Of a stretch of DNA of 59,431 bases, positions 1 to 59,431 are shown piece by piece; within the stretch, counting starts at the first letter, position 1, and each line of letters begins with the position of its first letter. The notes under the pieces were generated by a model that did no database searches, had not been told where the DNA came from, and worked only from the letters and a program-made list of their open reading frames with translations. The DNA comes from Myxococcota bacterium. Its GTDB lineage: Bacteria; Myxococcota_A; UBA9160; UBA6930. Both the position numbers and the translations under genes were made by a program. The stretch is from positions 1 through 59,431 of the forward strand of contig DATBRS010000246.1 of assembly GCA_036560185.1 (NCBI GenBank), written 5' to 3'.

Positions 1-131
1 TCGATCCGCTCGCCCTGCTTGAGGGCGCGCGTCATCGAATCGAAGATCGTGTTGACCACGATCTCCGTGTCCTTCTTGGAGATGTGCGGCATCAGCTCCG
101 CGACCTTCTCGATCAGTCCGCTCTTGGTCAT
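1..131 (-). CDS. ihfB: Integration host factor beta subunit, 5' part only (runs off the window start)
   Basis: Manual translation from ATG 131 gives MTKSGLIEKVAELMPHISKKDTEIVVNTIFDSMTRALKQGERI, a typical IHF-beta N-terminus. GGAGAGGA SD lies upstream and the gene sits directly downstream of rpsA. Not in the ORF track. Confidence 0.93.
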   Translation of the reverse strand, partial: MTKSGLIEKVAELMPHISKKDTEIVVNTIFDSMTRALKQGERI

Positions 132-145
132 TTCCTCTCCCCAGG

Positions 146-171
146 TGGGCCGGGGCCTGCGCCCCGGCCCA
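146..171. terminator. GC-rich hairpin in the rpsA-ihfB spacer (pause, processing or weak terminator element)
   Basis: TGGGCCGGGGC-ctgc-GCCCCGGCCCA, an 11-bp perfect stem. There is no U-tract on the minus (sense) strand. Confidence 0.45.
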
Positions 172-190
172 GTGGCGTTGCCGGCTGGAA

Positions 191-1885
191 CTATTCGCCG
201 CCGTCCATCTTCGCGAGCTTCTCCTTCAGCAGGTCGCCGAAGGTCGTGGTCTGCGTGCTGGACTGACGCACCGCGTGGCGCTTCAGCTCGTCTCGCAGCT
301 CACGATCGGAGAGCGCGCGAATCGAGAGCGAGATCTTCTGATCGACCGCGTCCACCTTCGTGATGACGGCCCGGACCTCTTGGCCCGCGCTCACCACGTC
401 CGAAGGCTTGCCGACCGGATCGGCCGAGAGCTCGCTGCTGTAGATCAAGCCCTCGATCCCCGCTTCGAGGCGAACGAACGCGCCGAAGTCGACCACGTTC
501 GTGACCTGGCCGGTGATCTCCGAGCCGACCGGGTAGCGCTTCGAGATGTCGTCCCAGGGATTCGGCGTGAGCTGCTTGACGCCGAGTGAGAACTTCTCGT
601 TCTCGCGATCGATCTTGAGCACGATCGCCTCGACCTCGTCACCCTCGTTGTACTTCTCCTTGGGATGCTTGATCTGCTCGGTCCACGAGATGTCCGACAC
701 GTGAACCAGCCCATCGATGCCTTCCTCGAGCCCGACGAAGAGCCCGAAGTTGGTGATGTTGCGGACCGGTCCGCGCACGTGCGTGCCGACCGGATACTTC
801 TCCTCGATCAGCGACCACGGGTTCGGCTCGATCTGCTTCATGCCGAGGGAGATCTTGCGATTTCCCTCGTCGACGTCGAGCACGATCGCTTCGACCATGT
901 CGTTCAGGTTCACCATCTTCGACGGGTGCTTGATGCGCTTCGTCCACGACATCTCGGAGATGTGGACGAGGCCCTCGATGCCCGGCTCGAGCTCGAGGAA
1001 CGCGCCGTAGTCGGTGAGCGATACGACGCGGCCCTGGATGCGCCGGCCCATCTGGTACTTCATCGCGGCGTCGCGCCACGGGTCGGGCTGGATCTGCTTG
1101 AGGCCCAGCGAGACGCGTTCGCTCTCCACGTCGAAGCGCAGCACCTTCACCTTGAGCTCGTCGCCCACGCGGAACAGCTCGCTCGGGTGATTCACGCGGC
1201 CCCACGACATGTCGGTCACGTGGAGCAGGCCGTCGAGGCCGCCGAGATCGATGAACGCACCGTAGTCGGTGATGTTCTTGATCACGCCGTCGATGATCTG
1301 GCCTTCCTGCAGCGTCTGCAGCGTGGTCGCGCGCATGCGCTCGCGCTCTTTCTCGAGCAGCGCGCGCCGCGAGAGCACGATGTTCCCGCGCCGCTTGTTG
1401 AACTTGATGATCTTGAACTGCAGCCGTTCGCCGAGCAGCGCTTCCAGGTTGCGCACGGGGCGCAGGTCCACCTGCGAGCCGGGCAAGAACGCCTTCACGC
1501 CGATGTCGACCGAGAGGCCGCCCTTCACGCGCGAGATGACTTTGCCTTCCACCGACTCGTCGGCTTCGAAGGCCTTGCTGATCTCGTCCCAGATCTTGAG
1601 ACGGTCGGCCTTCTCCTTGCTGAGGACGATGTAGCCGTCCTCGTCCTCGACCTCTTCGATGAAGACGTCGACGCTGTCGCCCGGCTTGACCAGCAGGCGC
1701 CCGGATTCGTCCATGAATTCCCAGGCGTCGACCAGACCTTCGGACTTGAAGCCCACGTCCACCTGCACGTGGTCTTGATCTGCGGCGAGCACTCGTCCCT
1801 TGACGACCTCGCCTTCCTTGAGCTTCGGCGCGTCCTTCGCGAACAGCTCCGCGAACGACATGCCGGTTGTGGGTTGTTGAGACAT
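191..1885 (-). CDS. rpsA: 30S ribosomal protein S1
   Basis: Repeated S1 domains (DVGFKSEG, KAFLPGSQVD, YGAFIDLGGLDGLLHVTDMSW, EGLVHISEMSW). Start moved to ATG 1885 (MSQQPTTG), which follows an AAGGAG SD. Confidence 0.98.
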   Translation of the reverse strand: MSQQPTTGMSFAELFAKDAPKLKEGEVVKGRVLAADQDHVQVDVGFKSEGLVDAWEFMDESGRLLVKPGDSVDVFIEEVEDEDGYIVLSKEKADRLKIWDEISKAFEADESVEGKVISRVKGGLSVDIGVKAFLPGSQVDLRPVRNLEALLGERLQFKIIKFNKRRGNIVLSRRALLEKERERMRATTLQTLQEGQIIDGVIKNITDYGAFIDLGGLDGLLHVTDMSWGRVNHPSELFRVGDELKVKVLRFDVESERVSLGLKQIQPDPWRDAAMKYQMGRRIQGRVVSLTDYGAFLELEPGIEGLVHISEMSWTKRIKHPSKMVNLNDMVEAIVLDVDEGNRKISLGMKQIEPNPWSLIEEKYPVGTHVRGPVRNITNFGLFVGLEEGIDGLVHVSDISWTEQIKHPKEKYNEGDEVEAIVLKIDRENEKFSLGVKQLTPNPWDDISKRYPVGSEITGQVTNVVDFGAFVRLEAGIEGLIYSSELSADPVGKPSDVVSAGQEVRAVITKVDAVDQKISLSIRALSDRELRDELKRHAVRQSSTQTTTFGDLLKEKLAKMDGGE

Positions 1886-1895
1886 GAGACTGAAA

Positions 1896-2831
1896 TCACT
1901 CCTTGGTGGCCGCCGACTTGGCAGCCTGGTTTGTTTCCGGATGTTGGGATGCGCCTCCGGATCGGGCGAGAGGCTCTCCGACCGCGAGCTGAGCGCCCGC
2001 TGCGGAGAGCAGCTTCGTGACGGCGCTCGCGTCGCCACTCTCGATCGCACGCGCGAGCGCAGCGGCGCGCTCGGCGGCGGAGAGCAGCGGGCCGGCGAGC
2101 GCCTGCTTGTTGCTGACGAGGATGTCGGCCCACATCGCCGGATCGCTGGCCGCGATGCGCGTGAAGTCGCGAAAGCCCGGGCCGGTGAGCTCGCGCGCGC
2201 CCGCCGGCGCGTCCGCGAGCGAGGCGGCGTAGGCGAAGGCGATCGCGTGCGGGGCGTGGCTCACCCACGCCACCTCTTCGTCGTGCCGCGCCGCGCTGCG
2301 CCGCAGCACGCGCGCGCCGAGCGCGCGCCACAGCCACAGCACGCGCTCCTCCGCCGCCGGATTCGCCGGCCGCGCGGGGGTGACGATGCAGACCGCGTTC
2401 TCGAACAGGTCCGCGCGCGCGTGCGCGTAGCCCGTCTGATGGCCGCCGGCCATCGGATGGGAGCCGACGTAGCTGACGCCCGCAGGCAGCAGCGCGGGGA
2501 GCGCTTCCGCGAGCGGCGCCTTCACGCTGCCCACGTCGGTGACGATCGCGCCCGCGGCGAGCTGCGGCGCGAGCTGCGCGGTGAGCCCCGGCATCGCGTG
2601 CACGGGGCTCGCGAGCACGACGAGATCGGCGCCGCGCACGCCGGCCGCGAGGTCGCACTCCGCGCGGTCCGCGATGCCGAGCGCCACGACCTCACGCTGG
2701 GCCTCGGCGCGCCGCACTACCGCGACCACCTCGCTGGCGAGCCGGCGCTCGCGCAGCGCGCGAGCGACCGAGCCGCCGAGCAGGCCCGTGCCCACCACCG
2801 CGACGCGCGCGAAGTGCTGCGCGTCCGTCAT
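1896..2831 (-). CDS. tyrA: Prephenate/arogenate dehydrogenase
   Basis: Rossmann motif VVGTGLLGGS, plus TDVGSVK, YVGSHPMAG, HDEEVAWVSHAPH and GFRDFTRIAASDPAMWADI. ATG 2831 overlaps the hisC stop (ATGA). Confidence 0.93.
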   Translation of the reverse strand: MTDAQHFARVAVVGTGLLGGSVARALRERRLASEVVAVVRRAEAQREVVALGIADRAECDLAAGVRGADLVVLASPVHAMPGLTAQLAPQLAAGAIVTDVGSVKAPLAEALPALLPAGVSYVGSHPMAGGHQTGYAHARADLFENAVCIVTPARPANPAAEERVLWLWRALGARVLRRSAARHDEEVAWVSHAPHAIAFAYAASLADAPAGARELTGPGFRDFTRIAASDPAMWADILVSNKQALAGPLLSAAERAAALARAIESGDASAVTKLLSAAGAQLAVGEPLARSGGASQHPETNQAAKSAATKE

Positions 2832-3910
2832 TTCGCGGACCGCCACTGCTGCAGCGCCTTCACGCAGCGCTCGTTCTCCTCGGCGGTGCCGACTGTGATG
2901 CGGATGTGCGCGGGCAGCCCGAAGCCGGCGAGCGGCCGCACGATCACGCCCTGCCGCAAGAGCGCGTCGTAGGCACCGGCGCCGGCATCCGCGAGTAGAA
3001 AGTTCGCGTCGGTGGGCCAGGTCGCGATCCCGAGCGCCGCGAGCTCGCGCGTCAGGTAGGCGATGCCTTCGGCGTTGCCCTCGCGCGTCCGCGCCACGTG
3101 CTCGGCGTCGTCGAGCGCTGCGACCGCAGCCTCTTCGGCGAGCAGGTTCAGGTTGAACGGATGCCGCGCGCGCTCGAGGTAGCCGATCAGCTCCGGGTCG
3201 CCGACGCCGTAGCCGACGCGCATCCCCGCGAGCCCGTAGATCTTCGAGAACGTGCGGATCACGAGCGTGCCGGGACGCTTGGCGATCCAGCCGAGCGAAT
3301 CCGGGAAGTCCTCGCGGCGCACGAACTCGAAGTACGCCTCGTCGACCACGAGCACGACGTCGGCGGGAAGCGACGCCACGAATGCGTCGAACTCCTTGCG
3401 CCCGACGCTCGTGCCGGTCGGGTTGTTGGGATTGCAGATCATCACGGCGCGGGTGCGCGTCGTGATCGCTTCACGCATCGCGCGCAGGTCGTGCACGAGG
3501 CCCGCGTCGAGCGGCACCGGCACCGCGCTCGCGCCCATTCCGGCAGTCACGATCGGGTACATCGCGAAGGACGGCCACGCGTACACGACCTCGTCGCCCG
3601 GGCCGACGAACGATTTCACGAGCAGCTCGAAGATCTCGTCGGCACCGCACCCGAACACGATCTGATTGCCGGCCACGCCCAAGCGCTTCGCGAGCTTCTC
3701 GCGCAGCTTGAAGCTCGCGCCGTCGGGGTAGCGGTTCACGCGGCTGGCCGCGTCGGCGATCGCGTCGAGCGCGCGCGGCGAGGGGCCGAAGGGATTCTCG
3801 TTCGACGCCAGCTTCACCGCCTGCTTGATGCCGAGCTCGCGCTCGAGCTCCTCGATCGGCTTGCCCGGCTTGTACGGCTCGAGCCCCGGAATCCACGGCT
3901 TGACGCGCAT
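2828..3910 (-). CDS. hisC: Histidinol-phosphate / aromatic aminotransferase
   Basis: KLASNENPFGPSP, CNPNNPTG, VVDEAYFEF and the PLP lysine motif RTFSKIYGLAGMRVGY. ATG 3910 overlaps the pheA stop (TGATG). Confidence 0.96.
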   Translation of the reverse strand: MRVKPWIPGLEPYKPGKPIEELERELGIKQAVKLASNENPFGPSPRALDAIADAASRVNRYPDGASFKLREKLAKRLGVAGNQIVFGCGADEIFELLVKSFVGPGDEVVYAWPSFAMYPIVTAGMGASAVPVPLDAGLVHDLRAMREAITTRTRAVMICNPNNPTGTSVGRKEFDAFVASLPADVVLVVDEAYFEFVRREDFPDSLGWIAKRPGTLVIRTFSKIYGLAGMRVGYGVGDPELIGYLERARHPFNLNLLAEEAAVAALDDAEHVARTREGNAEGIAYLTRELAALGIATWPTDANFLLADAGAGAYDALLRQGVIVRPLAGFGLPAHIRITVGTAEENERCVKALQQWRSAK

Positions 3911-5043
3911 CAGCCCGCCTCTCCCGGGCGCAGCGTCGCCGCGCGCGGGAACGAGCCGAGCACGCGCCACGAGGTCGCGAGCTTCGCGGCGTCGGCGCAG
4001 GCGTCCTGTACGCGCTGCTCGCTGTGATGGCCCTCGAGATCGATGAAGAACACGTACTCCCAGGGCGTGCCCTTCAGCGGGCGCGCTTGGATGCTCGTGA
4101 GGTTCACGCCGTGCGCGGCGAACGGCGCGAGCAGGCGATGCAGCGCGCCGGACTCGCTCTTGCGCACCGTGTACGCGAGGCAGGTGAGATCGTTGCCGCT
4201 CGGGCCGGGCGCATCGCCGCCGACGACGAGAAAGCGCGTCGTGTTGTCGCGGCGGTCCTCGATGTTCGCGGCCACCGTCGCGAGCCCCGTCAGCTCGCCG
4301 GCGAGCGCGCTCGCGATCGCCGCCGTGCCGGGCTCGCGCTGCGCGAGCTGAGCCGCCGCGGCGGTGCTCGGCGTCTCGAAGCGCTCGATGCCGGGCAAAT
4401 GCCGATCCAGCCAGCTGCGGCACTGCGCGAGCGGCTGCGGGTGCGATGCGACGCGCTTCACGTCCTCGAGCTTCCCGGACTGCGACAGCAAGAACTGCGA
4501 GATCCGCAGCACCGTCTCGCCGCACAGCGCGAGCCGCGTCTCGATCAGCGCGTCGAGGGTCTGCGTCACGACACCGTCGGTCGAGTTCTCGACCGGAACG
4601 ACGCCGAGATCGGCCTCGTGGCGCTCGATGGCCGTGATCACGTCGCCGATCGTCGCGACCGACACGTACTCCGCTTGCTCCCCGAACGTGGCGCGCGCCG
4701 CGGCGTGGGAGAACGTCCCGTCGGGTCCGAGATACGCGATGCGCAGGCGCGCCTCGAGCGAGTACGTGGCCGAGATGATCTCGCGGAACACCGCGCGGAT
4801 TCCCGAGGCCGGGAAGGCGCCGAGGTTGCTGCGCACCAAGGCGTCGACGAGGTCGCGTTCGCGCGCGGCGCGGTACACGCTCGCGCGCTCGGAGCGCTTG
4901 AGCTCGCCGACTTGCTTCACGAGCTCCGCACGCTTGTTCAGCTCGGCGAGGATGTCGCGATCGACGGCGTCGATGGCCGCGCGCAAGCCGGCGAGCGCGG
5001 CCTCGCCGCCTCGTGCCGTCGTCTTCGCCTTCGGATCGCCCAT
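3910..5043 (-). CDS. pheA: Chorismate mutase / prephenate dehydratase (P-protein) with C-terminal ACT domain
   Basis: CM domain LRAAIDAVDRDILAELNKRA; PDT motifs YLGPDGTFSH, VVPVENSTDG, SHPQPLAQC and NTTRF; ACT motif YVFFIDLEGH. ATG 5043 follows an AAAGGAG SD. Confidence 0.96.
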   Translation of the reverse strand: MGDPKAKTTARGGEAALAGLRAAIDAVDRDILAELNKRAELVKQVGELKRSERASVYRAARERDLVDALVRSNLGAFPASGIRAVFREIISATYSLEARLRIAYLGPDGTFSHAAARATFGEQAEYVSVATIGDVITAIERHEADLGVVPVENSTDGVVTQTLDALIETRLALCGETVLRISQFLLSQSGKLEDVKRVASHPQPLAQCRSWLDRHLPGIERFETPSTAAAAQLAQREPGTAAIASALAGELTGLATVAANIEDRRDNTTRFLVVGGDAPGPSGNDLTCLAYTVRKSESGALHRLLAPFAAHGVNLTSIQARPLKGTPWEYVFFIDLEGHHSEQRVQDACADAAKLATSWRVLGSFPRAATLRPGEAG

Positions 5044-5283
5044 GCTCTCCTTTCGCCGAGCCGAACCCGTGTCGACCGATCGCGATTCCCGCGCGAGGCG
5101 TGAACGCGACGGCAACAACGAGCGAGAAGCCGCGTAACCCCGCGAAAAAGCTCGCGCAGGCTATCGGATCGATTTTCGAGGGTCAAACCAGAAAAGCCGG
5201 ATTCCGCCGCGCTTCCGCGGAGTTACCGCGATCCCCCCGCAGGGCGCCGTGGCTCGCCCGGTGCCGCGCCAAAACGGATCGCG

Positions 5284-5296
5284 CATGCTCGCCGCG
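5284..5296 (+). promoter_or_regulatory. Possible -10 element for a leaderless coaE transcript
   Basis: CATGCT (5284-5289), then CGCCGCG, then ATG 5297, with no SD. Weaker than the other instances because position 1 is C. Confidence 0.35.
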
Positions 5297-5935
5297 ATGA
5301 CGCGGATCGTCGGGCTGACGGGCGGGATCGGGACCGGCAAGAGCACCGTCGCCCGCATGCTGGAGGCACTCGGCGCGGTCGTGGTCGATGCGGACGCGAT
5401 CGTCCACGAGCTGCAGGCGCCCGGGCAGCCCATGCTCGCCGAGATCGCGGCCGCGTTCGGCCCCGAGCTGCTGCGCGCGGACGGCAGCCTCGACCGCGCG
5501 CGACTGGCGCAGCGCGTATTCGCGGACCCGGCGGCGCGCCAGAAGCTCGGGGAGATCACGCATCCGGCGGTCGGGCGAGAGATGCTGCGGCGGCTCGAGG
5601 CCGCGCGCTCGGGAGGCGCTGCGCTGATCGTGCTGGACAACCCCCTGCTCTTCGAAGGCCGCGCCCGGCGCGCCGGCCCCGGCCGAGCCGCGGCGAGGGG
5701 CTCCTCAGCGGAGCCCGCCCAGGAGACGATCCTCGTGTACACGCCCGCCGAGACGCAGGTCGCGCGGCAGATGGCACGCGACGGCGTGACGCGCGAGTTC
5801 GCGCTCCAGCGCATGGCCGCGCAGCTGCCGATCGAGGAGAAGCGCGCACTCGCTACGCACGTGATCGACAACGCCGGCTCGCTCGAAGCCACGGAGCGCC
5901 AGGTCCGCGCGCTCCATGCCCAGCTCGCGCGCTAG
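5297..5935 (+). CDS. coaE: Dephospho-CoA kinase
   Basis: GLTGGIGTGKST P-loop, plus VVDADAIVHE, LDRARLAQRVF, ITHPAV and VIDNAGSLE. Confidence 0.95.
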   Translation: MTRIVGLTGGIGTGKSTVARMLEALGAVVVDADAIVHELQAPGQPMLAEIAAAFGPELLRADGSLDRARLAQRVFADPAARQKLGEITHPAVGREMLRRLEAARSGGAALIVLDNPLLFEGRARRAGPGRAAARGSSAEPAQETILVYTPAETQVARQMARDGVTREFALQRMAAQLPIEEKRALATHVIDNAGSLEATERQVRALHAQLAR

Positions 5936-6738
5936 CCGCCGGCCCCGCGCAGGGCCCCCTTCATCGCTCGGGCGAAACGCGCCACCGCCTCGACCGCTGC
6001 GCCCCGGCTCGGTGCCGCCTCGATCTCGCTCACGATCGCGCTGCCGACTGCCACGCCGTCCGCATAGCGCCCGATCTCGCGCGCGTGCTCCGGCCGCGAC
6101 ACGCCGAAGCCGACGCACACGGGGATGTCACCCAACCGCCGGATCCCGGCGACGCTGGCCTCGATGCCAGCGGCCAGCTCGCTGCGCGCGGCAGTTACGC
6201 CGGTCAACGAGACGTAGTACAGGAAGCCGCGGGTGTTGTGGACGAGCATGCGCATGCGGGCCGGTGTCGTCGTGGGCGACGCGAGCAACACGCTGTCAAC
6301 GCCGCGCTTCGCGAACGCCCCGTACAAGTCGGCGCCCTCTTCGGGCGGTAGATCCGGGCAGAGGATTCCATCGACGCCCGCGTCGGCGCAGGCGGCCGCA
6401 CAGCCCTCGCTACCCAGCGCGTAGAAGGGATTCGCGTAGCCCATCAGCAGCAGCGGGATCTTCACCTGCGCGCGCAGCCGGGCGACGAGCGGCAGCACCT
6501 TCCGCAGCGTCGTGCCCTTCGCGAGCGCGCGCTCGCTCGCGCGCTGGATCGTGGGGCCGTCGGCGCTCGGATCCGAGAACGGGATGCCGATCTCGATCAA
6601 GTCGGCGCCGCTGTCGGCGAGCGCGAGGATCAGCTCCGCGGTCGTCTCGAGATCCGGGTCGCCCGCCGTGACGAATGGGGCGAACGCGCGCTCTCCGGCA
6701 GCGCGTAGCGTCGCGAACGTCGCCGCGATTCGGCTCAC
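5932..6738 (-). CDS. trpA: Tryptophan synthase alpha chain
   Basis: [42 protein letters not shown] and VGFGVS. GTG 6738 overlaps the trpB stop. Confidence 0.97.
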
Positions 6739-7949
6739 TGCGCTCCGCCCGGCCGGCGCGCGGCGAGGATCTCGCGCACCTGCGGCGCGTCCTTGTCGCC
6801 GCGCCCCGAGAGATTGACGATCACGAGCGCAGCGCGCGGCAGCTCGCGCGCGAGCTTCGGCAGATACGCGATGGCGTGGGCGGACTCGAGCGCGGGCAGC
6901 AGCCCCTCGATGCGCGCGAGCTGCTGGAACGCGGCGAGCGCCTCTTCGTCGGTGATCGAGACGTAAGTCGCGCGCCCGCTCTCGTGGAGATGCGCGTGCT
7001 CGGGGCCGACGCCGGGGTAGTCGAGGCCGGCCGAGATCGAGTGCGCCGGGAAGATCTGCCCGTCGTCGTCGGCCAACACCAGCGTGCGCTGGCCGTGCAG
7101 GATGCCCGGAACGCCCGCGCCGATCGTGACGCCATGCCGCCCGCTCGCGATGCCCTCGCCCGCAGGCTCGACGCCGAACATGCGCACGGACGCATCGCCG
7201 AGGAACGGGTGGAAGAGACCCATCGCGTTCGAGCCGCCGCCGACGCAGGCGACGAGCGCGTCGGGCAGCCGGCCCGCGCGCAGCAGGATCTGCTCGCGCG
7301 CCTCGAGGCCGATCACGCGCTGGAAGTCGCGCACCAGCGTCGGATACGGATGCGGCCCCATCACCGAGCCGATGCAGTAGTAGGTCGTGCGCACGTTCGT
7401 GACCCAGTCGCGCAGCGCCTCGTTGATCGCGTCCTTGAGCGTGCGCGAGCCGCACGTGACGGCGTGCACCTGCGCGCCGAGCAGCTCCATGCGAAACACG
7501 TTCAGCGCCTGGCGCTTCACGTCCTCCTCGCCCATGAAGACTTCGCATTGCAGCCCGAGCAGCGCGCAGGCGGTCGCGGTCGCGACGCCGTGCTGGCCCG
7601 CGCCCGTCTCGGCAATCACGCGCGGCTTGCCCATGTACTTCGCGAGCAGCGCCTGACCGAGCACGTTGTTGATCTTGTGCGCGCCGGTGTGCGCGAGATC
7701 TTCGCGCTTCAGGTAGACCGTGAGCCCGGTTTCCTCGGAGAGCCGGCGCGCGTGATAGAGCGGCGTGGGGCGGCCGGCATAGTGCGTGAGCAGATCGCCG
7801 AGCTCGCGCTGGAACTCGGCGGAGGAGACGACGCGCGCGATCGCGGCCTCGAGCTCGTCGAGCGCCGCGATCAGCGACTCCGCGACGTAGCGGCCGCCGA
7901 AGCTCCCGAAGCGCCCGCGGCTCGGTCCGGGTTCCAGCGACTCGCTCAT
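6735..7949 (-). CDS. trpB: Tryptophan synthase beta chain
   Basis: PLP lysine motif [16 protein letters not shown], plus [19 protein letters not shown] and [18 protein letters not shown] 7949 overlaps the trpF stop. Confidence 0.98.
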
Positions 7950-8563
7950 TTCGACGCCTCGCGCACCGCCTTCACGAAGGCCACGATCTTCGCGGCGTCC
8001 TTGCGGAAGCTCTCGCCGTCGACGCCGGTCGCGACGTCGACGCCCCAGGGCAGCACGTCGCCGACGTCCGCGAGCGCCTGCGCGACGTTCTCGGGAGTGA
8101 GGCCGCCCGCGAGGATCACGTCGATGCCCGCGGAGATCAGCTGCGAGGCCTCGCTCCAATTCCACGCCTTGCCCTTGCCACCGCCCTCGGTCGGGTGATC
8201 CAGCAACAAGATCGCGCTCGGGAACTGCTCGGCGGCCTCCATGTCGGCGCCGCGCACGGCCTTGATCACGGGCAGGTCGACGCGCTCGATGTCTTCCTCG
8301 GTCTCCTCCCCGTGGAACTGCACGCGCTCGAGGTCCACCCGCCGCATCACTCGGAGGATCTGATCGAAGGGCGCGTCCGCGAACAGCGCCACGCGCTCGA
8401 TCTGCCCCGACACGCGCTCCGAGATCTTTTGCGCCTGCTCGATGGTCAGGGCACGCGGGGAGCCCGGCACGAAGTTGAGCCCGATCAGGTCCACGCCGGC
8501 GTCGACCGCCGCCGCGGCGTCGTCGGGGTGGGTGATGCCGCACACCTTGATCCGAACCGTCAC
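7946..8563 (-). CDS. trpF: Phosphoribosylanthranilate isomerase
   Basis: IKVCGIT, VQFHGEE, LLLDH...[20 protein letters not shown] and [11 protein letters not shown] 8563 overlaps the trpC stop. Confidence 0.95.
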
Positions 8564-9341
8564 GCCGTTCCTCTCAGTTTTCGCAGGGCGAGCCCGACAT
8601 CGGTCTCGCGCATCAGCGACTCGCCGACCAAGTAGCCGCGCGCGCCCGCTCGCGCGAGCCGTGCGATGTCCTCGGGCGCGAAAATACCGCTCTCCGCGAC
8701 GACCACGGCGCGCCCAGCCGCCTTGGGGGCGAGCCGCTCGGTCACCGCCAGATCGGTGTGGAAGCTGCGCAGGTCGCGGTTGTTGATGCCGATCAGCGGC
8801 GCGCCGCACGCGAGCGCGACCTCGAGCTCGGCAGCGTCGTGCACCTCGACCAGTACCTCGAGCCCGCGGCTCGCGGCGTGCGCCGCGAACGCCGCGATCT
8901 CGCCTGGCGAGAGCGCCGCCACGATCAGCAGGATCGCGTCGGCGCCGGCGAGCCGCGCCTCGTCGATCTGATAGACGTCGACGACGAAGTCCTTGCGCAG
9001 GAGCGGCAGCGGAGTCGCAGCGCGCACGGCTTCGAGCACCGCGAGAGAGCCGCCGAAGTAGGACTCGTCGGTGAGCACCGAGAGGGCAGCTGCGCCCGCG
9101 GCGGTGTAGGCGCGCGCGATCGCCACCGGATCGAAGTCGCCGCGGATCTCGCCCCGGCTCGGAGACCTTCGCTTGATCTCGGCGATCACGCGCGCGCCCT
9201 CACCCCCCGCGAGCGCCGCGCGCAGGCTCACCGGCACGCGCGCGCAGGTCCGCGCGCGCGCCGCGATCGCTTCGGCGCTCTCGCGCCGCTTCGCGGCGGC
9301 GACCTCGTCGCGTTTGGTCGCGAGGATCCGCGCGAGGATCG

Positions 9342-9345
<4 letters not shown>
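8560..9345 (-). CDS. trpC: Indole-3-glycerol-phosphate synthase
   Basis: [47 protein letters not shown] and VAESGI. GTG 9345 overlaps the trpD stop. Confidence 0.97.
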
Positions 9346-10360
<1,015 letters not shown>

Positions 10361-10364
<4 letters not shown>

Positions 10365-10954
10365 GCGGCGGCCCGCGGCGCACAGCGCGCGAGGAAGTTC
10401 GCGAGCACGCGCTTGCCTTCCCGCGTGAGGATCGACTCGGGGTGGAACTGCACGCCCTCGATCGGCAGCGTGCGGTGGCGCACGCCCATGATCTCGCCGT
10501 CCTCCGTACGCGCCGTGACTTCGAGCGCCTCGGGGCAGCTTTCGGGCTCGATCACGAGGCTGTGATACCGCGTCGCCTCGAGGGGCGTCGCGAGCCCGTC
10601 GAAGACGCCGCGCTGCTCGTGGTGGATCAGCGACGTCTTGCCGTGCATGAGGCGCTTGGCGGCGACGATGCGTCCACCGAACACCTCGCCGATCGCCTGA
10701 TGACCGAGGCAGACGCCCAGCACCGGCGTGCCGCGCTCTCCGAACGCGCGCACCGCCGCCATCGAGACGCCCGCCGCGTCCGGGCGGCCCGGCCCGGGGG
10801 AGATCACGAGGCCGTCGACGGGCCGGGCGAGCGAGCTCGCGAGCGGCTCCGCGTCGTTGCGCACCACGTCGACGCTCGCGCCGAGCTCGCCGAGGTACTG
10901 GAACAGGTTGTACGTGAACGAGTCGTAGTTATCGATCAGCAACAAGCGCGGCAT
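10361..10954 (-). CDS. trpG: Anthranilate synthase component II (class I glutamine amidotransferase)
   Basis: IDNYDSFTYNL, VISPGPGRP, catalytic LGVCLGHQ, RYHSL and GVQFHPES. Confidence 0.96.
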
Positions 10955-12442
10955 TCACTCCTCCCCTTCCCGCGCCATGTCGATCGCCTCGATCAGCGCG
11001 CGCAGCTTGTTCTCGCACTCCTTGTATTCGAGCCGCGGGTCGGAGTCGGCGACGATGCCCGCGCCCGCCTGCAGCGAGATCCTGCGCTCGTGCACCAGCA
11101 TCGTGCGGATCGTGATCGCGAGATCCATGTTGCCCGAGTAGTCGACGTAGCCGCAGCAGCCGCCGAAGGGCCCGCGCCGCAGCGTCTCGAGCTCGTCGAT
11201 GATCTCCATGGCGCGCACCTTGGGCGCCCCCGAGAGCGTGCCGGCCGGGAACGTGGCCCGTAACAAGTCGAGCCAGTCGAGGCCCGCCCGCAGCTTGCCC
11301 TGCACGTTGGAGACGATGTGCATCACGTGGGAGTAGCGCTCGATCGACGCATACTCGGTGAGCGCGACGCTGCCGACTTCGGCGACGCGGCCGACGTCGT
11401 TGCGGCCGAGGTCGACGAGCATCACGTGCTCGGCGATCTCCTTCGGATCCGTGCGCAGCTCCTGCTCCATCGCGAGATCGTCGGCGGCGTCGCGGCCGCG
11501 GCGGCGGGTGCCGGCGATCGGGCGCACGTCGATCTGCTCACCCTCCAGCCGCACCAGGATCTCCGGCGACGAACCGATCAGCACCGATTCGCCCATGCGC
11601 AGGAAGAACAGGTAGGGGCTCGGGTTGATGCGCCGCAGCTGGCGGTAGAGCATCAGCGGCTCGACTTGCAGCGGCATCGTGAAGCGCAGGCCGAGCACCA
11701 CCTGGAAGATGTCGCCCGCGACCACGTACTCCTTCGCGCGCTTCACCGCGTCCTGATAAGCCTCGGGCGTCATGCTGCGCTCGAGCGCCATCGCGCTGCG
11801 CACGGGCGGCCGCCGCTCGTCGGCGCGGCGCGGGCCGCGAATCAGCGCCACGAGCGCGTCGATCTTCGCGACCGCCTCGGCGTGAGCGGAGCGCGCCTCG
11901 CGGCGGTCGCGTAGGTCGACGTGGTGCACGATCAGCGCGGTGTGCTTCAGGTTGTCGTAGACGACGACGCTGTCCGGGAAGCTGAACCACAGGTCCGGCA
12001 GACCGATCGGGTCGGGGTTCGCGTCGGGGAGCTTCTCGATGAAGCGCACCCAGTCATATCCGATCATGCCGACGGCGCCGCCGGTGAAGCGCGGCAGCAC
12101 GACGCCGGGCAGCGCGACTGGCTCGAACTCCGCGAGCCGCGCGCGCAGCACGGCCAGCGGATCGCCGCCGGCGTCGAAGCTGCGCGTCTCGCCGCCCTCG
12201 CTCCACTCGACGCGGGCGCCGCGCGCGTGGAAGCGAGCGCGGCTGCCGACGCCGATCAGGCTGTAGCGCGCCCACTTCTCGCCGCCTTCCACGGACTCGA
12301 GCAGGAAGGACGTCGCGCCGTCGTCGAGCTGGCGGAAGAGCGAGAGCGGCGTGTCGAGATCCGCCAGCACCTCGCGCACCACCGGGATCAAGTTGCCGCG
12401 CGCGGCCAGCTGCACGAACTCGTCGGCCTGGGGGCTCGTCAC
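10955..12442 (-). CDS. trpE: Anthranilate synthase component I
   Basis: FLLESVEGGEKWARYS, GDIFQVVL, NPSPY, RPIAGTR, EHVMLVDLGRND, FPAGTLSGAPK and QAGAGIVADS. GTG start at 12442. Confidence 0.97.
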   Translation of the reverse strand: MTSPQADEFVQLAARGNLIPVVREVLADLDTPLSLFRQLDDGATSFLLESVEGGEKWARYSLIGVGSRARFHARGARVEWSEGGETRSFDAGGDPLAVLRARLAEFEPVALPGVVLPRFTGGAVGMIGYDWVRFIEKLPDANPDPIGLPDLWFSFPDSVVVYDNLKHTALIVHHVDLRDRREARSAHAEAVAKIDALVALIRGPRRADERRPPVRSAMALERSMTPEAYQDAVKRAKEYVVAGDIFQVVLGLRFTMPLQVEPLMLYRQLRRINPSPYLFFLRMGESVLIGSSPEILVRLEGEQIDVRPIAGTRRRGRDAADDLAMEQELRTDPKEIAEHVMLVDLGRNDVGRVAEVGSVALTEYASIERYSHVMHIVSNVQGKLRAGLDWLDLLRATFPAGTLSGAPKVRAMEIIDELETLRRGPFGGCCGYVDYSGNMDLAITIRTMLVHERRISLQAGAGIVADSDPRLEYKECENKLRALIEAIDMAREGEE

Positions 12443-12521
12443 GGGGGCCTCGCGTCGCGCGCCATGCGCGGATCGCCACGGTTATCAGAGCGGCCGAGCG
12501 CGCGCAAAGCCCCGCGCCGCA

Positions 12522-14906
12522 CTAGCGCGCGATGACCGAATCCTGCCCGCGGCGACGGCGCGATTCGAAGGGGCGCAGCAGGTCGTCGCCGACGCCGAGG
12601 ATCCGGTACGAGACGCCGACTTCGAATCCGCGCGAGCGCTCGTCCTCGGCCTCGATGCGGATCGCCCAGCACTTGCAGCGCGAGACGTACTCGACGCCCA
12701 GCTGCTGGCGCAGCGAGAAGTGGCCCTCGATCGAGTACTGCACGCGGTACGTCAGCGCGAAGCCGCGCAGCAGGGTCCAGCGGCCGTACAGGTCGAATTG
12801 ATCGATGCGGTCGAAGTTCACCGAGAACTCGTCGAAACGATTCTTGTCGTAGTCGAAGCCCTCGAAGAACTTGGGGAGATCGCGCAGGAAGCGGTAGCCG
12901 AACGAGACGTCGTTGCCGCTCTCGTCCGCGTAGCCGAGCTCGAGCAGCGCCTCGTCCACGCGCGTCTCGTCGAGGTCGAGGCCGAGGTCGAAGCGCGAGC
13001 TCCAGTTGCGCGCAGGGAACACCGCGCCGTCGAGGAAGATGTTACGGACGGAATCGCCCGCGAAGTCCCACCACGCCGTCAGCGTCGCGTCGGCGAGGAG
13101 ACGCGGCGGCGCGTCCTCCTCCGCGCCGCGCGCATACAGCCGGTTGCCGAGCGAGAAGTGCAGCGCTTCGACCGCTTCGATGCGATCGGCAGGGTCGCGC
13201 GTGATGCTGATCGGCTCGAGCGCGCGCAGCCGCGCCTGCAGGATCTCGGAGCGCGGGACGAACAGCGGGTTGTCGCGCTGGTGATCGCTGCCCAGCCGCT
13301 CGATCAGCGTGAAGCCGAGCCGCGGCTCGAGCAGGTGAATCGCGCGCTCGGTCGTGAACGGCAGCGGCAGCACGCGGCGCAGCCGCGCGCGCAGGTCGAA
13401 GTTGCCCGTCGCGAGGTTGCGCATCTCCGCGCCGCGCCGCTGGGAGTCGTAGAACGTTCCGTACCAGCCGAGCTCGGGCAGGAACTCGACGATGTCGCCG
13501 AGCCGGACCGGCGCGTACAGGCGCGGGCTCAGCACGACGCGGTGGCCGCGATCCGCGATCAACTCGCCCTCTTGGAAGAGGCCGTCGTTCTCGCGGCCGC
13601 CCGGGTTCAGCAGCGGGTCGAAGTCGTCTCCGGTGAGATCGCCGGCGCCGGGGTCGCCACTCTGGAGGTCGCGCTCGAAGCCGCTCGGCACGCCGTCGAG
13701 GCCGGTGTCCAGGAACAAGCCCCGCGGCCCGAGCGCTGCGCCCGGGTAGCGCTGCCGAACTTGGTCGAGCGCGGTGAAGTACGTGTAGCGCGTGTCGAGC
13801 GCCCAGAAGACGTGGGAGCCGAGCGCGCCGCTCGGCAGCACGGAGGCGCGCAGGTCCGGGGCGCGCTGCAGCCAGGTTCGGTCGCGGTCGAGGTCGTCGG
13901 GGCTCTGCAGGTCGTCCGCGAAGCGCACTTCGCCAGAGAAGCCGATCTGATCGCGCACGCCGAAGCGGTTCTCGGCGAAGCCGTAGGAGTCGAGGTGGCG
14001 ATCGTTGCGCAGCGCCGCGTACTCGCGGAAATCGAATGGGAACAGATTGTCCGAGATCACCGTCGCCTCGACCTTCGCGCGCCAGCCGGCGGGCAGATCC
14101 TGCTGATCGTGGGTCAGGTCGATTGCCCAGCGGTCGTTCGAGAAAGGCGTCGACGGATCGTCCGTCGGATCGTTCGGATCGTTCTGCTCCACCTCGTCGT
14201 CGTTCCATAGGAAGGTGCCGTAGAGCTCGCCGCGCGAGTGCTCGCCGAGGACGTACTCGAGCGTCAGCTCCGGCTTGAAGCCGCGCTTGGTCAGGTAGTG
14301 CGGCGCGATCGTGACGTTCAGCGGATCCGCCGCGGCCCAGAAGAACGGGAGACCGATGTCGAGCCCGGTGCGCGAGCTGGTGCGGATCTCGGGGAACAGC
14401 AGGCCGGTCTCGCGTTCGGACTTCACCGGGTACGTGAGCCATGGCAGCCACAGCAACGGCACGCCGAGGATGTCGATCGTGGAGTTGCGCGCCGTGGCGT
14501 AGCGCCCGATCTCCACCTCGAGCTTCTCGGAGCTCACGGCCCAAGGATCTCTCTCGCCTTCCGGGCATTGGCAGGTCGTGAAGCGCGCATCGACCAGCCG
14601 GTACTGATCCTCGCCCTGGCGCTCGATCTCGGCGCCTTCCAGGCGGAACTCCTGCGTCTCGGACTCGATGCTCCCGCCGAGCACGAGCCCGGCCTGCGCA
14701 TCGAGCTGAAAGCGCATCGCGCGCGCGTGAATCACGTCCTCGCCTTCGCGGGCGATGACTCGGCCGATCGCCATGCCGCGGCGCGTCTGGTTGCTGAAGG
14801 CGGCCCAATCGGCGGTGAGAACGCGGCCGTCCTGTGCGACCTGGACATTGCCACGCGCCATGTAGAGGTCGCCGACGCGCTCGTAGGTGATGAAGTCGGC
14901 GGTCAT
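12522..14906 (-). CDS. lptD: LPS-assembly outer-membrane protein LptD (true start probably further upstream)
   Basis: OstA-like N-domain (TADFITY...ARGNVQV), plus FTTCQC, W-x-V-x-S-x-x-L-x-V, KSERETGLLFP and LPFFWA. A long beta-barrel-like C-region includes the late Cys motif SRCKCWAI. Confidence 0.85.
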   Translation of the reverse strand: MTADFITYERVGDLYMARGNVQVAQDGRVLTADWAAFSNQTRRGMAIGRVIAREGEDVIHARAMRFQLDAQAGLVLGGSIESETQEFRLEGAEIERQGEDQYRLVDARFTTCQCPEGERDPWAVSSEKLEVEIGRYATARNSTIDILGVPLLWLPWLTYPVKSERETGLLFPEIRTSSRTGLDIGLPFFWAAADPLNVTIAPHYLTKRGFKPELTLEYVLGEHSRGELYGTFLWNDDEVEQNDPNDPTDDPSTPFSNDRWAIDLTHDQQDLPAGWRAKVEATVISDNLFPFDFREYAALRNDRHLDSYGFAENRFGVRDQIGFSGEVRFADDLQSPDDLDRDRTWLQRAPDLRASVLPSGALGSHVFWALDTRYTYFTALDQVRQRYPGAALGPRGLFLDTGLDGVPSGFERDLQSGDPGAGDLTGDDFDPLLNPGGRENDGLFQEGELIADRGHRVVLSPRLYAPVRLGDIVEFLPELGWYGTFYDSQRRGAEMRNLATGNFDLRARLRRVLPLPFTTERAIHLLEPRLGFTLIERLGSDHQRDNPLFVPRSEILQARLRALEPISITRDPADRIEAVEALHFSLGNRLYARGAEEDAPPRLLADATLTAWWDFAGDSVRNIFLDGAVFPARNWSSRFDLGLDLDETRVDEALLELGYADESGNDVSFGYRFLRDLPKFFEGFDYDKNRFDEFSVNFDRIDQFDLYGRWTLLRGFALTYRVQYSIEGHFSLRQQLGVEYVSRCKCWAIRIEAEDERSRGFEVGVSYRILGVGDDLLRPFESRRRRGQDSVIAR

Positions 14907-15156
14907 GTCGAAGGCGCGCGTCCCGGCCTGGAAGCGCCGCCGCTCGCGGCCGGGCGCATCCTGGGCCCGCGCGGCGAACGCTGCGAGCAGGATCAGCGTG
15001 AGCGCGCACGACGCGAGGCGGCTCGTGCGTCCTGAGCGCGAGGTTGCGACCGCCAGGACTGCGCCCCCAACAAGCGGGCGCCGCGCGCCCGAAACGCGGC
15101 CACGCTAGCGGTGCACCCAGGTGGGTGCGAGATCCGGACGGGCCGCTTGCCCGCGT

Positions 15157-15798
15157 TCACTCGCCGGGGTCGAGGGTCGCCGCGAGCGCGTCGAAATCGC
15201 GCACCTCGAGGGCGTCGTCGACGAGCCGCACCAGCTTCTGGTCGATCAGCTGGTTCAGCGCGCGGTGCGCCTCGATCATCCGCAGGCCGGCTTCGTTCGC
15301 GAGCTTGCGCAGCGTCGACTCGATGCGCGCGCTCTTGTCGCCCGCGCTCGCGTGGCGCAGCAGTACCCGCACGATGGGCCGCAGCAGGTCGTCGACGCCG
15401 AGCGCGGCCAGCCGCTGCTCGAGCTCGATCGCGCGCTCGGCCAAGCGCTGAATCACGCGCAGCGCAATCTCCGGGCGATCCGCGCACATCGCCTCGAACG
15501 TGGCGCGATCGAGCTGAAGCACGCGCGCATCCGCGACTGCGACGGCGCGCGAAGTGCGCGGGCGGCCGAGCAGCACCGCGATCTCGCCGAAGAATTCGCC
15601 CGGGCCGTGCCGCGCGACCACGCGGTATCCGTCTTCGCTGCCGCGCGTCAGCTCGATGTGCCCCGATTGGATCACGAACAGCGCTTCGCCCGGCTGGCCG
15701 GCGTCGTACACCACCTCGCCTGCCGCGAACGTGCGCTCGTGGCTGCTGCGCACCGCGAAGCCGGTGTCGTCGCGAGCGTCTTCCGGGGACTTCATCAC
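15157..15798 (-). CDS. Crp/Fnr-family cyclic-nucleotide-binding protein with C-terminal winged helix
   Basis: cNMP cassette GEFFGEIAVLLGRPRTSRAVA and C-helix RPEIALRVIQRLAER. The C-terminal HTH-like segment is LRKLANEAGLRMIEAHRALNQL. Confidence 0.85.
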   Translation of the reverse strand: MMKSPEDARDDTGFAVRSSHERTFAAGEVVYDAGQPGEALFVIQSGHIELTRGSEDGYRVVARHGPGEFFGEIAVLLGRPRTSRAVAVADARVLQLDRATFEAMCADRPEIALRVIQRLAERAIELEQRLAALGVDDLLRPIVRVLLRHASAGDKSARIESTLRKLANEAGLRMIEAHRALNQLIDQKLVRLVDDALEVRDFDALAATLDPGE

Positions 15799-15838
15799 CC
15801 GAGCTGTTTCGGCCCGGCCGTTCGCAGCCTTGAGATGC

Positions 15839-16354
15839 TCAGTTGCCCTTCGCAGCCAGGAGCGGGCCCACCGCCGCCTCGAGCTCGGGAAGCGTCGTCA
15901 CCCCCACGTGCGCCTCGTGGATGCGCCCCTCCGCGTCGATCACGAACAGCGCGGGGAAGCCCGGGGCGCCGTAGTCGAGCGCGAGCGACTCGTCGCCGAG
16001 CAGCACCGGGTACGTCATGCCGTGCTCGCGCACGTACGGCGCGATCGCCTCGCGGTCCCAATCCACCGAGACGCCCAGCACGTGCACGCGCCCGGCGTAC
16101 TTCTGATGGAAGGCAACCAGCACCGGGATCGAGTCCTCGCACGGGCCGCACCAGGTGGCCCAGAAATCCACGATCACCGGCTGGCCGCGCAGGCTCGCGA
16201 GCGCCACCTCACCGCCGCCTAGCCGCTCGAGCGTGAAGTCCGGCGCGGGCTCACGCACGCCCTCGCCCTCAACGCCCGGGACCGCCTCGAGGCGCTCGCA
16301 GCCGAGCCCGAGCAGCGCGGCCGCGATGCAGACTGCAGCAGCCAGCGCTCTCAT
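15839..16354 (-). CDS. TlpA/ResA-family thiol-disulfide oxidoreductase lipoprotein
   Basis: Lipobox LLGLGC, APDFTL, the FWATWCGPC CxxC motif and a cis-Pro GFPALF. ATG 16354 overlaps the ccdA stop. Confidence 0.92.
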   Translation of the reverse strand: MRALAAAVCIAAALLGLGCERLEAVPGVEGEGVREPAPDFTLERLGGGEVALASLRGQPVIVDFWATWCGPCEDSIPVLVAFHQKYAGRVHVLGVSVDWDREAIAPYVREHGMTYPVLLGDESLALDYGAPGFPALFVIDAEGRIHEAHVGVTTLPELEAAVGPLLAAKGN

Positions 16355-17130
16355 CGGAGCCAAGACTCCAGTTGCTCCACCCAGTCGTTCATGAAGGCGA
16401 AGTACGAGTTCAGCAGCGTCAGCTTGTCCGTCATCACGAGCACGCCGACCCCCACGAGCAATGCGCCGCTGCCGATCTCGATCCAGCGGAACTGCGCCTT
16501 GATCCGCGCGAAGGTGGCGAAGAACCAGTCGAGGCTCCAAGCCGCCGCGAAGAACGGGATCGCCAGCCCGAGTGAGTAGGTGGCGAGCAGCGCGACGCCC
16601 GCGCCCACCGTCTCGTAGCTGGCGGCGAGCGTGTAGACGCCGCCGAGGATCGGACCCACGCACGGGATCCAGCCCGCGGCGAAGGCGGCGCCGACGACGA
16701 AGGTGCCGAGCGCGCTCTTCGGCACGAAGCGCTGCCCGAAGCGGACGTCGCGGTAGAGCCATTGAATCGGGAGCACGCCCATCAAGTGGAGCCCCATCAG
16801 TGCGATCAAGGCGCCCGCGACGGTTTCGAGCGTGATCGTGACCGGGCCGATCTCGAGCGCGAAGCGCCGCAGCGTTCGACTCACACTCGTGGCCGAGGCG
16901 CCGAGCAGCACGAACACGCTCGAGAAGCCCGCGACAAAGCCCGCGCAGCCGCGCAGCACGCGCCCGCGCACCGCGGCGCGCGCGTCGGCATCGCGGAGCG
17001 CCTCGACCGAGACGCCCGAGAGCAGCGAGAGATAGGCCGGCAGGAGCGGCAGCACGCACGGCGAGAGCACGGAGACCACGCCGGCCCCGAAGGCCGCTCC
17101 GAACGACGCCAGCGAGACGTGATCCTGCAT
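16351..17130 (-). CDS. ccdA: CcdA/DsbD-type transmembrane electron transporter
   Basis: SVLSPCVLPLLPAY and GWIPCVGPILG carry the two catalytic PC cysteines. About 6 TM segments. Confidence 0.93.
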   Translation of the reverse strand: MQDHVSLASFGAAFGAGVVSVLSPCVLPLLPAYLSLLSGVSVEALRDADARAAVRGRVLRGCAGFVAGFSSVFVLLGASATSVSRTLRRFALEIGPVTITLETVAGALIALMGLHLMGVLPIQWLYRDVRFGQRFVPKSALGTFVVGAAFAAGWIPCVGPILGGVYTLAASYETVGAGVALLATYSLGLAIPFFAAAWSLDWFFATFARIKAQFRWIEIGSGALLVGVGVLVMTDKLTLLNSYFAFMNDWVEQLESWLR

Positions 17131-17168
17131 GGGTGCACGCCTCGCTGGCGATGAGCTGGGGCGCGCTC

Positions 17169-17549
17169 CTAGAAGCCGGGCTCCGGCTGCGCGGCGACGT
17201 CGCCGACGACCTCGGCCTTCGCGCGCTGCTGCTCTTCGCTCTGGCCGAAGAACACGAGCTTCTTGTCGCCCGCGATGTGCTCGCGCTCGACGACGTAGTC
17301 GCCGCCGATCGCCGCGTCGAGAATCGGCATGGCGACTTCCTTGTCACCCGCCGAGAACAGATACGCCGCGCCGGCGACGAGGCCGCCGCCCGCGGCGTAC
17401 AGCACCTTGGCCGGCATGTAGACGAGGTTCGCGAGCACGGCGGTCGCGCCCGTCTTCATCTCCCTCTTCGGCGGATCCGCGAACGCGGGGCTCGCCGCGA
17501 GCGCGGCGAGCGAGAATGCAAGCACCAGGAACCGAACTGTCATGCGCAT
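17169..17549 (-). CDS. Hypothetical exported protein
   Basis: Signal peptide MRMTVRFLVLAFSLAALAASPAFA, GGGAGG SD and host-like codon usage. No family recognised. Confidence 0.7.
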   Translation of the reverse strand: MRMTVRFLVLAFSLAALAASPAFADPPKREMKTGATAVLANLVYMPAKVLYAAGGGLVAGAAYLFSAGDKEVAMPILDAAIGGDYVVEREHIAGDKKLVFFGQSEEQQRAKAEVVGDVAAQPEPGF

Positions 17550-17602
17550 ATCGTTGGGCCTCCCATTGCGGCGCAGCGCGCCGCCCACCCCGATCGAGAC
17601 CG

Positions 17603-17631
17603 AGTTTGGGAATCGCTTTCGGGTGGGTCAA
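17603..17631 (-). promoter_or_regulatory. Putative sigma70 promoter for the hypothetical-ccdA-tlpA-crp unit
   Basis: On the minus strand: TTGACC (17631-17626), a 17-nt spacer, then CAAACT (17608-17603). Confidence 0.5.
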
Positions 17632-17671
17632 GGGCGCGCGTCGCGGTGACACAAAGAAGCGTCAGTCCCCA

Positions 17672-18115
17672 CTAGCGCTTCGTGTCTAAGAGCAGCGTCA
17701 CCGGGCCGTTATTCACGAGCGCGACCTGCATGCTCGCCCCGAAGCGTCCGGTGACGACCGTCACGCCCAGCTCGCGCGCGGCGCGCACCACCGCGTCGAT
17801 CAAGGGCTCGGCCAGCGCTGGCGCGGCAGCCTGCGTGTAGGACGGCCGGCGCCCTTTGCGCGCCTCCCCGAACAGCGTGAACTGCGAGACGATGCCGAGC
17901 GCGCCGCCGGCTTCGAGCAGCGAGCGGTTCATGCGGCCCGCCGCGTCGGGAAAGATGCGCAGCTGGACGAGCTTCGCGGCGAGCTCGCGCGCGTCCTGCT
18001 CGGCGTCGTCCACGCCCACGCCGACGAGCGCGAGCAAGCCCTCGCCCAAGCTTCCGACGAGCTCACCCGCCACGCTGATGCGCGCCTCCGAGACGCGCTG
18101 CACCACCGCGCGCAC
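17672..18115 (-). CDS. dtd: D-aminoacyl-tRNA deacylase
   Basis: RAVVQRVSEA, the SQFTL motif, KGRRPSY and NNGPVTL. Confidence 0.97.
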   Translation of the reverse strand: MRAVVQRVSEARISVAGELVGSLGEGLLALVGVGVDDAEQDARELAAKLVQLRIFPDAAGRMNRSLLEAGGALGIVSQFTLFGEARKGRRPSYTQAAAPALAEPLIDAVVRAARELGVTVVTGRFGASMQVALVNNGPVTLLLDTKR

Positions 18116-18116
18116 C

Positions 18117-18629
18117 TCAGAGCGTCTCCTGATCCGCGAAGCGGCCGAGGTACTTCGCGCGTCCCTCCGCCCGCATCACGACCAGCTGGCAGATCCGCAC
18201 GCCGGCGTGGATCTCGAGCGGGTGGCCGGAGACGTTGCTGATCTCGAGCACCTGCCGATTTGAGACGCCCGGCTGCACGAAGGCCGAGGTCACGTGAATC
18301 ATCAGGCCGAGCCGCGCGAAGCGGCTGCGGCCCTCGAGCAGGCCGCACAGGTCCTGCGCGAGCGTGACGCGTTCGCGCGTGATGCCGTGAATCGTGGCGC
18401 CGGGGGCAAGCACGTAGGGCTGCGCGAGCGAGGCCACACGCGTGTAGTCGCGATAGTCGACGTCCTCGCGAATCGGGATCGGCTCGGCGCCGCGCTCGAT
18501 CACGCGGATCTCGACGCCGAGCGTGAGGTCGATCGAGGCGGGTCCCACTTGGTCGGGCTCGAGCGGCTCGATCACGATGCGGCGGGCCGCGATCTCGCTG
18601 AGCAGAACGTCGCGCGTGAGAACCGTCAT
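18117..18629 (-). CDS. dcd: dCTP deaminase
   Basis: VGPASIDLTLG, LEGRSRFARLGL, QVLEISN and RICQLV. ATG at 18629. Confidence 0.88.
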   Translation of the reverse strand: MTVLTRDVLLSEIAARRIVIEPLEPDQVGPASIDLTLGVEIRVIERGAEPIPIREDVDYRDYTRVASLAQPYVLAPGATIHGITRERVTLAQDLCGLLEGRSRFARLGLMIHVTSAFVQPGVSNRQVLEISNVSGHPLEIHAGVRICQLVVMRAEGRAKYLGRFADQETL

Positions 18630-18653
18630 GGCGCGCGACGGTAACATCGCGCG
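18630..18653. promoter_or_regulatory. Overlapping back-to-back -10 elements for the divergent genes dcd and glpQ
   Basis: 24-bp spacer. Plus strand: TAACAT (18642-18647), 6 nt, ATG 18654. Minus strand: TACCGT (18643-18638), 8 nt, ATG 18629. No SD on either side. Confidence 0.55.
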
Positions 18654-19460
18654 ATGCCGCATCCGTTCTTCGCGATCCCGCGCCCGATCGTGTTCGGGCA
18701 TCGCGGCGCGTGCGGCGAACGCCCTGAGAACACGCTGATCTCGTTCGAGCGCGCGCTCGCGCAGGGCGCGGACGTGCTCGAGACGGACGTGCACGCGACC
18801 CGCGACGGCGAGGTCGTCGTGCTGCACGACGCCGACGTTGCGCGCACCACGGACGGCTCCGGCGACGTCGCCACGTCGACGTGGGACGAGCTTCGCCGCC
18901 TCGACGCCGGCCACCGCTTCGCGGCGGAAGACGGCAGCGCGCCCTTCCGCGGCCGCGACGTGCGCATCCCTCGGCTCGACGAGGCGCTCGCGCGCTTTCC
19001 CGGGGTGCGCTTCAACATCGAGCTGAAGCGCGCCGACGAGCGCTTGATCGGCGCCGTGCTCGACTTGTTGCGGAGCACGGGGCGCGAGTCGATCTCGCTG
19101 CTCGCCGCCGAACGCGACGACGCGATGCGGGCGCTGCGCTCCGCGGTGCGCGCGCGCGGCAGCCGCGTCGCGCTCGGCGCGTCCGCTGCCGAAGTGCTCG
19201 GCTTCGTGCGGGCGGCGATCGAGAGTGGCGAGCCACCGGCCGGCCCGATGGCGCTGCAGATTCCCGCGGAGTTCCTCGGGCGTCCGCTGGTCACGCCCGA
19301 GCTCGTGTCCTTCGCTCACGCCCAGGGCGTCCAGGTGCACGTGTGGACGATCAACGAGCCGGCCGAGATGCGGCGCCTGATCGCGCTCGGGGTCGACGGC
19401 GTGATGAGCGACTTCCCGGGCCGCCTGCGCCGCGTGGTGGACGAGACGCGTGGCGCTTGA
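18654..19460 (+). CDS. glpQ: Glycerophosphodiester phosphodiesterase
   Basis: FGHRG...RPENT, LETDVHATRDGEVVVLHD, FNIELK, VHVWTINE and GVDGVMSDFP. Confidence 0.92.
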   Translation: MPHPFFAIPRPIVFGHRGACGERPENTLISFERALAQGADVLETDVHATRDGEVVVLHDADVARTTDGSGDVATSTWDELRRLDAGHRFAAEDGSAPFRGRDVRIPRLDEALARFPGVRFNIELKRADERLIGAVLDLLRSTGRESISLLAAERDDAMRALRSAVRARGSRVALGASAAEVLGFVRAAIESGEPPAGPMALQIPAEFLGRPLVTPELVSFAHAQGVQVHVWTINEPAEMRRLIALGVDGVMSDFPGRLRRVVDETRGA

Positions 19461-19998
19461 GGCCCTGCGGCCGGCCGCGCTGCTGCGCGAGGAGCTGCCG
19501 CGGGTCGCGCACGCCAACGGGCGGCGAGCGGTGCTCGACCTCGCGTGCGGTCGCGGACGCAACGCCGTGGCCGCCGCTGCGGACGGCCTGCGCGTGGTCG
19601 GCCTCGATCGCGACGTAGCCGCGCTCGCCGAGCTGGGCGCGCGCGCGGCGAAGGCGCTTCTCGCGATCCAGCGCGTGCGCGCGGATGTCGAAGCGGGCCT
19701 CGGCCTGCCCTTCGCGAGCGACTCGTTCCGGGCGGTGCTCGTGTTCCGGTTCTTGTTCCGGCCGCTCGCGCCGGAGATCGTGCGCGTGCTCGCGCCGGGC
19801 GGCGTGCTGATCTACGAGACCTTCACCACCGCGCAGCGCGCGTTCGGCCGCGGCCCACGGCGCGATGCCTTCCTGCTGGCTCCCGGCGAGCTCGCGGAGC
19901 TGTTCCCGCAGCTCGAGTGCCTGCGCTTCGAGGAAGGCGTCTTCGACGAGCCGGAGCCCACCGCGCTCGCGCGGCTGGTCGCGCGCAAGCCGGCCTAG
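19450..19998 (+). CDS. Class I SAM-dependent methyltransferase (TehB-like)
   Basis: Motif I VLDLACGRGRNA, plus GLDRD, LVFRFLFR and LAPGGVLIYETF. Overlaps the glpQ end. Confidence 0.85.
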   Translation: MALEALRPAALLREELPRVAHANGRRAVLDLACGRGRNAVAAAADGLRVVGLDRDVAALAELGARAAKALLAIQRVRADVEAGLGLPFASDSFRAVLVFRFLFRPLAPEIVRVLAPGGVLIYETFTTAQRAFGRGPRRDAFLLAPGELAELFPQLECLRFEEGVFDEPEPTALARLVARKPA

Positions 19999-21080
19999 GC
20001 GCCGGCGCTTGGCGCCGCGGCTGCGGCGTCGATGCGCGCCAGCGCCCAGCGCGCGTGCTCCGCGACGCCCGCGTCGGCGCTCGCGGCGTGCCGAGCGACG
20101 GCTTCGCGCAGCTCCGCGCAGCCGCGGTTGCCGGCCGCCACCAGCGCGTTGCGCAGCAAGCCGCGGTACTTCGCGCGCCGCAGCGCCGTGCGGCGCGTGA
20201 CGGCGCGCCAGGCGTCTTCGTCGAGTGCGAGCAGCCACGCGAGCGTGGCCGCCTCGAGCGCAGGCCGCGGCGCGAACTGCGCCCGCAGCGCCGCGCCGGC
20301 GGCGCTCGCCGGCTCGGGGCTGCGCGCCGCGCGCGCGTTCCACGGGCACACCTCCTGGCACACGTCGCAGCCGAACACCCAGTCGCGCTGGGGGCCGCGG
20401 AGCGCCTCGGGAATCGCGCCGCGCAGCTCGATCGTCGTGTACGAGAGACAGCGTGTGGCATCGAGCACGTAGGGTTCGGGGAAGGCGTCCGTGGGGCACG
20501 CGTCCAAGCACGCGCGACACGTGCCGCAGTGGTCGGGCTCCTCCGCGTCCGCAGGGAGCGCCAGATCCGTGATCACGATGCCGAGGAAGAAGTACGAACC
20601 CAGCGCGCGGTCGATCAGCAGCGTGTGCTTGCCGATCCAGCCGAGCCCGGCGCGCGCCGCCGCGGGGCGCTCGAGCACCGGGCCGGTGTCGACGTAGGAG
20701 CGCAGCGCGATCGGCGCGGCCGCCAGCGCCTCGATGCCGCTCTCGAACGCGTCGAGGCGCTCGCGCAGCACCTCGTGGTAGTCGTCGCCGCCGGCGTAAC
20801 GCGCGATCCGGCAATCCGCGGCGCCCGATTCTTCTCGCGCCTCTGCAGGCGCGTAGCGCAGCGCGACGGCGATCAGGCTGCGCGCACCCGGCACGAGCCG
20901 GCGCGGGTCGATGCGTTCCTCGACGCGGCGCGCGAGGTACGTCATCTCGCCGGCGTAGCCGCGCGCGATCCACTCGCGCAGGAATGCGTTCCGCGGCGCC
21001 GGCGCGGCCGGCCCGAAGCCGACTCGCTCGAAGCCCAGCGCGAGGCCCAGCGCGCGCACGCGCTCGGCGAGCGAGCTCAT
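19995..21080 (-). CDS. queG: tRNA epoxyqueuosine(34) reductase
   Basis: IARYAGGDDYH, YVDTGPVLER, GLGWIGKH, Fe-S motifs CGTCRACLDACPT and RCLSY...GCDVCQEVCPWN. ATG 21080 overlaps the exosortase stop. Confidence 0.96.
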   Translation of the reverse strand: MSSLAERVRALGLALGFERVGFGPAAPAPRNAFLREWIARGYAGEMTYLARRVEERIDPRRLVPGARSLIAVALRYAPAEAREESGAADCRIARYAGGDDYHEVLRERLDAFESGIEALAAAPIALRSYVDTGPVLERPAAARAGLGWIGKHTLLIDRALGSYFFLGIVITDLALPADAEEPDHCGTCRACLDACPTDAFPEPYVLDATRCLSYTTIELRGAIPEALRGPQRDWVFGCDVCQEVCPWNARAARSPEPASAAGAALRAQFAPRPALEAATLAWLLALDEDAWRAVTRRTALRRAKYRGLLRNALVAAGNRGCAELREAVARHAASADAGVAEHARWALARIDAAAAAPSAGA

Positions 21081-21934
21081 GCCGCGAGGCGCTGCTCGAC
21101 CCGGCGCAGGCCGGCGTCGGCCGCCAATAACAAGCTCACCGCGATCACGTAGATCGAGAGCCCGAGCGCGGTATGCACCCAGCCCGTCGTCGCGCGCTCG
21201 AGGCCGATCACGGGGCACAGCAGCACGGTCATCACGACACGCGCGAGGTTGCCGACCAGCGCGGCTGGAATCACGAGGGCGATCAGCGCGAGGCGGGTTC
21301 GCCGCCGATCGAGGCTCAGGAACGCGAGCAGCACGCCGATCGCGGTCAGCGTGTAGAGCGAGGTGGCGCCGCTGCACGCGGCCGCGACCTCGACTTGCAG
21401 GCCGCCAGCCATCTGGATGACGTAGCCGTCGAGGTAGACCGGCACGCCGAGCGAATACAGCGTCGCCACGGACCACTCCGACGCCCAGCCCTGGAGCCAC
21501 ACGACCAGCGGCCCATGCCACTCCTCGGGCGGCGGCACCATGAACAGCAGGTAGGCGAGCGGGAAGGCGAGCGCGCGCACCCACGGCCAGCCGCGCCGCA
21601 GCCAGAGCAGCCCGACCACGCTGATCACGACCCCGAGGCCCGCGATCGTCAGCGCTGATCCGAGCAGGCCGCCGAACGCGAGCGCGAGCCCGCCGCCGAG
21701 GGCGGCCAGTGCGCGCAGATCGCGGCTCGATTCGAGCGCGCCGAGCTCGGCCGTGCGGCTGGCCGCCACGAAGCCCGAGACGACCGGCACGAGGAAGCCG
21801 TGCGACATGTGCTCGGAGCTCCACCACATCCTGCCGAGCGCGATCAGCACGGGGCCGAGGACGGCCAGGAGCCCCGCTGCGAGTAGCTTGTCGTTGGCAG
21901 CCACGCGCAAGCCGGCATTCGACGCGTCGGTCAA
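21077..21934 (-). CDS. Exosortase / archaeosortase family transpeptidase
   Basis: SHGFLVP, LAFPLAYLLFMVP, catalytic Cys in EVAAACSG, Arg in GNLAR and His in WVHTALG. About 8 TM helices. TTG 21934 follows a GGAG SD. Confidence 0.88.
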   Translation of the reverse strand: MTDASNAGLRVAANDKLLAAGLLAVLGPVLIALGRMWWSSEHMSHGFLVPVVSGFVAASRTAELGALESSRDLRALAALGGGLALAFGGLLGSALTIAGLGVVISVVGLLWLRRGWPWVRALAFPLAYLLFMVPPPEEWHGPLVVWLQGWASEWSVATLYSLGVPVYLDGYVIQMAGGLQVEVAAACSGATSLYTLTAIGVLLAFLSLDRRRTRLALIALVIPAALVGNLARVVMTVLLCPVIGLERATTGWVHTALGLSIYVIAVSLLLAADAGLRRVEQRLAA

Positions 21935-22048
21935 TGTTGCTCCAGCTCGATCGGCGCAGTATCGGCGGGCGGCGCGCAAAGTGGAATGGCCACGAGCACA
22001 TCACGAACTCGGCGCGCGCGCGACTCACTTGACACCGGCCACGCGCCG

Positions 22049-23074
22049 ATGGAAGCCGCAATGCAAGACCGCCTCGCCTTTTTGATCGGCGCGCCGCGCT
22101 CCGGCACCACGCTCACGGCGCGCATGCTCGGCGCGCATCCCGACGTGCTCGCGCCGCCCGAGCCGCACCTGATGCCCCCGCTCGCGCACCTCGGGCTCCA
22201 CGAGCGCGTGGATCAGGCGCCCTACGACCCGGTCATCACGCAGATCGGCCTGCGTGAATTCGTGGCCGGCCTGCCCGGCGGCGAGCGCGACTACCTCGAC
22301 GGCCTGCGGCGCTTCACCGATCACCTCTACGAGCGCGCCCTCGCACCCAGCGGGCGCCGAATTTACCTCGACAAGACGCCCGCTTACGCGCTCGTCCTCG
22401 ACTTTCTCGCGAAGCTCTATCCGCAGGCGAAGTTCATCGTGCTGACGCGCCATCCGATCGCGATCTGGTCGTCCTACGTCGACTCGTTCTTCGCTGGTGA
22501 CGCCGCCGCGGCGCACGCGCGGAATCCGCTGCTCGAACGCTACGTGCCGGCGATCGCGCGCTTCCTGCGCGAGCGCCCCGTCCCGCTGCTGCACGTTCGC
22601 TACGAGGCGCTGGTGCGAGAGCCGGAGCAACAGCTCGGGGCGATCTGCAAGTTCCTCGGCGTCGACTTCGAGCCGCGCATGATCGATTACGGCGCCGCGG
22701 AGGGCGTGGCCCGCCCGGTGGCTTCGGGCCTCGGCGACCCAGTGGGCGTCGACCGCCAGAGCCGGCCGACCACGCAATCGGTCGGGAAGTGGGCGGAGGC
22801 GCTGGCTGCGGACCCGGTCCGTCTGGCGCAATCGCGCGAGATCGCGGCGCGCCTCACCGACGCAGATCTCGAGATCTGGGGGTACGCGGGACCGGCGCTG
22901 CGTCGTGCGCTCGCGGAGATCGCTCCCACGCAAGCAGGCCCGAGCCGCGCGCAGCTCTCGCGCTACGCGCTCGAGCGCCGACTCCTGGTCGCCCTGCGCC
23001 GTGACATCCACCGCAACGCCCTCGGCCGCTTGGTGCGGCGCGTGCGCACGATCTGCGACGTGCTGCTGCGCTGA
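22049..23074 (+). CDS. PAPS-dependent sulfotransferase
   Basis: 5'-PSB loop IGAPRSGTT, YLDKTP, 3'-PB motif LTRHPIAIWSS and VRYEALV. The start could be 22049 or 22061. Confidence 0.9.
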   Translation: MEAAMQDRLAFLIGAPRSGTTLTARMLGAHPDVLAPPEPHLMPPLAHLGLHERVDQAPYDPVITQIGLREFVAGLPGGERDYLDGLRRFTDHLYERALAPSGRRIYLDKTPAYALVLDFLAKLYPQAKFIVLTRHPIAIWSSYVDSFFAGDAAAAHARNPLLERYVPAIARFLRERPVPLLHVRYEALVREPEQQLGAICKFLGVDFEPRMIDYGAAEGVARPVASGLGDPVGVDRQSRPTTQSVGKWAEALAADPVRLAQSREIAARLTDADLEIWGYAGPALRRALAEIAPTQAGPSRAQLSRYALERRLLVALRRDIHRNALGRLVRRVRTICDVLLR

Positions 23075-23085
23075 AGCGCGGCCCC

Positions 23086-24015
23086 TCAGCGCGACGCGGT
23101 CGCGACCAGGTGCTGCACGCGGGGATCCATGAGCGCGGCGAGGGTGTCGCCGGCTTGCACGCGGGCGCGCAGCGCCTCGTCGGCGAGCAGATCCTGGAAG
23201 GCGGGGTCCTCTTTCACGCGCCGGAGCCGTGGGCCGACCTCGGCCATCACCACGGCGAGCGCGTCCTGAAATTGTTGGGCGTCGACGGCGGCGGTCGCGG
23301 GCACGAGACCGAGCGCTGCGAAGCGACCGCGGAGCTGCGCGTCGCGGGCCAGCTCAGCGAAGGTCGGGCGCGCGAGGGCGCCCGCGACGTCGCCGCTCTC
23401 GAGGTCGCGCCAGAAGCCCGCGTCGGATTGCAGCACGCGCACGCGCGGATCCGCGGCGATCTCGCTCAACGCCGCGATGCTCTCGCCGGGCCGCGCGATC
23501 CAGTGCGTCACGACGCGCGTGCCGCCGTCGCCGTTCGCGCCGATGCGCTCAGCGGCAGCGCCGGCGACCGCCTGACCCACGGCGGCGGAACGAGCCCCCG
23601 ACAGGTCCGGCAAGCCGCCGGCTGGATTCAGCTGGCGCACGCTCTCGGCGAAGCCCGCGAGCCACAGGATCGGCAGCAACAGCAAGGCGCCGCGCGCGAT
23701 CCCGAGCAGCGAGCCGAGCGCGCGAGACGCGTCGGAAGCGTCGTCGTCGGCTGCCGCCCGCACCTTGCGCGCCGCGATCTCGACCAGCCCCTGCGCCCCC
23801 AGGAACCCGAGCGCGCCTGCGGCGACCAGGCCGAGCCACGGTGCCACGCCGAGCGCGTCGGCCAGCGGTGCGCCCGCGAGCTTGCCAGCGCCCCACCCTG
23901 CGGCGTAGGCAACGGCCAGCCCGACGAGGCGCACGCCGCTCTCCGCTGCGCCGCGGTGCGCGCCGAGCCACGCGAGCGCGAAGAGCGCGAGGACGACGAC
24001 GAGATCGATCGCCAT
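23086..24015 (-). CDS. CvpA-family membrane protein with a long soluble C-terminal extension
   Basis: N-terminal DLVVVLALFALAWLGAHRG and SRALGSLLGIARG are CvpA hallmarks. About 4 TMs are followed by roughly 150 aa of hydrophilic helical sequence. Confidence 0.75.
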   Translation of the reverse strand: MAIDLVVVLALFALAWLGAHRGAAESGVRLVGLAVAYAAGWGAGKLAGAPLADALGVAPWLGLVAAGALGFLGAQGLVEIAARKVRAAADDDASDASRALGSLLGIARGALLLLPILWLAGFAESVRQLNPAGGLPDLSGARSAAVGQAVAGAAAERIGANGDGGTRVVTHWIARPGESIAALSEIAADPRVRVLQSDAGFWRDLESGDVAGALARPTFAELARDAQLRGRFAALGLVPATAAVDAQQFQDALAVVMAEVGPRLRRVKEDPAFQDLLADEALRARVQAGDTLAALMDPRVQHLVATASR

Positions 24016-24060
24016 GCGCGAACAATCGACCTCCCCGAGCGCGCGCTGAAGCGCCCGGGG

Positions 24061-24101
24061 TGCAGCATCGGCGCTGCAGGGGTGCAGGATTCGGCCTGCA
24101 C
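24061..24101. promoter_or_regulatory. Tandem palindromic enhancer-like sites (putative upstream activator sequences for the sigma54 activator)
   Basis: TGCAGC-atcggc-GCTGCA (24061-24078) and GTGCAGG-attcgg-CCTGCAC (24082-24101). Both have a 6-nt spacer and their centres are 22 bp apart. Confidence 0.7.
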
Positions 24102-24150
24102 TTTTGACGCGCGATTCGGCGCGCGGACGCCGCTGCGTGCGAATCAGCGC

Positions 24151-24166
24151 TGGCACGCCGGTTGCT
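24151..24166 (+). promoter_or_regulatory. sigma54 (-24/-12) promoter of the kinase-regulator operon
   Basis: TGGCACGCCGGTTGCT matches the TGGCAC-N5-TTGCW consensus with exact GG-N10-GC spacing. Confidence 0.85.
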
Positions 24167-24198
24167 CTTTGGACTCGTCCATGCTGCGATGGAACGCA

Positions 24199-25280
24199 AT
24201 GGACCAGCACCCCGGCGACTGGCGCGACCTGCGGCGCGCGATGCGCGACGCACGCCGCGCGGCGCGTCGAGCGCGCATGGGCGGCTACGGGCTCGCGCCT
24301 CGGCAAGACCTGACGCCCGAGCAGCGGGCCCTGCGCGACGCCAAGCGCGCCGCCGACGCGCGCATCGGCTTCCTGATCCACGGCACGATCTACGCGCTCG
24401 TGATCTTCGGAATCCTGATCAGCGGCGGCTTCGTGGCCGCGCTCACGACGGCGATCTTCTGGGGCATCGGCGTCGCCTCGCATTTCATCGCCGCGATCGC
24501 GGGGCCGGAGCTGCGCAAGCGCTGGATCGAGCAGCAAGTCGCGCCACGGGTCGTCACCGAGACTCAGCAACAGCGCCGCGATCTCGAGGGCGAGCAAGCC
24601 CGCCGCGTCCAGCGGCTCTCGGCTTCGCTCGCACACGAGATCCGCAATCCGATCACCGCGGCCAAGAGCCTCGTGCAGCAAATGGGCGAGGACCCGGCCG
24701 CCGCGGAGAACGTGAACTACGCGCAGGTCGCGCTGCAGGAGCTGGAGCGCGTCGAGCGCTCGATCGCGCACTTGTTGAAGTTCGCGCGCGAGGAGGAGCT
24801 GAAGCTGGCGAGCGCGCGGCTCGACGAGATCGTGATCTCCGCGCTCGCGACGCTGCGCGATCGCATGCGCGACCTCGGCGTGAAGCTCGAGACGGACACC
24901 GCGGGCGCCGGCGCTTTGACGTGCGACGCCGAGCAGCTGCGGCGCGTCGTGATCAATCTCGCGACCAACGCGCTCGACGCCCTGCGCGACGCGAAGACTC
25001 CGGCCCCGCGCCTGCGCGTCGCGGTCGGCGAGAACCTCGCGGGCACCGAGGCGTGGCTGTCGGTGCGCGACAACGGGCCTGGCATTCCGGCCGAGCATCT
25101 GCCGCGCCTGTTCGATCCGTTCTTCACCGCCAAGGACGGCGGCACCGGCCTCGGCCTCGCGCTCGCCAAGAAGATCGTGGACGCCCACGGCGGAACGATC
25201 GAGACGAAGAGCGAGCCGGCGCATGGCGCCGAGTTCGTCGTGACGCTGCCGAAGTCCCGGCCGAGCGCGGGAGCACAGGC

Positions 25281-25284
<4 letters not shown>
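24199..25284 (+). CDS. Sensor histidine kinase with N-terminal 2TM domain
   Basis: 2TM-like segment GFLIHGTIY...FWGIGVASH...RKRWIEQQV. H-box LAHEIRNP, N-box VVINLATNALDA, G1 VRDNGPGI, F-box LFDPFFT and G2 GGTGLGLA. The start could be 24181 or 24199. Confidence 0.92.
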
Positions 25285-26693
<1,409 letters not shown>

Positions 26694-26759
26694 GCCATCG
26701 CGCGCGCGCCCTCGAGATTTCCGCTTCGAGCAGTGAACCCCGCCCGAAACGCGCCGCGT

Positions 26760-26775
26760 AGGCACGCGTAGGGCA
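26760..26775 (+). promoter_or_regulatory. Possible secondary sigma54 promoter upstream of pspA
   Basis: AGGCACGCGTAGGGCA has GG-N10-GC spacing and a good -24 element (GGCACG), but the -12 element is degenerate (GGGC instead of TTGC). Confidence 0.35.
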
Positions 26776-26809
26776 AGCGCGGCGCAGCGCGCGCCGCACG
26801 GAGGACTGG

Positions 26810-27556
26810 ATGGACTCGCACGATCGACCCGGCTTCTTCGCACGCCTCGGCTCCCTGATGCGAGGGCTCGGCTTCGGCTGGGTGCGCGATCGCGAGGAGC
26901 GCAACCCGCGCGCGGTGTACGAGCAGGCGATTCAGGCGCGCCTCGGGCAGTACCGCTCGCTGAAGGACGCCGTCGCCGGCATCCTCTACACCCGTAACAA
27001 GCTCGAAGCCGAGCTGGCCGAGCGCCGCCACGAGCTCGCTCGCACCGTCGACGACATTCGCCGCGCGCTCACGCGGAGCGACGATGCCGCCGGCCTCGCG
27101 CTGGTGCAGCACAAGCAGAACGTGCTGGCGGACGTCGAGCGCGTCGAGCGCGAGGTCGAGACGCTGCGCGGCGAGGCCGAGGACGCGAAGAAGAACCTGA
27201 TGCGCTTCCGCGAGGAGATCCGCTCGCTCGAGCACGAGAAGGGCCGCATGCTCGCGGCGCTCGCCAGCGCGCGCGCGCGCCGGCGCATGCACGAGGCGCT
27301 CGACGGCCTGTCGGTGGAAGCCGACGTGCAGGCGCTCGAGAACGTGCGCATGCACGTGCAGCGCTCCGTCGCCGCCGCGACGCTCGAGCGCGAGCTCGGC
27401 GCGGGCGACGAGACCACGCAGCGCATCCGCGCGCTGCGCCGCGAAGCGATCGAGGAAGGCGCACGGCGCGAGTTCGAGGAGCTGAAGCGCCTGCACGGCG
27501 CGCACAACGTCGCCGCGCTGGCGGGCCGCGAGGTCAGCGCGGGCGGGCTCGCGTGA
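26810..27556 (+). CDS. pspA: PspA/IM30 (Vipp1 / ESCRT-III-like) family protein
   Basis: N-terminal amphipathic helix GFFARLGSLMRGLGFGW, the conserved Pro in ERNPRAVYEQAI, long coiled coils, DDAAGLALVQHK and ALDGLSVEAD. GGAGG SD. Confidence 0.85.
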   Translation: MDSHDRPGFFARLGSLMRGLGFGWVRDREERNPRAVYEQAIQARLGQYRSLKDAVAGILYTRNKLEAELAERRHELARTVDDIRRALTRSDDAAGLALVQHKQNVLADVERVEREVETLRGEAEDAKKNLMRFREEIRSLEHEKGRMLAALASARARRRMHEALDGLSVEADVQALENVRMHVQRSVAAATLERELGAGDETTQRIRALRREAIEEGARREFEELKRLHGAHNVAALAGREVSAGGLA

Positions 27557-27590
27557 GCGCGCACTGCCGCGCGGAAGGTGGAGGGCTGCG

Positions 27591-28082
27591 ATGAGCACGG
27601 ACGCGCGCGCGCTCCCCGAATGGACCGACGCGCTCGCGCGTCCGCGCCTTCCCGCGCGGCAACAGCGCGACGACGAGCGCGAGTTCGCACCCGCGCTGCG
27701 CGCCATCGCGCGGGCCAAGAAGCTGGCTCCGCAGCTCCAGCTGCTCGGGCGCGTGCACACGTTGTTAGGCGCGGCGGCGCTCAGCGCCGCGCTCGGCGCG
27801 AGCGTCGTCCTCGGCGGCGCCGTGCTGTTCGCGAGCCCGGTACCGCAGTGGGCGCTCGCCGTGGGCGGGGCGCTGGTCGCAGCGCTCGGGCTGCTCGGCC
27901 TTCCCTGGCTCGCGTTGGGCTTCGGCCTGCGCCGGCGGCGCGCGTGGGCACGCACGCTGGGCTTCGTTTGCAGCGCCGTGCTCCTGCCCTTCGCGCCGCT
28001 CGGGACCGCGCTCGCGGCCTGGACGCTCGTGGTGTTGCTCGGCTGGAACCCGGCCCTCGCACGGGCGGCCGGGGCGGACTGA
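27591..28082 (+). CDS. Small multi-pass membrane protein
   Basis: About 4 hydrophobic segments and the motif LGFGLRRRRAWARTLG...LLPFAPLGTALAAWTLVVLL. GGAGG SD; lies 34 nt after pspA. Confidence 0.7.
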   Translation: MSTDARALPEWTDALARPRLPARQQRDDEREFAPALRAIARAKKLAPQLQLLGRVHTLLGAAALSAALGASVVLGGAVLFASPVPQWALAVGGALVAALGLLGLPWLALGFGLRRRRAWARTLGFVCSAVLLPFAPLGTALAAWTLVVLLGWNPALARAAGAD

Positions 28083-28153
28083 ACGAGCGCGCGCGGCCGC
28101 AGCCGCGGCGCGCCATCCCGCCTAGCATGCGCTCCTCACACCGAGGAGCCGAC

Positions 28154-28942
28154 ATGTCCGAGCAAGTCGTCCTGGTCGAGCGCGCGGACGGCCTTGCGGT
28201 CGTCACGCTGAATCGGCCTGCATCGCGCAACGCGCTGAACGCCGCGCTGCGCCGCGGCCTGCGCGACACGTTCCGCGAGCTGGAGAACGATGCGAGCGTC
28301 CGGGCCGTGATCCTGACGGGGGCGGGCAAGGCGTTCTGCGCCGGCCTCGACCTGAAGGAAATGGGCGAGCGCGGCCCCGGTGCGGGCGGCGAGGGCGAAG
28401 CCGGGGGCCTCTCCCACGGGCTCGTCGAGACGATCGAGCGCTATCCGCATCCGGTGATCGGCGCGATCAACGGCGTCGCGATCACGGGCGGCTTCGAGCT
28501 CGCCCTCGCCTGCGACGTGCTGGTCGGCTGCCCGGAGACGCGCTTCGCGGACACGCATGCGCGCGTCGGCATCCTGCCGGGCTGGGGGCTCTCGCAGAAG
28601 CTCTCGCGCGTGATGGGCCCGTGGCGCGCGAAGCTGGTGTCCTTCACCGGCAATTTCATCAGCGCCGACGAGTCCGAGCGCTGGGGCCTGCTCGCGCGGG
28701 TGGTGCCGAGCGATCAGCTGATGCCGACCTGCCGGCAGCTCGCCAAGGACATGCTCTCGTGCGTGCCCGGCGCGCTCGCCGGCTACAAGCGCATGATCGA
28801 CGAGGGCTACGCGATCAACTACGGCGACGCGCGCGCGCTCGAGGTGAAGCTCTCGAACGAGCACATCCGTTCAGTTTCGGCGAAAGACATCGCCGAGCGG
28901 CGAGCGGGCGTGGTCGCGCGCGGGCGCTCGCAGAGCTCGTGA
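28154..28942 (+). CDS. Enoyl-CoA hydratase / crotonase family protein
   Basis: TLNRP..RNAL, AFCAGLDLKE, AINGVAITGGFELALACD and FADTHARVGILPGWG, where His replaces the second catalytic Glu. GAGGAG SD. Confidence 0.93.
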   Translation: MSEQVVLVERADGLAVVTLNRPASRNALNAALRRGLRDTFRELENDASVRAVILTGAGKAFCAGLDLKEMGERGPGAGGEGEAGGLSHGLVETIERYPHPVIGAINGVAITGGFELALACDVLVGCPETRFADTHARVGILPGWGLSQKLSRVMGPWRAKLVSFTGNFISADESERWGLLARVVPSDQLMPTCRQLAKDMLSCVPGALAGYKRMIDEGYAINYGDARALEVKLSNEHIRSVSAKDIAERRAGVVARGRSQSS

Positions 28943-28975
28943 GCCCCGCGCAGCGGTGAGCTCCGCGCGGCGCGC

Positions 28976-30556
28976 CTAGCGGTCGGTCTCGCGCTCGAAG
29001 CGGAGCTGCGCCGTGACGACGACGCCCTCCTCGGCGAGCACCGCGAGCGCTTCCTGTGCGCGCATCGAGAGCTGCGCGGCGTCGAGGGTGAGCCGTATGC
29101 CGAGCTGCTCGACGCGAAGCGCGCTCGCCTCCGCGCGCGCGCGCGGCACGTCGACGATGCGCTGCATCGTGGCCTCCTTCTCGTCGCGGTCGTCGAGGCC
29201 GGGCGCGCTCACGAGGTCCGACTCGGGCAGCTTCAGCTCGAGCGCGGGCTCCTCCTCCTGCGGGAACGGATTCTCGGCCGCCGGCAGAATCTCGAAGCCA
29301 TCAGTGATCTCTTCGAGCGCTCCGCCCGAGACGGCGCTCGTGCGGTTGGTGGGCTCCTCGGCCAGCGCCGCGAGCTCGAAATCCTCGCCGTTCTCGCGCG
29401 CGGCGGCTTCGAGCGAGAACTGCGTGGCGCGCCCACGCTCTTGCGGCAACCCCGGAGTGGGAGCTGGGCCGTTCACTTCGCTGCCGATCGGCTGATGGTC
29501 GAGCACGAAGGTCAACTCGAACGACTCGATGCGCACGACGTCGCCGACGGCGAGCACGTGCTTCTTCGTGCGCTGTCCGTTCACGTAAATGCCGTTCACC
29601 GACTCGAGATCCCGCACCTCGTAGCCCGCGGGCGACTGCGAGAACAGCGCGTGCCGGCGCGAGACGCCCGCGTCGGAGAGCATGATCTCGCATTCCGGCG
29701 CGCGGCCCGCGCACAGCTCGCCGTCTTCCCACGGCCGTAACAAGTGCAGCTTGCCGTCGCGCTGCACGATCAAGCCCGCGTAGAGCTTCGCGTCGCTCGC
29801 GGCGTCCGCGGCCGCCGCCGGTGCCGCCGCACGCGCCGAACCCTCGGCCGCCGCGGGCGCGCCGAAGTCGAACAGCGAGGTGTGCTCCGGATTCGGCGTG
29901 GCGCCTCCGCCACTCGCGACCGTGCCGAGCACCGCATCTTGCTCCGCCGGCGCGAGGTCGTCCTCGCCGAACGCGAACACGCCGTCGGGATCCGGCGCGG
30001 AGTTCGCGGCCGGCGCCTCCGCCGCGAGCTCCTCGGGCGTCAGCTCCTCGGGCGTGAGCTCGAACGGCTCGCTCTCCTCGCTCGCGGGAGCGGGCGCACT
30101 GGGCGCACGCGTCGCCGGAGCGGCGGGCGGTGCGACCTTTGGGGGCGCGCTGGCGGGCTTCGCCACCGCGGGCTGCGCATCGAGTGCCAGGAACGTCTGC
30201 GACGCGTCCCAGGCGTCGCTCGGCCGCGCCTTGGGCCCGCTCGCGAGCTTCGGTCCCGCCTGGACCACGATTCGCAGCTCGTACTTGCCGAGCTGCACGA
30301 CGTCGTTCACGGCCATGGGCACGACGCCTTGGATGCGCTCGCCGTTCAGCTGCGTGCCGTTCTCGCTGCCGAGATCCTCGAGCTCGAAGCCATCGCCCTC
30401 ACGGCGCAGCGTGGCGTGAAAGCGGCTCACCGCGAGGTTGTTCACGACCACGTCGTTCTCGCGCATGCGGCCGATGCGAAGCTGCGGGCCCACGAAGGCG
30501 ACCTCGCTGAGCAAGCGGCCCTTGAGCGAAAGCTGAACCCGGGGCGAACCCGCCAT
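28976..30556 (-). CDS. Protein with two FHA domains and acidic low-complexity linkers
   Basis: FHA1: IGRMRENDVVVNNLAVSRFHA...DLGSENGTQLNG. FHA2: AGRAPECEIMLSDAGVSRRHA...DLESVNGIYVNG. ATG 30556 follows a GAGGGA SD. Confidence 0.88.
   Translation of the reverse strand: MAGSPRVQLSLKGRLLSEVAFVGPQLRIGRMRENDVVVNNLAVSRFHATLRREGDGFELEDLGSENGTQLNGERIQGVVPMAVNDVVQLGKYELRIVVQAGPKLASGPKARPSDAWDASQTFLALDAQPAVAKPASAPPKVAPPAAPATRAPSAPAPASEESEPFELTPEELTPEELAAEAPAANSAPDPDGVFAFGEDDLAPAEQDAVLGTVASGGGATPNPEHTSLFDFGAPAAAEGSARAAAPAAAADAASDAKLYAGLIVQRDGKLHLLRPWEDGELCAGRAPECEIMLSDAGVSRRHALFSQSPAGYEVRDLESVNGIYVNGQRTKKHVLAVGDVVRIESFELTFVLDHQPIGSEVNGPAPTPGLPQERGRATQFSLEAAARENGEDFELAALAEEPTNRTSAVSGGALEEITDGFEILPAAENPFPQEEEPALELKLPESDLVSAPGLDDRDEKEATMQRIVDVPRARAEASALRVEQLGIRLTLDAAQLSMRAQEALAVLAEEGVVVTAQLRFERETDR
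30027..30061. repeat. 15-bp tandem duplication within the FHA gene (ELTPE-ELTPE-EL)
   Basis: agctcctcgggcgtc / agctcctcgggcgtg / agctc. Confidence 0.8.
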
Positions 30557-30669
30557 GCGATCCCTCGCGCGCGAAGAGAGGTTTCCTGCATACGGCTCTT
30601 CGCCGCGCAGGTGCATGGACTTGACCCCCGAACGCGCGGGAGGAACGCGACGGCGCGCCCCGGCGTGCG

Positions 30670-31140
30670 TCAGCCCTCGTAGCGGATCGCGGCGATCACG
30701 ACCGCGGCGTCGCCGCGCGGGCGGCGTACCGTCACCTCGTCGCCCTCGCCCTTGCCCATCAGCGCCCGGCCCAGCGGCGACTCGATCGAGAGCAGGCCTC
30801 GGCTCGGATCCGACTCGTCCGGCCCGACCAGCCGATACTCGACGCCTTCCCCGGACTCCTCCTCGACCGTCACGAACGCGCCGAAGTAGATGCGGTCGCG
30901 CCGCGCCGGCGGCTCGCTCACGATGGTCAGCGAGTCGAGCTTTTGCTGCAGGAAGCGCAGCCGGCCGTCGATCTCGCGCAGCCGCTTCTTGCCGTAGATG
31001 TACTCGGCGTTCTCGCTGCGATCGCCGAGCGCGGCGGCGTCCGCCACCTGCGCCGTCACGCGCGGGCGCTCGACGCGCCACAGGCGCTCCGCCTCTTCCT
31101 GTAGGCGCCGAAAGCCCTCGGGCGTGATGTAGCTGCCCAT
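30670..31140 (-). CDS. greB: Transcription elongation factor GreB
   Basis: [47 protein letters not shown] and [13 protein letters not shown]. Confidence 0.96.
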
Positions 31141-31205
31141 GCGGCGGGAGTTACGGAACGCCGCTGGGCCGGGCAAGCGCGCCTGGATCGCGCGCGCGCG
31201 GCCCC

Positions 31206-31218
31206 TACGTTGCGCCGC
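31206..31218 (+). promoter_or_regulatory. -10 element of a probable leaderless SNF2 transcript
   Basis: TACGTT (31206-31211), GCGCCGC, then GTG 31219. No SD. Confidence 0.5.
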
Positions 31219-34116
31219 GTGCAGGCGCTGTTCGACAGAGTGCGCGGCGAGGCAGAGCGCGGCGCGTGGACCGAGGGCGTCGAGATCGCGCGCGCGGGCG
31301 GCGTCACCCAAGAGCGCGTCGCGGGCGGTGAGCGCGTGCTGCGCGTGCGGCCGAGCGCCGGCCTGATCCACCCCACCGTGCTGATCTACGTCGACGACCA
31401 GGAGTGGGAGTGCGACTGCGGCAGCGCGCAGGATCCGTGCGCGCACGTCGCGGCGGCGGTCATCGCGCTGCGCCGCGCGCAGCAGGAGGGCCGCGAGCTG
31501 CCGGCGGCGGCGGCCTCCGGCGCGGGCGCGCTCGGCTATCGCTTCCGCAGCGAGGCGACCGGGCTCTCGCTGCAGCGCGTCGTCGTGCGCGGCGAGCGCG
31601 AGGAGCCGCTGCGCGCATCGCTCGCGGCGCTGCGCTCGGGGCGCGCCGTCGGCCCACCGGTGAGCCCGACGCAGAGCGACGTCGCGATCGAGATCGCCCT
31701 CGGCGCAGCGCCCGTCGGCCCGCTGCCGCGCGGCGTGCTGCGCGCCCTGCTCGCGCCGCTCGAGAGCTGCGACGACGTGACGCTCGACGGCGCGCGGATC
31801 CGCGCGAGCCGCGAGCCTGTCGGCCTGCGCGCGCGCCTCGTCGACGAGGGTCCGGGCTTTCGCCTGCTCGCCGAGCCCGATCCGCCGATCGCGCGCGCGC
31901 TGCCCGACGGCTTCGCGCTGTGCGGCGACGTGCTGCGCGAAGTCGGCCCTTCCCGGCTCACCGGTCGCGAGCGCGACGAGCTGCGCCCGCCGGGGCGCTG
32001 GTTCAGCGCGAACGACGCCGCGTCGCTGATCGCGGACCTCCTGCCCGATCTTGAGCAGCGCGTACCGGTATCGCTCGAGACGACCCGCCTCGCGCGGGGG
32101 CGCCGCGAGCCGCCGCGGCTGCGCGTCGAGACCGAGCGCCGCGGCGACGCGCTCTCGGTACTCGCCACCATCGTCTACGGCGATCCGCCGACCGCGCGCA
32201 TCGACGCGGGCAAGCTGGTTGCGCTCGGCGGCGCGATCCCGATTCGCGACGAGGCCGCCGAGCGGGAGCTCGAGCGGCGGCTCGCGCAGCAGCTCGAGCT
32301 CGCGCCGGGGCACCGCGCGGAGCTCGCGCCGGCAGACGCGATCCGCTTTCGCGAGCGCCTCGAGCGCACGCGCGTGGAAGTCGCGGGCACGGCGCAGCGC
32401 GAGTTCACGCTCGCGGCGGCGCTCGAGCCCGAGCTGCACGTGGACGCCGAACGCTTCGCCGTGCGCTTCCGCAGCGTGGGCGGCGGCGAGGCGAGCGCAA
32501 GCCGGGTGCTCGCCGCGTGGCGCGCCGGCGAAGCGCTGGTGCCGCTCGCGGGCGGCGGCTTCGCCCCGCTCCCGCACAACTGGCTCGCGAAGCTCGGGCC
32601 GCTCGTGGCGGATTTGCTCGCGGCGCGGCGCCCCGATGGCAGCGTGCCCGCGAGCGGACTGCCCGATCTCGCGCGCCTCTGCGACGCGCTGGAGCAGCCG
32701 CGGCCGCCGGGCTTAGAGCGCCTCGCCGCGCTGCTCGGCGATTTCACCCAGCTGCCCGAGGCCCCGCTCGCCGCCGCGCTCGCGAGCCGGCTGCGGAGTT
32801 ATCAGGTCGTCGGCGTGCGCTGGCTGCACTTCCTCGGCCGCGCGGGCCTCGGTGCGCTGCTCGCCGACGACATGGGCCTCGGCAAGACGCTGCAGGCCCT
32901 CGCGACCTTCGGGCCGCGCACCCTGGTGGTCGCGCCGACCAGCCTGCTGGCGAACTGGCGCGACGAGCTCACGCGCTTTCGGCCGGAGCTGGAAGTGCAC
33001 ACTTATCACGGCGCAGACCGTGAGCTCGAGGATCGCGCGCCCGTCACGCTCACCACGTACGCCCTGTTGCGGCGCGACGCGGAGGCGCTCGCCGCGATTC
33101 CCTGGGAGCTGGTCGTGCTCGACGAAGCGCAGGCGATCAAGAATCCCGACAGCCAGACCGCGCGGGCCGCGTTCGCGCTGCGCGCCGAGCGCCGCATCGC
33201 GCTGACGGGCACGCCCGTCGAGAACCGGCTCGAAGAGCTCTGGAGCGAGATGCACTTCCTGAATCCCGGCCTGCTCGGCGGGCGCGCGGACTTCGACGAG
33301 CGCGTCGCGCGACCGCTCGCCGCCGGCGATCCCGACGCTGCGCCGCGCCTGCGCGAGCGCCTGCGGCCGTTCGTGCTGCGCCGGCGCAAGGCCGAGGTCG
33401 CGCCGGAGCTGCCGCCGCGCACCGAGCTGGTGCTGCACTGTGTGCTCTCCGACGCCGAGCGAGCCGTCTACGACGCGGTGCGGGCGGCGACGACGCCCGA
33501 GGTGATCGCGCGCCTCGCGCACGGCGGCAGCGTGATGGAGGCGCTCGAAGCGCTGCTGCGCATGCGCCAGGCGTGCTGCCACCCGCGCCTCGTACCGGGC
33601 CAGCAGCTCGACGCCTCCGCCAAGCTCGAGCTGCTCGCCGACCGGCTCGAGACGATCGCGGCGGAGGGGCACAAGGCACTCGTCTTCTCGCAGTGGACGG
33701 CGCTGCTCGACCTCGTCGAGCCCCGGCTGCGCGAGGTGGGCCTCGACTTCGTGCGCCTCGATGGCTCGACCCGCGATCGCGGGGAGGTCGTCGCGCGCTT
33801 CCAGGCGAGCGCAGGCCCGCCCGTCTTCCTGATCTCGCTGCGCGCAGGCGGGACCGGCCTGAACCTAACAGCCGCGGATCACGTCTTCCTGCTCGATCCG
33901 TGGTGGAACCCCGCGGTCGAAGACCAGGCCGCCGACCGCGCTCACCGCATCGGGCAAGAGCGCCCCGTGCTCGTGCACCGCTTGGTCGCGCAGGACACCG
34001 TCGAGGAGCGCATCCTCGCGCTGCAGCAGAGCAAGCGCGCGCTCGCGGCGGCGGCGCTCGACGGCGGCGCGGGCGGCGAGCTGACGCGCGAGGACCTGAT
34101 CGCGTTGCTCGCGTAG
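31219..34116 (+). CDS. SWIM zinc finger plus SNF2-family ATPase
   Basis: SWIM motif [18 protein letters not shown]2 motifs [56 protein letters not shown] and [21 protein letters not shown]. Confidence 0.95.
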
Positions 34117-34160
34117 CCGCGAAATTCGCGCGCGAGAATCGCTTCGGCGCGGCGTGCAGC

Positions 34161-34174
34161 TACTGTGCGCCGCC
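34161..34174 (+). promoter_or_regulatory. -10 element of a probable leaderless DUF4262 operon
   Basis: TACTGT (34161-34166), GCGCCGCC, then in-frame GTG 34175. No SD. Confidence 0.5.
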
Positions 34175-34690
34175 GTGCGAGAGCAACCCGACATCGACGC
34201 CCGCGTGCGTGAGCACATCACCCGCTTCGGCTGGCACCTCGTGCTGATTCCGCCGACTCCCGAGGCGAGCGGCTGGGTACACACGATCGGACTCGAGGAG
34301 CGTTTCGGGCACGCCGAGCTGATCGTCTTCGGCAACGACTTCTCGGTGCTCTCCCCGCTACTCAACGCGCTCGGCGAACGCATCCGCGCGGGCGCTCGGC
34401 TGCGATCCGGCGCCGAGCTGTCCGGCGTGCTCGAGGGTCTGCCGCTCGCCTTCCGGAGCGTCGCCCCGAAGTGGATCGAGCCCTTCCTCGGGAACGCCGC
34501 GTGGCACTACCAGCGCGAGTCGATTCCGGCGCTCCAGTGCTTCTGGCCCGACGCTGCGGGGCGTTTCCCGTGGCAGCCCGAGTTCGACTCCGCGCTGCGC
34601 GACGACCAGCCGCTCTTGTTCGAGCGCGAGACCCACAAGGCGCTCTCGGAGCGCATGCTCGCCGCGCTGCGGGCCGACGGGGCGCTGTGA
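34175..34690 (+). CDS. DUF4262-like protein
   Basis: FGWHLV, WVHTIGL...GHAELIVFG and ALQCFWPDAAGRFPWQP match the DUF4262 pattern (YTVGL / HPEL / Q-x-x-WPD-x-x-G-x-x-PW). Confidence 0.75.
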   Translation: MREQPDIDARVREHITRFGWHLVLIPPTPEASGWVHTIGLEERFGHAELIVFGNDFSVLSPLLNALGERIRAGARLRSGAELSGVLEGLPLAFRSVAPKWIEPFLGNAAWHYQRESIPALQCFWPDAAGRFPWQPEFDSALRDDQPLLFERETHKALSERMLAALRADGAL

Positions 34691-36162
34691 GACTGCACGT
34701 GGCGGTCGTCGGCGCTGGCATCGCGGGCCTCGGCGCGGCGCTCGCGCTCGCGCGCGGCGGACATCGCGTCACGCTGCTCGAGCGCGACGCGACGCCGCTC
34801 CCCGAGAGCCCGGTCCTCGCCTTCGAGCGCTGGAATCGCCGCGGCGCACCCCAGGTACGGCATTCGCACGCGTTCCTTGCCCGGCTGCGAAACCTGTTGC
34901 GGGATCGCGCGCCCGACGTGCTCGCCGCGCTGCTCGCGGCGGGAGCCGAGGAGCTGCCGCTCTCGAACTTGTTGCGGCCCGGCATCGACGACGCGTCGCC
35001 CAAGCCCGGCGACGAAGATCTGACGCTGCTCGCCTGTCGGCGCATCACGTTTGAGTGGGTGCTGCACGGCCTCGTACTGCGGGAGCGGGGCGTCGCCTTT
35101 CGCGACGGCTGCGACGTGCGCGGCCTGATCGTCGATGGCGAGCTCGCGGGCAGACCGCGCGTTGCTGGCGTGCGCGTGCGCAGCGACCACGGCGACGAGG
35201 AGCTGCGCGCCGACCTGGTGGTCGACGCGAGCGGCCGCCGTTCTCCGCTCGCGTCGTGGCTCGCCGCCGCGAGCTTGCCCGCGCTCGACGAAGTCAGCGA
35301 ACCGTGCGGTGTCTACTACTGCTCGCGCTTCTACCGCCTGCGCGACGCGGCCACGGCACCCGAGCGCGAGACCACGATCGGCGCCGACCTCGGCTACCTC
35401 AAGTACGCGATCTTCCACGGCGACGGGCACATCTACTCCGTCACCTTCGCGGCGGCGCCCGAGGACAAGCCGCTGCGCGCGCTGCTGCGCGAGGCGCCGT
35501 TCGAGGCGGCAGCACGGCAATTTCCGGTGATCGCGCGCTGGATCGACCCGGCGATCGCCGAGCCGATCACGACGGTGTTCGGCATGGACGGCCTGCAGAA
35601 CACGCGGCGCTCGCTCGCCACGAACGGCGATCCGCGCGTCGCGGGACTGGTGGCGCTCGGCGACGCCGCGATCCACACCAACCCGCTCTACGGCCGCGGC
35701 TGCACGTTCGCGCTGGTGCACGCGTGGTGCCTCGCGGACGCGCTCGCCGAGAGCGCCGACGTGCTGGCCGCGGCGCGTGCCCTGGAAGCGGCCACCGGGC
35801 GCGAGATCGCACCTTGGTACCAGCTCGCGCTCGCGCAGGATCGCGACGCGGCGGTGTGGGCGGCCCAACTGCGCGGGGACGCCCCCGCCGCAACGGCGGC
35901 AGCGAGCGGCGGCGCCGTCGACCCGCGCGCGTACATGCGCGACGTGATGCAGCGCGGCCTCGTGCCGGCACTGCGGCTCGACTCGACGGTGCTGCGCGCG
36001 TTCTCGCGCGGCTTCAACCTGCTCGACCCGCCGGGCGAGCTGATGCGCCGGCCGGACATTCTCCAGCGGGTGCTCGCGATCTATCAGGGGCGCGAGCAGC
36101 GTGAACAGCCGTACCTTGGGCCCGCCCGAGAGGAGCTGATCGCGATCCTGCAAGCGGCGTGA
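34687..36162 (+). CDS. FAD-dependent oxidoreductase (monooxygenase/halogenase-like fold)
   Basis: VVGAGIAGL dinucleotide motif, LLERD, QVRHSH, LVVDASGRRS and GDAAIHTNPLYGRG. GTG 34687 overlaps the upstream stop. Confidence 0.88.
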   Translation: MRLHVAVVGAGIAGLGAALALARGGHRVTLLERDATPLPESPVLAFERWNRRGAPQVRHSHAFLARLRNLLRDRAPDVLAALLAAGAEELPLSNLLRPGIDDASPKPGDEDLTLLACRRITFEWVLHGLVLRERGVAFRDGCDVRGLIVDGELAGRPRVAGVRVRSDHGDEELRADLVVDASGRRSPLASWLAAASLPALDEVSEPCGVYYCSRFYRLRDAATAPERETTIGADLGYLKYAIFHGDGHIYSVTFAAAPEDKPLRALLREAPFEAAARQFPVIARWIDPAIAEPITTVFGMDGLQNTRRSLATNGDPRVAGLVALGDAAIHTNPLYGRGCTFALVHAWCLADALAESADVLAAARALEAATGREIAPWYQLALAQDRDAAVWAAQLRGDAPAATAAASGGAVDPRAYMRDVMQRGLVPALRLDSTVLRAFSRGFNLLDPPGELMRRPDILQRVLAIYQGREQREQPYLGPAREELIAILQAA

Positions 36163-36185
36163 CGGAAGCCGCGGGAGGAGGCCCC

Positions 36186-36749
36186 ATGAGACTCAGCAAG
36201 CCGCGCGTCGAACCCCTCGACCTGGCGAGCGCCGATCCCGAGACGCGCGAGCAGCTCGCCAAGCTCGCTGGCGGCGACCTCGGCAGCGGCCGCGTGCTCA
36301 ACATCTTCGCGACGCTCGCGCATCACCCCGAGCTGATGCGCCGCTGGCTGGTGTTCGGCAATCATGTGCTCGCGAAGTCCACGCTGCCCGCGCGCGAGCG
36401 CGAGCTCGCGATCCTCCGCGTCGGCTACCGCTGCAAGAGCGAGTACGAGTGGGGCCAGCACGTGCTGATCGCGCGCCGCTGCGGCATCAGCGACGTGGAG
36501 ATCGCGGGCATCGCCGCGGGACCCGATGCTCCGGGCTGGAGTGCTGCGGACGCCGCGGTGCTCCGCGCCGCGGACGAACTGCACGAGGACCAGATGATCG
36601 GCGACGCGACCTGGGCGGAGCTGTCGAAATCGTGGAGCCGGCAGCAGCTGATGGACCTCGTGTTCGCGATCGGGCAGTACCACTTGGTCGCGATGGCCCT
36701 GAACACGCTCGGCGTCCAGCGCGATCCGGGAGTGCCCGGTTTGCCCTGA
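36186..36749 (+). CDS. Carboxymuconolactone decarboxylase / AhpD-like protein
   Basis: LAHHPEL, LPARERELAILR...SEYEWGQH and MDLVFAIGQYH. Strong GGAGGAGG SD. Confidence 0.85.
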   Translation: MRLSKPRVEPLDLASADPETREQLAKLAGGDLGSGRVLNIFATLAHHPELMRRWLVFGNHVLAKSTLPARERELAILRVGYRCKSEYEWGQHVLIARRCGISDVEIAGIAAGPDAPGWSAADAAVLRAADELHEDQMIGDATWAELSKSWSRQQLMDLVFAIGQYHLVAMALNTLGVQRDPGVPGLP

Positions 36750-36801
36750 GCGCGGGATCTCTCATAACACCCGCGTTCCGAATCGATTCCGCAATTAGAC
36801 G

Positions 36802-37749
36802 TCAGGCCTCATCGCGATAGAGCGCGACGGAGATCTTTCCACCCGGCTGCGCCAAACCGCGCACCATCCCGGCGGTATTGAACACGGCGAGCGGGTCGCC
36901 CTGCCGCGCGATCGCGATGCAGCCGCCGCTGCCTCCCAGCGCCGCGACGCGCGCGAGCGCCTGCTCACACGCCGCGCGGAGAGGGAGGCGCCCGATGCGG
37001 ATCGCGGCGTCGACCTCGTGCGCGAAGGCGGCGCGCAGAAAGGCTTCGCCATGCCCCGTCGCGGAGACGGCGCAGGTCGCGTTGTCCGCCCACGTGCCCG
37101 CACCGAGGATCGGCGAGTCGCCGACGCGCCCCGGGCGCTGGTTCGTCATGCCGCCGGTCGACGTCGCCGCCGCGAGGTCGCCGCGCGCGTCGCGCGCGAC
37201 CGCCCCCACCGTGCCGAGCGCGCTCGGCTCGTCACGATCGAGACTCACGCGATCTCCGCTCTGCGCGCTGGCGAGCTCGGCGCGGCGCTCCTCCGTAACA
37301 AGCCAGCCGTCCGTGGCCGACGCGGCGCCGAGCTCTCGCGCGAAGCGATCGGCGCCCTCGCCCGCGAGAAACACGTGACGCCCGTCTTCGAGCACGTGGC
37401 GGGCGAGTGCGATCGGGTTGCGCACGCCGCGCACGCACGCGACGGCGCCGGCGGCGCGCGTTCGGCCGTCCATCAACGCGGCGTCCATCTCGACGGTGCC
37501 ATCGGCGGTAAGAGCGGAGCCGCGACCGGCGTTGAAGAGCGGGTCGTCCTCGAGCGCCGCCACTGCCGCTTGCACGACATCGAGGACGCGGGCGCCGGAT
37601 TCGAGGCGGCCGATCCCCACGCGCAGTACGCGCGCGATGGCGTCGCGAAGCTCCCGATCGCGCGACGGCGCGAGTCGATCGCGCTCGATCCGACCCGCGC
37701 CGCCGTGGACCGAGAGCGCGACCCCGCCGCGCGCTTCCTCCGCTGTCAT
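36802..37749 (-). CDS. iaaA: Isoaspartyl peptidase / L-asparaginase (Ntn hydrolase)
   Basis: VHGGAG, LEDDPLFNAGRG, EMDAALMDG, autocleavage site GTVGAVA, ATSTGG, GRVGDSP and SATGHGE. Confidence 0.94.
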   Translation of the reverse strand: MTAEEARGGVALSVHGGAGRIERDRLAPSRDRELRDAIARVLRVGIGRLESGARVLDVVQAAVAALEDDPLFNAGRGSALTADGTVEMDAALMDGRTRAAGAVACVRGVRNPIALARHVLEDGRHVFLAGEGADRFARELGAASATDGWLVTEERRAELASAQSGDRVSLDRDEPSALGTVGAVARDARGDLAAATSTGGMTNQRPGRVGDSPILGAGTWADNATCAVSATGHGEAFLRAAFAHEVDAAIRIGRLPLRAACEQALARVAALGGSGGCIAIARQGDPLAVFNTAGMVRGLAQPGGKISVALYRDEA

Positions 37750-37805
37750 CGGGCGAATCCCTCTCAGCTGCGCGCGGAGAACGGAGGGGACCGCCCTTCG
37801 GCGCG

Positions 37806-38333
37806 CTAGCGAATCCGCTTCACCCGGATCGAGCGCCCCTCGCCGTTGCGGCGCAGGTAGTAGGCGCCCAGCGCGCCCACTTCGATCGCCACGCGATCTC
37901 CAGGCCGCAGCGCGAAGCTGACGCCGTCGGCTTGCTTCCAGACCTGTCCGTTCGCCAGCGTGGCTTCGATCAGCCGATCACCGCCCCGGTGAGAGGTCGC
38001 GACCGTGGAGGCGATCGCTCGAGGAGGCTCGACGCCGTAGCTCGCGCGCAGCGCGCGCGTGCTCTTCTCGGACGACTTCCCGAACCACCCCTCTCGCGCT
38101 TTCGCATCGTCGTCGGGCGGTGGAGACGCAGACGACGACGCCAGCGGTGTCGGTAAGGGCGCCGCTGGCGTCGTCAGCTCTTGCGTTCGATCGAGGACGC
38201 GGTCGTAGCAGGCGAGCCGCTGGTCGGCGGCCTCGATCTTCCGGCAACCGAGGAGGGTCTCCTCCGCGGCGCCCGATGCCGCCACCGAGAGCGGAACGAG
38301 TAGCGCGAGCCACCGTCCCGCTCTCGGCGACAT
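37806..38333 (-). CDS. Exported hypothetical protein with a C-x(11)-C motif (RLACYD type)
   Basis: Signal peptide MSPRAGRWLALLVPLSVAASGA, GCRKIEAADQRLACYD and a C-terminal beta region ATLANGQVWKQ...GALGAYYL. Starts 5 nt after the receptor stop. Confidence 0.72.
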   Translation of the reverse strand: MSPRAGRWLALLVPLSVAASGAAEETLLGCRKIEAADQRLACYDRVLDRTQELTTPAAPLPTPLASSSASPPPDDDAKAREGWFGKSSEKSTRALRASYGVEPPRAIASTVATSHRGGDRLIEATLANGQVWKQADGVSFALRPGDRVAIEVGALGAYYLRRNGEGRSIRVKRIR

Positions 38334-38338
38334 GGGAA

Positions 38339-41300
38339 CTAGAACTTCTTGCTCAGGCTCACGGTGAGGGCTCGACCGATCGTGTCGAACTGGCCCGGGA
38401 ACGTGTTGCCGCTGTTCTGGTCCGTCGGACCTGCGGACTGACCCACGATCGGCGGATCCTGATCGAACACGTTGTCGACCGCGATCTGGAAGCGGAACCC
38501 ACTGAGCGCCTCGATGTCGCTCGGCTCCCAGCCCAGAGTCGCATCCACGTAGTGAATGTCCGGAATGTGCCCCGTGGTGTCCGAGACCACGCTCGCCGCG
38601 TCCTCGAAGTCCGTCGCGCGAATGTACCGCCAGCGATAGCCCATGTAGAAGTCGCCGACGTACCACGTCGTCCGCTGCTGGAAGCCGACGCTGTTGTTCG
38701 GGGAGTTACAGACCGGGCCGTAGAGTCCCTTGCACTTGTTCGTCGGAGTCAGCACGGACTGCCGATCATCGTGCTTCTCGAGGTAGGTCCCGAGGAAGCC
38801 GAAGTCGATCCGGCCCGAGTTCCCGAGATCCATCGTGTAGTCCGCTTGGAAGTCGATGCCGGAGACCTCCAGCGTGGAGATGTTCGACTCGGGCTGCAGC
38901 AGACCGTAGAGCGGGTTACCCACCAAGCCGCCCGTCAGCGGGTTGCGCTGCACGAATGCGCAGAGCTGCTGATTGGGATCCCCCGTAGGATTCACGGCCT
39001 GGTTGTAACAATTGCTGAGGATCACATCGGCGTCGAAGTTGGTGATCGCGTCGTCGATCTCGACGCGATACCAGTCGACCTGAATCGTCATTCCCTCGAG
39101 CCAGCTCGGTTGATAGACACCACCGATGGTGAGCGTCTTCGAGGTCTCCTCCTTGAGGTCCGGGTTTCCGCTCGAGAGCGAGTTGATCTGGCCGGCGATC
39201 ACGTCCGTCTGACGCGTGATCCAAACGCCGGACCCAGGCGCAGTCTCCGCGAAGAGCCCGGCAGGTGAGCCGGTCGCCACGCAGAGGTCGCGCGTATAGG
39301 TATCCAGCGGAAGCGGCACGGCATTGTTGGCCTCGGCAAAGCCCGCGCAGGGATCGCCCACCGAGTTGTCGAGGGTCGGCGTCAGCGGCTGGCTCAGCTC
39401 GAAGATGTTCGGCGCGCGCACCGCGTTCTGGTAGAGGATGCGCAGTCGGAGCTCCTCGAACGGTGAGTACTCACCGCCCACCTTGTAGGCGCTGATGCCA
39501 CCGATGGAGTTGTAGTCGGCGTAGCGATAGCCACCTTCGAACGTGAGGCTATGGACGAACGCCCTCTCCTCGAGCAACGGGATCAGGATCTCGCCGAACA
39601 CCTCCTTCGACGTCTGCTTCGCGCGCACCGACGTCGTCGAGCCGAAGCCGATGCTGCAGTCGGGCGTCTGGTAGCAGTCGTCCGGGAACGAATCCGACTT
39701 CGTGCGGCGCCACTCGAGGCCGAACGCGAGGCCGATCGGGCTGGCGCCCGGAACGTGGAACGACTCCCCGAGATCGCCATCGACGGTGAACATGATCACG
39801 TCCTGGGTCGTGTAGATCTCCTCGTTGATCTGCAGCGCGATGAAGGCCGCCGTGTCGGAGTTCAGGTTGTTGTCACCGAAGAAGTTTCCGAGCACGCAGC
39901 CCGTCGGAGCGCTCGGGAGACAAGGCCCGCCGTCCACAGCGGTCGGATTCGCGCTGAGGCTGCTGGCGTCGAGCACGGCCTGGAAGCGGCTCTTGCTGAT
40001 GTCGTTCTCGAAGATTCGCGACAGCTCGGTGCGACCGTGCTGGAACGAGAGGTCGTACGACCACCCCTCGAGCCACGGAAGGTCGCCCTTGAGGCCGCCC
40101 AGGACCTGATAGGCCTGTGTGCGGTTCCGCGTGATGCGATCGCCCACCTCGACTGTGCGGCGACCGAGCGGGTACTTCGCGGAGTCGCCGACGCCTAGCG
40201 CGCCGCTGCAGTCGGTGTCGAGGACGTCGAACGGTGTGCCGTTCAGGCTCGGGTCGTTGAAGCAGACCGGGTTCCCGAAGACGTCCTGCTGCGTGAGGCC
40301 GCTACCCGCGGCCGGATAGAGCAGCGCCTGCGATTGCGGAGTCAGGAAGATGCTGTCGAACGGGACCGCCAGCTCCGAGAAGAACGTGCCGGAGGGAGCG
40401 ATGATGGAGTCGACCTGCGTCTGCGCGAAGGTCGCGCGGCCGTACGCAGTCACGTACTCGCCGAGGTCGTAGTGAACGATGCCCGTCGCCTGATATCGCT
40501 CCTCAGGCACCTGCAGCAGGTTGAACGGATTGAAGTTGAAGCGGCGAGCGCCGCGCGGGGCCAAGTCGCCGTTCTGCAGGAAGCCGAGGCGGCCGTCCAG
40601 CGGGGTGTCGATTGCACCTTGGGTGTCCGTGGACGAGCCGAAGGGGCCTCCGCTGCCCGTGTCGATCGCGGACTCGGAGAAGACCCGGTCGCCTTGCGAG
40701 ACGGGATCCCGCTGAGTCCAACCGACGTAGATCGCCGCGTTGCCGCGCTCGTCGGCGAAATTCCCGCCCATCGTGATGCCGATGTTGTGGGTGTTCTCGC
40801 CCCCGCGGAGGGCGTTGGTGTAGTCGTAGTCGAACTGCACGCCCTCGAAGTCATCCTTGAGGACGAAGTTCACGACGCCCGCGATGGCGTCGGACCCGTA
40901 CACGGCGGACGCGCCACCGGTCACGACGTCGATGCGCTCGATCAGCGGCGCCGGGATGTTGTTCAGGTCGACGATGCCTTCGCTGTCGTAGCCGACGAAG
41001 CGCTTGCCATCGATCAGCACGAGGGTTCGCTCGTCGTCCAGACCGCGCAGGTTCACGGTGGCGACGCCAGGGTTGCCGTTGTTCATGCCCGGAGTCGACC
41101 CCGGCGCGGCCTGGGGGAGCTCACGAATGATGTCTTCGACGTTGACCGTCGCTGAGAGCTCGAGCTCCTCGGCCCCGACGATCGCGACCGGGCTGTTCGC
41201 CACCACGTCGGGCCGCTTGATGCGAGACCCGGTGACCACGATCTCTTCGGGCTGGCTCGCTGCTGGAGCCGCCGCAGGAACCGTTTGCGCGGCCGGAGCG

Positions 41301-41374
41301 TCTTGTGCCATGGCAGGCACGCTTCCCGCAAGAATGAGCGCCGCAAAGGCGACGCTGGACGTGTATCGCTTCAC
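38339..41374 (-). CDS. TonB-dependent outer-membrane receptor (1011 aa)
   Basis: Signal peptide, TonB box EEIVVTGSR, plug motif ATVNLRGL...RTLVLIDGKR...IERIDVVTGGASAVYGSDAIAGVVNF, RAPNIFEL, NPDLKEETS and a terminal Phe (SKKF). Confidence 0.96.
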   Translation of the reverse strand: MKRYTSSVAFAALILAGSVPAMAQDAPAAQTVPAAAPAASQPEEIVVTGSRIKRPDVVANSPVAIVGAEELELSATVNVEDIIRELPQAAPGSTPGMNNGNPGVATVNLRGLDDERTLVLIDGKRFVGYDSEGIVDLNNIPAPLIERIDVVTGGASAVYGSDAIAGVVNFVLKDDFEGVQFDYDYTNALRGGENTHNIGITMGGNFADERGNAAIYVGWTQRDPVSQGDRVFSESAIDTGSGGPFGSSTDTQGAIDTPLDGRLGFLQNGDLAPRGARRFNFNPFNLLQVPEERYQATGIVHYDLGEYVTAYGRATFAQTQVDSIIAPSGTFFSELAVPFDSIFLTPQSQALLYPAAGSGLTQQDVFGNPVCFNDPSLNGTPFDVLDTDCSGALGVGDSAKYPLGRRTVEVGDRITRNRTQAYQVLGGLKGDLPWLEGWSYDLSFQHGRTELSRIFENDISKSRFQAVLDASSLSANPTAVDGGPCLPSAPTGCVLGNFFGDNNLNSDTAAFIALQINEEIYTTQDVIMFTVDGDLGESFHVPGASPIGLAFGLEWRRTKSDSFPDDCYQTPDCSIGFGSTTSVRAKQTSKEVFGEILIPLLEERAFVHSLTFEGGYRYADYNSIGGISAYKVGGEYSPFEELRLRILYQNAVRAPNIFELSQPLTPTLDNSVGDPCAGFAEANNAVPLPLDTYTRDLCVATGSPAGLFAETAPGSGVWITRQTDVIAGQINSLSSGNPDLKEETSKTLTIGGVYQPSWLEGMTIQVDWYRVEIDDAITNFDADVILSNCYNQAVNPTGDPNQQLCAFVQRNPLTGGLVGNPLYGLLQPESNISTLEVSGIDFQADYTMDLGNSGRIDFGFLGTYLEKHDDRQSVLTPTNKCKGLYGPVCNSPNNSVGFQQRTTWYVGDFYMGYRWRYIRATDFEDAASVVSDTTGHIPDIHYVDATLGWEPSDIEALSGFRFQIAVDNVFDQDPPIVGQSAGPTDQNSGNTFPGQFDTIGRALTVSLSKKF

Positions 41375-41585
41375 GTGGGAACCCCTAGAGACGCGCAGCC
41401 GGTATGGCCGCGTTGGCCGCGCACCTTGCCACCAGGTTGGGGGATTTTCCAGCCTTTTTTTGAGCGCTTCTGAGGAGTTGCGCGCGACTCCGAGTCACCG
41501 CGCGAGCGCGATCGAGCACGAGTGAGTGGCTGGACGGGCCACTGTGCTCAGCACGCGACGGATTCGCGGCGACGCTTCGTCCGGA

Positions 41586-41635
41586 TGGGGCGCGAGACCG
41601 GAATCGAACCCGCAACTCTCGGCATGGGAAGGCGA
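41586..41635 (-). repeat. att-like degenerate copy of the 3' half of tRNA-Gly(CCC)
   Basis: 44 of 50 nt are identical by manual alignment to 46792-46841 in the same orientation. The copy spans the anticodon arm to the CCA end and has no D-arm. Confidence 0.88.
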
Positions 41636-41754
41636 AAGAAGCGCGAGAAAATGACGCGGGCTTGCACCGTGCGCGCCGCGAGGAGCGGCATGGCACGCAA
41701 GGCGCAGCATCCGTTCCGCTCGCACTCGTTCGCGGGTCTAGCCGTCCCGCGAGT

Positions 41755-42225
41755 TCAGTTGTCGGAATCGCGGCTTCGCTGCCGTCCCGCGACGATCCCA
41801 TCCATCTGGGATCGAATGACGTTCTGCAGGATGGCCGTCAGCGCCGCGGCGGTCATCGACATCATGAGGACGCCGTTGGCCGCCTCGAGCGGGCCGAGCA
41901 GCTTCCACTCCTGATCCATCACCACGTCGCCGTAGCCGAGGGACGTGAAGTTCACTGCCGAGTGGTAGATCTACGGGTAGAGAGACTCGAACTCGCCGAG
42001 CAGGACGAAGAGCCACCCCCACAGCGCGATCTGCAGCAAGTTGCCGGTCATCATCGCCAGCATCGAGACGGCCAGCGGCCGGACCGTCGTGAGCACCACA
42101 CCGTTGCGCGAGCCCCGCGCCGACTCTCGAGCGCAGTATCGAACGCACCAGAAGACGACTGCGACCTGCACGACGAGGCAAAGCAGCATGGCGGGTACGC
42201 CGAAAAGGAAGTTCCTGAGAGTCAT
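41755..42225 (-). pseudogene. Two-TM potassium-channel-like protein (Ion_trans_2 type) interrupted by an in-frame TAG
   Basis: ATG 42225 overlaps the DUF2955 stop. The frame reads ...GEFESLYP-TAG(41973-41971)-IYHSAVNFTSLGYGDVVM... with no shift. TSLGYGD is a pore signature. Confidence 0.8.
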
Positions 42226-43265
42226 GTCGCCTCCTCGTGGTGCCGGTGCCGCACGGGAATCTCCCGGACTAGCCCGGCTCGACGGCGTTCGAGCAGGCGG
42301 ATCATCCCCCATGCGTAGAAGGCGACCGCCACGAACAGGCCGGCGCGAACAACCGCGCCTTCGATCACGCTCTTGCCGCTCGCGCTGTCCTCGATGGCCG
42401 GGCCGATCAGGAGGAACGCCGTGATCAGGGCGTTGCTCCAGAACGCGGGCCGCATTCGCGTGTGCCGGACGCCGAACATGGCCGACCCGGTCCACAGGGC
42501 CGCCGAGACCAACCACAGCATCAGCATCCAGAGGCCGGCCCAGATCGACAGGCCAGTCCACACTCCGGCTGCGATTGCGGCTCCTGCCAGCGTCGCGCCG
42601 ACCAACTCGCCTCCGGCCGAGCGTGCATCGGTTTCTTCGGCCTGCTGTCCGAGCGCGACCGTCTTCATTACGGCCGCCAGGTAGAAGGACGGATCGGTCA
42701 GCGCGAGCACGAAGACCGGCATCACGATCAGCGTGGCCCGTACGGCGATCCACGCGGCCGCCTCCGGCTCCAGCCGCGCCTTGGTGATCGCGTCGGCAGG
42801 TGGCGGCGGGTCCGGGAACAGCGCGTGGGAGACAGCGCTCACCAGCACGCCGACGCCGACGCCGGTCGCGAGTGCGACGCTCAGCTCGCCGACCAGAGCC
42901 TGCTCCGCGACGCCAGCGACTGGGATCAGCGCGAACGACAGGACCAGCACGTTGCTGAGCGGGTTACCGCCGACCAGCCCTTTGTAGAAGAGCCCGTGCA
43001 GCACGACTGCCGTCAGCAGCGCGCCCGCGAACGCGTAGTGCTCGAGCAACGGAACCATCGCGATCCCGACCGCGACCAGTCCGGCGAGGAGGAGCGCGAC
43101 GACGAGGCCCTTCACCAGCGGGACTGGAGGCCCCGGCCTGCTCAACACGACCACGGACAGCACGCACACGACGAACGGAACCGCGAGGTCCAGCCCGTAG
43201 GCGACGAGAACCGCCAGGCCGAGCCCCACGGCCAGTCGCAGTGTCGCCTTGTCGCCGGGGCTCAC
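42222..43265 (-). CDS. DUF2955-like inner-membrane protein (FUSC-like)
   Basis: Multi-TM protein in two hydrophobic halves, with LRLAVG, LVLSFALIP and AFWSNALITAFLLIGPA. Lies between the HlyD and channel genes. Confidence 0.65.
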   Translation of the reverse strand: MSPGDKATLRLAVGLGLAVLVAYGLDLAVPFVVCVLSVVVLSRPGPPVPLVKGLVVALLLAGLVAVGIAMVPLLEHYAFAGALLTAVVLHGLFYKGLVGGNPLSNVLVLSFALIPVAGVAEQALVGELSVALATGVGVGVLVSAVSHALFPDPPPPADAITKARLEPEAAAWIAVRATLIVMPVFVLALTDPSFYLAAVMKTVALGQQAEETDARSAGGELVGATLAGAAIAAGVWTGLSIWAGLWMLMLWLVSAALWTGSAMFGVRHTRMRPAFWSNALITAFLLIGPAIEDSASGKSVIEGAVVRAGLFVAVAFYAWGMIRLLERRRAGLVREIPVRHRHHEEAT

Positions 43266-43283
43266 GACTCGCCCTCAATAGAT

Positions 43284-44405
43284 TCAATAGAGGTAGGAGA
43301 GCCAGCTCGAGACACGGATGTAGATCGCGCCGAGCACGTTCATCAGGGGGTTGTCGCCGGCGTAGACGAGCACCTCGGCCTGGCCGCCGACGTGCGCGCC
43401 CGCGAGCGACGGATTTGAGTCGGCGTCGAACTCGATCGAGACCGGGATGCGCTGGGCTTGGCGCAACCAGTCGCGATCGTTCTGCACCGTCGGCAACGAT
43501 CCCGACTGCGACTGCTGGCCGCTGTCGACTCCGCGGCCGATGCTGCGAACGCGGCCCTTCAGCACGTGGCCGGGCAGGACGTCGAGGACGATGGCCGCCT
43601 CGTCGCCGATGTCGATGTGTCCGAGGTTGTTCTCGGTCATGTCGGCGCTGATCCACAGGTCGCGATCGGCGACGAGGGTCATCACGGGCGCGCCTGCCTG
43701 CACGAAGTGGCCGACGTCGGTGCGCAGGTCCGTCACCGTGCCGCCTGCGGGAGCGAGCACGCGGGTGTTACGGAGGTCGAGCATCGCCTTGTCGAGCGCG
43801 GCGCGGGCGCCCTTCACCTGCGCGTTCGCTTCTCCGATCTCGCCGGCGGCCTCGAGCGCCATGCGCAGGTCGGCCTCGGAAGCTCGAACCTTGCTGCGCG
43901 CCTCCTCGCGCGTAGCCTGCGCGATCTCGAGGCGGCGAACCGAGATCGCGCCGGGATCCTCGGCGTACAGGCGTTCCTGGCGCTCGGCGTCACGCTCGGC
44001 CATCTCGCGATTGGCCTCGGCCACCTTCAGGGAGGCGCGCGCGCCGTCGACGCCGGCGTGGGAGGCTTCGGCAGAGTCGAGTGCGAGGGCGTAGGCGGCC
44101 TCGGCGCTTTGCTGCGCGATCTCGTACGGCACGACATCGATGTCGAAGAGGGGCTGCCCGGCCACCACCGCGTCGTTGTCGCGAATGTGGACCTTCACGA
44201 CCTTGCCCGCCGCCTCGGCCGCGACCGGCACCACGAAGGCCTGGATTCGGGCCTGAGAAGTGGAAGGCGTCAGCCGATCGCCGACCAGGTACAGCACGAG
44301 GCTAATCAGGATCAGCGTGGCGACGATCGCGGAGCCCTTGCGAGAGGCGCTCCCGGCGTCGCGATCGGCGGGCGGAGCAGGCGAAGAGTCGGGGGGTTGG
44401 TTCAC
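43284..44405 (-). CDS. HlyD/EmrA-family membrane fusion protein
   Basis: N-terminal TM, VPVAAEAAGKV, AGQPLFDID, a coiled coil, VLAPAGGTV and WLRQAQRIPV. Confidence 0.93.
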   Translation of the reverse strand: MNQPPDSSPAPPADRDAGSASRKGSAIVATLILISLVLYLVGDRLTPSTSQARIQAFVVPVAAEAAGKVVKVHIRDNDAVVAGQPLFDIDVVPYEIAQQSAEAAYALALDSAEASHAGVDGARASLKVAEANREMAERDAERQERLYAEDPGAISVRRLEIAQATREEARSKVRASEADLRMALEAAGEIGEANAQVKGARAALDKAMLDLRNTRVLAPAGGTVTDLRTDVGHFVQAGAPVMTLVADRDLWISADMTENNLGHIDIGDEAAIVLDVLPGHVLKGRVRSIGRGVDSGQQSQSGSLPTVQNDRDWLRQAQRIPVSIEFDADSNPSLAGAHVGGQAEVLVYAGDNPLMNVLGAIYIRVSSWLSYLY

Positions 44406-45958
44406 TGCGTGTCGGTCTGGTGAGGCGGCTGGGGATCTTCGGCCGCAGGCGGGAGCGGCGCGTCGAGGAGTCGCTCCCAGTTGCTGCGATCGGCCATCTC
44501 AGCGCGAGTCTCTGCATCGACGATCGGCAGCGAGCGGCCAGGCTGCCATCCGCCGCCCATCGCCTTGTATAGAGCGATCAGGCTCTGCGCGACACCGCCC
44601 TTCGTCGCCACGAGACGCTCTTGCTGGCTGAACAGTGAGCGCTGCGAGTCGAGCACCCTCTGAAAGTCCACGAGCCCTTCGCGGTACTGCACGTCGGCGA
44701 TGTCGAGGGAGCGGCGCGCCGCCTGGACCGATTCCTCGAGGATCGCGACCTGTGCGCGAAGCTGGGCGAAAGCGATGGCCGCGTCCTCCAGCTCCCGGGC
44801 CGCGCGAAGCACGGTGTCCTGGTACTGCTCGAAGAGCTGCTGAAAGCGCGCGTCCTGCACACGCACCTGATCCTTGAGCCGGTTGTAGTCGAAGTTCCAG
44901 ACGAAGGCGGGGCCGACTGCCCAGTCGACAGCGTAGGGCGATCGCATCACGGAGGATGTCGAGAGGACGAGCGAGCCGCCGAGCGCGACTGCAGGAAAGA
45001 GCTCTGACTTGCTGACCCCGATGCGGGCCGACTGAGCGGCCAGCTGGAGTTCCGCTGTGCGCACGTCCGGCCGGCGGCGCAGCAGGTCGGTCGGCATCTC
45101 GGCGACGATTCCGAGGTCTGCGTCGGGGATTCGCTCGCGCCCGACATCCAACTCCGGCAGCGGGCCGGGCGGCCGTGCGAGCAGGATCGCCAGTGCATTC
45201 TGGGTCTGGTACAGGCCGGCCTCGAGCTCCGGGATCGTCGCCAGCGTGCTCAGGTAGAGAGTGCGGGCCTGCTGCAGGTCGAGCTCGGACTCGTTGCCGC
45301 TGCGAAACAGGCGCTCCGTGATCTCGAGGCTGCGCTCCTGCAGCGCAGCGTTCTCGTGCGCGATGCGGAGGCGCAGCTCGAGGGTGCGGATGCTTGCGTA
45401 GAGGCTCGCGGCCTCGGCGGCGACGAGCACCTGAACATCGTCGTACTGGGCGATGCTCGCGAGGTAGCCTGCATCTGCGGCCTCGACGCCGCGACGGAAC
45501 CTGCCCCAGAAGTCCAGCTCCCAGATGACGTCGAGCGAGCCGGTGGCGGTCCAGAAATCCCGAGACGAGCCTTCGCCCTGCTTCGTTCCGACCCACAGGC
45601 CGTTGGCCCCGAGCTGCTGCAGCTGGGGGTAGAGGCCGCTGCCGGCGATCCCGAGCTCAGCGCGCGCCTCGAGGATCCGAAGGCCCGCGGTGCGCACGCC
45701 GGGATTCAGGCGCTGCGCCTCCTCCACGAGCTTCTCGAGCACCGCGTCGTCGAATTCGCGCCACCACTGGTCGACCTGCACCGGCCTCTGCGTGAGCGCT
45801 TCCTGCTGCGCTGCCCGCAGCGCATCGGCGGACCAGTCCTCGAGCCACGGCACGGCGGGCCGCGTGAAATCGGGACCCACGGCACACGCACCGAGGGACA
45901 GCGGGGCGAGAACGGCGACCAGCCGTCGGAGCGAACGCTTCTGCGAGGCGCCCGGCAT
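44402..45958 (-). CDS. NodT/OprM-type outer-membrane factor lipoprotein
   Basis: Lipobox LSLGAC followed by AVGPDF, plus WWREFDDAVL, WELDFWG, DLLRRRPDVRTAE and LYKAMGGGW. Confidence 0.94.
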   Translation of the reverse strand: MPGASQKRSLRRLVAVLAPLSLGACAVGPDFTRPAVPWLEDWSADALRAAQQEALTQRPVQVDQWWREFDDAVLEKLVEEAQRLNPGVRTAGLRILEARAELGIAGSGLYPQLQQLGANGLWVGTKQGEGSSRDFWTATGSLDVIWELDFWGRFRRGVEAADAGYLASIAQYDDVQVLVAAEAASLYASIRTLELRLRIAHENAALQERSLEITERLFRSGNESELDLQQARTLYLSTLATIPELEAGLYQTQNALAILLARPPGPLPELDVGRERIPDADLGIVAEMPTDLLRRRPDVRTAELQLAAQSARIGVSKSELFPAVALGGSLVLSTSSVMRSPYAVDWAVGPAFVWNFDYNRLKDQVRVQDARFQQLFEQYQDTVLRAARELEDAAIAFAQLRAQVAILEESVQAARRSLDIADVQYREGLVDFQRVLDSQRSLFSQQERLVATKGGVAQSLIALYKAMGGGWQPGRSLPIVDAETRAEMADRSNWERLLDAPLPPAAEDPQPPHQTDTQ

Positions 45959-46170
45959 GCGCTTCAGCCGGCCGTCGGAGTTCCGCCTTCCAACGCAGGA
46001 TCGTAGTTGGGTTGCGTGCTCATGGTGATCCCTCGAACGGTTGGCGCCCCGATCCATGCGATCCCGAGCGCTTGGGTGTTCCGTCGCCCGACCCGACGAG
46101 CATTGTCTCGTGTTTATAGGCCGACTTGCCAGCGGGCGGCCCAGGGAGGTGGAATACCGCCCTCAGATGA

Positions 46171-46760
46171 GGCGATAATGACTTCAACCGTGCTCGCTGT
46201 GGCGACGCCTCCGAGCGCATCGTGCTCGCCGCGATCGCGCAGCACGACGCCGGCGTGACTCGCGAGCAACTCACGGTTCTCACCGGTTAGTCGCGAATTC
46301 CCACCGCCAAAACGCGAGCCCGGCCGCTGTGTCGGCCGGCTGCTCTCGCCGCCCGCTGGCGCCACGCCCATCGTCGATCCAGAGACGCTGCCTAACAGCG
46401 GGCTGATCTGGCTCGAGAACGACACCACGACGCGGCAGGAGTTCGTCGCCCGCGTCATTGGGTCGCTCGTCGCGATCGACCTGGACCTCGCCGCCGGTTC
46501 GTGCAACCACGACTGTGTCGTGCGGCTGAGCGACGAGAAGCCGGGCGATCTCGGTGATCAGCTGACGCTGCCGTCGTGATGTGCGCGCGGAGTCATCGGT
46601 CGTCGATACCTGAGCCGCAATCACTCGACTGCGGAATGTACTCGCCGTCGATGTCTCCGGCGCCCGAACCCATCTCGAAGATGACGTTGTTGTCGACCAC
46701 ATCGGTGCCGGCGTCGCACTGCGCTGCTACGGGTCCGACTCCGCGGGCGAAGGGGCGCAA
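46171..46760. pseudogene. Mosaic of unrelated gene fragments next to the tRNA
   Basis: Three short coding-like segments: + 46171-46290 (ERIVLAAIAQHDAGVTREQLTVLTG*), + 46259-46579 (no start codon near its 5' end) and - 46760-46593 (QCDAGTDVVDNNVIFEMG...). Confidence 0.4.
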
Positions 46761-46791
46761 GCGCTACCCGTGCGACTTCCCTTCGGAAAGC

Positions 46792-46867
46792 TGGAGCGCG
46801 AGACGGGAATCGAACCCGCGACACTCGGCTTGGGAAGCCGATGCTCTACCAGCTGAGCTACTCGCGC
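46792..46867 (-). tRNA. tRNA-Gly (anticodon CCC)
   Basis: 76 nt cloverleaf: acceptor GCGCGAG/CTCGCGC, D-arm GCTC/GAGC, anticodon arm TCGGC-TTCCCAA-GCCGA, T-loop TTCGATT, U73 discriminator and an encoded CCA. Confidence 0.98.
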
Positions 46868-46917
46868 ACGAGGCGATGGTTACCCGCGCGCATACTCGGC
46901 CGCAATATAAGGTGGGG

Positions 46918-48054
46918 CTATTCGTCGACGATGTCGGCGAACAGATCCTCGAGCTCGCTGGTGTCGTCCAGCGCGAACTCTCGCGTCGCCCCTGCTCCGG
47001 CATCCGCCAGCGGGCCCGACATGATGACGGTCGCGGAGGCCACGGCGGAACGACGACCCGTCGGTTCGGCGACGACGTCGCCGAGGTCGAGTTCCTCGGC
47101 GGAGGTTTCGAACGGAGATTCACTCGGCGTGGATTCGCGGCGCTTCATCGGCGGGGGGGCGGCCGGCGTGCGGTCCGCGCGCACGCTCGCGGGCGGCCCG
47201 GCGAGCGGCGCCGCTTGCGGCTGCGCTTCGATGCCATCAGCGGCGCCGATGCCGAGCTCCGCGGCCGCGTGCTCGACGTGCGCCGCCGTCGCGCTCACGC
47301 GGCCGGCGCGATGCGCCTCGTAGAGAGCGTCGTCCGCGAGCGCGTTGATCCGGCGCGGAACTCCCCCGCACAGCCGCATCAAGCTCGCGACCGCGCTCGA
47401 CTCGAAGATCGCGGGGTTGCCGCCCGCGGCGCGGATGCGGTGGCGCACGTAGCCCTCCACCTCCTTCGGCTGCAGCGGCTGAATCGTGATGCGCAGGTCC
47501 ACGCGTTCGGCGAGCGCGGGCTCGGCGGCGACCGCGTCCGCGAGAGCCGGCGACCCCACCAGGATGATCGTCAGCAAGCGCTTCTCTTCGTACTCGAGAT
47601 TCAGCAGGCCGCGCAGCTCCGCGAGCAACCCCCGGTCCACGAGCACCTGCGCCTCGTCGACGATCAGGACGGCGTTGCGGCCCTCCTCGCGCACCATCGC
47701 AAGCTGCTCGTACACCTGCGCGAGTGCCGTCGCGAGCTCGTTCGACGGGGCCTCGACGCCGAGTTGTTGGGCCCAGCGCGTCAGCAGCCAGCGCATGTCC
47801 GTGACGCCTGGCACCGCGACCAGCAGGCTCGCCTCGAACACCTCCTCGTCGAGGGTCTGGAGCAGGTGGCGCGCGAGCATCGTCTTGCCCACGCCGCCGC
47901 GCCCGGAAACGACGCACAGGCCCTTCGCCTGCGTGGCCGCGCGGTGCAGCCGCTGCGTCGCGGCGGCGAACCCCGCTCCGTCGAAGTACCAGATGAGCTG
48001 CGCGTCGCAGCCGAAGGGATCACGGTCGAGGCCGAAGGTCGCGAGATGCTCCAC
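46918..48054 (-). CDS. ExeA/GspA-family AAA+ ATPase with acidic C-terminal tail
   Basis: N-terminal FGLDRDPF, Walker A GRGGVGKT, Walker B LIVDEAQ, IILVGSP and GVPRRINALAD. Confidence 0.88.
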   Translation of the reverse strand: MEHLATFGLDRDPFGCDAQLIWYFDGAGFAAATQRLHRAATQAKGLCVVSGRGGVGKTMLARHLLQTLDEEVFEASLLVAVPGVTDMRWLLTRWAQQLGVEAPSNELATALAQVYEQLAMVREEGRNAVLIVDEAQVLVDRGLLAELRGLLNLEYEEKRLLTIILVGSPALADAVAAEPALAERVDLRITIQPLQPKEVEGYVRHRIRAAGGNPAIFESSAVASLMRLCGGVPRRINALADDALYEAHRAGRVSATAAHVEHAAAELGIGAADGIEAQPQAAPLAGPPASVRADRTPAAPPPMKRRESTPSESPFETSAEELDLGDVVAEPTGRRSAVASATVIMSGPLADAGAGATREFALDDTSELEDLFADIVDE

Positions 48055-48076
48055 GGGGACTCCATTTCCTAAGCGG

Positions 48077-51064
48077 CTAGACGAATGAGATCTTCTTCTT
48101 GCGGCGCGGCGCTCCCGGCGACCCGGGGCCTTGCGGCGCGGCCGGAGCGCTCGGGGGCGCCGGCTTGGGCGGATCCGGCGGCGGCTCCGGAGCGCGCGTG
48201 GCCCTGCGCGGCGGAGGCTCCGGCGGTGCGCTCGGCTCGCTCTCGTCCTCGACCACCTCGTCCTGCAGGTCGAGCACCTCGGCCTCGGCCGGAGCGCTCT
48301 GGATCGCGTCCGAATCCTCCCCAGTCACGAGCTCGTCGAAGGATTCGTAGCTCGCTGCGGGCGCGACTCTCGGCGGCTCGCTGCCATGGTCTCCGACGAA
48401 GTCGTCGAAGGATTCGAAGGTCTCACCGCCATCAGCGGGCGCGGGCGGCGCTGCGGCCAGCTCCGCGAGCAAGCGGTCGATATCCCCGAAGCTCGGGTCC
48501 ACGCCGCGCGCGGCCTCGAACTCGCGCCGCGCGCGCGCGCGGTCGCCGTTCCCCTGATAAGCGCGACCGAGATCGACGCGCAGCGCGGCTTCCTGCTCCG
48601 CCGGCAGCTGTCCGCGCGCCAGCGCTTCGGACAAGTGCGCGATCGCGTCGCCGGCGCGTCCGAGGTCGAGTGCGCAAACGCCCATCAAGTGGAGGCACGC
48701 GAGGCTCCGGCCGGGATCGCCGTGGGCGACGCGGAACTCGCCGATCGCATCCTCGAGCAGGCCCATCTCCTTGTAGGCGATGCCGAGATCGAAGTGCGCC
48801 TCGTAGTCGCCGTCCTCCACCTCTCGCTTCACGCCGGCCTTGAAGGCGGCGAACACTTCCGCGAAGCCGTCCCCGTCGGAGTTCCCGGATGCCGTGCGTG
48901 CGGCGCCCGGTTCGTCGAAGGCGCCCGACAGCTCCGCCGCGAGATCGAAGTCCGCGCCCCCTAACATTTCGGGCGGGGCCTCCTCGCGAGCCGCGACCGG
49001 CGCCGGCTGCGCAGCGCGCGGCGCGGCTTGCGGTGTGGCGGGCGCCGGCGGAGCGATGGGGGATGCGACGGGCGCGGCGTACTCCGGCGTCGTGAGATCG
49101 CTGAGCGAGTCCGCCTCCTCGGCGGCGGCGGGCGACTGCGCGCTCGTCGCAGGTAGGTCGAGGTCGAGCGATGCCGCGCTGGCGGCCTCGACCTCGGCCA
49201 GCTTCGCCTGTGCAACGGGGTGGCCCGGCTTCGCGGCGAGCACGCGCGCGTAGAGAGCGCGCGCCTCTTCGAGGAGTCCCTGCTCGCGATAGAACTCCGC
49301 CTCTTCGAGGTCTGCTTGAACCGAGCTCGCAGCCCCCTGCGCAGGGTGCGCCGGAGTCGCCACCGCCGGTTTCGCGGGAGGCGCCTCCGTCTTCGCCCCG
49401 TCCGCTCGGTCGTCGAAGGAGAACTCACCCTCGTCGTCACTCGGCGTCGAAGCGGGCGCGGCGTTCTCGCGCAGCGGCGATTCCTCGGCCGGAGCGTCCG
49501 CGAGATCGCCCGAGACGTCGATGTCGATGCCTGAGAAGTCGTCGTCGGCTGCGCTCGCTGCCGGGTCCGGCGCTGCGCTGGGCTCTGGCCCCGCGAGCGA
49601 GTCGTGATCGCCGGCGTCGATCTCGATGTCGACGTCGCCGGAGTCAAGATCGGCGAGCGCATCCGTCGCCGGCTCGCTCGCCGGCGGCGCGGCCAGCGCA
49701 GACGCCGCGCGCGCATCGAGGGGCGCGAGCAAGCGCCGCACGCGCTCGACGCCTTCGGCGTTGCCTGCATCGCCATAAGCAGCGCCCGCACGTGCGAGCG
49801 CCGACGAGGCGTGCGGCTTGTTCCCGATCGCGACCAGCGACTCGCCCAGCTTCTCGAGCGCCGCCGCGTTCCCGGGTTCGACGCGCAGCGCCGAGCGCAG
49901 CGTCTCGATCGCACGCTCGTGCTTGCCGTAGCGCGAGAACACGCTCGCCTCGGCGAGCAACTGGTCGAAGTCTGCATCGGAGTCGGAGTCGCCCGCCGGT
50001 GCGATCTCCTCCGCGAGATCGCCGCTCGGCTGAAGCGTGCTGTCGGACGATTCGCCGAGCTCGTCCGGCTCGTCGCTCGCGGGCGGCTCTGCGGACTCGT
50101 CCTCAACGGCGTCGACGAGGCCGAGCGAGGCGTCGAGATCCGGATCGATCTCGAGATCGGTCGGATCGCCCTCGAGCGCGAGCGGGCCGGAATCCCCGGC
50201 CTCGAATGCCGCGCCCGCCCCGTAGCGCTGCGTGAGCGCGCGCGCGCGATCCTCGTCGCCGCGAGCGCGGAAGATCTCCGCGAGGCCGCGGAAGGTCTCT
50301 GCGGCTTCCTCGTCGCGCCCGATGCGCTCGAGCACGGTCCCTAACAGCTCGAGCGCGGCGACGTCGTCGGGCATCGCGGCGACCAGGCTCCGCGCCGCTT
50401 TCTCCGCCTGCTGCTTCGCGCCGGTCTCGAGCGCAGCCTGCGCGAGCGCGCGCAGGGTCGAGGCGCGCGCGGGCGCGAGCTCGAGCGCGCGCTCGAGCAC
50501 CTTGATCTGCCCCTCGGCGTTCTTCTGGCGTTCGAGCTCGCGCACGACCTCGTCGTACTCGGCGAGCGCGTCGTCGACCTTCCCTTCCGCCCGCAACAAG
50601 TCGGCGACCTTGAGCCGGCTGGTCGTGTTCGTGGGATCCAGCGCCGCCATGCGCCGCAGCAGGCCGAGCGCCTGGCTCTTGTCGCCCGCGCGGTGCGCGC
50701 CGTCCGCCGCGAACTGGATCGCCCGCATCGCCTCGGAGGTGAGGCCCATGCGCTGGTACAGCTCGCCGAGCTGCGCGTGGACCTCGAAGCGCTTCTCGTC
50801 GAGCTTCGTGACCTGCTTGTAGAGCGCGACCGCCTTCGCGTCGAAACCTTCGTTCGTGAATTGTTGGGCGACGCGCAGGTAGGCGTCGATCGCCTCGGAG
50901 GTGCGACCGAGCTTCAAGTGGAGATCGCCCACCTTGAGGCGGATGTTCGAGTCCTTCGAATCCGCCTTGAGGAGGGTTTGGTAGTCCTCGAGCGCCTTGT
51001 CCAAAGCCCCGCGTTGCAGGTGCTTTTGGGCAGACTCGAGGATCTTCCGCTTGTTCACCGCCAA
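48077..51064 (-). CDS. sgmX: Large multi-TPR protein, SgmX-like type IV pilus activator
   Basis: N-terminal TPR block (GALDKALEDYQ, GFDAKAVALYKQV, GLTSEAM), middle TPRs separated by acidic linkers, a C-terminal block FKAGV...EAHFDLGIAYKEMGLLEDAIGEF, and the tail KKKISFV. Lies downstream of pilQ and mglC. TTG 51064 follows a GAGGGGG SD. The orthology call is from recall. Confidence 0.75.
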   Translation of the reverse strand: MAVNKRKILESAQKHLQRGALDKALEDYQTLLKADSKDSNIRLKVGDLHLKLGRTSEAIDAYLRVAQQFTNEGFDAKAVALYKQVTKLDEKRFEVHAQLGELYQRMGLTSEAMRAIQFAADGAHRAGDKSQALGLLRRMAALDPTNTTSRLKVADLLRAEGKVDDALAEYDEVVRELERQKNAEGQIKVLERALELAPARASTLRALAQAALETGAKQQAEKAARSLVAAMPDDVAALELLGTVLERIGRDEEAAETFRGLAEIFRARGDEDRARALTQRYGAGAAFEAGDSGPLALEGDPTDLEIDPDLDASLGLVDAVEDESAEPPASDEPDELGESSDSTLQPSGDLAEEIAPAGDSDSDADFDQLLAEASVFSRYGKHERAIETLRSALRVEPGNAAALEKLGESLVAIGNKPHASSALARAGAAYGDAGNAEGVERVRRLLAPLDARAASALAAPPASEPATDALADLDSGDVDIEIDAGDHDSLAGPEPSAAPDPAASAADDDFSGIDIDVSGDLADAPAEESPLRENAAPASTPSDDEGEFSFDDRADGAKTEAPPAKPAVATPAHPAQGAASSVQADLEEAEFYREQGLLEEARALYARVLAAKPGHPVAQAKLAEVEAASAASLDLDLPATSAQSPAAAEEADSLSDLTTPEYAAPVASPIAPPAPATPQAAPRAAQPAPVAAREEAPPEMLGGADFDLAAELSGAFDEPGAARTASGNSDGDGFAEVFAAFKAGVKREVEDGDYEAHFDLGIAYKEMGLLEDAIGEFRVAHGDPGRSLACLHLMGVCALDLGRAGDAIAHLSEALARGQLPAEQEAALRVDLGRAYQGNGDRARARREFEAARGVDPSFGDIDRLLAELAAAPPAPADGGETFESFDDFVGDHGSEPPRVAPAASYESFDELVTGEDSDAIQSAPAEAEVLDLQDEVVEDESEPSAPPEPPPRRATRAPEPPPDPPKPAPPSAPAAPQGPGSPGAPRRKKKISFV

Positions 51065-51263
51065 ACGAGCGCCCCCTCTTCCCCAACACGGCGCAGCGCC
51101 CCCGCCGAGCGGGTTCGCCTCCCCCAATACGGGTTCATATCGGGACGGCGGGGGGGCCTCTTGAGGCAGGAGCCGCCCAAGGCGAGCCCGGGCGGGGCGA
51201 ATCCGGCGGGCCTCTACTCCGACGGAGCCTGCGCCCCGCGGTGGGAGCCTGCGAGGCTTCGGC

Positions 51264-51701
51264 TCACTTCGCGAGGCGGGTGAGCAGGCCCTCGAGGCCG
51301 AGCCGGTAGCTGTCGGCGCCGAAGCCCGAAACGATCGCCACGCACACCCCGGAGAGCAGCGACTGCTGCCGGAACTCCTCGCGTGCGAAGATGTTCGAGA
51401 GGTGCACCTCGATCGCCGGAAGCGAGACGCCCGCGATGGCGTCGCGCAGCGCGACGCTGGTGTGCGTCAAGCCGCCGGCGTTCACGATCAGGCCGTGCGC
51501 CCAGGTACGCGCCTCGTGAATCCGGTCGATCAGGCCGCCCTCGTGGTTCGATTGGAAGCAGTGCACCTCGGCACCGCGCTCGCGCCCGAGCGCGACCAGG
51601 CGCGCGTCGATCTCGCCGAGCGTCGTCGTGCCGTACAGCGCGGGCTCGCGGGCACCCAGCAGGTTCAGATTCGGCCCGTGGAGGACGAGGATGTTGGGCA
51701 T
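51264..51701 (-). CDS. aroQ: Type II 3-dehydroquinate dehydratase
   Basis: LHGPNLNLLGAREPALYG, FQSNHEG, NAGGLTHTSVALRDAI and IEVHLSNIFAREEFR. Confidence 0.97.
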   Translation of the reverse strand: MPNILVLHGPNLNLLGAREPALYGTTTLGEIDARLVALGRERGAEVHCFQSNHEGGLIDRIHEARTWAHGLIVNAGGLTHTSVALRDAIAGVSLPAIEVHLSNIFAREEFRQQSLLSGVCVAIVSGFGADSYRLGLEGLLTRLAK

Positions 51702-51714
51702 GCGGCGCACGGTA
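51702..51714 (-). promoter_or_regulatory. -10 element of a probable leaderless aroQ transcript
   Basis: TACCGT (51714-51709), GCGCCGC, then ATG 51701. No SD. Confidence 0.5.
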
Positions 51715-51769
51715 GCCGCGCAGTTCCCGCGGCCCAGCTTCGAGCGCGCTGCTCGCTACGCCGCACGGG

Positions 51770-52129
51770 CTAGAGCTGCTCGCGCACGTCGAGCGTGTGG
51801 CGGCGCAGCAGGTAGCGGGCCTTGCCGAGGTTCCCGGTGGGATCGAGCGCCAGTACGAAGAACGTCTCGCGATCGACCGCACGCAGCACCACCTGCGTCC
51901 GCGCCATCGCGATCACGAGCTCGTCCAGCTCCCCCCCGTTCACGGTGGACGCGACCTTGCGCGCCTCGTCCAGCACGCGACCGAACTCGACGCCGAGCAG
52001 CGTCACCTCGTCGCTCTCGCCGGCGCCGCCGACTTCCGCGATCGGGATCCCGTCCGCGCCCATCAGCGCGATCCCGATGCAGCCCGGGCACTGGTTCACG
52101 ATCGCGCCGAGAATCGTCTCGAAGCTCAT
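51770..52129 (-). CDS. mglC: Roadblock/LC7 protein, MglC-like
   Basis: MSFETILGAIVNQ, LMGADGI and FFVLALDPTGNLGKARYLLR. The 119-aa length and position downstream of pilQ fit MglC. Confidence 0.8.
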   Translation of the reverse strand: MSFETILGAIVNQCPGCIGIALMGADGIPIAEVGGAGESDEVTLLGVEFGRVLDEARKVASTVNGGELDELVIAMARTQVVLRAVDRETFFVLALDPTGNLGKARYLLRRHTLDVREQL

Positions 52130-52743
52130 GCCGTTCGCCTCCGCAAGTTGTCGAGCCAGCGCGTGAGGGTGGCGACGACTTTCTCGCGTCGCGCCTCATC
52201 CAATCGCTGCTCACGGAATTGTCCCCGCAGCCGCGCAGCCGTGCGCACCTCGTCCGCACGCTCGCGCTGTCCTTGCCGCTCGAGCAAGCCGGCCACCGTC
52301 TCCGTCGCGAAAGGAGACTCCGCCGAGGTGAGGTCGACGCCCTCGGGCACGCCGTCTTCGACGAGCTCGAGCGCAGCGGCGGCGACTTCATTCGCGTCGT
52401 GCATCTCGTCGGCCTGCGCTTCCGCTGTCTCGAATGCGTCCTCGACTTCGTCGTCGGCGAGCTCTGAGAGCGCTGCGGGCGCAGCGAGCACGGCCTGTGG
52501 CTCTTCGACTTCGCCGCCGAGCGCGAGATAGGCGGCCTCGAGCGCGCGATGGGCGGTCACGAGATCGCCGGAGTCGATCAGCGCGAGCGCGTAGGCGACA
52601 TGCGCCACCGGATGCGGCGCCTCCGCGTCGAGCGCGGCGTGTGCGAGCTCGCGCGCGCGATCGGGCCGGCCCGCGCGGCGTTCGCCTTCGGCGCGCGCGG
52701 CGAGCGCCGCACTGTCCGTCTCGCTCGTTCGCGTCTGACTCAT
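52126..52743 (-). CDS. Hypothetical TPR-like protein
   Basis: N-terminal TPR-like helices, an acidic linker, FATETVAGLLERQG and a C-terminal helix LTRWLDNLRR. Its ends overlap both aroB and mglC. Confidence 0.65.
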   Translation of the reverse strand: MSQTRTSETDSAALAARAEGERRAGRPDRARELAHAALDAEAPHPVAHVAYALALIDSGDLVTAHRALEAAYLALGGEVEEPQAVLAAPAALSELADDEVEDAFETAEAQADEMHDANEVAAAALELVEDGVPEGVDLTSAESPFATETVAGLLERQGQRERADEVRTAARLRGQFREQRLDEARREKVVATLTRWLDNLRRRTA

Positions 52744-53852
52744 CAGCGTTTCGCCCCTGTTCGCAGCGCCGGGGGAAGGATCTCTTCTGGGCGCAGCGGC
52801 ACCGTCTCCGCGCTGCCGATCATACGCAGCGCGACGAAGCGGATGTGCGCGTCCCGCCGCTTCTTATCGGCGGATATCGCATCGAGATAAGCGCGCCGCG
52901 GGAACGGCGGCAGCTCGGTCGGGAGCCCCGCCCGCGCGAGCAGGGCCACCAGGCGGACCGCGCTGCCGGGCGCCGCCAAGCCGAGCTCCTCGCTGCGCCG
53001 GGCGGCGAACGCCATGCCCATCGCGACCGCCTCCCCGTGCAGCACGCCGCGGTACTTCGAGAGCGCCTCGACGGCGTGCCCGAGCGTGTGGCCGAAGTTG
53101 AGCAGCATGCGCTCGCCCGATTCGCGCTCGTCGCGGCTGACGACGCCAGCTTTGATCGCGCAGTTGCGCGCCAAGAACGGCAGCAGGACCTCCGGATCGA
53201 GGGCGAGCAGCCGCTCGAGCTCACGCTCGAGCAGGGCGAACAGCTTCGCGTCGCGAATCGCGGCGTGCTTCACGCCCTCGGCCAGCCCGGCGAGCAGCTC
53301 GCGGCGCGGCAGCGAGCGGAGCGTCGCGGCATCGATCCACACGAGCTTCGGCTGATGGAAGGCGCCCACCAGATTCTTGCCGCGCTTCACGTTCACACCG
53401 GTCTTGCCGCCGACGCTGGAGTCGAGCATCGCCAGCAGGCTGGTCGGAACCTGCACGAAGGCGACACCGCGCAGCAGCGTCGCCGCGACGAAGCCGGTGA
53501 GATCTCCGACGACTCCGCCGCCGAGGGCGATCAGCACGCTGCCGCGGTCGGCCTCGGCCGCGAGCAGCGCGTCGTAGAGCTGCTCCGCCTGCCGCAGGCT
53601 CTTGCTGCGCTCGCCATCCGGGACGACGAGCCGCTTCACCGTCAGGCCCGCCGCCTTCAGCGAACGCTCGACCGGCGGCGCCCAACGCTTCGCGACCGGC
53701 GGCACCGTGACCACGAACGCGCGGCTCGCCCCGGTGCGCTCCTTCACCGCGCTGCCGAGCTGCCCGAGCGTGCCGACGCCGATTTGGATCGGGTAGCCGC
53801 GCGCACCGAGCTCGACGTGGATGGTGAGCCCCGCAGCCGTCGCGGACGTCAT
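52743..53852 (-). CDS. aroB: 3-dehydroquinate synthase
   Basis: PDGERSKS, ALGGGVVGDLTGF, QVPTSLLAMLDSSVGGKTGVN and LNFGHTLGHAVE...HGEAVAMG. Confidence 0.97.
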   Translation of the reverse strand: MTSATAAGLTIHVELGARGYPIQIGVGTLGQLGSAVKERTGASRAFVVTVPPVAKRWAPPVERSLKAAGLTVKRLVVPDGERSKSLRQAEQLYDALLAAEADRGSVLIALGGGVVGDLTGFVAATLLRGVAFVQVPTSLLAMLDSSVGGKTGVNVKRGKNLVGAFHQPKLVWIDAATLRSLPRRELLAGLAEGVKHAAIRDAKLFALLERELERLLALDPEVLLPFLARNCAIKAGVVSRDERESGERMLLNFGHTLGHAVEALSKYRGVLHGEAVAMGMAFAARRSEELGLAAPGSAVRLVALLARAGLPTELPPFPRRAYLDAISADKKRRDAHIRFVALRMIGSAETVPLRPEEILPPALRTGAKR

Positions 53853-54370
53853 GCCTGCTCCCGGGTCAGCAGCGCTTCGATCTCGCGCGCGATCCGGCGC
53901 GGATTCCCGGTATTCGAGTCGACGATGTGGTGCGCCTGCATGTACGCCGGCTCCCGTTGCGCGAGCAGCTCACGCAGCTTCGCGAGTCGCCCCGCTGCGT
54001 CCAGCCCCGCGAGCAGCGGCCGCGAAACGCCCGAGCCGACGCGGCGCGAAAGCGTCTCCGCACGCGCGCGCAGGTAGACGACGACGCCGCTCGCCCGCAA
54101 GCGCTCCGGCGCGCCCGGCTGCGCCATTGCGCCGCCTCCGAGCGCGACGACCGCGCGGCTCGCCGCGAGCCGCTCGATCACCGCGCGTTCTCGCGCGCGA
54201 AACGCGGCCTCGCCCTCGCGCGCGAAGATCTCGGGAATCGTCGTGCCGGCCTCGCGTGCGATCTCGGCGTCCGAGTCGTAGGCCGCGCAGCCGAGCCGCT
54301 TCGCGAGCTCCAGGGCGACGCTGGATTTTCCAGCACCCATCAGGCCCACCAGGAAGATCGTCCGCTGCAT
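53849..54370 (-). CDS. aroK: Shikimate kinase
   Basis: Walker A GLMGAGKS, YDSD, EGEAAFRARE, ALGGG and RPLL. Confidence 0.96.
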   Translation of the reverse strand: MQRTIFLVGLMGAGKSSVALELAKRLGCAAYDSDAEIAREAGTTIPEIFAREGEAAFRARERAVIERLAASRAVVALGGGAMAQPGAPERLRASGVVVYLRARAETLSRRVGSGVSRPLLAGLDAAGRLAKLRELLAQREPAYMQAHHIVDSNTGNPRRIAREIEALLTREQA

Positions 54371-54384
54371 CGCGCCGCAGCTTA
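54371..54384 (-). promoter_or_regulatory. -10 element of a probable leaderless aroK transcript
   Basis: TAAGCT (54384-54379), GCGGCGCG, then ATG 54370. No SD. Confidence 0.5.
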
Positions 54385-54424
54385 GTCGCGGCGAGCGCGA
54401 TTCCGTGTGCGCCAGGAACGAGAA

Positions 54425-54455
54425 GGCCCGGCATCGCGGGGAGCGATGCCGGGCC
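54425..54455 (-). terminator. Hairpin after pilQ (probable intrinsic terminator)
   Basis: GGCCCGGCATCGC-gggga-GCGATGCCGGGCC, a 13-bp perfect stem. On the minus strand it is followed by TTCTCGTT, an imperfect U-tract. Confidence 0.6.
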
Positions 54456-54478
54456 CGGCTCAGTAGCTCGGCGCTGGA

Positions 54479-57043
54479 CTACGAACCCAGCTCCGGGTTG
54501 ACCACGATGCGCGGCGTCACGAACACCAGAAGCTCCTTGCGAATGTCGCGGACTTCCTTGTTCTTGAACGCGTTGCCGATCACCGGCACGCGGTGGAAGT
54601 ACGGCACGCGGCTCTCGCGGTCGGCCGTCTGCACCACGTAGATGCCGCCGATCACGAGCGTCTGTCCGTCCGCCACCAGGGTCTCGGTGGTCGCTTCGTT
54701 CTTCGCGATCGCCGGCGAGCCCGTCGGCGTCGGCACGCTGTCATCCGGCGCGTTCCGCTTCACTTCGATCTTCATGATGATGCTGCGGTCCGCGGTGATG
54801 TGCGGCGTGACGTCGAGCGAGAGCACCGCATCGATGAACTCGAGCTTGGCGTCGCCGTCCTCGAAGGTCTGGAACGGGATCGACACGCCCTGCTCGATGC
54901 TCGCCTTGCGGTTGTCGAGAGTCACGACGCGCGGGCTGGAGATCACCTTGCCCTCGCCGTGGCTCTCGGCGCCGGCCAGCGTGAGATCCACGTCGAAGCG
55001 CTCATCCAGGATGAACGCGCCGAGGTTGATCGCGCCGGTCGCGAGCTCGGTGATCGGGTTCGACACCGCGAAGCCGTTGCTGCCAGCGCCCGAGGGCCGC
55101 AGGCGGAAGGCGTCGCTGCCGAGCGCCTGCGTCGGCCCCGAGCTGGTGAGCGGGGCGCTGTCCGGATCCCAGGCATCCGTCAGCGGCTGCACGCCCGCAC
55201 CCCAGCGCGAGCCCACTTCGCGCAGGAAGTCGAGGTTCGCCTCGACGATCTTCGCCTCGACCATCACCTGCGGCGTCTGCGTGTCGATCGCCTTGATGAG
55301 CGCGGTCGCCTCGTCGATCACCGCCGCGATGTCCTTCAGGATCACCGTGTTGGTGCGCTGGTCGACGTCGACCGTGCCGCGCGCCGACAGCAGCTTCTTC
55401 ACCAGCTTCGCGACTTCCGCGACGTTGGCGTAGTTGACGGGCTGCAGCTTGACGACGAGATCCTCGAGCTTCTCTTTGGCGCGGCGCTCTTCCAGGCGCG
55501 CCGCCTCCTCGGTCTTCAGCACGTCGGTCGGCGCGATGCGCAGCACGTTGCCGACCCGCACGAAGCCGAGGCCCTTCGTCAGCAGGATCACGTCGAGGGC
55601 CTGGTCCCAGGGCACGTCGACCAGGCGAATCGTGACATTGCCGCTCACTTCGTCGCCCGCGATCACGTTGAGCTCGGAGACTTCGGCGATCAGGCGCAGC
55701 ACGTCGTCGACTTCCACGTCCTTGAAGTCGAGCGAGATGCGCCGGCCGCTGTAGGTCTTGCCCGTGAGCAGCCCGCCCTCTTCCAGCTCGTCGATCGAAC
55801 CGTTCGTCTCGATCGATGCCGGCGCGCGCAGCTGCGCCGCCTCTGCGGCCGCCGGCGAGCTCGCCGACGCCGGCGCCGCGGACGGGTCGCTCGCCGCGCT
55901 CGGCTGCGCGGCCGCCTCGGCCTTCGCGCCCGCCGTCTCGATCTGCTCGTCCGCCGCGGCCGCCATCACCGGCACCGCTTCGGCCTTCGCGGTGTTCGCG
56001 AAGTCGATCACCAGCATCGCGCCGTTCTGCTGCACGGTCGGCTTCACGCCGGCCGCGCGCTTCACGACGACGCGAACCTCGGGCGTCGCCATCTCCGGTT
56101 GATCGAAGGCGGTGACGAGCGAGACCACGCCCGGGTTCTCCGGCGCGATCCGCACCTGCGCCTCTTCCTGGATCGTGGCGCCGCCGATGCGAATGACGAA
56201 CGTCTCCGCGTCCGGCTCCCACGCCGTGTACTTCGCCGTACCGTCGCTCACGACCACGATGCGGTCGCGCTCGGCGGAGGTGTCGAACTGCACGCCCAGC
56301 ACCTTCTGCGTGGTGACCTCGGCCGCCGCGCTCTCCTCGGGCATCGCTGCCGGCGCCGGCTCCGTCGCTCCCTCGATCGGCGACGAGTCGGTCTCGGTGG
56401 TCTCGGTCGCGACCTGCACCGCCTCATCGGCCGCGACTGCAGCCGAGCTGCCCATCGCCACCGACAAGCCGCCCGCGAGCGCCTGCGCGGTCTGCGCCGG
56501 GAAGCTCGTCACGCCGTCCGCGGCGTCGATCACCACACGGACCTTGTCCGGGTGCTGCGCGATGCGGACGCGCGACACGAGCGCGCCAGCGAGCTCGCTC
56601 TTGGCGGGCACGCCTTCGCTCTTGAGCTTGGGCAGGTCGATCACGAGGCGGAGCGGATCCGCCACCGTGAAGACGTCCGCGCCGTCGATGCGGCCGTCCG
56701 CCGCGAGCTCGACGATCACGCCGCCGTCCTGCTCCCGCGCCGAGACGCCCGTGAGCTTCGTCGCGGGCGATGCGGCCGCTGCCGCGTCGGCAGCGACGCG
56801 CGCCGCGTCCTCCGCGGCGAGCCGCGCGCTCTCGTCCGAGACGCCTTGCTGCGCCCACGGATCTCCCGCGCCCTCGCTCTCACTCGAGGCGAGGCCAATC
56901 TCGTCGGACGAGCCCTCGTCCTCCGAGGCCGTCGGCGTCGGGGCCGAGGCACAGCCCAGCGCCAGCGCGAGCGCCAGCGCAGTAGCCGCGCGGGTGAGAA
57001 CCCCGCCATTCAGATAGTTACGAAGTGCGGACATCGTGCTCAC
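54479..57043 (-). CDS. pilQ: Type IV pilus secretin PilQ with two AMIN-like domains
   Basis: AMIN-like repeats (PLRLVIDLP / RVRIAQHPDKVRVVID), RISLDFKD, VPWDQAL, DQRTNTVI, QVMVEAKIVEA, SSPRVVTLDN and ELLVFVTPRIV. Confidence 0.96.
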   Translation of the reverse strand: MSTMSALRNYLNGGVLTRAATALALALALGCASAPTPTASEDEGSSDEIGLASSESEGAGDPWAQQGVSDESARLAAEDAARVAADAAAAASPATKLTGVSAREQDGGVIVELAADGRIDGADVFTVADPLRLVIDLPKLKSEGVPAKSELAGALVSRVRIAQHPDKVRVVIDAADGVTSFPAQTAQALAGGLSVAMGSSAAVAADEAVQVATETTETDSSPIEGATEPAPAAMPEESAAAEVTTQKVLGVQFDTSAERDRIVVVSDGTAKYTAWEPDAETFVIRIGGATIQEEAQVRIAPENPGVVSLVTAFDQPEMATPEVRVVVKRAAGVKPTVQQNGAMLVIDFANTAKAEAVPVMAAAADEQIETAGAKAEAAAQPSAASDPSAAPASASSPAAAEAAQLRAPASIETNGSIDELEEGGLLTGKTYSGRRISLDFKDVEVDDVLRLIAEVSELNVIAGDEVSGNVTIRLVDVPWDQALDVILLTKGLGFVRVGNVLRIAPTDVLKTEEAARLEERRAKEKLEDLVVKLQPVNYANVAEVAKLVKKLLSARGTVDVDQRTNTVILKDIAAVIDEATALIKAIDTQTPQVMVEAKIVEANLDFLREVGSRWGAGVQPLTDAWDPDSAPLTSSGPTQALGSDAFRLRPSGAGSNGFAVSNPITELATGAINLGAFILDERFDVDLTLAGAESHGEGKVISSPRVVTLDNRKASIEQGVSIPFQTFEDGDAKLEFIDAVLSLDVTPHITADRSIIMKIEVKRNAPDDSVPTPTGSPAIAKNEATTETLVADGQTLVIGGIYVVQTADRESRVPYFHRVPVIGNAFKNKEVRDIRKELLVFVTPRIVVNPELGS

Positions 57044-57612
57044 CCTCCCGTGCTCTGCCGAATGCGCATCTCGATCTCTTTCTCGGTCTTGTCGCCGTGG
57101 AAATCGACGTAGGACTCGAGAACCAACATCGACGAGTCGTTGATCTCCGTGACGACTCCATCGTTCTTTCCGATCCGATCGCCGTTCTTCACGACGTAGG
57201 CCTGGCCGGACGGATCCAGGACCAGCGCGCGGCGGCGATCGGCCTGCCAGACCACGCCGGAGATCGTCAGCTGACCCAGCTCGAACTGCTCGAGCGGACT
57301 CGTCAGGTCGAGCTTGTCGTCGTTCAGCTTGTCCTTCACGAACGAGCGGAACGGATCACGCTTGCCAGCGGGGTCGTAGCGGTAGTCGGCGGAGGCGACG
57401 CCATAATTGGTGCGCACGCCGCCCTTGTCCTCGGCGGGAGCGCCAGGCTTCGCCGCCGGCGCCGCGGTCGCGACGGTCGGCGCCTTCGCGACGGCTTCGG
57501 CGCGCGCCTTCTCGAAGTCGGTTGCGTTCGCCGTCGGCCCCTGCTCGCTGCAGCCCGCGAGTGCGAGCGCGAGCCCGGAAGCCAGCACGGCGCTGCGCGC
57601 AGTCTTCTTCAT
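57040..57612 (-). CDS. pilP: Type IV pilus assembly lipoprotein PilP
   Basis: Lipobox LALAGC, YDPAGKRDPF, PLEQFELGQL and GDRIGKNDG. ATG 57612 overlaps the pilO stop. Confidence 0.94.
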   Translation of the reverse strand: MKKTARSAVLASGLALALAGCSEQGPTANATDFEKARAEAVAKAPTVATAAPAAKPGAPAEDKGGVRTNYGVASADYRYDPAGKRDPFRSFVKDKLNDDKLDLTSPLEQFELGQLTISGVVWQADRRRALVLDPSGQAYVVKNGDRIGKNDGVVTEINDSSMLVLESYVDFHGDKTEKEIEMRIRQSTGG

Positions 57613-58283
57613 CCCTGGCCCCCCTTTGCATCGCCCGTCGCGCTCGGCTGAGCGCCGCCCGGTGCGGGCGCGCCGCCAGCAGCCGGCGCCGGCTTGTCTT
57701 CGACGAACCGGAACGTGGTCGCGCGGCCATCGACCTTCAGCAGCGTCGTGTCCGAGGTCTCGCGCGCGATCGACACCGTCATCTCGCCCATGTTCACGAT
57801 GCGCGGCAGCCGCGAGATGTCGTCGAAGAAGCGCGCGATGTCGTGGTACCGGCCGGTGAACTCGAGCTCGATCGGAACCTCGGCGTAGAACGCCTTGCGC
57901 ACCTCGGTGCCGGGCCGGAACGACTTGAACTCGAGGCCCGCGTTCTTGCCGAGGCTCGACACGTCGGTGAGCAGTCCGGGCAGCTCCTTGTCGTTCGGCA
58001 GCTGTCGCAGCGCTTCCTTGAGCTTGCGATCGAGCATCGCGATCTCTTCCTTCACCTGCGCTTCGTTGCCGGCGACCGCGCGCACTTCCGCGAGCCGGCG
58101 CTGCAGCTGCAGCTGCTGCTCGCGCGCCGCATTGCGCTCGGCGCGCGCGGGCAGGAAGAACGAGTACGTGTAGGCACCGAACACCAGCGCGCAGAGCGCC
58201 GGCGCGATCCCCATGCGGACTCCGCGCGGCAGCTTCGCGAGCTTGTCGAGCTGCGCCTGATATTTCTCGAGACCGAGTTCCAT
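57609..58283 (-). CDS. pilO: Type IV pilus assembly protein PilO
   Basis: Single TM, coiled coil, LPNDKELPGLL, FYAEVPI and GRYHDIARFF...LPRIVN. Confidence 0.95.
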   Translation of the reverse strand: MELGLEKYQAQLDKLAKLPRGVRMGIAPALCALVFGAYTYSFFLPARAERNAAREQQLQLQRRLAEVRAVAGNEAQVKEEIAMLDRKLKEALRQLPNDKELPGLLTDVSSLGKNAGLEFKSFRPGTEVRKAFYAEVPIELEFTGRYHDIARFFDDISRLPRIVNMGEMTVSIARETSDTTLLKVDGRATTFRFVEDKPAPAAGGAPAPGGAQPSATGDAKGGQG

Positions 58284-58292
58284 GGCCCTCTC

Positions 58293-58919
58293 CTACCGCG
58301 CCGCGAGCGCGGGGGATGCAGCGCTCGCAGTCGCGTGCTTCGCGGCCGCCGGGTTCTTCGCGTCCGCATCCGACGGCGCGGCACCCTCGAGCACCGCCGA
58401 CATCTGGAAGGCGTTGAGCTTGTATCCGTCGACGTCCTTGGCCTGCGTCTCGAGCAGCTCGACGTCCGCGAAGTGAGGCGACGCGTTCATGGCCGTCAGG
58501 AAGAGCGCGACCAACTCGTTGTCGAGGCTCACGCCCTCGATCGTGAGCTGCTGGCCTTCGACCTCGAGCTTGGTGAGCCACATCCGATCGGGCAGGTGCG
58601 TCGCGATCTCGTCGAACAGGTGGACCGGGCCGCTGCGCGCGACCGAGAGCTCGTCGATCACGCGGAGCTTCTTCTCGATGTCCGCCTTCGCGGCGCGGAA
58701 CTTCTCGACCTGCGCGAGCTGCGGCGCGTAGCCGTCGATCTCGGTCTGGATGCGGGCGGCCGCTTTCTTCGCCCCTGCGACCTCGCTCCGGAACCACACG
58801 TGATGGACGGACGAGAGCGCCACCGACGCCGCGACCGACGCCGCGATGACCAGCAGGAACTGGCGCGCCCCAGCCTTGCGCCGCGCTTCACGAACCGGGA
58901 GTAGGTTGATCGTAATCAT
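58293..58919 (-). CDS. pilN: Type IV pilus assembly protein PilN
   Basis: N-terminal INLLP motif (PilM-binding), a TM, a coiled coil and PDRMWLT. Confidence 0.95.
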   Translation of the reverse strand: MITINLLPVREARRKAGARQFLLVIAASVAASVALSSVHHVWFRSEVAGAKKAAARIQTEIDGYAPQLAQVEKFRAAKADIEKKLRVIDELSVARSGPVHLFDEIATHLPDRMWLTKLEVEGQQLTIEGVSLDNELVALFLTAMNASPHFADVELLETQAKDVDGYKLNAFQMSAVLEGAAPSDADAKNPAAAKHATASAASPALAAR

Positions 58920-59431
58920 CAGTCGTTCATCCTTCGCAGCGCGAGGCCGGTGGCGACCGAGAGGCCGGGGCCGAGGTCCTCGAGCATCCGCGCGTCGAGG
59001 CTGCCGGCGGCCACGATCCGCGCGAGCGGATTCAGGCGCTCCACCGGCAAGTTCGTCTTGCCCTGGAACGCGCTCTCGAGGCCGGAGACTTGCGAGCCGC
59101 CGCCCGAGAGCAGCACCCGGCTGATGCGGCTCTCCGCCGCCGTCGCGGCGAAGAAGTCGAGCGAGCGGCTGATCTCGCCGAGCACCGTTTCGGTGACCTG
59201 GCGGATCGCGTCCTCGACTTCCTGCGGCACGACCTCCTGGCTCTCTTCGTGGCGCGAGCCGCCGATCTTCATGCGCTCGGCCTCTTCCCAGCTGACCGAG
59301 AGCGCCTTCTGAATCTCTTCGGTGTACGCGTTGCCGCCCGTCGAGATGTCGCGCGTGAACGCCGGCGCGCCGCGCGACACGATGTTGATGTTCACGACCT
59401 GCGAGCCGATGTTGACGAGCGCGACGACTTC
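58919..59431 (-). CDS. pilM: Type IV pilus assembly protein PilM, 3' part only (runs off the window end)
   Basis: VNIGSQVVNINIV, FTRDISTGGNAYT, EISRSLDFF, LLSGGGS and VATGLALR (actin-like fold). Confidence 0.94.
   Translation of the reverse strand, partial: EVVALVNIGSQVVNINIVSRGAPAFTRDISTGGNAYTEEIQKALSVSWEEAERMKIGGSRHEESQEVVPQEVEDAIRQVTETVLGEISRSLDFFAATAAESRISRVLLSGGGSQVSGLESAFQGKTNLPVERLNPLARIVAAGSLDARMLEDLGPGLSVATGLALRRMND

Follow-up and report, generated by a model that had tools for sequence, protein, structure and literature searches.

Start-adjacent TAnnnT hexamers and predicted leaderless genes in a GC-rich, uncultured Myxococcota lineage

Several genes in the stretch of DNA analysed here (59,431 nucleotides from a Myxococcota bacterium, hereafter the window) carry a hexamer resembling a -10 box only a few nucleotides before their start codons, which raises the question of whether these hexamers are promoters set so close to the coding sequence that the transcript has no leader. 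Judged from the sequence, it is very likely that they are -10 boxes placed for transcription to start at or near the start codon, resulting in ordinary leaderless expression. The TAnnnT hexamers would be the -10 elements of a housekeeping-sigma promoter and the GC-rich 6-9 nt that follow would be the discriminator; with the box ending so close to the coding sequence, the transcript most probably has the start codon as its 5' end. RNA polymerase would thus initiate at the A or G of that codon, or at most about 3 nt upstream where spacers measure 9-10 nt, and the resulting mRNAs, having neither a leader nor a Shine-Dalgarno (SD) sequence, would be translated by direct binding of the ribosome and initiator tRNA to the 5' AUG or GUG. 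All seven window genes listed below are predicted to belong to this leaderless set, and the rest would rely on an SD, in many cases with a -10/GCGC promoter of this kind set 26-38 nt upstream.

Seven start-adjacent hexamers in the window

5284..5299, + strand: coaE; hexamer CATGCT at 5284-5289 (non-consensus CAnnnT), spacer CGCCGCG, ATG at 5297; gene 5297-5935
18627..18643, - strand: dcd; hexamer TACCGT at 18643..18638, spacer CGCGCGCC, ATG at 18629; gene 18117-18629
18642..18656, + strand: glpQ; hexamer TAACAT at 18642-18647, spacer CGCGCG, ATG at 18654; gene 18654-19460
31206..31221, + strand: SNF2-family helicase; hexamer TACGTT, spacer GCGCCGC, GTG at 31219; gene 31219-34116
34161..34177, + strand: DUF4262; hexamer TACTGT, spacer GCGCCGCC, GTG at 34175; gene 34175-34690
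51699..51714, - strand: aroQ; hexamer TACCGT at 51714..51709, spacer GCGCCGC, ATG at 51701; gene 51264-51701
54368..54384, - strand: aroK; hexamer TAAGCT at 54384..54379, spacer GCGGCGCG, ATG at 54370; gene 53849-54370

Each of the seven motif strings occurs exactly once in the window, at the position and on the strand given above, and the SNF2 and aroQ spacers are indeed identical (GCGCCGC), in agreement with the original prediction. Scanning the window for further strict TAnnnT cases added none to this set. The Pfam searches bear out the gene names of all seven, with domains beginning at residues 1-16 of the proposed proteins.

Genome-wide position and promoter grammar

The signature was counted across the 4.3-Mb genome (G000; 295 contigs, 71.5% GC, 92% completeness as a MAG), in which 3,698 genes were called with a home-made, not benchmarked codon-log-odds caller whose choice of start is blind to upstream sequence. 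The original prediction held that the repeated placement of a -10-like hexamer 6-8 nt before starts is unlikely to be chance, and the genome-wide count bears this out: 230 of the 3,698 genes (6.2%) have a TAnnnT whose first base lies 12-15 nt ahead of the start codon, compared with 24.6 +/- 5.1 (maximum 41) in 100 dinucleotide-preserving shuffles. Over the whole genome the offsets peak at -15, -14, -13 and -12 (43, 66, 44 and 79 genes, respectively), positions -11 to -5 are nearly void, and farther upstream there is a background of about 5-10 genes per position. With +1 placed on the initial base of the start codon, the -12 peak falls where a -10 box canonically lies. The motif rate was 0.07% at internal in-frame ATG/GTG codons and 0.66% at upstream non-start ATG/GTG codons.

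The genomic context of the motif is equally restricted. It was almost confined to the first genes of transcription units, occurring in 0.8% of the operon-internal genes that lie up to 20 nt behind a same-strand gene and in 18.6-19.1% of the genes within 100 nt of a divergent neighbor (19% at 41-100 nt). Among 2,181 putative first genes, 198 (9%) carry strict TAnnnT, where 11 would be expected, and the share rises to about 11-12% once mis-called starts are added. Only TAnnnT and, weakly, CAnnnT were enriched in these first genes, so the motif carries its information at the positions expected of a -10 box. Attempts to estimate the leaderless fraction by expectation maximization (EM) gave no usable value, as the one-motif model settled on the SD (lambda 0.61) and the second motif of the two-motif model wandered to a generic GCGC composition model. 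Excess-over-background counts were used in place of these mixture estimates, and they suggest that about 230-290 genes, 6-8% of all genes and roughly one ninth of the first genes of transcription units, would be expressed in the leaderless mode.

These counts also bear on the reading that the pattern arises by chance or composition, through a TA contributed by upstream stop codons, through the abundant word TTGTTACGG, or through a bias toward choosing starts that follow TA-containing, poorly coding sequence. TA is rare in this DNA, so that small numbers from a single window could mislead, and the glpQ hexamer does hold an in-frame TAA. Nonetheless, a ninefold excess over dinucleotide shuffles with a sharp 4-nt peak beside a void, the near-complete lack of the motif in genes directly behind a same-strand gene, the fact that TACGGT makes up only 5 of the 230 hexamers, and conservation in relatives against one occurrence in 274 control windows leave this reading with a negligible probability. 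A chance or compositional artefact is accordingly rejected by the shuffle, context and conservation tests.

The lack of an SD is likewise confirmed, as an SD 4-mer (scored at -17 to -7 from the start codon) was found in 9 of the 230 motif genes against 47% of all genes, although geometry accounts for part of this absence, as an SD would have to lie where the hexamer and spacer already are. The 16S gene was not found in the MAG, and we infer the presence of an anti-SD solely from the strong GGAG peak.

The spacer was originally described as a near-identical GC stretch; the recurrence stands, but the spacer is not merely GC-rich DNA, since it corresponds to a GCGC-type discriminator, consensus GCGC(S)(S), of the promoter grammar of this genome. 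GCGC follows 31% of the start-adjacent hexamers, 31% of the hexamers located 26-38 nt upstream of SD-led genes and 3.8% of intragenic TAnnnT occurrences. The equal frequency in both upstream groups and the low intragenic frequency indicate that the hexamers are promoter -10 boxes of one class. For the -35 region, only a faint TTG signal (2-3%) was detected, some 23-24 nt ahead of the hexamer, and an extended -10 element (TGn) was looked for at the hexamers and not found, so that promoter strength would rest on the -10 box and discriminator alone. A role for CarD/CdnL in these promoters without a -35 element and with GC discriminators was considered and is unsupported, as the one PF02559 match in the MAG (92% complete) was the Mfd frame of 1,239 aa. 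GCGC discriminators are known from stringently controlled Escherichia coli promoters such as rrnB P1, in which GCGC also lies directly downstream of the -10 hexamer. Unlike that promoter type, GCGC here follows about one third of the recognizable promoters, in a genome of 71.5% GC, and the likeness does not imply a link to ppGpp/DksA or to the concentration of the initiating nucleotide.

A different possibility is that the hexamer acts in the RNA, with transcription starting farther upstream and a UAnnnU that ends 6-9 nt short of the start codon serving as a non-SD ribosome-recruiting or unstructured element, of the kind proposed for the AU-rich leaders of Bacteroidota or for S1-dependent initiation. 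The motif does sit where an SD would, and in so GC-rich a genome any A/T patch would reduce local structure; however, it is T-A-n-n-n-T alone, and not general A/T-richness, that is enriched. Besides, SD-led genes have the same hexamer with GCGC at 26-38 nt upstream, too far away for it to act as a ribosome site, and it is nearly absent before operon-internal genes, which need ribosomes too. The 24-bp gap between dcd and glpQ would moreover force each leader through the other gene. Purine start codons are also favored, as the motif genes begin with ATG (177), GTG (51) or TTG (2) against 59%, 37% and 3.5% overall, and this preference for ATG and GTG fits a purine initiating nucleotide. In view of this evidence, we regard an action of the hexamer in RNA as quite improbable.

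Start codons and conservation among relatives

The leaderless interpretation depends on correct start codons, and the hexamers could instead be -10 boxes whose real starts lie farther downstream, with leaders misread as coding sequence. The motif-blind caller matched three of the seven window starts (glpQ, SNF2 and aroK); the remaining four (coaE, dcd, DUF4262 and aroQ) were not its first choice and were set by comparison with relatives, and an in-frame GTG or ATG is found downstream in most window genes. Nevertheless, Pfam domains start within residues 1-4 in aroQ, dcd and coaE (at residue 4 in coaE), the proposed codons are precisely where protein conservation with relatives sets in, and codon bias sets in at the same promoter-adjacent positions, with GC3 of 0.86 downstream and 0.71 upstream of motif-adjacent starts over the genome. 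Downstream SD-led alternative starts are not in excess (7.4% vs. 10.1%). We therefore consider misplaced starts improbable as well, marginally more so than an RNA-level role of the hexamer. The view that the motif fixes start codons has indirect support from conservation, Pfam domain starts and codon bias, and it has value for annotation, as the promoter box would fix starts that standard rules get wrong in this lineage. About 44 genes in the genome have a spurious GTG composed of the hexamer end and the first discriminator G (TAnnGTG), and about 40-90 starts in total are probably mis-set.

The -10 boxes of the predicted leaderless genes are conserved in relatives, around which the flanking upstream sequence diverges. 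The coaE hexamer, proposed as the weaker case, is also supported: 17 of 24 relatives have CAnnnT or TAnnnT equally far from the start (canonical TAnnnT in 5), and the ATG within CATGCT (5285) is not conserved, with relatives reading CATCCT or CACGCT. For dcd, 21 of 23 relatives have TAnnnT separated from the ATG by 7-10 nt, and the spacers of 9-10 nt common in other families imply a leader of 2-3 nt, not strictly of zero length. An in-frame TAA at -12 within the glpQ hexamer makes an upstream start impossible, the GDPD domain was confirmed and the arrangement is conserved in relatives. The SNF2 motif was present in 11 of 15 relatives from the genus and family and in only 1 of 10 other families of the order. 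DUF4262 starts with TAnnnT, 8 nt and GTG in 8 of 12 relatives (6/7 of the genus, 2/5 of the family), and conservation does not extend to the GTG farther upstream at 34154. Within the genus and family, 14 of 15 relatives retain the aroQ motif; an in-frame GTG at 51710, formed by the hexamer end and the first spacer G, is out of frame in the relative L002/L147. The aroK motif was conserved in 23 of 26 relatives, several of which have a terminator-like hairpin abutting the hexamer on its upstream side, and this gene has no other possible start farther upstream.

At the genome scale, the signal was seen within the same family and order among five 400-kb samples from the phylum in all, and no such peak appeared in the three other Myxococcota lineages sampled (GC 53-61%). 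In class-level genomes and high-GC Myxococcia/Polyangia, for which the analysis covered the dcd locus, dcd orthologues are SD-led, and aroQ and SNF2 have the predicted leaderless form in the genus and family and are SD-led in sister families. Leaderless expression in Myxococcota appears to be lineage-restricted and not phylum-wide.

Known leaderless systems and the dcd-glpQ promoter

Leaderless expression is already a known way of expressing genes, and the picture of bacterial translation initiation is unchanged by these results. The same signature defines leaderless genes of Actinobacteria and Deinococcus (PMC3160421, PMC6028130, PMC12340547), and TA-led genes of the high-GC Mycobacterium, Streptomyces, Corynebacterium and Deinococcus-Thermus constitute GeneMarkS-2 group C (PMC6028130, PMC3160421; Cortes et al., 2013, PMC3898074; PMC12340547). 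As in those organisms, the first T of TAnnnT lies about 12 nt before the start (spacer 6-8 nt), there is no SD, only first genes of operons are involved, the 5' codon is ATG or GTG, the middle positions are weakly informative and no -35 is conserved. In contrast, the share here is lower, at about 6-8% of all genes and 9-12% of those that come first in their units, where those organisms reach 20-40% or more, and the host is an uncultured Gram-negative Myxococcota with a pronounced GCGC consensus, no CarD/CdnL homologue found in its MAG and transcription start sites predicted from the sequence. The genome falls below the roughly 25-50% of leaderless operons that is typical of group C, with about 9-12% of first genes according to counts from the home-made caller.

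It had been suggested that such genes are less expected in a Myxococcota-like genome, which overstated the case, since Zheng et al. (2011; PMC3160421) already predicted such genes for 8 of the 33 delta-proteobacterial genomes they covered, with a mean of 15.8% of genes. Additionally, 104 of 1,854 Proteobacteria were placed in leaderless group C by GeneMarkS-2 (PMC6028130), and a leaderless mRNA has been proposed for pexR in Myxococcus xanthus and other myxobacteria (PMC12754779). Those reports share with the present one the phylum-level neighborhood and the inference from a sigma-A type -10 box adjoining the ORF, and differ in dealing with cultured myxobacteria or single genes, whereas the order considered here is uncultured. 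The leaderless interpretation itself is supported by all available tests at the sequence level, corrected in its reading of the spacer and in its degree of surprise, and it reduces the promoter to a simple model, TAnnnT-GCGC, that can serve a very GC-rich Myxococcota clade which is uncultured and has no genetics.

On their opposite strands, the hexamers of dcd and glpQ have the TA step at 18642-18643 in common, and ACGG[TA]ACAT at window positions 18638-18647 displays the overlapping hexamers that characterize Warman-type bidirectional promoters. Since the intergenic space measures only 24 bp, there is no room for leaders or for separate promoters, and both genes are predicted to be served by one bidirectional promoter. 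If the first bases of the start codons are taken as the putative transcription start sites, the two would be separated by 25 bp in the window and by 24-29 bp in relatives. For bidirectional promoters whose -10 elements overlap reciprocally, divergent start sites have been described 7-25 bp apart, preferably at 18, 10 or 23 bp (Warman et al., 2021, as cited in PMC10268837 and PMC12825309). The present pair resembles the 23-bp class, the geometry of which was derived here, in that the opposite-strand hexamers share a palindromic TA (T-12/A-11 of each); unlike the E. coli promoters of this type, both arms are predicted leaderless protein genes, with 24 bp between their opposed start codons. Back-to-back leaderless pairs with a shared TA number only 3-4 in the genome and are thus not a general rule.

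A broader and rather doubtful proposal is that the housekeeping promoter of this order has shrunk to TAnnnT and the GCGC discriminator, lacking a -35 and any CarD/CdnL that could be detected, that genes flip between leaderless and SD-led forms over evolution, and that GCGC makes leaderless expression sensitive to the concentration of initiating ATP/GTP or to ppGpp. The dcd-glpQ pair would then be a mutually exclusive switch, because polymerase in one orientation would block the other. As a compact, conserved natural example of a probable bidirectional promoter for two leaderless protein genes, the dcd-glpQ region may be usable in synthetic constructs or in studies of promoter competition. Its head-to-head A...TA...T core flanked by both start codons was found in 22 of 27 genomes, with start-to-start distances of 24-29 bp; the arrangement is order-wide, in contrast to E. 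coli, for which the divergent partners are mostly non-coding and 18 bp is the commonest spacing.

TAnnnT hexamers adjoining start codons

The seven hexamer-spacer-start strings that the original prediction described as lacking a Shine-Dalgarno (SD) sequence are each present once in the window, at the coordinates and on the strands originally given, with these start codons:

coaE, 5297 (+), CoaE domain, CAnnnT hexamer
dcd, 18629 (-), dCTP deaminase-like domain
glpQ, 18654 (+), GDPD (glpQ-like) domain
SNF2, 31219 (+), SNF2/Helicase_C domains
DUF4262, 34175 (+), DUF4262 domain
aroQ, 51701 (-), type II dehydroquinase domain
aroK, 54370 (-), shikimate kinase domain

The Pfam assignments agree with the gene names, and every domain begins within residues 1-16 of its proposed protein; the spacers between hexamer and start codon consist of G and C only and measure 6-8 nt.

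The assembly holding the window (4.32 Mb, 295 contigs, 71.5% GC) was annotated with an ad hoc gene caller that scored stop-to-stop ORFs by a codon log-odds model trained iteratively and then selected non-overlapping genes greedily; it returned 3,857 genes and a coding share of 89% of the sequence. Starts were chosen by coding score and a start-codon prior, and upstream sequence was never used. Relative to the called starts, TAnnnT formed a sharp peak at -15, -14, -13 and -12 (43, 66, 44 and 79 genes, respectively), was nearly absent from -11 to -5 and occurred at a background of 5-10 per position farther upstream. Genome-wide, the motif was found at the start of 230 of 3,698 usable genes (6.2%), compared with 24.6 +/- 5.1 (maximum 41) when the 60 nt before each start were shuffled 100 times with dinucleotides preserved, so the positional enrichment on which the original prediction depended is present across the genome. 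The rate was 0.07% before internal in-frame ATG/GTG codons and 0.66% before non-start ATG/GTG triplets upstream of genes.

Taken together, the positional peak, the lack of an SD and the conservation in relatives make it very probable that these are promoter-adjacent starts giving leaderless or near-leaderless mRNAs, as originally proposed. Spacers of 9-10 nt probably yield transcripts with 2-3 untranslated bases, which are still leaderless by the usage of the literature (5 nt or less). The degree of surprise attached to the proposal did not hold to the same extent. A TAnnnT about 12 nt before the start is a published leaderless signature (Zheng et al., 2011, PMC3160421), also reported for group C of GeneMarkS-2 (PMC6028130), M. 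tuberculosis (PMC3898074) and Deinococcus-Thermus (PMC12340547). Moreover, Zheng et al. (2011, PMC3160421) listed 8 of 33 delta-proteobacterial genomes in which leaderless genes averaged 15.8%, 104 of 1,854 Proteobacteria were placed in group C (PMC6028130), and a leaderless pexR mRNA was proposed in myxobacteria in 2025 (PMC12754779). The mode of expression is therefore of an already known kind, and calling it less expected in a Myxococcota-like genome made it look more surprising than it is. The leaderless share is lower here than in classic group C genomes. In the literature searched, no genome-wide mapping of transcription start sites was found for leaderless mRNAs of Myxococcota. Slightly beyond the textbook are the GCGC discriminator within the promoter grammar, the predicted bidirectional leaderless promoter that dcd and glpQ share across the order, orthologues that switch between leaderless and SD-led expression, and an annotation trap of the form TAnnGTG.

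Probable promoter character of the hexamer

Several independent features point to the hexamer being a -10 box. The maximum at -12 coincides with the position expected of a -10 hexamer when transcription begins at the start codon's first base. Among the 64 classes of the form X-Y-n-n-n-Z before first genes, TAnnnT alone was strongly enriched (198 against 11 expected), with a weak excess of CAnnnT and no excess of TAnnnA, TAnnnC or TAnnnG; the enriched positions are those important in a -10 element. The motif preceded 0.8% of genes lying no more than 20 nt downstream of a gene on the same strand and 19% of those within 100 nt of a divergent neighbour. An SD 4-mer was present in 9 of the 230 motif genes, compared with 47% of all genes. 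Start codons of the motif genes (177 ATG, 51 GTG and 2 TTG, against 59%, 37% and 3.5% in all genes) show a preference that fits a purine initiating nucleotide.

The six bases 3' of the hexamer are 91-93% G+C and alternate G-C-G-C at about 0.6 each. GCGC immediately follows 31% of start-adjacent TAnnnT and likewise 31% of those in a hump 26-38 nt upstream of other genes, compared with only 3.8% of intragenic TAnnnT, which argues that both positional classes represent one motif, TAnnnT-GCGC. This putative promoter would thus be placed in two ways, either adjoining the start codon or separated from it by a short leader. The near-identical spacers noted in the original prediction are accounted for by this discriminator: the commonest spacer genome-wide is GCGCGC (21 genes), and GCGCCGC, common to SNF2 and aroQ, occurs three times. 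The second class comprises about 290 hexamers in a broader hump at -38 to -26; this spacing would allow a short leader that could accommodate an SD, and many leaders would therefore be very short (about 13-25 nt), holding little beyond the SD.

Neither a -35 hexamer nor a TGn extension was visible at these promoters. Cultured myxobacteria have CdnL, and compensation for weak promoters by CarD/CdnL was considered and found unsupported, as the CarD_TRCF domain (PF02559) had its sole match in this metagenome-assembled genome (MAG) in a 1,239-aa Mfd frame (G000:C58:1894-2064, L358) and a small CarD/CdnL-type protein was not detected. The MAG is 92% complete and has no 16S gene, and a CdnL-type gene may be absent from the assembly through incompleteness.

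Start codons and conservation in relatives

Motif genes showed no enrichment of alternative SD-led starts farther downstream (7.4%, compared with 10.1% among SD-led genes). The coding signal begins at the motif-gene starts just as at SD-led starts, with GC3 rising from 0.71 upstream to 0.86 in codons 2-16 and codon log-odds from -0.59 to +0.28. The sequence data support the proposal that the motif fixes start codons: the caller chose the same codon for glpQ, SNF2 and aroK, and relatives settled coaE, dcd, DUF4262 and aroQ in favour of the proposed starts. Other codons were called for coaE, DUF4262 and aroQ, and dcd was mis-called because of a long shadow ORF. The ATG within the CATGCT of coaE and the upstream GTG codons of DUF4262 and aroQ (at -9 in aroQ) are unconserved or out of frame in relatives, which supports the proposed starts. 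An in-frame TAA at -12, inside the glpQ hexamer, makes an upstream start impossible, and no alternative start was present upstream of aroK.

Genome-wide, TA occurs at -4/-3 of the called start in 44 genes, mostly as TAnnGTG, in which the GTG consists of the hexamer's final GT and the first G of the discriminator. With a 7-nt spacer this GTG precedes the real start by 9 nt in the same reading frame and is chosen by a motif-blind caller, as at aroQ (window 51708-51710 (-), TACCGTGcgccgcATG; GTG at 51710 called), and it likely adds three spurious codons to automatic annotations of the clade. Considering these genes and a secondary peak at -15 to -12 of alternative candidate starts (87 genes), the leaderless-type genes likely number about 230-290, or 6-8% of genes and about 9-12% of first genes.

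The nearest public aroQ loci belong to Myxococcota or 'Deltaproteobacteria' MAGs. Conservation was assessed gene by gene in 30 relatives at genus, family and order level. An orthologue was counted if TAnnnT stood 6-10 nt before an in-frame start, with starts considered as far as 45 nt upstream and 30 nt downstream of the aligned N-terminus.

Table. Start-adjacent TAnnnT in relatives
dcd: 21/23
aroK: 23/26
aroQ: genus and family, 14/15; other families, 0/10
SNF2: genus and family, 11/15; other families, 1/10
DUF4262: genus and family, 8/12
coaE: 5/24; 17/24 with CAnnnT allowed
Controls, in windows placed 120 nt upstream and 240 nt downstream: 1/274

Several aroQ orthologues without the motif, from other families, carry a visible SD behind a more distant TAnnnT. 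Sequence upstream of the hexamer diverges freely among relatives. Within 70 nt upstream of aroK, many family- and order-level relatives (e.g., loci L122, L127, L129, L130, and L135) have GC-rich hairpins of the GGGGGAGCTTCGGCTCCCCC type 5-15 nt before the hexamer; these look like intrinsic terminators of the preceding gene set directly against the next promoter. Separately, a block GAGTTACGGAAC at about 31149-31160 of the window, which precedes the SNF2 start by about 60-70 nt, is kept in several genus-level relatives amid varying surroundings (L201-L205, at the corresponding position). The block looks similar to part of TTGTTACGG, a word that is hyper-abundant in this genome.

Phylogenetic reach and the dcd-glpQ pair

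The same pipeline was applied to 400-kb samples of one same-family, one same-order and three other-family genomes of the phylum. The peak was present in the same-family sample (8.3% of genes; 10 and 13 matches at -13 and -12 against a background of 1.1) and in the same-order sample (5.1%), and the three other-family genomes (GC 53-61%) showed no excess over background, though their SD signal was detected. In addition, the dcd orthologues of two class-level relatives (L246 in G070 and L247 in G058) are preceded by a TTGACA-type box and a GGAG SD, suggesting that dcd switched expression mode between orders. The trait thus marks this order, possibly a wider group, and not the whole phylum.

The start codons of dcd and glpQ face each other with 24 bp between them, and their hexamers lie on opposite strands with a common TA (ACGG[TA]ACAT, 18638-18647). 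Of 27 genomes from the order, 22 have this A...TA...T core with both start codons at 5-10 nt, at start-to-start distances of 24-29 bp. By our own derivation, the arrangement matches the '23-bp' class of bidirectional promoters, whose -10 elements overlap reciprocally in E. coli and other bacteria (PMC10268837; PMC12825309), with the difference that each arm would in this case be a protein gene expressed leaderlessly. Such head-to-head pairs are not general in the source genome, with only 3-4 genome-wide; two further double hexamers with a shared TA are at G000:C110:11930-11956 and G000:C236:8755-8782 (AGGCTATCGT and ACGGTATTCT), their starts 26-27 bp apart.

Follow-up and report, generated by a model that had tools for sequence, protein, structure and literature searches.

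A candidate sigma-54 enhancer and promoter ahead of a kinase, activator and PspA-like gene operon in an uncultured lineage of Myxococcota

Introduction

What is controlled by two palindromes and a −24/−12 element that stand together in one gap between divergent genes, and which protein would read them? The question is raised by a stretch of 59,431 nucleotides from a Myxococcota bacterium (contig DATBRS010000246.1; the whole stretch, at its full length, is called the window here), which has a G+C content of 72% and comes from an assembly of 4.32 Mb in 295 contigs with a completeness of 91.6%. An earlier note, made from the letters of the window, had read the region as a complete sigma-54 control region, in which the palindromes form an NtrC-type enhancer, act as the operator of the adjacent activator in a positive autoregulatory loop, and supply a motif for finding the regulon. 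Here we examine these claims in the window, in the assembly and in the orthologous loci of relatives. We consider it very probable, judging from sequence and its conservation, that the region provides enhancer and promoter to an operon of four genes, which would depend on sigma-54 and encodes a histidine kinase, an NtrC-family activator, a PspA-like protein and a small membrane protein.

Elements of the control region

The control elements all fall inside the 165-bp intergenic gap 24016–24180 (the sequence was read from 23700 to 24500), which lies between a cvpA-like gene on the minus strand (23086–24015, with its ATG at 24015; a membrane protein of the Colicin_V/CvpA family by Pfam) and the kinase gene on the plus strand. 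Closest to the kinase gene is the sigma-54 promoter, on the plus strand at 24151–24166, in which TGGCAC and TTGCT are separated by gccgg (written out as TGGCACgccggTTGCT and as TGGCACGCCGGTTGCT). Its GG occupies −25/−24 and its GC −13/−12, exactly 10 nt apart in the TGGCAC-N5-TTGCW arrangement expected of this class of promoter, and it faces the kinase gene. In this numbering the T of TGGCAC is set as −26, and the canonical −24/−12 spacing places the predicted transcription start zone at 24175–24181 on the plus strand, with a nominal +1 at 24177. The consensus −24/−12 element that the earlier note had reported proves to be an exact match: TGGCAC-N5-TTGC occurs once in the window against 0.03 expected from dinucleotide shuffles, and the element recurs in 75 of 80 orthologous loci. 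The assembly as a whole holds 16 exact matches to TGGCAC-N5-TTGC, most of which look to lie upstream of genes, and since 11 of the 16 run on as TTGCTCT, the same as in the window, the organism appears to have a sharp sigma-54 promoter consensus. Predictions of sigma-70 promoters and of terminators gave nothing informative.

Further upstream lie two dyads, neither of which is assigned a strand. The distal dyad, at 24061–24078, has the arms TGCAGC and GCTGCA around the spacer atcggc (TGCAGCATCGGCGCTGCA) and is centred on 24069.5, at about −107.5. The proximal dyad, at 24083–24100, has the arms TGCAGG and CCTGCA around attcgg (TGCAGGATTCGGCCTGCA) and is centred on 24091.5, at about −85.5; its arms reach 7 bp, GTGCAGG/CCTGCAC, when they are followed out to 24082–24101. 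The two centres are 22 bp apart and on the same helical face. The dyad form, the spacers and the centre spacing that had been described are all borne out by our own reading of the sequence, and the distances of about 85 and 107 bp from the start site that had been given for them agree with the positions found here. Exact copies of TGCAG-N8-CTGCA number two in the window, where 0.03 are expected and where none of 100 dinucleotide shuffles reached two, and five in the whole assembly, two of these being the window dyads. When the assembly was scored with a position weight matrix (PWM) built from orthologous sites, the proximal and distal dyads came out as its best and second-best scores (21.2 and 20.5 bits).

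A weak third site, TGAAG-N8-gTGCA, lies at 24047–24064 (no strand assigned; 11.4 bits) and has its right half in common with the distal dyad at a 14-bp offset. Its CTGAAGC is kept in five of the seven loci of the genus, and TGAAG half-sites recur in distant relatives. An NtrC-type enhancer is taken here to be at least two dyads, at least 70 bp upstream of the promoter and on the same helical face of the DNA, and this is what the gap contains.

Conservation across relatives

A scan of species-representative genomes yielded 80 oriented loci, all of them from uncultured Myxococcota or 'Deltaproteobacteria' metagenome-assembled genomes (MAGs), and clear orthologues of the kinase were found in 19 of the 26 genera sampled of its GTDB order, or about three-quarters. 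In 75 of the 80 loci, which are mutually related and do not count as independent events, GGCAC-N5-TTGCT stands before the kinase gene with TGCAG-N8-CTGCA sites upstream of it. When the site centres are anchored on the promoter (76 loci), the distal sites lie mostly at −104 to −110, clustering at about −106 to −110, and the proximal sites at −84 to −90. The two best sites are 19–23 bp apart in 44 loci and 33–34 bp in another 12; apart from a single outlier of 26 bp, these spacings are two or three helical turns, as expected of dimers on one face. The NtrC-type geometry that the earlier note had recognised in a single locus is a layout that recurs in orthologous loci at a near-fixed distance from the promoter.

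The motif drawn from 122 sites is gTGCAGy-N6-rCTGCAc, of which the core columns are circular, since the sites were picked by the pattern itself; that choice has no bearing on the flanks (G/C at −1, pyrimidine at +6), on the free spacer or on the positions. In an alignment of the seven loci of the window's genus the invariant letters are mainly the four half-sites, TGGCA..GTTGCTCTT, CATGCTGCGAT and AATCGAC, and the sequence drifts inside the spacers of the dyads and along the 50 nt from the proximal dyad to the promoter. The AATCGAC, which lies just upstream of the cvpA-like start (within 24016–24046 of the window) and is unchanged in the genus, may belong to the ribosome-binding or promoter region of the cvpA-like gene.

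In 22 of 76 relatives (within loci L027–L100) an IHF-like site, yAAnnnnTTGAww, was observed between the enhancer and the promoter, against 0.84 expected. Its position is fixed at about 30 nt upstream of TGGCAC, and it differs from the reverse complement of WATCAANNNNTTR by one letter at the most. The IHF-like site is missing from all seven genus loci, so that DNA looping in the window's genus would be either unassisted or helped by another bend.

The operon and the transcription of the PspA-like gene

Four genes follow the promoter on the plus strand. The first, at 24181–25284, encodes a histidine kinase with two transmembrane segments (2TM) and the HisKA and HATPase_c domains of Pfam, and the ATG at 24181 is its conserved start; the core of the kinase is most similar to AtoS and ZraS. 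The second, at 25281–26693, encodes an NtrC-family response regulator and enhancer-binding protein of 470 aa (Response_reg, Sigma54_activat, AAA_lid_14 and HTH_8), whose GTG start overlaps the stop codon of the kinase gene (GTGA, 25281–25284). In this activator the receiver (REC) domain spans residues 6–116, the Walker A motif reads GESGTGKE, and GAFTGA is found at residue 220; among solved structures it is closest to Aquifex NtrC-family proteins, NtrX and ZraR. The third gene, at 26810–27556 and 116 nt past the activator gene, encodes a PspA/IM30-like protein (52.1 bits in Pfam against a cut-off of 33.9), which is the single PspA homologue of the assembly. The fourth, at 27591–28082 and 34 nt past the PspA-like gene, encodes a small multi-pass membrane protein of 163 aa, which has no match in Pfam, is found in the equal position in 15 other loci, and may be the membrane partner of the PspA-like protein. 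Beyond the regulator pair, then, the payload of the promoter is the PspA/IM30-like gene and the small membrane protein, and no terminator-like site was found between the four genes in the window.

The order of kinase, activator and PspA-like gene is held in nearly all loci that are long enough to show it, and the PspA-like gene directly follows the activator gene in about 70 loci. Outside the genus the activator gene either overlaps the PspA-like gene (ATGA) or ends less than 45 nt before it, the gene-order gaps running from −4 to 45 nt, and because these genes overlap or nearly touch there, the ancestral unit is taken to be one operon read from the sigma-54 promoter. Copy number of the kinase gene varies: in about half of the loci it is tandemly duplicated, with two 2TM kinases before the activator (for example L028, L032, L046–L050 and L057), and in the window's genus there is one copy.

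Within the genus, the PspA-like gene might instead be transcribed mainly from a promoter of its own, either of ECF type or a weak second sigma-54 promoter, in which case the sigma-54 element before the kinase gene would chiefly autoregulate the kinase and the activator. The activator/PspA-like gap is widened to 74–235 nt in the genus, and this widened gap carries a conserved block with TGAAC-N16/17-CGTA and GGC-N10-GGGCA, which in the window lies on the plus strand at 26734–26775 and is present in all seven genus loci and in L028 and L071. The block holds an ECF-like TGAACC-N17-CGTA (26734–26760), with N16 or N17 across the loci, which we take to be close to the sigma-W consensus of B. subtilis. 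Overlapping it is a weak sigma-54-like AGGCAC-N5-GGGCA (26760–26775), which has a poor −12 region (GGGCA) and no dyads upstream. The block would fit an ECF-type −35/−10 promoter better than a second sigma-54 promoter. Against a mainly separate transcription of the PspA-like gene stand the lack of a terminator-like site between the activator and PspA-like genes and the ancestral co-transcription that the close spacing outside the genus implies; moreover, an own promoter and the sigma-54 input are compatible and may coexist. We regard mainly separate transcription as doubtful, if far from negligible, and prefer the reading in which the PspA-like gene of the window's genus would be co-transcribed from the sigma-54 promoter.

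A different arrangement was observed at locus L080, where the gap of 163 nt between the activator and PspA-like genes contains a further GGCAC-N5-TTGCT, with TGAAG-N8-CTGCA and TGCAG-N10-CTGCA upstream of it. This element would be a second sigma-54 promoter directly before the PspA-like gene.

The protein that would bind the dyads

The gene at 25281–26693 encodes what a cognate activator of such an enhancer should have, namely a GAFTGA-bearing AAA+ domain and a C-terminal HTH. In 74 loci the predicted recognition helix of this activator, GMVRQSLQQK-I/M-REL, is at least 95% invariant, while the whole proteins are 64–91% identical, and this near-invariant helix parallels the invariant half-site. 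The earlier proposal that the adjacent activator has its operator in the dyads is thus backed by comparison, through the 75 of 80 loci with the same layout, the invariant helix and the synteny. These comparative links are correlations, and they point to the operon's own activator as the probable dyad-binding protein. The positive autoregulation that had been predicted along with it agrees with the layout: the promoter precedes the operon that encodes the activator, and since it would drive that operon, the activator would raise its own synthesis.

One MAG, OFTM280, has a split system, in which one locus (L054) carries the kinase and activator genes without a PspA-like gene and another (L093) carries kinase and PspA-like genes without an activator gene. 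Both loci are preceded by the same dyads and promoter, as would be expected if this activator family recognised the operator in trans.

The dyads could also be the operator of a different regulator, for example a repressor, that acts on the divergent cvpA-like gene, with the sigma-54 promoter merely adjacent. The distal dyad is 46 bp from the cvpA-like ATG at 24015, the two dyads together span only 46–85 bp from it, and the cvpA-like neighbour is there in all loci of the genus; furthermore, the PspF sites of E. coli also repress the divergent pspF promoter, a precedent that counts in favour of this reading. However, the cvpA-like gene adjoins the locus only in the genus and in three other loci, and in about 65 loci that have no adjacent cvpA-like gene the distance from the dyads to the −24/−12 element is fixed all the same, which makes a regulator dedicated to the cvpA-like gene quite improbable. 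A side effect of the dyads on the cvpA-like gene in the genus is possible, as an addition only, to the role as an activator-bound enhancer that we favour. Finally, that the palindromes are hairpins (as a terminator or attenuator, or as some extragenic repeat element) is a reading we reject as extremely unlikely, for although each dyad could form a stem of 6–7 bp with a 6-nt loop, both lie upstream of the predicted plus-strand start and of the divergent gene, where transcription is unlikely, the rest of the genome shows no repetition of the motif, and the TGCAG/CTGCA arms are kept as sequence, without compensatory changes, while the spacers vary freely, which argues for a protein site rather than a hairpin.

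Regulon and sigma factor

The regulon was searched for in both directions, by scanning the assembly with the PWM of orthologue sites and by scanning 260 bp ahead of each of the assembly's 64 sigma-54-like promoters. As a means of finding a regulon, the use that the earlier note had foreseen for it, the motif came to nothing, as the PWM scan of the assembly gave no second target. The other PWM matches in the assembly are single, score at most 20.4 bits and have no strong, correctly placed −24/−12 element; within 300 bp of them there are two −24/−12 elements with two mismatches each and no others. A coding test of these matches by stop-free frame and GC3 was crude and not discriminating at a G+C content of 72%. 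In the reverse direction, strong upstream sites were found at the window promoter alone among the 64. Because there is no other strong site near a −24/−12 element, the regulon appears to be a single operon within the approximately 92% of the genome that is available.

An rpoN gene (Sigma54_DBD, Sigma54_CBD) was not detected in the 91.6%-complete assembly, which nevertheless encodes 17 sigma-54 AAA+ domains, mostly with GAFTGA or GSFTGA, besides the sigma-54-like promoters. Each of the eight congeners has a single rpoN, as do 19 of 21 relatives. Since the congeners carry the gene and the assembly is only 91.6% complete, the absence of rpoN is probably an assembly gap, and the promoter would be expected to depend on sigma-54 in vivo.

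The first start codon

The ATG of the kinase gene at 24181 comes 15 nt past TTGC, at about +5 of the predicted transcript, and no Shine-Dalgarno sequence stands ahead of it. In 63 of 76 loci an ATG that follows TTGCT by 12–14 nt opens a frame that runs into the kinase domain without a stop, while the distance from this conserved ATG to the kinase domain varies from about 90 to 480 nt between loci; in five loci the ATG after TTGCT is in a different frame. In the genus, CATGCTGCGAT, in the region 24166–24201 of the window, is invariant at the nucleotide level. There is an alternative ATG at 24199, also invariant in the genus, which is preceded by GGAA or GGGA. The G+C fractions at the three codon positions are 0.75/0.61/0.78 in the N-terminal extension of the kinase and 0.71/0.43/0.89 in the kinase body, which weakly backs a coding N-terminal extension. 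If the transcript starts as predicted, the start codon lies at +3 to +5 and lacks a Shine-Dalgarno sequence, so the kinase mRNA may be leaderless or near-leaderless.

A proposed mechanism

In the mechanism that we propose, the kinase, whose input architecture consists of two transmembrane segments only, would sense a signal in the membrane and phosphorylate the receiver domain of the NtrC-family activator. Through its Fis-type HTH the activator would then bind, as dimers, to both TGCAG-N8-CTGCA dyads (about −107 and −85), perhaps with the help of the weak third site at about −121, and the dimers so bound would assemble into an AAA+ ring. By looping of the DNA, the ring could touch the sigma-54 holoenzyme that waits in the closed complex at TGGCAC-N5-TTGCT (24151–24166), and ATP hydrolysis would open the promoter and allow transcription from near 24177. 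The transcript would carry the kinase, the activator, the PspA-like protein and the membrane partner, with a membrane-protective output through the PspA-like protein. Because the operon encodes both the kinase and the activator, such a circuit would be self-amplifying.

Comparison with known systems

The window's regulator resembles those of NtrC at glnAp2, ZraSR, AtoSC and NtrYX, with which it shares a REC-AAA+-HTH_8 architecture with GAFTGA, a pair of strong dyads some 100 bp upstream on one face of the helix, and operons that are autoregulated. Unlike these systems, its target is a membrane-stress gene and not a nitrogen, zinc or acetoacetate gene. The dyad itself, TGCAG-N8-CTGCA over 18 bp, is one that we take to differ from the NtrC site. 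The activator falls under every NCBIfam equivalog cut-off and is therefore not an orthologue of any named system.

Another close known system is psp of E. coli, whose control region has the PspF sites UAS I and UAS II, an IHF site and the sigma-54 pspA promoter (see also the survey PMC9239133); PspF has two targets there (PMC9239133). Like psp, the window has two tandem sites about 80–130 bp upstream of a −24/−12 promoter, a PspA-family gene and a very small regulon, and relatives of the window's locus have an IHF-like site between enhancer and promoter. A sigma-54 promoter upstream of a PspA-family gene in one operon is what the window contains, and co-transcription would be expected in its genus. 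In contrast to PspF, which lacks an input domain and answers to PspA, PspB and PspC, the window activator carries a receiver domain and is paired with a cognate kinase; here the regulator genes are part of the operon and not divergent from it, the operator sequence is different, and among the genes noted at the locus there is no pspB or pspC. We tried the activator as a PspF orthologue and rejected it, given the REC domain and a score of 270 bits with the PspF model TIGR02974, where the cut-off is 443.55.

In B. subtilis, a kinase and a response regulator, LiaRS, induce a PspA homologue and its small membrane partner, liaIH, from a single main promoter, as described in the same survey (PMC9239133). 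The window is like this system in the kinase input, which is membrane-embedded only, and in the target, a PspA homologue with a small membrane partner. Regulation of the LiaRS type was rejected all the same, as the window has a sigma-54 AAA+ regulator that would work from a distant enhancer, whereas LiaR is a sigma-70-type REC-HTH protein (NarL/LuxR-type). In a keyword search outside their supplementary neighbourhood tables, two broad Psp surveys (PMC11237479, PMC9239133) and a paper on the Desulfovibrio sigma-54 regulome (PMC4641369) gave no mention of an operon of kinase, REC-bearing activator and PspA. For the psp genes of Desulfovibrio, the regulome paper lists a PspF-like regulator without a receiver (PMC4641369).

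It is possible, and we suggest it tentatively, that the locus represents an undescribed Psp wiring across an uncultured order of Myxococcota, in which the places of PspBC/PspF and LiaRS would be taken by a 2TM kinase that senses within the membrane and a sigma-54 activator that can be phosphorylated, both in one self-amplifying operon whose first cistron is leaderless or near-leaderless (start at +3 to +5). For one activator family, in a lineage without cultured members, this analysis supplies the sequence of an operator (gTGCAGy-N6-rCTGCAc) and a promoter, together with a regulon that is likely to be a single operon, and two of its features would be mildly useful beyond annotation: a Psp-type response under a two-component sigma-54 switch, and a first start codon that stands almost at the sigma-54 transcription start. 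Set beside the systems above, the cis-architecture is the textbook NtrC/PspF layout and changes no concept, and the wiring at the level of the system is a modest variant.

Follow-up and report, generated by a model that had tools for sequence, protein, structure and literature searches.

The window analysed, a 59,431-nucleotide stretch of DNA from a Myxococcota bacterium, encodes a histidine kinase whose only input part is the 2TM domain, a hairpin of two transmembrane (TM) helices. The kinase gene heads an operon that continues with the genes of an NtrC-type response regulator, PspA and, in this genome, a small membrane protein. Judging by its sequence, the protein is most likely a class-I histidine kinase that is bifunctional and of the intramembrane-sensing type, which would respond to membrane stress and drive PspA from a sigma-54 autoregulated operon. 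We tentatively propose that the hairpin itself could perceive the stimulus.

The kinase and its transmembrane hairpin

The kinase gene is located at 24181..25284 (+). Its start is uncertain, since the gene callers and several relatives choose the ATG at 24181 (MLRWNAMDQ..., 367 aa), 18 nt upstream of the ATG at 24199 (361 aa); residues are numbered here from the latter. The translation of 24199–25284 opens with MDQHPGDWRDLRRAMRDARRAARRAR... and includes the Arg-rich cytoplasmic leader noticed in the initial annotation. The Pfam matches are 2TM (PF13239, residues 47–114), HisKA (138–200), and HATPase_c (243–353). The 2TM pattern had been read from the sequence of two closely spaced TM helices, and the profile search suggested as its check gave 27.1 bits with a cut-off of 24.8 (E = 4.5e-6), which makes the protein a member of the family. 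A six-frame scan of the whole genome revealed a single 2TM match (24337–24540, 30.5 bits), the only such domain in the genome. Neither HAMP, PAS, GAF nor periplasmic domains were found in the kinase by the Pfam search. The earlier statement on the missing domains extends to the family: 2TM, HisKA, HATPase_c, and nothing else were detected in all 104 relatives scanned (best 2TM E = 4.7e-10), all of them from metagenome-assembled genomes.

The transmitter core (24610..25257, +) is of the ZraS/AtoS type according to Pfam, NCBIfam, and Foldseek. HisKA scores 39.6 bits and HATPase_c 100.7 bits, and the boxes HEIRNP (with H146 at 24634–24636), NLATNALDA, DNGPGI, FDPFFT, and GTGLGL are invariant in the relatives. 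The presence of the H, N, G1, F, and G2 boxes points to a class-I (HisKA) sensor histidine kinase. The best NCBIfam matches, ZraS (NF007688, 156 bits with a cut-off of 479) and AtoS (NF008468, 183 with 646), align over the transmitter core only and lie far under the equivalog cut-offs, so the kinase belongs to neither equivalog. The best Foldseek match of the kinase model is the ZraS cytoplasmic domain (9jfj, E = 5e-20).

The Arg-rich N-terminal tail (residues 1–37, 24199..24309, +) contains a helix at residues 6–27 in the AlphaFold2 model. Across the 104 relatives, this tail is 13–89 aa in length, with a median Arg content of 27% and a median net charge of +5, and no conserved sequence was found in it. 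The 2TM domain (24337..24540, +), defined by Pfam, the genome scan, hydropathy, AlphaFold2, and conservation, consists of a juxtamembrane helix, TM1 (56–76), a GGF turn, TM2 (79–102), and a P103/R106 hinge; its motif in the translation is GFLIH(61)GTIY(65)...W(88)GIGVASH(95)...W(109). The hydrophobic stretch from R55 to E104 is unbroken and corresponds to two helices with a turn of about three residues (G76-G77-F78). In the AlphaFold2 model (mean pLDDT of 85.5, and 92–97 in the hairpin), a helix spans residues 40–76, is broken at residue 77, and is followed by a single helix (78–163) that runs from TM2 through the H-box helix. This uninterrupted helix rules out HAMP, and it bears out the direct helical run to the H-box that had been described. 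The topology prediction, the other check suggested, indicates an N-in/C-in hairpin in which the periplasmic loop is almost absent (hydropathy and AlphaFold2). No meaningful match to the hairpin was found in a sequence search of the PDB, and the Foldseek matches concern the kinase core and BceS only.

Conservation within the hairpin is not uniform. H61, W88, G89, and H95 are invariant in the 104 sequences; for Y65, G77, G91, P103, and R106, conservation is at least 90%. In both TM helices, conservation follows the 100-degree helical period, which gives one conserved polar/aromatic stripe per helix: F58-H61-Y65 in TM1 and W88-G89-G91-H95 in TM2. Given their equal distance from the turn, H61 and H95 may be in contact. 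The helical linker from P103 to the phospho-acceptor H146 (24505..24633, +; AlphaFold2 and spacing counts) contains no HAMP and is of fixed length: the distance between P103 and H146 is 44 residues in 102 of the 104 relatives. For H95 and H146, 42 loci have a spacing of 51 residues and 14 loci one of 47.

The intramembrane-sensing class of Mascher comprises kinases with an extracytoplasmic linker of less than 25 residues and a total length of under about 400 aa. The layout read from the sequence in the initial annotation was that of this class, and the operational definition fits the kinase: two TM helices are its sole input, the turn between them is of about three residues, the length is 361–367 aa, and there is no other domain. 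The accessory membrane protein that acts as a sensing partner, which is a usual feature of the class and not a part of its definition, is not found in the operon.

Operon, promoter and PspA

The intergenic region between cvpA and the kinase gene contains two elements. An imperfect inverted repeat with TGCAGG-N6-CCTGCA within it (24071..24112, repeat search) is a candidate enhancer site for the NtrC-type regulator. A consensus sigma-54 -24/-12 promoter, TGGCACgccggTTGC (24151..24165, +), is located 16 nt ahead of the ATG at 24181 and is the sole match in the window when at most one mismatch is allowed. Of 77 related loci, 39 have a GG-N10-GC site (at most two mismatches) ahead of the first kinase gene, and these include nearly all of the PspA-linked Myxococcota loci. 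The kinase gene is followed by the gene of the response regulator (25281..26693, +), which comprises a REC domain, a sigma-54 AAA+ domain with GAFTGA, and a Fis-type HTH; the GTG start of this gene overlaps the kinase stop (GTGA).

The next gene encodes a PspA/IM30 family protein (26810..27556, +; PF04012, 52 bits with a cut-off of 33.9), which is the only one in the genome according to a whole-genome scan. In most PspA-linked relatives, pspA directly follows the regulator gene. The order of kinase, regulator, and pspA recurs in uncultured Myxococcota and Binatia, and pspA stands behind the regulator in 53 related loci, mostly after a gap of 10–130 nt, which reaches about 600 nt in some Binatia loci. 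The link to PspA implied by the initial annotation is operonic and conserved across two phyla.

A sigma-54 element between the regulator and pspA was found in only one of the 53 loci. A second site in the window (26760–26775, aGGCACgcgtaGgGCa) was rejected as a conserved promoter: it has three mismatches and has no counterpart in 52 of 53 relatives. Therefore, pspA is most likely co-transcribed with the kinase gene. Together with the promoter, the gene order suggests that the operon is most likely sigma-54-driven and self-activating. PspB was not found in the genome, and no protein among its 18 sigma-54 activators reaches the cut-off of the PspF equivalog. Three PspC-domain proteins are encoded elsewhere in the genome, all on other contigs.

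The last gene of the operon (27591..28082, +) encodes a small membrane protein without a Pfam family. In the related locus L083, one reading frame encodes PspA and the homologue of this protein as a fusion of 382 aa (44% identity over 126 residues, E = 2e-19), and on this ground the small membrane protein is likely to be the membrane partner of PspA in this subclade. It was discarded as a universal partner, since the RRRxWAR...PxGT motif after pspA was found in only six of the 49 loci that were scanned for it, and the window itself accounts for two of these six. No universally conserved accessory membrane protein was found among the loci scanned, and the operon contains no ABC transporter or LiaF-like gene.

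Relatives and the reach of the 2TM signature

A second, tandem kinase is common in the relatives, and it has lost both TM histidines. In the tandem-kinase loci, the paralogue adjacent to the regulator lacks them in 11 of 11 cases; it retains two TM helices and the whole cytoplasmic part, while the TM motif residues have decayed. Therefore, the motif is not needed merely to anchor or dimerise the protein. These paralogues form one weakly supported clade (90/94, under the starring threshold of the tree).

Relatives of the Polyangiales type keep the motif and have no pspA adjacent to the kinase gene and no sigma-54 site; their pspA genes are located elsewhere, also without sigma-54 sites. Thus, pspA does not accompany the kinase family everywhere. 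NtrC-type regulators with developmental roles are numerous in myxobacteria, and the Polyangiales kinase–regulator pairs without adjoining pspA could be understood if the kinase read an unrelated metabolic or developmental cue, outside any envelope-stress circuit, with pspA as a passenger. We consider this highly improbable: pspA trails the regulator in two phyla without a promoter of its own, the genome has only this pspA and no PspF, and the kinase has no domain able to bind a soluble ligand.

The hairpin is also found far beyond this family. In a search with the hairpin profile, about 3,500 protein clusters carrying the module were found. In 150 diverse 2TM proteins retrieved by the profile, 149 of which match PF13239, the equivalents of F58, H61, Y65, W88, G89, G91, and H95 are at least 90% conserved. 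The signature recurs in proteins that consist of the module alone and in Ser/Thr kinases, LytS-type kinases, a cyclase, and a Toastrack protein. Other members of the family stand alone (about 90 aa), form tandem repeats, or carry the module C-terminal to a Ser/Thr kinase, cyclase, LytS-type kinase, or Toastrack part; in the C-terminal position, the modules are often repeated and far from the catalytic domain. Among small proteins, the only close stand-alone relative found was one truncated kinase fragment, and the stand-alone 2TM proteins were reached by the profile search. Given its presence in stand-alone and varied signalling proteins, the hairpin is a portable membrane module and is not peculiar to this kinase. 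Since the TM histidines are equally invariant in modules with very different outputs, they are a property of the module, and the candidate sensor role proposed for them in the initial annotation would accordingly concern residues invariant module-wide.

The distant position of the C-terminal modules could mean that the hairpin only anchors or dimerises the kinase and that the input comes through the Arg-rich tail, the juxtamembrane helix, or the DHp loop SLVQQMGEDP, for example by binding of anionic lipid head-groups or of a soluble factor. The tail is indeed always basic, with its helix predicted with high confidence, and the degree of conservation seen in the TM motif is matched by the juxtamembrane helix, which is Ala-striped (A44/A48/A52), and by the DHp loop. 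Nevertheless, this explanation is improbable in our estimate. A mere anchor needs no invariant His, Trp, and Gly within the bilayer, and the second-kinase paralogue, which keeps its helices and cytoplasmic part, has lost exactly those residues. In turn, the tail varies in length and lacks conserved sequence, and the fixed number of residues between TM2 and the phospho-acceptor His suggests that the signal travels along the helix joining them.

Perception of the stimulus and comparison with known systems

In the mechanism that we propose, the hairpin itself would perceive a perturbation of the cytoplasmic membrane inside the bilayer; lipid packing, thickness, or a proton leak at the inner leaflet are the candidates. 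The perceiving element would be the stripe F58-H61-Y65 facing the stripe W88-G89-G91-H95. By way of the P103/R106 hinge and the helix of fixed register, the change would reach the DHp and switch the kinase from phosphatase to kinase activity. The phosphorylated regulator would then open the sigma-54 promoter upstream of the kinase gene, and the kinase, the regulator, and PspA would rise together. PspA would repair the membrane, the stimulus would drop, and the phosphatase activity (HExxN motif) would reset the system. Four parts of this scheme are conjectural: the nature of the stimulus, its perception by the hairpin without a partner, the direction in which the kinase switches, and the negative feedback through PspA.

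Direct sensing by the hairpin in a self-activating pspA operon remains our preferred reading, with the tentativeness stated above. As for sensing, it is consistent with the lack of another input domain, the invariant TM residues, the fixed TM2-to-His spacing, the 11 paralogues without TM histidines, and the lack of a universally conserved accessory membrane protein; retention of the signature across module fusions fits a portable signalling input. The operon part is in agreement with the overlapping genes, the conserved order, the promoter upstream of the first kinase gene, and the fact that the PspA and 2TM genes are the only ones in the genome. On the other hand, the characterised intramembrane-sensing kinases BceS, LiaS, VraS, SaeS, and GraS depend on an accessory protein. 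The C-terminal, repeated, and distant modules resemble an anchoring or oligomerising element more than a helix-coupled sensor, the Polyangiales-type relatives keep the motif without adjacent pspA or a sigma-54 site, and sensing might in fact be done by the three PspC-domain proteins.

Possibly, the same operon logic holds and the hairpin only docks to a partner protein and transduces a stimulus delivered by it. Such a partner might be PspA (free or membrane-engaged), the membrane protein encoded downstream of pspA, one of the PspC-domain proteins from outside the operon, or, in loci that have it, the degenerate second kinase. Every intramembrane-sensing kinase studied so far receives its stimulus in this way (BceAB–BceS, LiaF–LiaS, VraT–VraS), and in E. 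coli, PspA titrates PspF. PspA would always be co-expressed with the kinase, as the operon order suggests; the fusion in L083 points to recruitment of PspA to a dedicated membrane partner in this clade, there are three PspC-domain genes in the genome, and the stripe of conserved residues on each TM helix might just as well be a protein–protein interface. We regard this explanation as somewhat less likely than direct sensing by the hairpin. The motif of the downstream protein is bound to a subclade, and pspA is the sole accessory gene conserved across the family. Besides, the signature is kept in stand-alone 2TM proteins and unrelated signalling proteins without PspA nearby, as well as in the Polyangiales kinases without adjacent pspA. 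Finally, the regulator appears to lack the Trp of the PspF loop contacted by PspA, since it reads SPRRERPF where E. coli PspF would have SRWQGPF.

An extension of direct sensing, which we consider speculative and unlikely, is that the 2TM module is a ligand- or proton-binding sensor of membrane energetics and a general, unrecognised input domain. The two histidines, at equal depth near the cytoplasmic face, would form a network with the Gly/Trp/Tyr stripe and the interfacial Arg. In the dimer, this network might bind haem b (bis-His) or a quinone; alternatively, it might be switched by protonation and so read a proton leak. The operon would then be a self-contained Psp system in which the kinase replaces PspBC and the PspA–PspF partner switch.

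Among known systems, LiaFSR–LiaIH of B. subtilis is similar in that the control of a PspA homologue (LiaH) and its membrane anchor (LiaI) lies with a small two-TM kinase with a minimal loop (LiaS), which acts via a two-component regulator, and in that the operon is autoregulated. However, LiaS has HAMP, a HisKA_3 DHp, a NarL-type regulator, and a sigma-A promoter and needs the inhibitor LiaF, whereas here HAMP and LiaF are absent, the DHp is of the HisKA type, the regulator is NtrC-type, and the promoter is a sigma-54 one. Unlike in LiaFSR, pspA shares the operon with the kinase, and the membrane parts are not homologous. Given no HAMP or HisKA_3 match, the continuous helix 78–163, and the NtrC-type regulator, the kinase does not belong to the LiaS family.

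In the enterobacterial Psp system, which concerns inner-membrane integrity, pspA is expressed from a sigma-54 promoter under an AAA+ enhancer-binding protein, and a promoter and an activator of these kinds that would drive pspA are found here as well. PspF, however, lacks a receiver and is kept inactive by PspA, and sensing is performed by PspB and PspC. Here, the activator bears a receiver and is coupled to a kinase, the promoter precedes the kinase gene and not pspA, PspB is absent, and PspC domains are encoded outside the operon. The closest transmitter cores by sequence and structure belong to ZraS/ZraR and AtoS/AtoC of E. coli, in which a HisKA kinase likewise acts with a sigma-54 regulator of the NtrC type; ZraPSR serves in envelope stress. 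ZraS differs in its large periplasmic metal-binding domain and AtoS in its PAS, and the output here is PspA and not ZraP.

BceS is likewise shorter than 400 aa and lacks HAMP; only a very short loop separates its two TM helices, and a helix leads straight to the DHp. The whole kinase model aligns with BceS in 8g3a over 330 columns (Foldseek, rank 36). In contrast to the kinase described here, BceS senses via an ABC transporter, acts on an OmpR-type regulator, and has unrelated TM sequences without the PF13239 signature. Apparently, the kinase would work like the Firmicute intramembrane kinases BceS and LiaS, with a membrane part, DHp type, and regulator type that are not homologous to theirs, and it belongs to neither of their families. 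With PF13239 proteins in general, it shares the same hairpin and the F..H...Y / WGxG...H signature.

PspA/ESCRT-III repair is, to our knowledge, universal, and only two ways of switching it on are understood: titration of PspF by PspA in enterobacteria and LiaFSR in Firmicutes. The kinase appears to head a third wiring, widespread in two poorly studied soil and marine phyla and seen only in uncultured bacteria, which combines an intramembrane-type kinase with a receiver-bearing sigma-54 activator and so has elements of both known ways. As a membrane sensor, the kinase could hardly be more minimal. Its loop-less hairpin is rigidly coupled to the catalytic core, which makes it a clean model for a kinase reading the bilayer, and the paralogue with a dead motif is a natural built-in control. 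It could also give the first functional handle on Pfam's uncharacterised 2TM domain.

In the literature searched, nothing was found on PF13239, including its function, on kinases with a 2TM domain, or on the control of pspA by a sigma-54 activator that contains a receiver. The kinase–sigma-54–PspA wiring was not found in the main text of the two large Psp surveys searched. The literature matches for "2TM domain-containing" concern the "glycine-zipper 2TM" of SlyB, which is unrelated to the 2TM of PF13239.

Architecture and predicted topology of the kinase

The open frame at 24199-25284 (+) contains no stops and encodes a protein of 361 residues; an in-frame ATG at 24181, which is the choice of the recorded gene call (367 aa) and of several relatives, would add MLRWNA to the N terminus. 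Pfam detects 2TM (PF13239; residues 47-114, 27.1 bits where the gathering score is 24.8), HisKA (138-200) and HATPase_c (243-353), and no other domain. When the complete 4.3 Mb assembly is scanned in six frames, the segment 24337-24540 is the sole 2TM match (30.5 bits). The Arg-rich leader RRAMRDARRAARRAR and the 2TM pattern (GFLIH61GTIY65, W88GIGVASH95, W109) described in the initial annotation can all be read in the translation, and its central observation, a histidine kinase with a 2TM domain as the only input, is confirmed. By its layout, the protein counts operationally as an intramembrane-sensing kinase, which supports the interpretation given in the initial annotation. As judged from the genes, it is probably an envelope-stress kinase of this type within a Psp-like circuit.

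Hydropathy analysis reveals a single unbroken hydrophobic stretch from R55 to E104, which fits two helices joined by a G76-G77-F78 turn and therefore leaves no part exposed to the periplasm. The 16 Arg/Lys residues in the N-terminal 62 residues, together with the cytoplasmic kinase core, indicate an N-in/C-in hairpin. In the AlphaFold2 model, built from 104 homologues (mean pLDDT 85.5, and 92-97 over residues 41-100), the Arg-rich tail is a predicted helix (6-27), the juxtamembrane helix and TM1 form one predicted helix (40-76), the helix breaks at residue 77, and TM2 through the H-box is one unbroken helix (78-163), which excludes HAMP. Counted from the turn, H61 is 16 residues upstream and H95 17 residues downstream, so both should be located at equal depth in the cytoplasmic leaflet, and Y65 and W88/G89 should be close to mid-bilayer.

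Conservation of the hairpin and the tandem second kinases

A protein search revealed 7,520 relatives, all originating from metagenomes and nearly always annotated just as "signal transduction histidine kinase" of uncultured Myxococcota or "Deltaproteobacteria". Among 104 relatives, H61, W88, G89 and H95 never vary, and Y65, G77, G91, P103 and R106 show conservation of at least 90%; every one of these proteins contains 2TM, HisKA and HATPase_c with no further domain. The N-terminal tail ranges in length between 13 and 89 residues and is Arg-rich throughout (median 27% Arg). Conservation peaks at a 100-degree period in both TM helices, so each has a single conserved face. P103 and the phospho-acceptor H146 delimit a stretch of 44 residues in 102 of the 104 sequences, and the distance from H95 to H146 is 51 residues in 42 of the fetched loci and 47 in 14 others, a difference of about one helical turn. 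Such a fixed register is what rigid helical transmission would require.

The hairpin is not confined to these kinases. A hairpin-only profile of 27 sequences from both phyla, searched against 1.84 billion representative proteins, matched 3,488 clusters at E ≤1e-3, and 149 of the best 150 proteins match Pfam 2TM. About 100 of the best 150 consist of 2TM alone, many of them 90-120 residues long and some with two to seven repeats. In others, 2TM is N-terminal to HisKA kinases or C-terminal to Ser/Thr kinase domains, a nucleotide cyclase, LytS-type His_kinase domains or a Toastrack domain, the last being already tied to Psp/Lia systems (PMC11237479). The C-terminal fusions (P0232, P0183, P0225, P0243, P0201, P0175 and P0262) often carry two or three copies, and their 2TM modules are close relatives of the kinase hairpin. 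One further match is weakly similar (E 1e-4) to the Rv2743c family, the mycobacterial PspA partner. Throughout the best 150 proteins, the positions equivalent to F58, H61, W88, G89, G91 and H95 show conservation of at least 90%. The TM histidines pointed out in the initial annotation are therefore the hallmark of a portable membrane module and not a peculiarity of this kinase. A bolder and rather improbable reading is that a cofactor or a proton is bound by the His/His-Gly-Trp-Tyr network, which would thereby report on membrane energetics. A sequence search for solved structures gave no match to the 2TM module, and a literature search found no paper on its function; the matches for "2TM domain-containing" deal with a different entity, the glycine-zipper 2TM of SlyB, which is unrelated.

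Many relatives encode two tandem kinases ahead of the regulator gene. The upstream one keeps the complete 2TM signature; the regulator-adjacent one retains two TM helices and the linker, has a nearly identical H-box and no Pfam 2TM match, and in all 11 cases lacks the equivalents of both H61 and H95 (L084:7221-8294 and the second kinase of loci L004, L005, L006, L009, L014, L019, L024, L030, L034 and L036). In the maximum-likelihood tree, these degenerate paralogues form one clade (support 90/94, under the tree's starring threshold), and the window's kinase lies outside it, among the single kinases bearing the motif. Since the second kinases keep both helices without either histidine, the signature residues are dispensable for anchoring or dimerising kinases of this family, which argues for some further role. 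That the hairpin is merely an anchor and the input is cytoplasmic is unlikely. The degenerate kinases could be heterodimer partners or dedicated phosphatases.

The operon and its proposed mechanism

The kinase stop codon overlaps the GTG start of the gene for an NtrC-type regulator (25281-26693), which comprises REC, a sigma-54 AAA+ domain with GAFTGA and a Fis-type HTH. A PspA/IM30 gene (26810-27556; PF04012, 52 bits) begins 117 nt beyond it. The consensus sigma-54 promoter TGGCACgccggTTGC at 24151-24165 is the single match in the window at no more than one mismatch, and an imperfect palindrome lies upstream of it. A survey of 80 loci, on contigs of one genome per species, showed the regulator after the kinase in virtually all cases. 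PspA comes next in most of the Myxococcota that belong to the window's class, in Binatia and in a single Thermodesulfobacteriota MAG. Of 77 loci, 39 have a -24/-12 element ahead of the first kinase gene, among them nearly every PspA-linked Myxococcota locus; such an element stands between the regulator and pspA in just one of 53. This placement points to a single self-activating operon, in which kinase, regulator and pspA are presumably co-transcribed from a predicted start site. The sigma-54-like element aGGCACgcgtaGgGCa at 26760-26775, 35 nt before pspA, is unconserved in relatives and hence probably not functional.

Polyangiales-type relatives keep the 2TM motif with neither an adjacent pspA nor a sigma-54 site. 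The coupling of the kinase to PspA is thus a trait of the window's lineage and of Binatia and does not extend to the entire kinase family. A circuit unconnected with the envelope is very improbable.

Our overall reading, a tentative one, is that the hairpin is itself the sensor of cytoplasmic membrane disturbance. The change would pass the P103/R106 hinge and run along the fixed-register helix to reach the DHp, and the kinase would phosphorylate the regulator, which would switch on the operon's own sigma-54 promoter and raise PspA. Membrane repair would end the stimulus, and HExxN phosphatase activity would reset the system. Possibly, though with a lower probability, the operon logic is the same and the signal is delivered by a partner (PspA, the membrane protein or a PspC protein); to our knowledge, every intramembrane kinase studied so far receives its signal in this way. 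In the window's genome, PspA is encoded only once, in the kinase operon, and three PspC-domain genes lie on other contigs, apart from it (C103:1009-1182, C130:9258-9425 and C211:14735-14908). PspB was not found in this genome, and its 18 sigma-54 activators all score below the PspF cut-off.

The membrane protein gene (27591-28082), located 35 nt after pspA, encodes 163 residues with no Pfam family assigned. In L083, a 65%-identical relative, PspA and the membrane protein homologue form one 382-residue polypeptide (8582-9730, the counterpart of window 26810-28082), and this natural fusion suggests that the product is a membrane partner or anchor of PspA. The protein was rejected as a core part of the operon: the RRRxWAR...PxGT motif follows pspA in just 6 of 49 scanned loci, so it is a clade-specific addition.

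Known systems and flanking genes

The transmitter core is closest to AtoS and ZraS, both far under the equivalog cut-offs (183 bits versus 646 and 156 bits versus 479, respectively). ZraS 9jfj is the top Foldseek match of the kinase model (E 5e-20). The intramembrane kinase BceS of the BceAB-S complex aligns with the whole model at rank 36. BceS/LiaS and the kinase have no membrane sequence, DHp type, regulator type or accessory protein in common. Sigma-54 and PspA are shared with the enterobacterial Psp system, whose PspF lacks a receiver domain and is titrated by PspA, whereas here a phosphorylated activator would take its place. The regulator has SPRRERPF at the position that would correspond to the SRWQGPF segment of E. 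coli PspF. In the main text of two broad Psp surveys (PMC11237479, PMC9239133), no Myxococcota or Binatia systems, no receiver-containing sigma-54 activator adjoining pspA and no 2TM kinase were found.

The divergent neighbour of the kinase (23086-24015, minus strand) encodes a membrane protein of the CvpA/colicin V production family (PF02674, 34 bits) whose C-terminal extension is long and soluble; this neighbour is also present in L083 and absent from L084, another related locus. The operon flanks (19995-23074 and 28145-31081) are syntenic with both loci, and contain queG-like, exosortase EpsH and sulfotransferase genes upstream, and genes for an enoyl-CoA hydratase and a large FHA-domain protein downstream on the minus strand. 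The membrane protein and hydratase genes of L084 are separated by an inserted DDE transposase.

Follow-up and report, generated by a model that had tools for sequence, protein, structure and literature searches.

A probable fixed and decayed remnant of a tRNA-Gly(CCC) island, reduced to an efflux operon, in an uncultured soil myxobacterium

How did an efflux operon come to lie between tRNA-Gly(CCC) and a TonB receptor gene in a soil myxobacterium, and can the DNA that carries it still move? The window (the whole stretch of DNA analysed, 59,431 nucleotides) belongs to a 4.3-Mb MAG of an uncultured soil myxobacterium, assembled in 295 contigs and 91.6% complete. The original prediction, made from the window alone, described a 5.2-kb integrase-less island at positions 41586-46867, bounded by the tRNA and a decayed copy of its 3′ half. 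Comparison with related genomes indicates that this block is very probably what remains, fixed and decayed, of an integrative element (genomic island) that targets tRNA-Gly(CCC). The features on which this reading is based are listed in Table 1. Comparisons made with tblastx were disregarded, since they gave floods of spurious matches at 70% GC.

The tRNA-Gly(CCC) was the sole tRNA detected by ARAGORN in the window; Rfam concurred, and the Rfam scan of the window gave no match besides this tRNA. Repeat search and pairwise alignment showed that the 3′ part of this tRNA is repeated directly, in the orientation of the tRNA itself, so that the predicted pair of an intact tRNA and a same-orientation partial copy was borne out. 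In a search of the entire 4.3-Mb assembly, the copy matched the tRNA with an E-value of 2e-11, and is therefore not a chance resemblance. The equivalent repeat in a congener, G001, is a perfect 46-mer corresponding to tRNA positions 31-76. Of the six mismatches in the 50-nt copy of the window, the G-to-C change at tRNA position 30 occurs in G001 too, in the element-side arm, and the true core in the window is therefore 46 nt long with 41 matches. The other five substitutions, two of which disrupt the T stem while one falls in the anticodon-loop segment, are decay as judged by comparison with the perfect repeat. Thus, the use of six mismatches as a sign of age stands for five of them, but not for the sixth.

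Table 1. Features of the island and its borders in the window.
Feature	Position	Strand	Basis or remark
Ancestral tRNA-to-TonB intergenic leader	41375-41585	-	Alignment with the spacer after the intact tRNA in empty-site congeners
attR core, displaced copy of tRNA positions 31-76	41586-41631	-	41/46 (41586-41635: 44/50)
Distal (attR) arm, ~88 nt	41632-41719	-	Homologous to G001 element sequence immediately internal to its perfect attR
Small K-channel-like (Ion_trans_2) gene	41755-42225	-	In-frame TAG at 41971-41973
DUF2955 inner-membrane protein, presumed pump component	42222-43265	-	DUF2955
HlyD-family periplasmic adaptor	43284-44405	-	PF16576, PF13437
Outer-membrane efflux factor (OMF), NodT family lipoprotein type	44402-45961	-	PF02321, TIGR01845
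AI-2E family transporter gene remnant	45967-46142	-	Comparison with G002 and G061
Orphan segment, 587 bp	46143-46729	.	Plus-strand coding-like GC periodicity at ~46400-46580
Integrase 3′-end stub (attL arm)	46730-46791	+	82% identity with the 3′ terminus of the G001 integrase ORF across 61 nt
attL core, 3′ 46 nt of tRNA-Gly(CCC)	46792-46837		
Intact tRNA-Gly(CCC)	46792-46867	-	ARAGORN, Rfam; same sequence as in six congeners

The empty site that the original prediction proposed to look for in relatives was found in six congeners (G008, G006, G004, G007, G005 and G002). All of them carry an AAA-ATPase gene, tRNA-Gly(CCC), a spacer of 195-341 bp and then the TonB receptor, with flanks that align to those of the window. 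The tRNA of the window is identical to that of the genus, the half-copy occupies the place of the congeners' tRNA 3′ end, and the flank of the half-copy aligns continuously with the tRNA-to-TonB spacer. The TonB receptor gene itself, which is low in GC, was considered as a part of the island and ruled out because it is syntenic in the congeners. Base composition was of little help. In the GC and tetranucleotide profiles that had been suggested as a check, the island shows a modest deviation (0.253; mean 0.15, standard deviation 0.054). That of the neighbouring TonB gene, which is conserved, is larger (0.325), and composition is therefore not diagnostic here.

Intact elements occupy the same tRNA in other relatives. 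Related integrases with pairwise identities of 32-45% were found there in G001, G020, G011 and G061, that of G061 matching PF00589 at 5e-27. The G001 element has its integrase beside the tRNA together with a perfect 46/46 repeat, and the islands of G061 (24.65 kb) and G020 (10.8 kb) are likewise enclosed by perfect repeats, of 45-47 nt; these three homologous elements support the claim that the repeat in the window is the footprint of a tyrosine integrase at a tRNA. The integrase ORF overlaps the att core and reaches into the tRNA in G001 and G020, and ends before the tRNA in G061. In G061, further segments that lack an integrase (2.1 and 9 kb) follow the integrase-bearing island in tandem at the same tRNA, and their 45-nt repeats are near-perfect.

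Both ends of the window island resemble those of the element in G001. The integrase stub beside the tRNA encodes ...VRLPFGK, as does the G001 integrase, and is missing from the empty-site relatives. At the distal end, the stretch common to the attR arm of the window and the G001 element is GCAAGCCCGCGTCAYTTCTCRCGCTTCTTTCGC. No integrase body was detected in the window island beyond the 61-nt stub, either by tblastn, for which five site-specific integrases of relatives served as queries, or by Pfam, in agreement with the absence of an integrase noted originally. Because the integrase is reduced to this stub, the window copy is a remnant of the tRNA-island class and no functional member of it.

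Besides ends of about 1 kb and the module, the element is, as had been claimed, reduced to one efflux operon and fragment debris. The OMF scored 299 bits against TIGR01845 (cut-off, 210 bits). The best NCBIfam matches of the adaptor were MdtN (1.2e-53) and EmrA, both below cut-off, and the match of the presumed inner-membrane pump component to DUF2955 (4e-9) spans the N-terminal 140 residues alone, with zero NCBIfam matches for that protein. An exact-protein look-up in wider collections gave no match, and a scan of metagenome contigs returned only contigs of ~2 kb. The genes on either side of the operon are damaged. In the K-channel-like gene, the in-frame TAG immediately precedes the TSLGYGD pore motif, and the G002 copy of the gene is intact. 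The AI-2E gene has an internal deletion of 1,074 bp relative to G002 and G061, with its junction at 45994-45997, and what is left is ~86 nt of its start and ~27 nt of its end, along with ~53 nt of upstream sequence. This deletion joins the first AI-2E codons in frame to the OMF ORF, which is why the longest OMF ORF extends to 46057. The orphan segment between this gene and the integrase stub had no homologue in Pfam and PHROGs at permissive thresholds, in its own genome by tblastn, in 60 relatives at the DNA level or in a collection of 5.8 billion proteins. Since it shows coding-like GC periodicity, it probably represents what is left of a decayed gene of the element.

The distribution and divergence of the cargo bear on its source. 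The DUF2955 gene is present in only one of 40 relatives searched, namely G002, where the protein has 89% amino-acid identity and the gene lies at a different locus. At the nucleotide level the module is 88.6% identical to this G002 copy, around which no recognisable island was found, and 86.9% identical to the copy of G061, which lies within the integrase-bearing 24.65-kb island at the same tRNA. Against the G002 copy, dS of the module is 0.22-0.26; core genes compared between the same two genomes have dS values of 0.43-0.85. By these measures (absence in 39 of 40 relatives, 87-89% identity elsewhere, dS below that of the core), the cargo is of foreign origin. Its dN/dS of 0.25-0.32 indicates purifying selection on the module. 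Relative to the tRNA, the module is inverted in the window compared to the G061 island; the window island therefore did not arise by simple deletion from the G061 arrangement, and a second recombination event may have brought in the cargo.

The history that we propose begins with a tyrosine integrase of the G001/G061 type, which would have recombined a 46-nt attP core, equal to tRNA positions 31-76 (anticodon loop to CCA), with the chromosomal tRNA. As suggested by the anatomy of the locus, integration would have regenerated the tRNA at attL and left the 3′ copy at attR, ahead of the TonB-receptor leader. The cargo module, comprising the AI-2E transporter, OMF, MdtN/EmrA-like adaptor, DUF2955 protein and small K-channel-like protein, would have been carried originally or gained later via recombination with a related island. 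Deletions then took the integrase, of which ~61 nt at the 3′ end survive, and the inner part of the AI-2E gene; the channel gene gained its stop and the attR core its 5 substitutions in 46 nt. The three-gene MdtNOP/AaeAB-like tripartite efflux operon is the part retained under selection. The stub, the AI-2E deletion, the channel TAG and the decayed core together support the original view of the element as old, immobilised and reduced.

Whether the island could still be excised in trans, as an integrase-less satellite served by the integrase of a related element, was weighed against this history, and the tandem segments of G061 show that integrase-less units with usable att sites do occur in the element family. 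The MAG being 91.6% complete, such an integrase might lie on the missing 8%, or be transient. However, tblastn with the five site-specific integrases found no cognate integrase of the G001/G061 type in the assembly; the genome search for matching att specificity that had been called for thus returned only Xer-like genes and one integron-type gene, with at most 30% identity. The attR is mismatched at 5 of 46 positions, in contrast to the perfect repeats of active-looking relatives, and the AI-2E deletion and the TAG indicate long residence. Mobilisation in trans, which the original prediction had left as an option, is therefore disfavoured, and we consider such a satellite very unlikely. From the lack of a cognate integrase in the 92%-complete MAG and the degraded attR, we infer that the island is no longer able to excise.

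The empty sites could also be read in the opposite direction, with the efflux block ancestral at this position and lost from the relatives by precise excision or deletion. Integrase-mediated precise excision restores an empty site as well, and empty sites alone therefore give no direction. That reading would require at least six independent losses, however, and it is at odds with a module dS to G002 that is two- to four-fold below core-gene dS and with G002 having an empty tRNA site yet carrying the module elsewhere; we judge it just as improbable as a trans-mobilised satellite, if not more so. An assembly or binning artefact, that is, a chimeric contig joined at a tRNA-like sequence, might be suspected in a MAG fragmented into 295 contigs. 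Nevertheless, mis-joining is not favoured by repeat copies that disagree at 6 of 50 positions, synteny with relatives is kept on both outer sides, correctly oriented arms of the G001 type are found at both inner ends, and the same module recurs at this tRNA in G061, an independent MAG. Together, these points make an artefact extremely unlikely. A fixed and decayed integrative element thus remains the preferred explanation of the block.

Islands that are moved by tyrosine integrases and target tRNA genes, with att cores running from the anticodon loop to the 3′ end, have been catalogued in many bacteria. The locus shares with them the insertion at a tRNA 3′ end with regeneration of the tRNA, the direct repeat of 45-50 nt from anticodon loop to CCA, accessory cargo, relatives with an empty site and tandem arrays at a single tRNA, and in its intact relatives the integrase adjoins and converges on the tRNA. 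It differs in that the integrase is lost except for 61 nt, the attR is decayed, and only 5.2 kb with a single operon is left. CIMEs, which are cis-mobilisable integrase-less islands bounded by att sites and located beside streptococcal ICEs, depend on att sites that are intact and on a cognate integrase in the same genome. Like them, the window island is without its own recombination module, has att-derived repeats at its ends and either descends from an element with an integrase or was joined to one, and the tandem array of G061 resembles a CIME; unlike them, the window island has a decayed attR (5/46) and no cognate integrase found in the 92%-complete MAG.

Among phages of Myxococcota, Mx9 reportedly integrates at tRNA-Gly. 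A phage link was considered and set aside: the G061 integrase reaches only ~30% identity to the generic phage integrases of the collection searched, and Mx8 and Mx9 were not among its top matches. In myxophage Mx8, attP is situated within the int coding sequence (PMC6070905). The host phylum is the same, and the integrase ORFs of G001 and G020 likewise cross the att core into the tRNA, so that integration would alter their last codons from ...GRRKKREK (predicted attP) to ...GSRCSTS (attL); the G061 integrase, in contrast, ends before the tRNA, and no phage genes were seen. The operon itself can be compared with MdtNOP and AaeAB of E. coli, which consist of an adaptor, an inner-membrane protein of the FUSC/ArAE type and an OMF. 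It has the same gene set and order, an adaptor whose best match is MdtN (below cut-off), an OMF of NodT type above cut-off, and a membrane protein that is not of the RND, ABC or MFS type. The differences are that its inner-membrane component matches DUF2955 alone, over the N-terminal region given above, and that a K-channel-like gene is added, with an AI-2E transporter too in other genomes.

We also considered a broader picture, in which the tRNA-Gly(CCC) downstream of the PEP-CTERM-type ATPase would act as a landing pad across the family in these Myxococcota. Tandem arrays at this site would be the work of a single integrase family, integrase-less CIME-like derivatives would arise regularly, islands would shuttle the efflux module between lineages, and the window would show the end state, with the cargo domesticated once mobility was lost. 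At present we regard this as rather unlikely. The island is well documented but ordinary, a known kind of element that involves no new mechanism. For annotation, it accounts for an operon that breaks the conserved tRNA-to-TonB receptor neighbourhood, a case in which base composition alone would have flagged the wrong gene. The related MAGs together show the life cycle of a tRNA island, from the empty site through intact elements and tandem arrays to the decayed, fixed remnant in the window, and with it an unusual DUF2955-type efflux operon that moves from lineage to lineage before settling as a permanent set of chromosomal genes.

A copy of the 3′ part of tRNA-Gly(CCC), the only tRNA gene found in the window (by ARAGORN, in agreement with Rfam), lies in direct orientation across the efflux cargo, with 44 of 50 positions identical and a match of E = 2e-11 in a whole-genome search. 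The original prediction of a tRNA gene and a direct half-copy enclosing a cargo is thus borne out. The window is the entire contig C246 of a MAG of 4.3 Mb (295 contigs, 91.6% complete). No family match was obtained for the ~730 bp of the island adjoining the tRNA, and the coding-like segment within it had no detectable homologue anywhere.

Features of the tRNA-Gly(CCC) island and its left flank in the window
Feature	Position	Strand	Remark
TonB-dependent receptor	38339-41374		
Palindrome GTGACTCGGAGTCGC	41484-41498	-	~110-125 nt upstream of TonB-receptor start
tRNA-Gly(CCC) half-copy	41586-41635		direct orientation
Arm inside attR	41632-41719		aligns with sequence immediately inside G001 attR
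Small channel-like gene	between tRNA copies	-	fourth gene
In-frame TAG in channel gene	41971-41973		directly ahead of TSLGYGD motif
DUF2955 membrane protein	42222-43265	-	
HlyD-family adaptor	43284-44405	-	
NodT-type outer-membrane factor (OMF)	44402-45961	-	longest ORF to 46057
AI-2E deletion junction	45994-45997		
Coding-like segment	46143-46729		plus-strand periodicity
Arm inside attL	46730-46791		integrase 3′-end stub
tRNA-Gly(CCC)	46792-46867	-	

A PEP-CTERM-type AAA ATPase gene lies upstream of the tRNA, and this order is kept family-wide. Six same-genus genomes (G008, G006, G004, G007, G005 and G002, the last more distant) have an empty site, with just 195-341 bp between the tRNA and an orthologue of the window's TonB-dependent receptor; in G008 and G002 the remaining left-hand gene order is present too. 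The 211 bp from the half-copy to the TonB start align with the tRNA-TonB spacer of these relatives, placing the half-copy exactly where their tRNA 3′ end lies. The tRNA of the window is identical to that of the six congeners, and the changes in the half-copy disrupt the T stem. The empty sites, the spacer alignment and the intact tRNA beside a broken half-copy together show that 5.2 kb was inserted into the tRNA, an event that regenerated a functional tRNA and displaced a dead 3′ copy.

Both inner ends of the island are shared with an element in G001, a same-genus genome. The arm beside the tRNA shows 82% identity to the G001 integrase ORF over the final 61 nt of that ORF, and ...VRLPFGK is encoded in both. 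The far end of the G001 element is on a separate contig (C43); there tRNA positions 31-76 are repeated without a mismatch (46 nt), and the TonB leader and gene come next. Six mismatches had been counted in the half-copy; they are real over 50 nt, but the base at tRNA position 30 also occurs in G001 and so belongs to the element arm, leaving a true att core of 46 nt with 41 of 46 positions matching.

This tRNA-Gly(CCC) is a hot spot of integration. A tyrosine integrase gene abuts the tRNA 3′ end and converges on it in G001, G020 and G011, and in G020 an island of 10.8 kb has a 45-nt repeat. Pairwise identity among the integrases of G001, G020, G011 and G061 is 32-45%. The integrase ORFs of G001 (C66, 1210-2640) and G020 (5079-6704) extend across the att core and on into the tRNA, antisense to its 3′ half, so that their last codons would differ between the two forms, ending in ...GRRKKREK when excised (predicted) and ...GSRCSTS when integrated. 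In G023 (C10, 13828-15261) an integrase of a different class is flanked on one side by a copy of tRNA positions 1-40 and on the other by a full tRNA-Gly(CCC); this insert of ~1.3 kb has the integrase as its only cargo and duplicates the 5′ rather than the 3′ half. Contig C50 of the window's own genome (595-639) has another degraded copy of part of this tRNA, spanning T arm, acceptor stem and CCA (39/45). It directly follows the stop codon of a gene for a PEP-CTERM-tailed protein; neither a tRNA nor an integrase is near, and the copy may be another old att scar.

The cargo is evidently foreign. The DUF2955 gene was missing from 39 of 40 relatives, the sole holder being G002 (89% amino-acid identity), at a locus far from its empty tRNA site. 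One further copy was found in a reference-genome scan, in MAG MFD05942.bin.2.61 (G061, 'uncultured delta proteobacterium'); over 41745-45993 the nucleotide identity of the window is 88.6% with G002 and 86.9% with G061. In the comparison with G002, module genes gave dS of 0.22-0.26 and four core genes 0.43-0.85, which indicates that sharing of the module postdates the divergence of the two genomes; dN/dS of 0.25-0.32 for the module indicates that the three pump genes evolved under purifying selection. Ancestral presence of the efflux block at this site, with repeated loss in relatives, is contradicted by these dS values and by the G002 configuration, and is very unlikely.

The G061 module is part of a 24.65-kb island that likewise occupies tRNA-Gly(CCC), with an integrase (PF00589, 5e-27) beside the tRNA and a perfect 47-nt repeat at the far end. 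This island heads a tandem array (C6, 285900-321831), followed by integrase-less segments of 2.1 kb and 9 kb; the repeats of 47, 45 and 45 nt are near-perfect, and repeats 1 and 3 are followed by integrase C-terminal stubs, which indicates serial integration and decay. The same module at the same tRNA in an independent MAG, together with correctly oriented element arms at both inner ends of the window island, makes an assembly chimera extremely improbable.

Integrase loss and gene decay are both apparent in the island. No integrase survives in it beyond the 61-nt stub, as had been predicted, and no cognate integrase was found in the 91.6% complete MAG, which holds Xer-like genes and one integron-type recombinase (C291:2612-3748, minus strand, on a 3.9-kb contig), its sole non-Xer tyrosine recombinase found. 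The AI-2E family transporter gene heading the module has lost 1,074 bp of its interior relative to G002 and G061, retaining ~86 nt at its start and ~27 nt at its end, and the deletion fuses its first codons (MDRGANRS...) in frame to the OMF gene as an N-terminal extension. Translation of the OMF itself probably starts from the ATG at 45961, ahead of a lipoprotein signal. Codon periodicity of the channel gene (Ion_trans_2 in G002) persists beyond its in-frame TAG.

An integrase of the G001/G061 type would have recombined the chromosomal tRNA gene with an attP core identical in sequence to tRNA positions 31-76, as is established for tyrosine-integrase islands, and deletions would later have taken out the integrase. 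Insertion at the tRNA, both element arms, the outside origin of the cargo, loss of the integrase and decay of genes are all demonstrated. The efflux module may have arrived together with the element or may have entered by a later exchange; its orientation to the tRNA is inverted relative to G061, and in G002 the copy lies outside any recognisable island. Because attR has diverged at 5 of 46 positions and a cognate integrase appears to be lacking, the island is presumably immobile. Mobilisation in trans is conceivable in principle, given the integrase-less segments with intact repeats in G061, but the decayed attR and the lack of an integrase in the MAG make it unlikely.

Of all sequence on the contig, the TonB-dependent receptor is lowest in GC (0.648) and departs furthest in tetranucleotide usage, and it was considered as part of the island. 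It is syntenic in congeners with 58-65% amino-acid identity, so its odd composition is no sign of recent transfer, and it was ruled out as conserved core sequence. The palindrome upstream, kept in most congeners, is followed by an A-rich block and a conserved leader, GGTGGCA...CCAACGCGGCCAT..CCGGCTGCGCGT; neither palindrome nor leader had an Rfam match, and they likely form an operator or leader.

Among known systems, a dead CIME, an integrase-less island bounded by att sites, is the nearest functional counterpart of the island. In Mx8, attP lies inside int (PMC6070905). The predicted changes in the last codons of the G001 and G020 integrases, whose ORFs cross the att core, recall Mx8 IntP/IntX, whereas the G061 integrase does not overlap the core; no special sequence relationship to phage integrases was found. 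The cargo resembles MdtNOP/AaeAB-type pumps, its inner-membrane component matching DUF2955 only. The empty sites, G001-type arms, integrase loss and gene decay sustain the reading of an old, immobilised, tRNA-integrated island. It is a degraded example of the textbook tRNA-targeted genomic island, solid but ordinary, an element of a known kind.

What the first reader, a model, noticed from the sequence alone, without database searches (positions are those of the whole stretch)
48077..51064. SgmX-like pilus activator with conserved TPR blocks and a KKKISFV tail
The architecture matches Myxococcus SgmX as I recall it: an N-terminal TPR block that activates pili, a middle block, and a C-terminal MglA-binding block, followed by an ExeA-like gene. 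With mglC and pilMNOPQ nearby, this implies MglA-type polarity control of type IV pili in a lineage that otherwise looks unlike the fruiting myxobacteria. The isolated basic-hydrophobic C-terminus after a Pro-rich spacer looks like a peptide ligand for an unknown partner.
Basis: partly seen in the sequence, partly recalled or inferred. Interest (0 to 1): 0.68.

Follow-up and report, generated by a model that had tools for sequence, protein, structure and literature searches.

The report
SgmX pilus-activator ortholog with conserved tail
This gene is the counterpart, in an uncultured soil myxobacterium, of SgmX (the scaffold that tells Myxococcus at which pole to build type IV pili), and its KKKISFV end is the local form of a short tail found on nearly all SgmX proteins, almost always next to one uncharacterised ATPase gene.

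Summary
Window 48077-51064 (-) encodes a 995-aa cytoplasmic TPR protein ending in RRKKKISFV.

It is the reciprocal best hit of a Corallococcus SgmX that passes NCBI's own cut-off. It is the only such locus in its genome. It sits in the same gene order as in fruiting myxobacteria: pilMNOPQ, mglC, sgmX, ExeA-type ATPase. An AlphaFold2 model gives 8 + about 3 + 1 + 3 TPRs separated by disordered linkers, which fits the published 14-TPR, three-domain layout.

The genome also holds mglB-mglA (MglA 79% identical to the M. xanthus protein as I recalled it), MglC, a RomR-like protein and pilB/T/C. FrzS, the polar receptor of SgmX in M. xanthus, is not detectable in this genome or in eight relatives of its order and class.

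The tail is not peculiar to this lineage. All 120 Myxococcaceae-type SgmX proteins retrieved end in K-V-G-Y/F-[VLI], and 115 of 120 relatives of the window protein end in the same kind of motif, mostly K-I-S-F-V. Sandaracinaceae homologues end in an acidic AFDDLMGED instead.

Across 39 loci the tail goes with an ExeA-type ATPase gene directly downstream (12/1/5/21). The SgmX papers I searched do not mention it.

Verdict: an ordinary new member of a known family, plus a testable lead on the tail.

The parts
48077..51064 (-). sgmX ortholog, 995 aa (TTG start; an alternative GTG start lies at 51058)
   Evidence: ORF and translation; NF052243 is the top NCBIfam hit at E 5.8e-69; reciprocal best hit
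50201..51064 (-). aa 1-288: eight N-terminal TPRs, the counterpart of the SgmX pilus-activating domain (TPR1-8)
   Evidence: 16 helices at pLDDT about 97; 35% identity without gaps to Corallococcus SgmX, E 2e-46
49685..49972 (-). aa 365-460: middle TPR module (about TPR9-10), part of the counterpart of the FrzS-binding S-domain
   Evidence: AlphaFold2 helices 366-456; the SgmX model alignment reaches residue 423; 53% mean identity to the window residue within the family
49166..49336 (-). aa 577-633: single TPR plus capping helix (about TPR11)
   Evidence: EEAEFYREQGLLEEAR aligns with DEASFFLDQGLLEEAR of Corallococcus SgmX
48929..48949 (-). aa 706-712: FDLAAEL short motif inside a disordered linker
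   Evidence: 97% conserved in alignment A1; present in 97/120 relatives of the window protein and 99/120 Myxococcaceae-type SgmX, and in 0/120 of the Sandaracinaceae set
48452..48871 (-). aa 732-871: three C-terminal TPRs with caps, the counterpart of the MglA-GTP-binding M-domain (TPR12-14)
   Evidence: 33% identity to Corallococcus SgmX, E 2e-29, including HFDLGIAYKEMGLLEDAIGEF against HYDLGIAYKEMGLLDDAVHEF
48329..48418 (-). aa 883-912: two acidic-aromatic motifs, FESFDDF and YESFDEL, in the C-terminal disordered region
   Evidence: E907 is invariant, S908 and F909 are nearly so; a motif of this type is present in 114/120 relatives of the window protein
48080..48106 (-). aa 987-995: RRKKKISFV-COOH tail after a 74-residue Pro-rich spacer; stop codon at 48077-48079
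   Evidence: the only ORF in the genome with such an ending
46918..48054 (-). ExeA/MshM-type AAA_22 ATPase, 378 aa, no TM segment noted on reading the translation, ortholog of the gene downstream of sgmX in Myxococcaceae (MXAN_5765 position)
   Evidence: PF13401 E 3.8e-20; 39% identity to the Corallococcus neighbour gene, E 1e-63; best of four paralogues in the genome
46792..46867 (-). tRNA-Gly(CCC), which ends the sgmX-ATPase unit
   Evidence: ARAGORN
51264..51710 (-). aroQ (type II 3-dehydroquinase), between mglC and sgmX
   Evidence: PF01220 E 8e-56
51770..52129 (-). mglC (Roadblock-type polarity adaptor)
   Evidence: PDB 7CT3 M. xanthus MglC, E 4.3e-16 over the full length; 37% identical to the gene in the same position in Cystobacter fuscus
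52743..54370 (-). aroB (52743-53852) and aroK (53849-54370)
   Evidence: TIGR01357 E 8.5e-112; PF01202 E 4.9e-39
54479..59431 (-). pilQ, pilP, pilO, pilN and pilM (pilM cut by the window end)
   Evidence: TIGR02515 E 8.5e-126; PilP, PilO, PilN and PilM_2 Pfam hits

Best explanation
The gene encodes the SgmX ortholog of an uncultured Myxococcota lineage with a small genome (4.3 Mb). By homology it is a cytoplasmic multi-TPR scaffold. Its C-terminal TPR triad is expected to bind MglA-GTP at the leading pole. Its eight N-terminal TPRs are expected to switch on extension of type IVa pili, probably through PilB recruitment. These steps are inferred from M. xanthus work, not shown here. The gene probably forms a two-gene unit with an ExeA/MshM-type ATPase that starts 22 nt after its stop; co-transcription is inferred from this spacing. 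The RRKKKISFV end is the local form of an ancestral SgmX tail, K-[IV]-[SG]-[FY]-[VLI]-COOH, held on a disordered Pro-rich leash. My best guess is that this tail is a docking peptide for the adjacent ATPase, which I rate at about 35%. The tail would serve an accessory or regulatory function and is not needed for pilus activation itself. FrzS is missing from the whole order, so polar docking of this SgmX must use another receptor.
For: Orthology. NF052243 (SgmX) is the top NCBIfam hit and matches both the N block (model 2-405) and the C block (model 842-1017). The reciprocal best hit holds in both directions. There is one locus per genome in 55/61 genomes of the phylum sample.

Synteny. The order pilMNOPQ - mglC - sgmX - ATPase is shared with Cystobacter fuscus and with the closest relative. 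mglC lies upstream on the same strand within 5 kb in 28/38 genomes that have MglC.

Architecture. AlphaFold2 gives 8 + about 3 + 1 + 3 TPRs, against the published 8+3+3 (PMC9811614).

Partners in the genome. mglB-mglA; MglC; a RomR-like protein with a receiver, a disordered region and a conserved C-terminal helix; pilB, pilT, pilC, pilS and pilR homologues.

Tail. 115/120 relatives of the window protein and 120/120 Myxococcaceae-type SgmX, including an M. xanthus record, carry it. The last five residues are 97% conserved against 19% in the spacer. The tail goes with an ATPase gene directly downstream in 12 loci against 1 without; tail-less loci split 5 with and 21 without (Fisher 1.7e-5). The ATPase gene starts 9-77 nt after the stop in all 17 cases.
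Against: The score against NF052243 is 233 bits against a cut-off of 1800, so NCBI's annotation pipeline would not name it SgmX. Identity to true SgmX is only 33-35% in the blocks, and the linkers do not align.

No function was tested. FrzS is absent, so the M. xanthus localisation mechanism cannot apply as described.

Tail. In M. xanthus, C-terminal GFP, mCherry and mVenus fusions are mostly or fully active (PMC7668184, PMC11580455). The mimB truncation, which removes TPR12-14 and everything after, still activates pili (PMC7668184). Deletion of MXAN_5763-5765 does not affect T4P motility (PMC11580455). So neither the tail nor the ATPase is needed for the known function.

The tail-ATPase association is not corrected for phylogeny. 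It has five counter-examples with an ATPase but no tail, and one with a tail but no ATPase. AlphaFold2 leaves the tail disordered (pLDDT below 50), which says nothing about a partner in trans.
Confidence: 0.8

Rival explanations
1. The protein is an SgmX-family scaffold, but its main job is with the ExeA-type ATPase in a process other than pilus polarity. Pilus control would be a Myxococcus-specific addition.
For: The TPR-ATPase pair is tightly coupled (gaps of 9-77 nt). Earlier notes of this scan report the same pair in several other phyla without pilus genes nearby (unchecked leads). In Myxococcus and Bdellovibrio the operon continues into tamB/tamA-like genes (PMC3983030).
Against: Here the gene sits about 3.4 kb downstream of pilQ, next to mglC, in the same order as in Myxococcaceae. 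The blocks that carry pilus activation and MglA binding in M. xanthus are the best conserved parts. No TamB/TamA-like genes follow the pair, and none were found in this genome at E below 1e-10.
Confidence: 0.12
2. The basic-hydrophobic tail is a C-terminal degradation tag of the ClpX 'C-motif 2' kind (like MuA ...RRKKAI; recalled from Flynn et al. 2003). It would keep SgmX levels low.
For: RRKKKISFV resembles that class. SgmX dosage matters: the mimA mutation overexpresses SgmX and bypasses MglA (PMC7668184). C-terminal fusions would mask a degron without loss of function, as observed.
Against: The conserved core is [IV]-[SG]-[FY]-[VLI], not the basic run. The order that includes G042 has ...TDNISYV or ...NKSNISYI with few or no basic residues. 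Myxococcaceae average only 2.9 basic residues in the eight positions before the last four. Degrons are seldom this invariant. The link to the ATPase gene is left unexplained.
Confidence: 0.12
3. The polybasic-hydrophobic tail is a membrane or polar anchor that binds anionic lipids. In lineages without FrzS it would replace FrzS.
For: There are five consecutive basic residues plus I, F and V on a flexible leash. FrzS is absent in this order. The tail is not docked in cis in the model.
Against: Two genomes of the same class lack both FrzS and the tail. The order of G042 lacks FrzS but has an almost uncharged tail. Myxococcaceae have both FrzS and a tail. Four hydrophobic-core residues are few for membrane insertion.
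Confidence: 0.1
4. It is a generic TPR protein (FimV-like, as some JGI records name homologues) with no specific relation to SgmX.
For: JGI names several homologues 'pilus assembly protein FimV'. TPR proteins cross-hit many families.
Against: Reciprocal best hit, single-copy status, conserved synteny, and shared non-TPR motifs (FDLAAEL and the tail) with true SgmX.
Confidence: 0.02

Closest known systems
Myxococcus xanthus SgmX (MXAN_5766; NCBIfam NF052243), polar activator of type IVa pili and effector of MglA-GTP
   Same: Reciprocal best hit. About 1000 aa, cytoplasmic, 14-15 TPRs arranged 8 + 3 + 3 with disordered linkers. The N block is 35% and the C block 33% identical. It shares the FDLAAEL motif and the C-terminal K-[IV]-[SG]-[FY]-[VLI] tail. 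The neighbourhood is the same: pilMNOPQ, mglC upstream, ExeA-type ATPase downstream.
   Different: Far below the curated cut-off (233 vs 1800 bits). The linkers are unrelated. The tail is polybasic (RRKKKISFV against ...ARKVGY[VL]). Two extra [FY]ESFD[DE]x motifs are present. No tamB/tamA genes follow the ATPase. aroK, aroB and aroQ are interleaved. The FrzS partner is absent from the genome.
Bdellovibrio bacteriovorus Bd2492 (TPR protein that interacts with MglA and RomR; PMC3983030)
   Same: A remote homologue of SgmX that is tied to MglA and to pilus-dependent function. It is the first gene of its operon.
   Different: Bd2492 has only 353 aa and is followed directly by tamB/tamA-like genes without the ATPase. 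I did not compare sequences here.
Vibrio MSHA pilus genes mshM (ExeA-like ATPase) and mshN (TPR protein); Aeromonas ExeA/GspA (from my own knowledge)
   Same: An ExeA-type P-loop ATPase paired with a TPR protein inside a type IV pilus or type II secretion locus.
   Different: ExeA carries a transmembrane segment and a periplasmic peptidoglycan-binding domain. On reading the translation I saw neither in the ATPase here. No sequence relationship beyond the AAA_22 domain was tested.
Sandaracinaceae/Polyangiales SgmX-like proteins (P0122-P0241, including Sandaracinus amylolyticus records)
   Same: Same family, with N and C blocks matching NF052243 at up to 339 bits and a single locus per genome.
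   Different: They are shorter (about 700-980 aa). They end in the acidic motif DD[IV]DRAFDDLMGED in place of the basic-hydrophobic tail (0/120 have the tail). The five Polyangiales-order loci I checked have no adjacent ATPase. They lack FDLAAEL.

Membership tests
SgmX (NCBIfam NF052243, equivalog_domain) | Score at or above the curated cut-off of 1800 bits | tested here: not met
   233.4 bits, E 5.8e-69. The cut-off was passed by Corallococcus SgmX (1951 bits); Cystobacter fuscus SgmX, scored in two pieces in the six-frame search (891 + 451 bits), was not flagged as passing. In the genomes I searched the cut-off therefore marks only very close relatives.
SgmX orthologous group | Reciprocal best hit with a bona fide SgmX, and single copy | tested here: met
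   (both directions). Only one locus in the genome, with the next hit at 36 bits.
SgmX orthologous group | Conserved gene neighbourhood: pilMNOPQ and mglC upstream, ExeA-type ATPase directly downstream | tested here: met
   The tamB/tamA continuation of the M. xanthus operon (PMC3983030) is not present.
SgmX | 14 TPRs in three functional groups: TPR1-8, TPR9-11 and TPR12-14 | tested here: met
   AlphaFold2 model with 8 TPRs (aa 1-288), 2-3 (365-460), 1 (577-633) and 3 (732-871). The assignment of repeat numbers rests on my alignment to Corallococcus SgmX and on the published G802 frameshift position (PMC7668184).
SgmX | Direct binding of MglA-GTP by TPR12-14 | not testable with these tools
   MglA is present (79% identity to the recalled M. 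xanthus sequence) and the block is conserved. Binding itself was not tested.
SgmX | Polar docking on the FrzS pseudo-receiver through TPR9-11 | tested here: not met
   The FrzS receiver (identical to PDB 2GKG) finds 222 and 206 bits in Cystobacter and Corallococcus. It finds only 40-59 bits, the background level of ordinary receivers, in this genome and in 8 genomes of the same order or class. No protein with a receiver followed by a coiled coil was found in the genome.
SgmX | Required for type IVa pilus extension | not testable with these tools
   This needs genetics. The pilus machine genes are present.
FimV/HubP-type polar TPR scaffolds | Signal-anchor, periplasmic LysM domain and C-terminal FimV TPR motif | not tested
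   No FimV family appeared among the 21 NCBIfam hits or the Pfam hits. The N-terminus starts directly with a TPR helix. No dedicated search was made.

The most novel reading that the evidence does not exclude
The K-[IV]-[SG]-[FY]-[VLI]-COOH tail, present on SgmX from M. xanthus to this lineage, is the docking hook for the uncharacterised ExeA/MshM-type ATPase encoded directly downstream. The ATPase would use it to load, remodel or remove SgmX at the pilus base. This would be an ATP-driven step in pilus polarity control that the standard motility assays have missed.
Probability: 0.25. Interest if true: 0.6.

Novelty: new member of a known kind. Interest (0 to 1): 0.33.

Why it matters
For the gene itself: it shows that the MglA-SgmX route to type IV pili, with MglB, MglC and a RomR-like protein, is kept in a small-genome, uncultured branch of Myxococcota. 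That branch lacks FrzS, so FrzS docking is probably not a universal part of the circuit.

For the family: every SgmX study I could read used C-terminal fusions or truncations, and none mentions the tail. The tail is nevertheless among the most conserved parts of the protein outside the TPRs, and it tracks the neighbouring ATPase, whose function is unknown (MXAN_5765 in M. xanthus). That gives Myxococcus laboratories a cheap, direct experiment. Other follow-ups in this scan have noted the same pair and tail, so this window adds a well-documented Myxococcota case and is not a first sighting.

Tried and rejected
1. Two phylum- and order-level genome samples held no Myxococcaceae genome. A true SgmX was reached only by fetching MglA loci with organism names and searching those genomes. 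Searches failed on the server side.

2. The 1065-aa homologues P0079, P0090 and P0101 looked like SgmX by length, but they score only about 290 bits.

3. Is the tail a motif shared with other proteins? No other ORF in the genome ends in [KR]{2}[IVL][SGTA][FYW][VILFM].

4. Does the tail dock in cis on a TPR groove? AlphaFold2 does not support this (pLDDT below 50).

5. Does MglC track the tail? No. MglC is also present in tail-less families.

6. Does the polybasic run make up for loss of FrzS? Rejected: the FrzS-less order of G042 has an uncharged tail, and family f6 has no tail at all.

7. Confirming RomR through NCBIfam or the PDB: neither holds a RomR entry. The call rests on architecture only.

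8. The ATPase has no solved relative detectable by sequence.

9. I did not try to fuse SgmX and the ATPase through stop-codon read-through for a pseudo-complex prediction. The frames do not join in this window, and a covalent link would remove the free carboxylate.
Full report
**Observation**

The frame 48077-51127 (-) is open. It yields L-AVNKRKIL, the N-terminus shared by the homologues. The protein on record starts two codons later (P0002, 993 aa).

The 995-aa product is rich in TPRs. After a Pro-rich stretch it ends in RRKKKISFV.

**What it is**

The best NCBIfam family by a wide margin is NF052243, 'type IV pili formation protein SgmX' (E 5.8e-69). It matches model positions 2-405 and 842-1017. 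The score of 233 bits is far below the curated 1800.

To test orthology I needed a true SgmX. Genome samples of the window's phylum held none. I therefore fetched MglA loci with organism names and searched those genomes. Corallococcus llansteffanensis has one locus at 1951 bits, over the cut-off. NCBI itself names that protein SgmX (P0244).

- Corallococcus SgmX searched against the window's whole genome hits only this ORF.
- The window protein searched against the Corallococcus and Cystobacter fuscus genomes hits their SgmX loci best (141-142 plus 79-81 bits). The next hit has 44 bits.
- BLASTP gives 35% identity without gaps over residues 2-269 (E 2e-46) and 33% over 587-872 (E 2e-29). This includes HFDLGIAYKEMGLLEDAIGEF against HYDLGIAYKEMGLLDDAVHEF.
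- The family is single-locus in 55 of 61 sampled genomes of the phylum and in 40 of 41 of the order that holds Sandaracinaceae-like genomes.

**Neighbourhood**

On the minus strand the order is:

- pilM (cut by the window end), pilN, pilO, pilP, pilQ
- aroK, aroB
- a 205-aa unknown
- mglC
- aroQ
- sgmX
- an ExeA-type ATPase
- tRNA-Gly

.

Cystobacter fuscus has pilMNOPQ, mglC, three other genes, sgmX and the ATPase in the same order and orientation. The closest relative (73% identity) has exactly the window's order.

The ATPase is 39% identical to the gene downstream of Corallococcus sgmX (E 1e-63). It is the best of four paralogues in the genome.

In M. xanthus the genes are MXAN_5770 (mglC, PMC4719450) and MXAN_5766-5763 (sgmX, 'Sec system ATPase', tamB-like, tamA-like; PMC3983030). 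The tamB/tamA part is missing here, and I found no counterpart in the genome at E below 1e-10.

**Architecture**

An AlphaFold2 model built on 118 homologues (mean pLDDT 72.9) has four confident TPR modules:

- aa 1-288: 16 helices, eight TPRs
- aa 365-460: two to three TPRs
- aa 577-633: one TPR plus a cap
- aa 732-871: three TPRs plus caps

Everything between them and after them is disordered. This fits the published 14-TPR layout: TPR1-8 activate pili, TPR9-11 bind FrzS, and TPR12-14 bind MglA-GTP (PMC9811614, PMC7668184).

My mapping of repeat numbers uses the alignment to Corallococcus SgmX and the published mimB frameshift after G802. It is an inference.

**Partners in the genome**

The assembly has 4.3 Mb in 295 contigs and is 91.6% complete.

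- **mglA and mglB.** It has the P-loop, the arginine of TETERTL and the PGQ glutamine. mglB lies directly upstream (MglB matches NF052242). There are two further MglA paralogues.
- **RomR-like protein.** A protein at C223:3282-4580 has a receiver domain, a long acidic and Pro-rich linker, and a conserved helical C-terminus. That is the RomR architecture described in PMC3983030. No library holds a RomR model, so this call is by architecture only.
- **Pilus motor genes.** Homologues of pilB, pilT, pilC, pilS and pilR lie on other contigs.
- **FrzS is missing.** The FrzS receiver sequence, which I recalled and confirmed to be identical to PDB 2GKG, scores 222 and 206 bits in Cystobacter and Corallococcus. 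It scores 64-89 bits in Anaeromyxobacteraceae, Sandaracinaceae-like, Sorangium and Nannocystis genomes. In the window's genome, six genomes of its order and two of its class, it scores only 40-59 bits. That is the level of ordinary receivers; the top hit in the window's genome is the RomR-like protein. A phmmer scan of all ORFs found no receiver followed by a coiled coil.
- **Not tested.** RomX, RomY and SopA were not tested, because I had no reference sequences.

**The tail**

- Among the 120 closest homologues, 72 end in KKISFV and 35 in RKISFV. In all, 115 fit [IVL][SGTA][FYW][VILFM]-COOH.
- In alignment A1 the last five residues match the window's residue in 97% of sequences, against 19% in the preceding 74-residue spacer.
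- All 120 proteins found with Corallococcus SgmX as query end in K-V-G-[YF]-[VLI]. They come from Myxococcus xanthus, M. fulvus, M. stipitatus, Pyxidicoccus, Stigmatella, Hyalangium, Archangium and Cystobacter.
- An Anaeromyxobacteraceae genome has ...KKNIGFL.
- A separate order of the phylum (that of G042) has ...NISYV...KISYV or ...NITYV without the basic run.

The tail is therefore an old feature of SgmX, and KKKISFV is its local, polybasic form.

It has been lost or replaced several times. The 120 Sandaracinaceae-type homologues all end in an acidic DD[IV]DRAFDDLMGED. Several other families end right after the last TPR.

Two other short motifs stand out in the disordered parts:

- FDLAAEL is shared with Myxococcaceae-type SgmX (97/120 and 99/120).
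- A pair of [FY]ESFD[DE]x motifs is specific to the window's relatives (114/120).

**What the tail may do**

No other ORF in this genome has such an ending. AlphaFold2 does not dock it in cis.

Across 39 SgmX-family loci with enough downstream sequence, the counts are:

| | ATPase gene adjacent | no adjacent ATPase gene |
|---|---|---|
| tail present | 12 | 1 |
| tail absent | 5 | 21 |

One of the five tail-less loci with an ATPase ends in a degenerate KKKKSLV. Fisher's test gives p = 1.7e-5 without correction for shared ancestry. In all 17 cases with an ATPase, the gene starts 9-77 nt after the stop codon.

This agrees with earlier notes of this scan on other phyla, which I treat as leads. 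I tested the idea independently here, but only inside Myxococcota.

The M. xanthus literature limits what the tail can be needed for:

- SgmX-sfGFP and SgmX-mCherry are 'mostly functional' (PMC7668184), and SgmX-mVenus is 'fully active' (PMC11580455).
- The mimB truncation lacks TPR12-14 and the tail, and it still activates pili (PMC7668184).
- Deleting MXAN_5763-5765 leaves T4P motility intact (PMC11580455).

So the tail and the ATPase may form an accessory sub-module. Its role might be loading, remodelling or turnover of SgmX, and standard assays would not reveal it. SgmX dosage does matter, since overexpression bypasses MglA (PMC7668184).

Rival readings are a ClpX-type degron or a lipid anchor. 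Both fit the basic run of this lineage less well than they first seem to. The conserved core is the uncharged [IV]-[SG]-[FY]-[VLI], and some lineages have no basic residues.

**Comparison with the literature**

SgmX orthologues across Myxococcales are known (PMC11580455). A remote homologue exists in Bdellovibrio (PMC3983030). I found no mention of the tail in the four SgmX papers or the 2024 preprint that I searched. These were term searches of the text, not complete readings.

**Verdict**

The gene is an ordinary new member of the SgmX family.

Three points go beyond routine annotation:

- the lineage-wide absence of FrzS;
- the family-wide tail with its link to the ATPase;
- the phylum-wide mglC-sgmX linkage (28 of 38 genomes).

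All three are computational, and the last two have been seen before in this scan.

Noticed in passing
window 51770-52129 and 48077-51064; genomes: mglC lies upstream of the sgmX-family gene, on the same strand and within 262-4580 nt, in 28 of 38 sampled Myxococcota genomes that have MglC. The MglC paper (PMC4719450) treats mglC as an 'orphan'. I did not see this linkage discussed there.
   Followed up: partly
P0122-P0241 (Sandaracinaceae-type homologues); L004 2100-2774 (-); window 46918-46960: Sandaracinaceae-type SgmX-like proteins end in DD[IV]DRAFDDLMGED. This resembles the C-terminus of this genome's MglB (DDDIDNLFSD) and of the window's ATPase (ELEDLFADIVDE). From memory, the MglB C-terminal helix binds MglA, so these acidic-aromatic ends may compete for one site.
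   Followed up: no
window 52126-52743 (-): A 205-aa protein with only a weak TPR_19 hit (E 1e-3) overlaps aroB by one base at its start and overlaps the start of mglC by 4 nt at its end. A 213-aa gene is kept in the same place in the closest relative (L152 4389-5030). Function unknown.
   Followed up: no
window 41586-46867: The efflux genes (NodT-type OMF, HlyD adaptor, DUF2955 protein) between the tRNA-Gly and the TonB receptor are absent from the closest relative. There the ATPase is followed within about 300 nt by TonB-receptor genes (L152).
   Followed up: partly
genome contigs C227:8445-8996 and C69:131-685: Two MglA paralogues (46% and 37% identity to the recalled M. xanthus MglA). The first lies in an open frame of up to 581 aa, which could be a SofG-like GTPase with an extension.
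   Followed up: no
genome contig C252:5014-7029: [quoted passage not shown]
   Followed up: no
genome contig C223:3282-4580: RomR-like protein: receiver domain, acidic and Pro-rich linker, conserved helical C-terminus ...WEVIPKMAETMIREEIRKLKESDEQ. Identified by architecture only.
   Followed up: partly
L109-L110 (Cystobacter fuscus 9,579,395-9,586,395): The tamB-like (1317 aa) and Omp85-like (1072 aa) genes that follow the sgmX-ATPase pair in C. fuscus have no counterpart at E below 1e-10 in the window's genome, which is 91.6% complete.
   Followed up: partly
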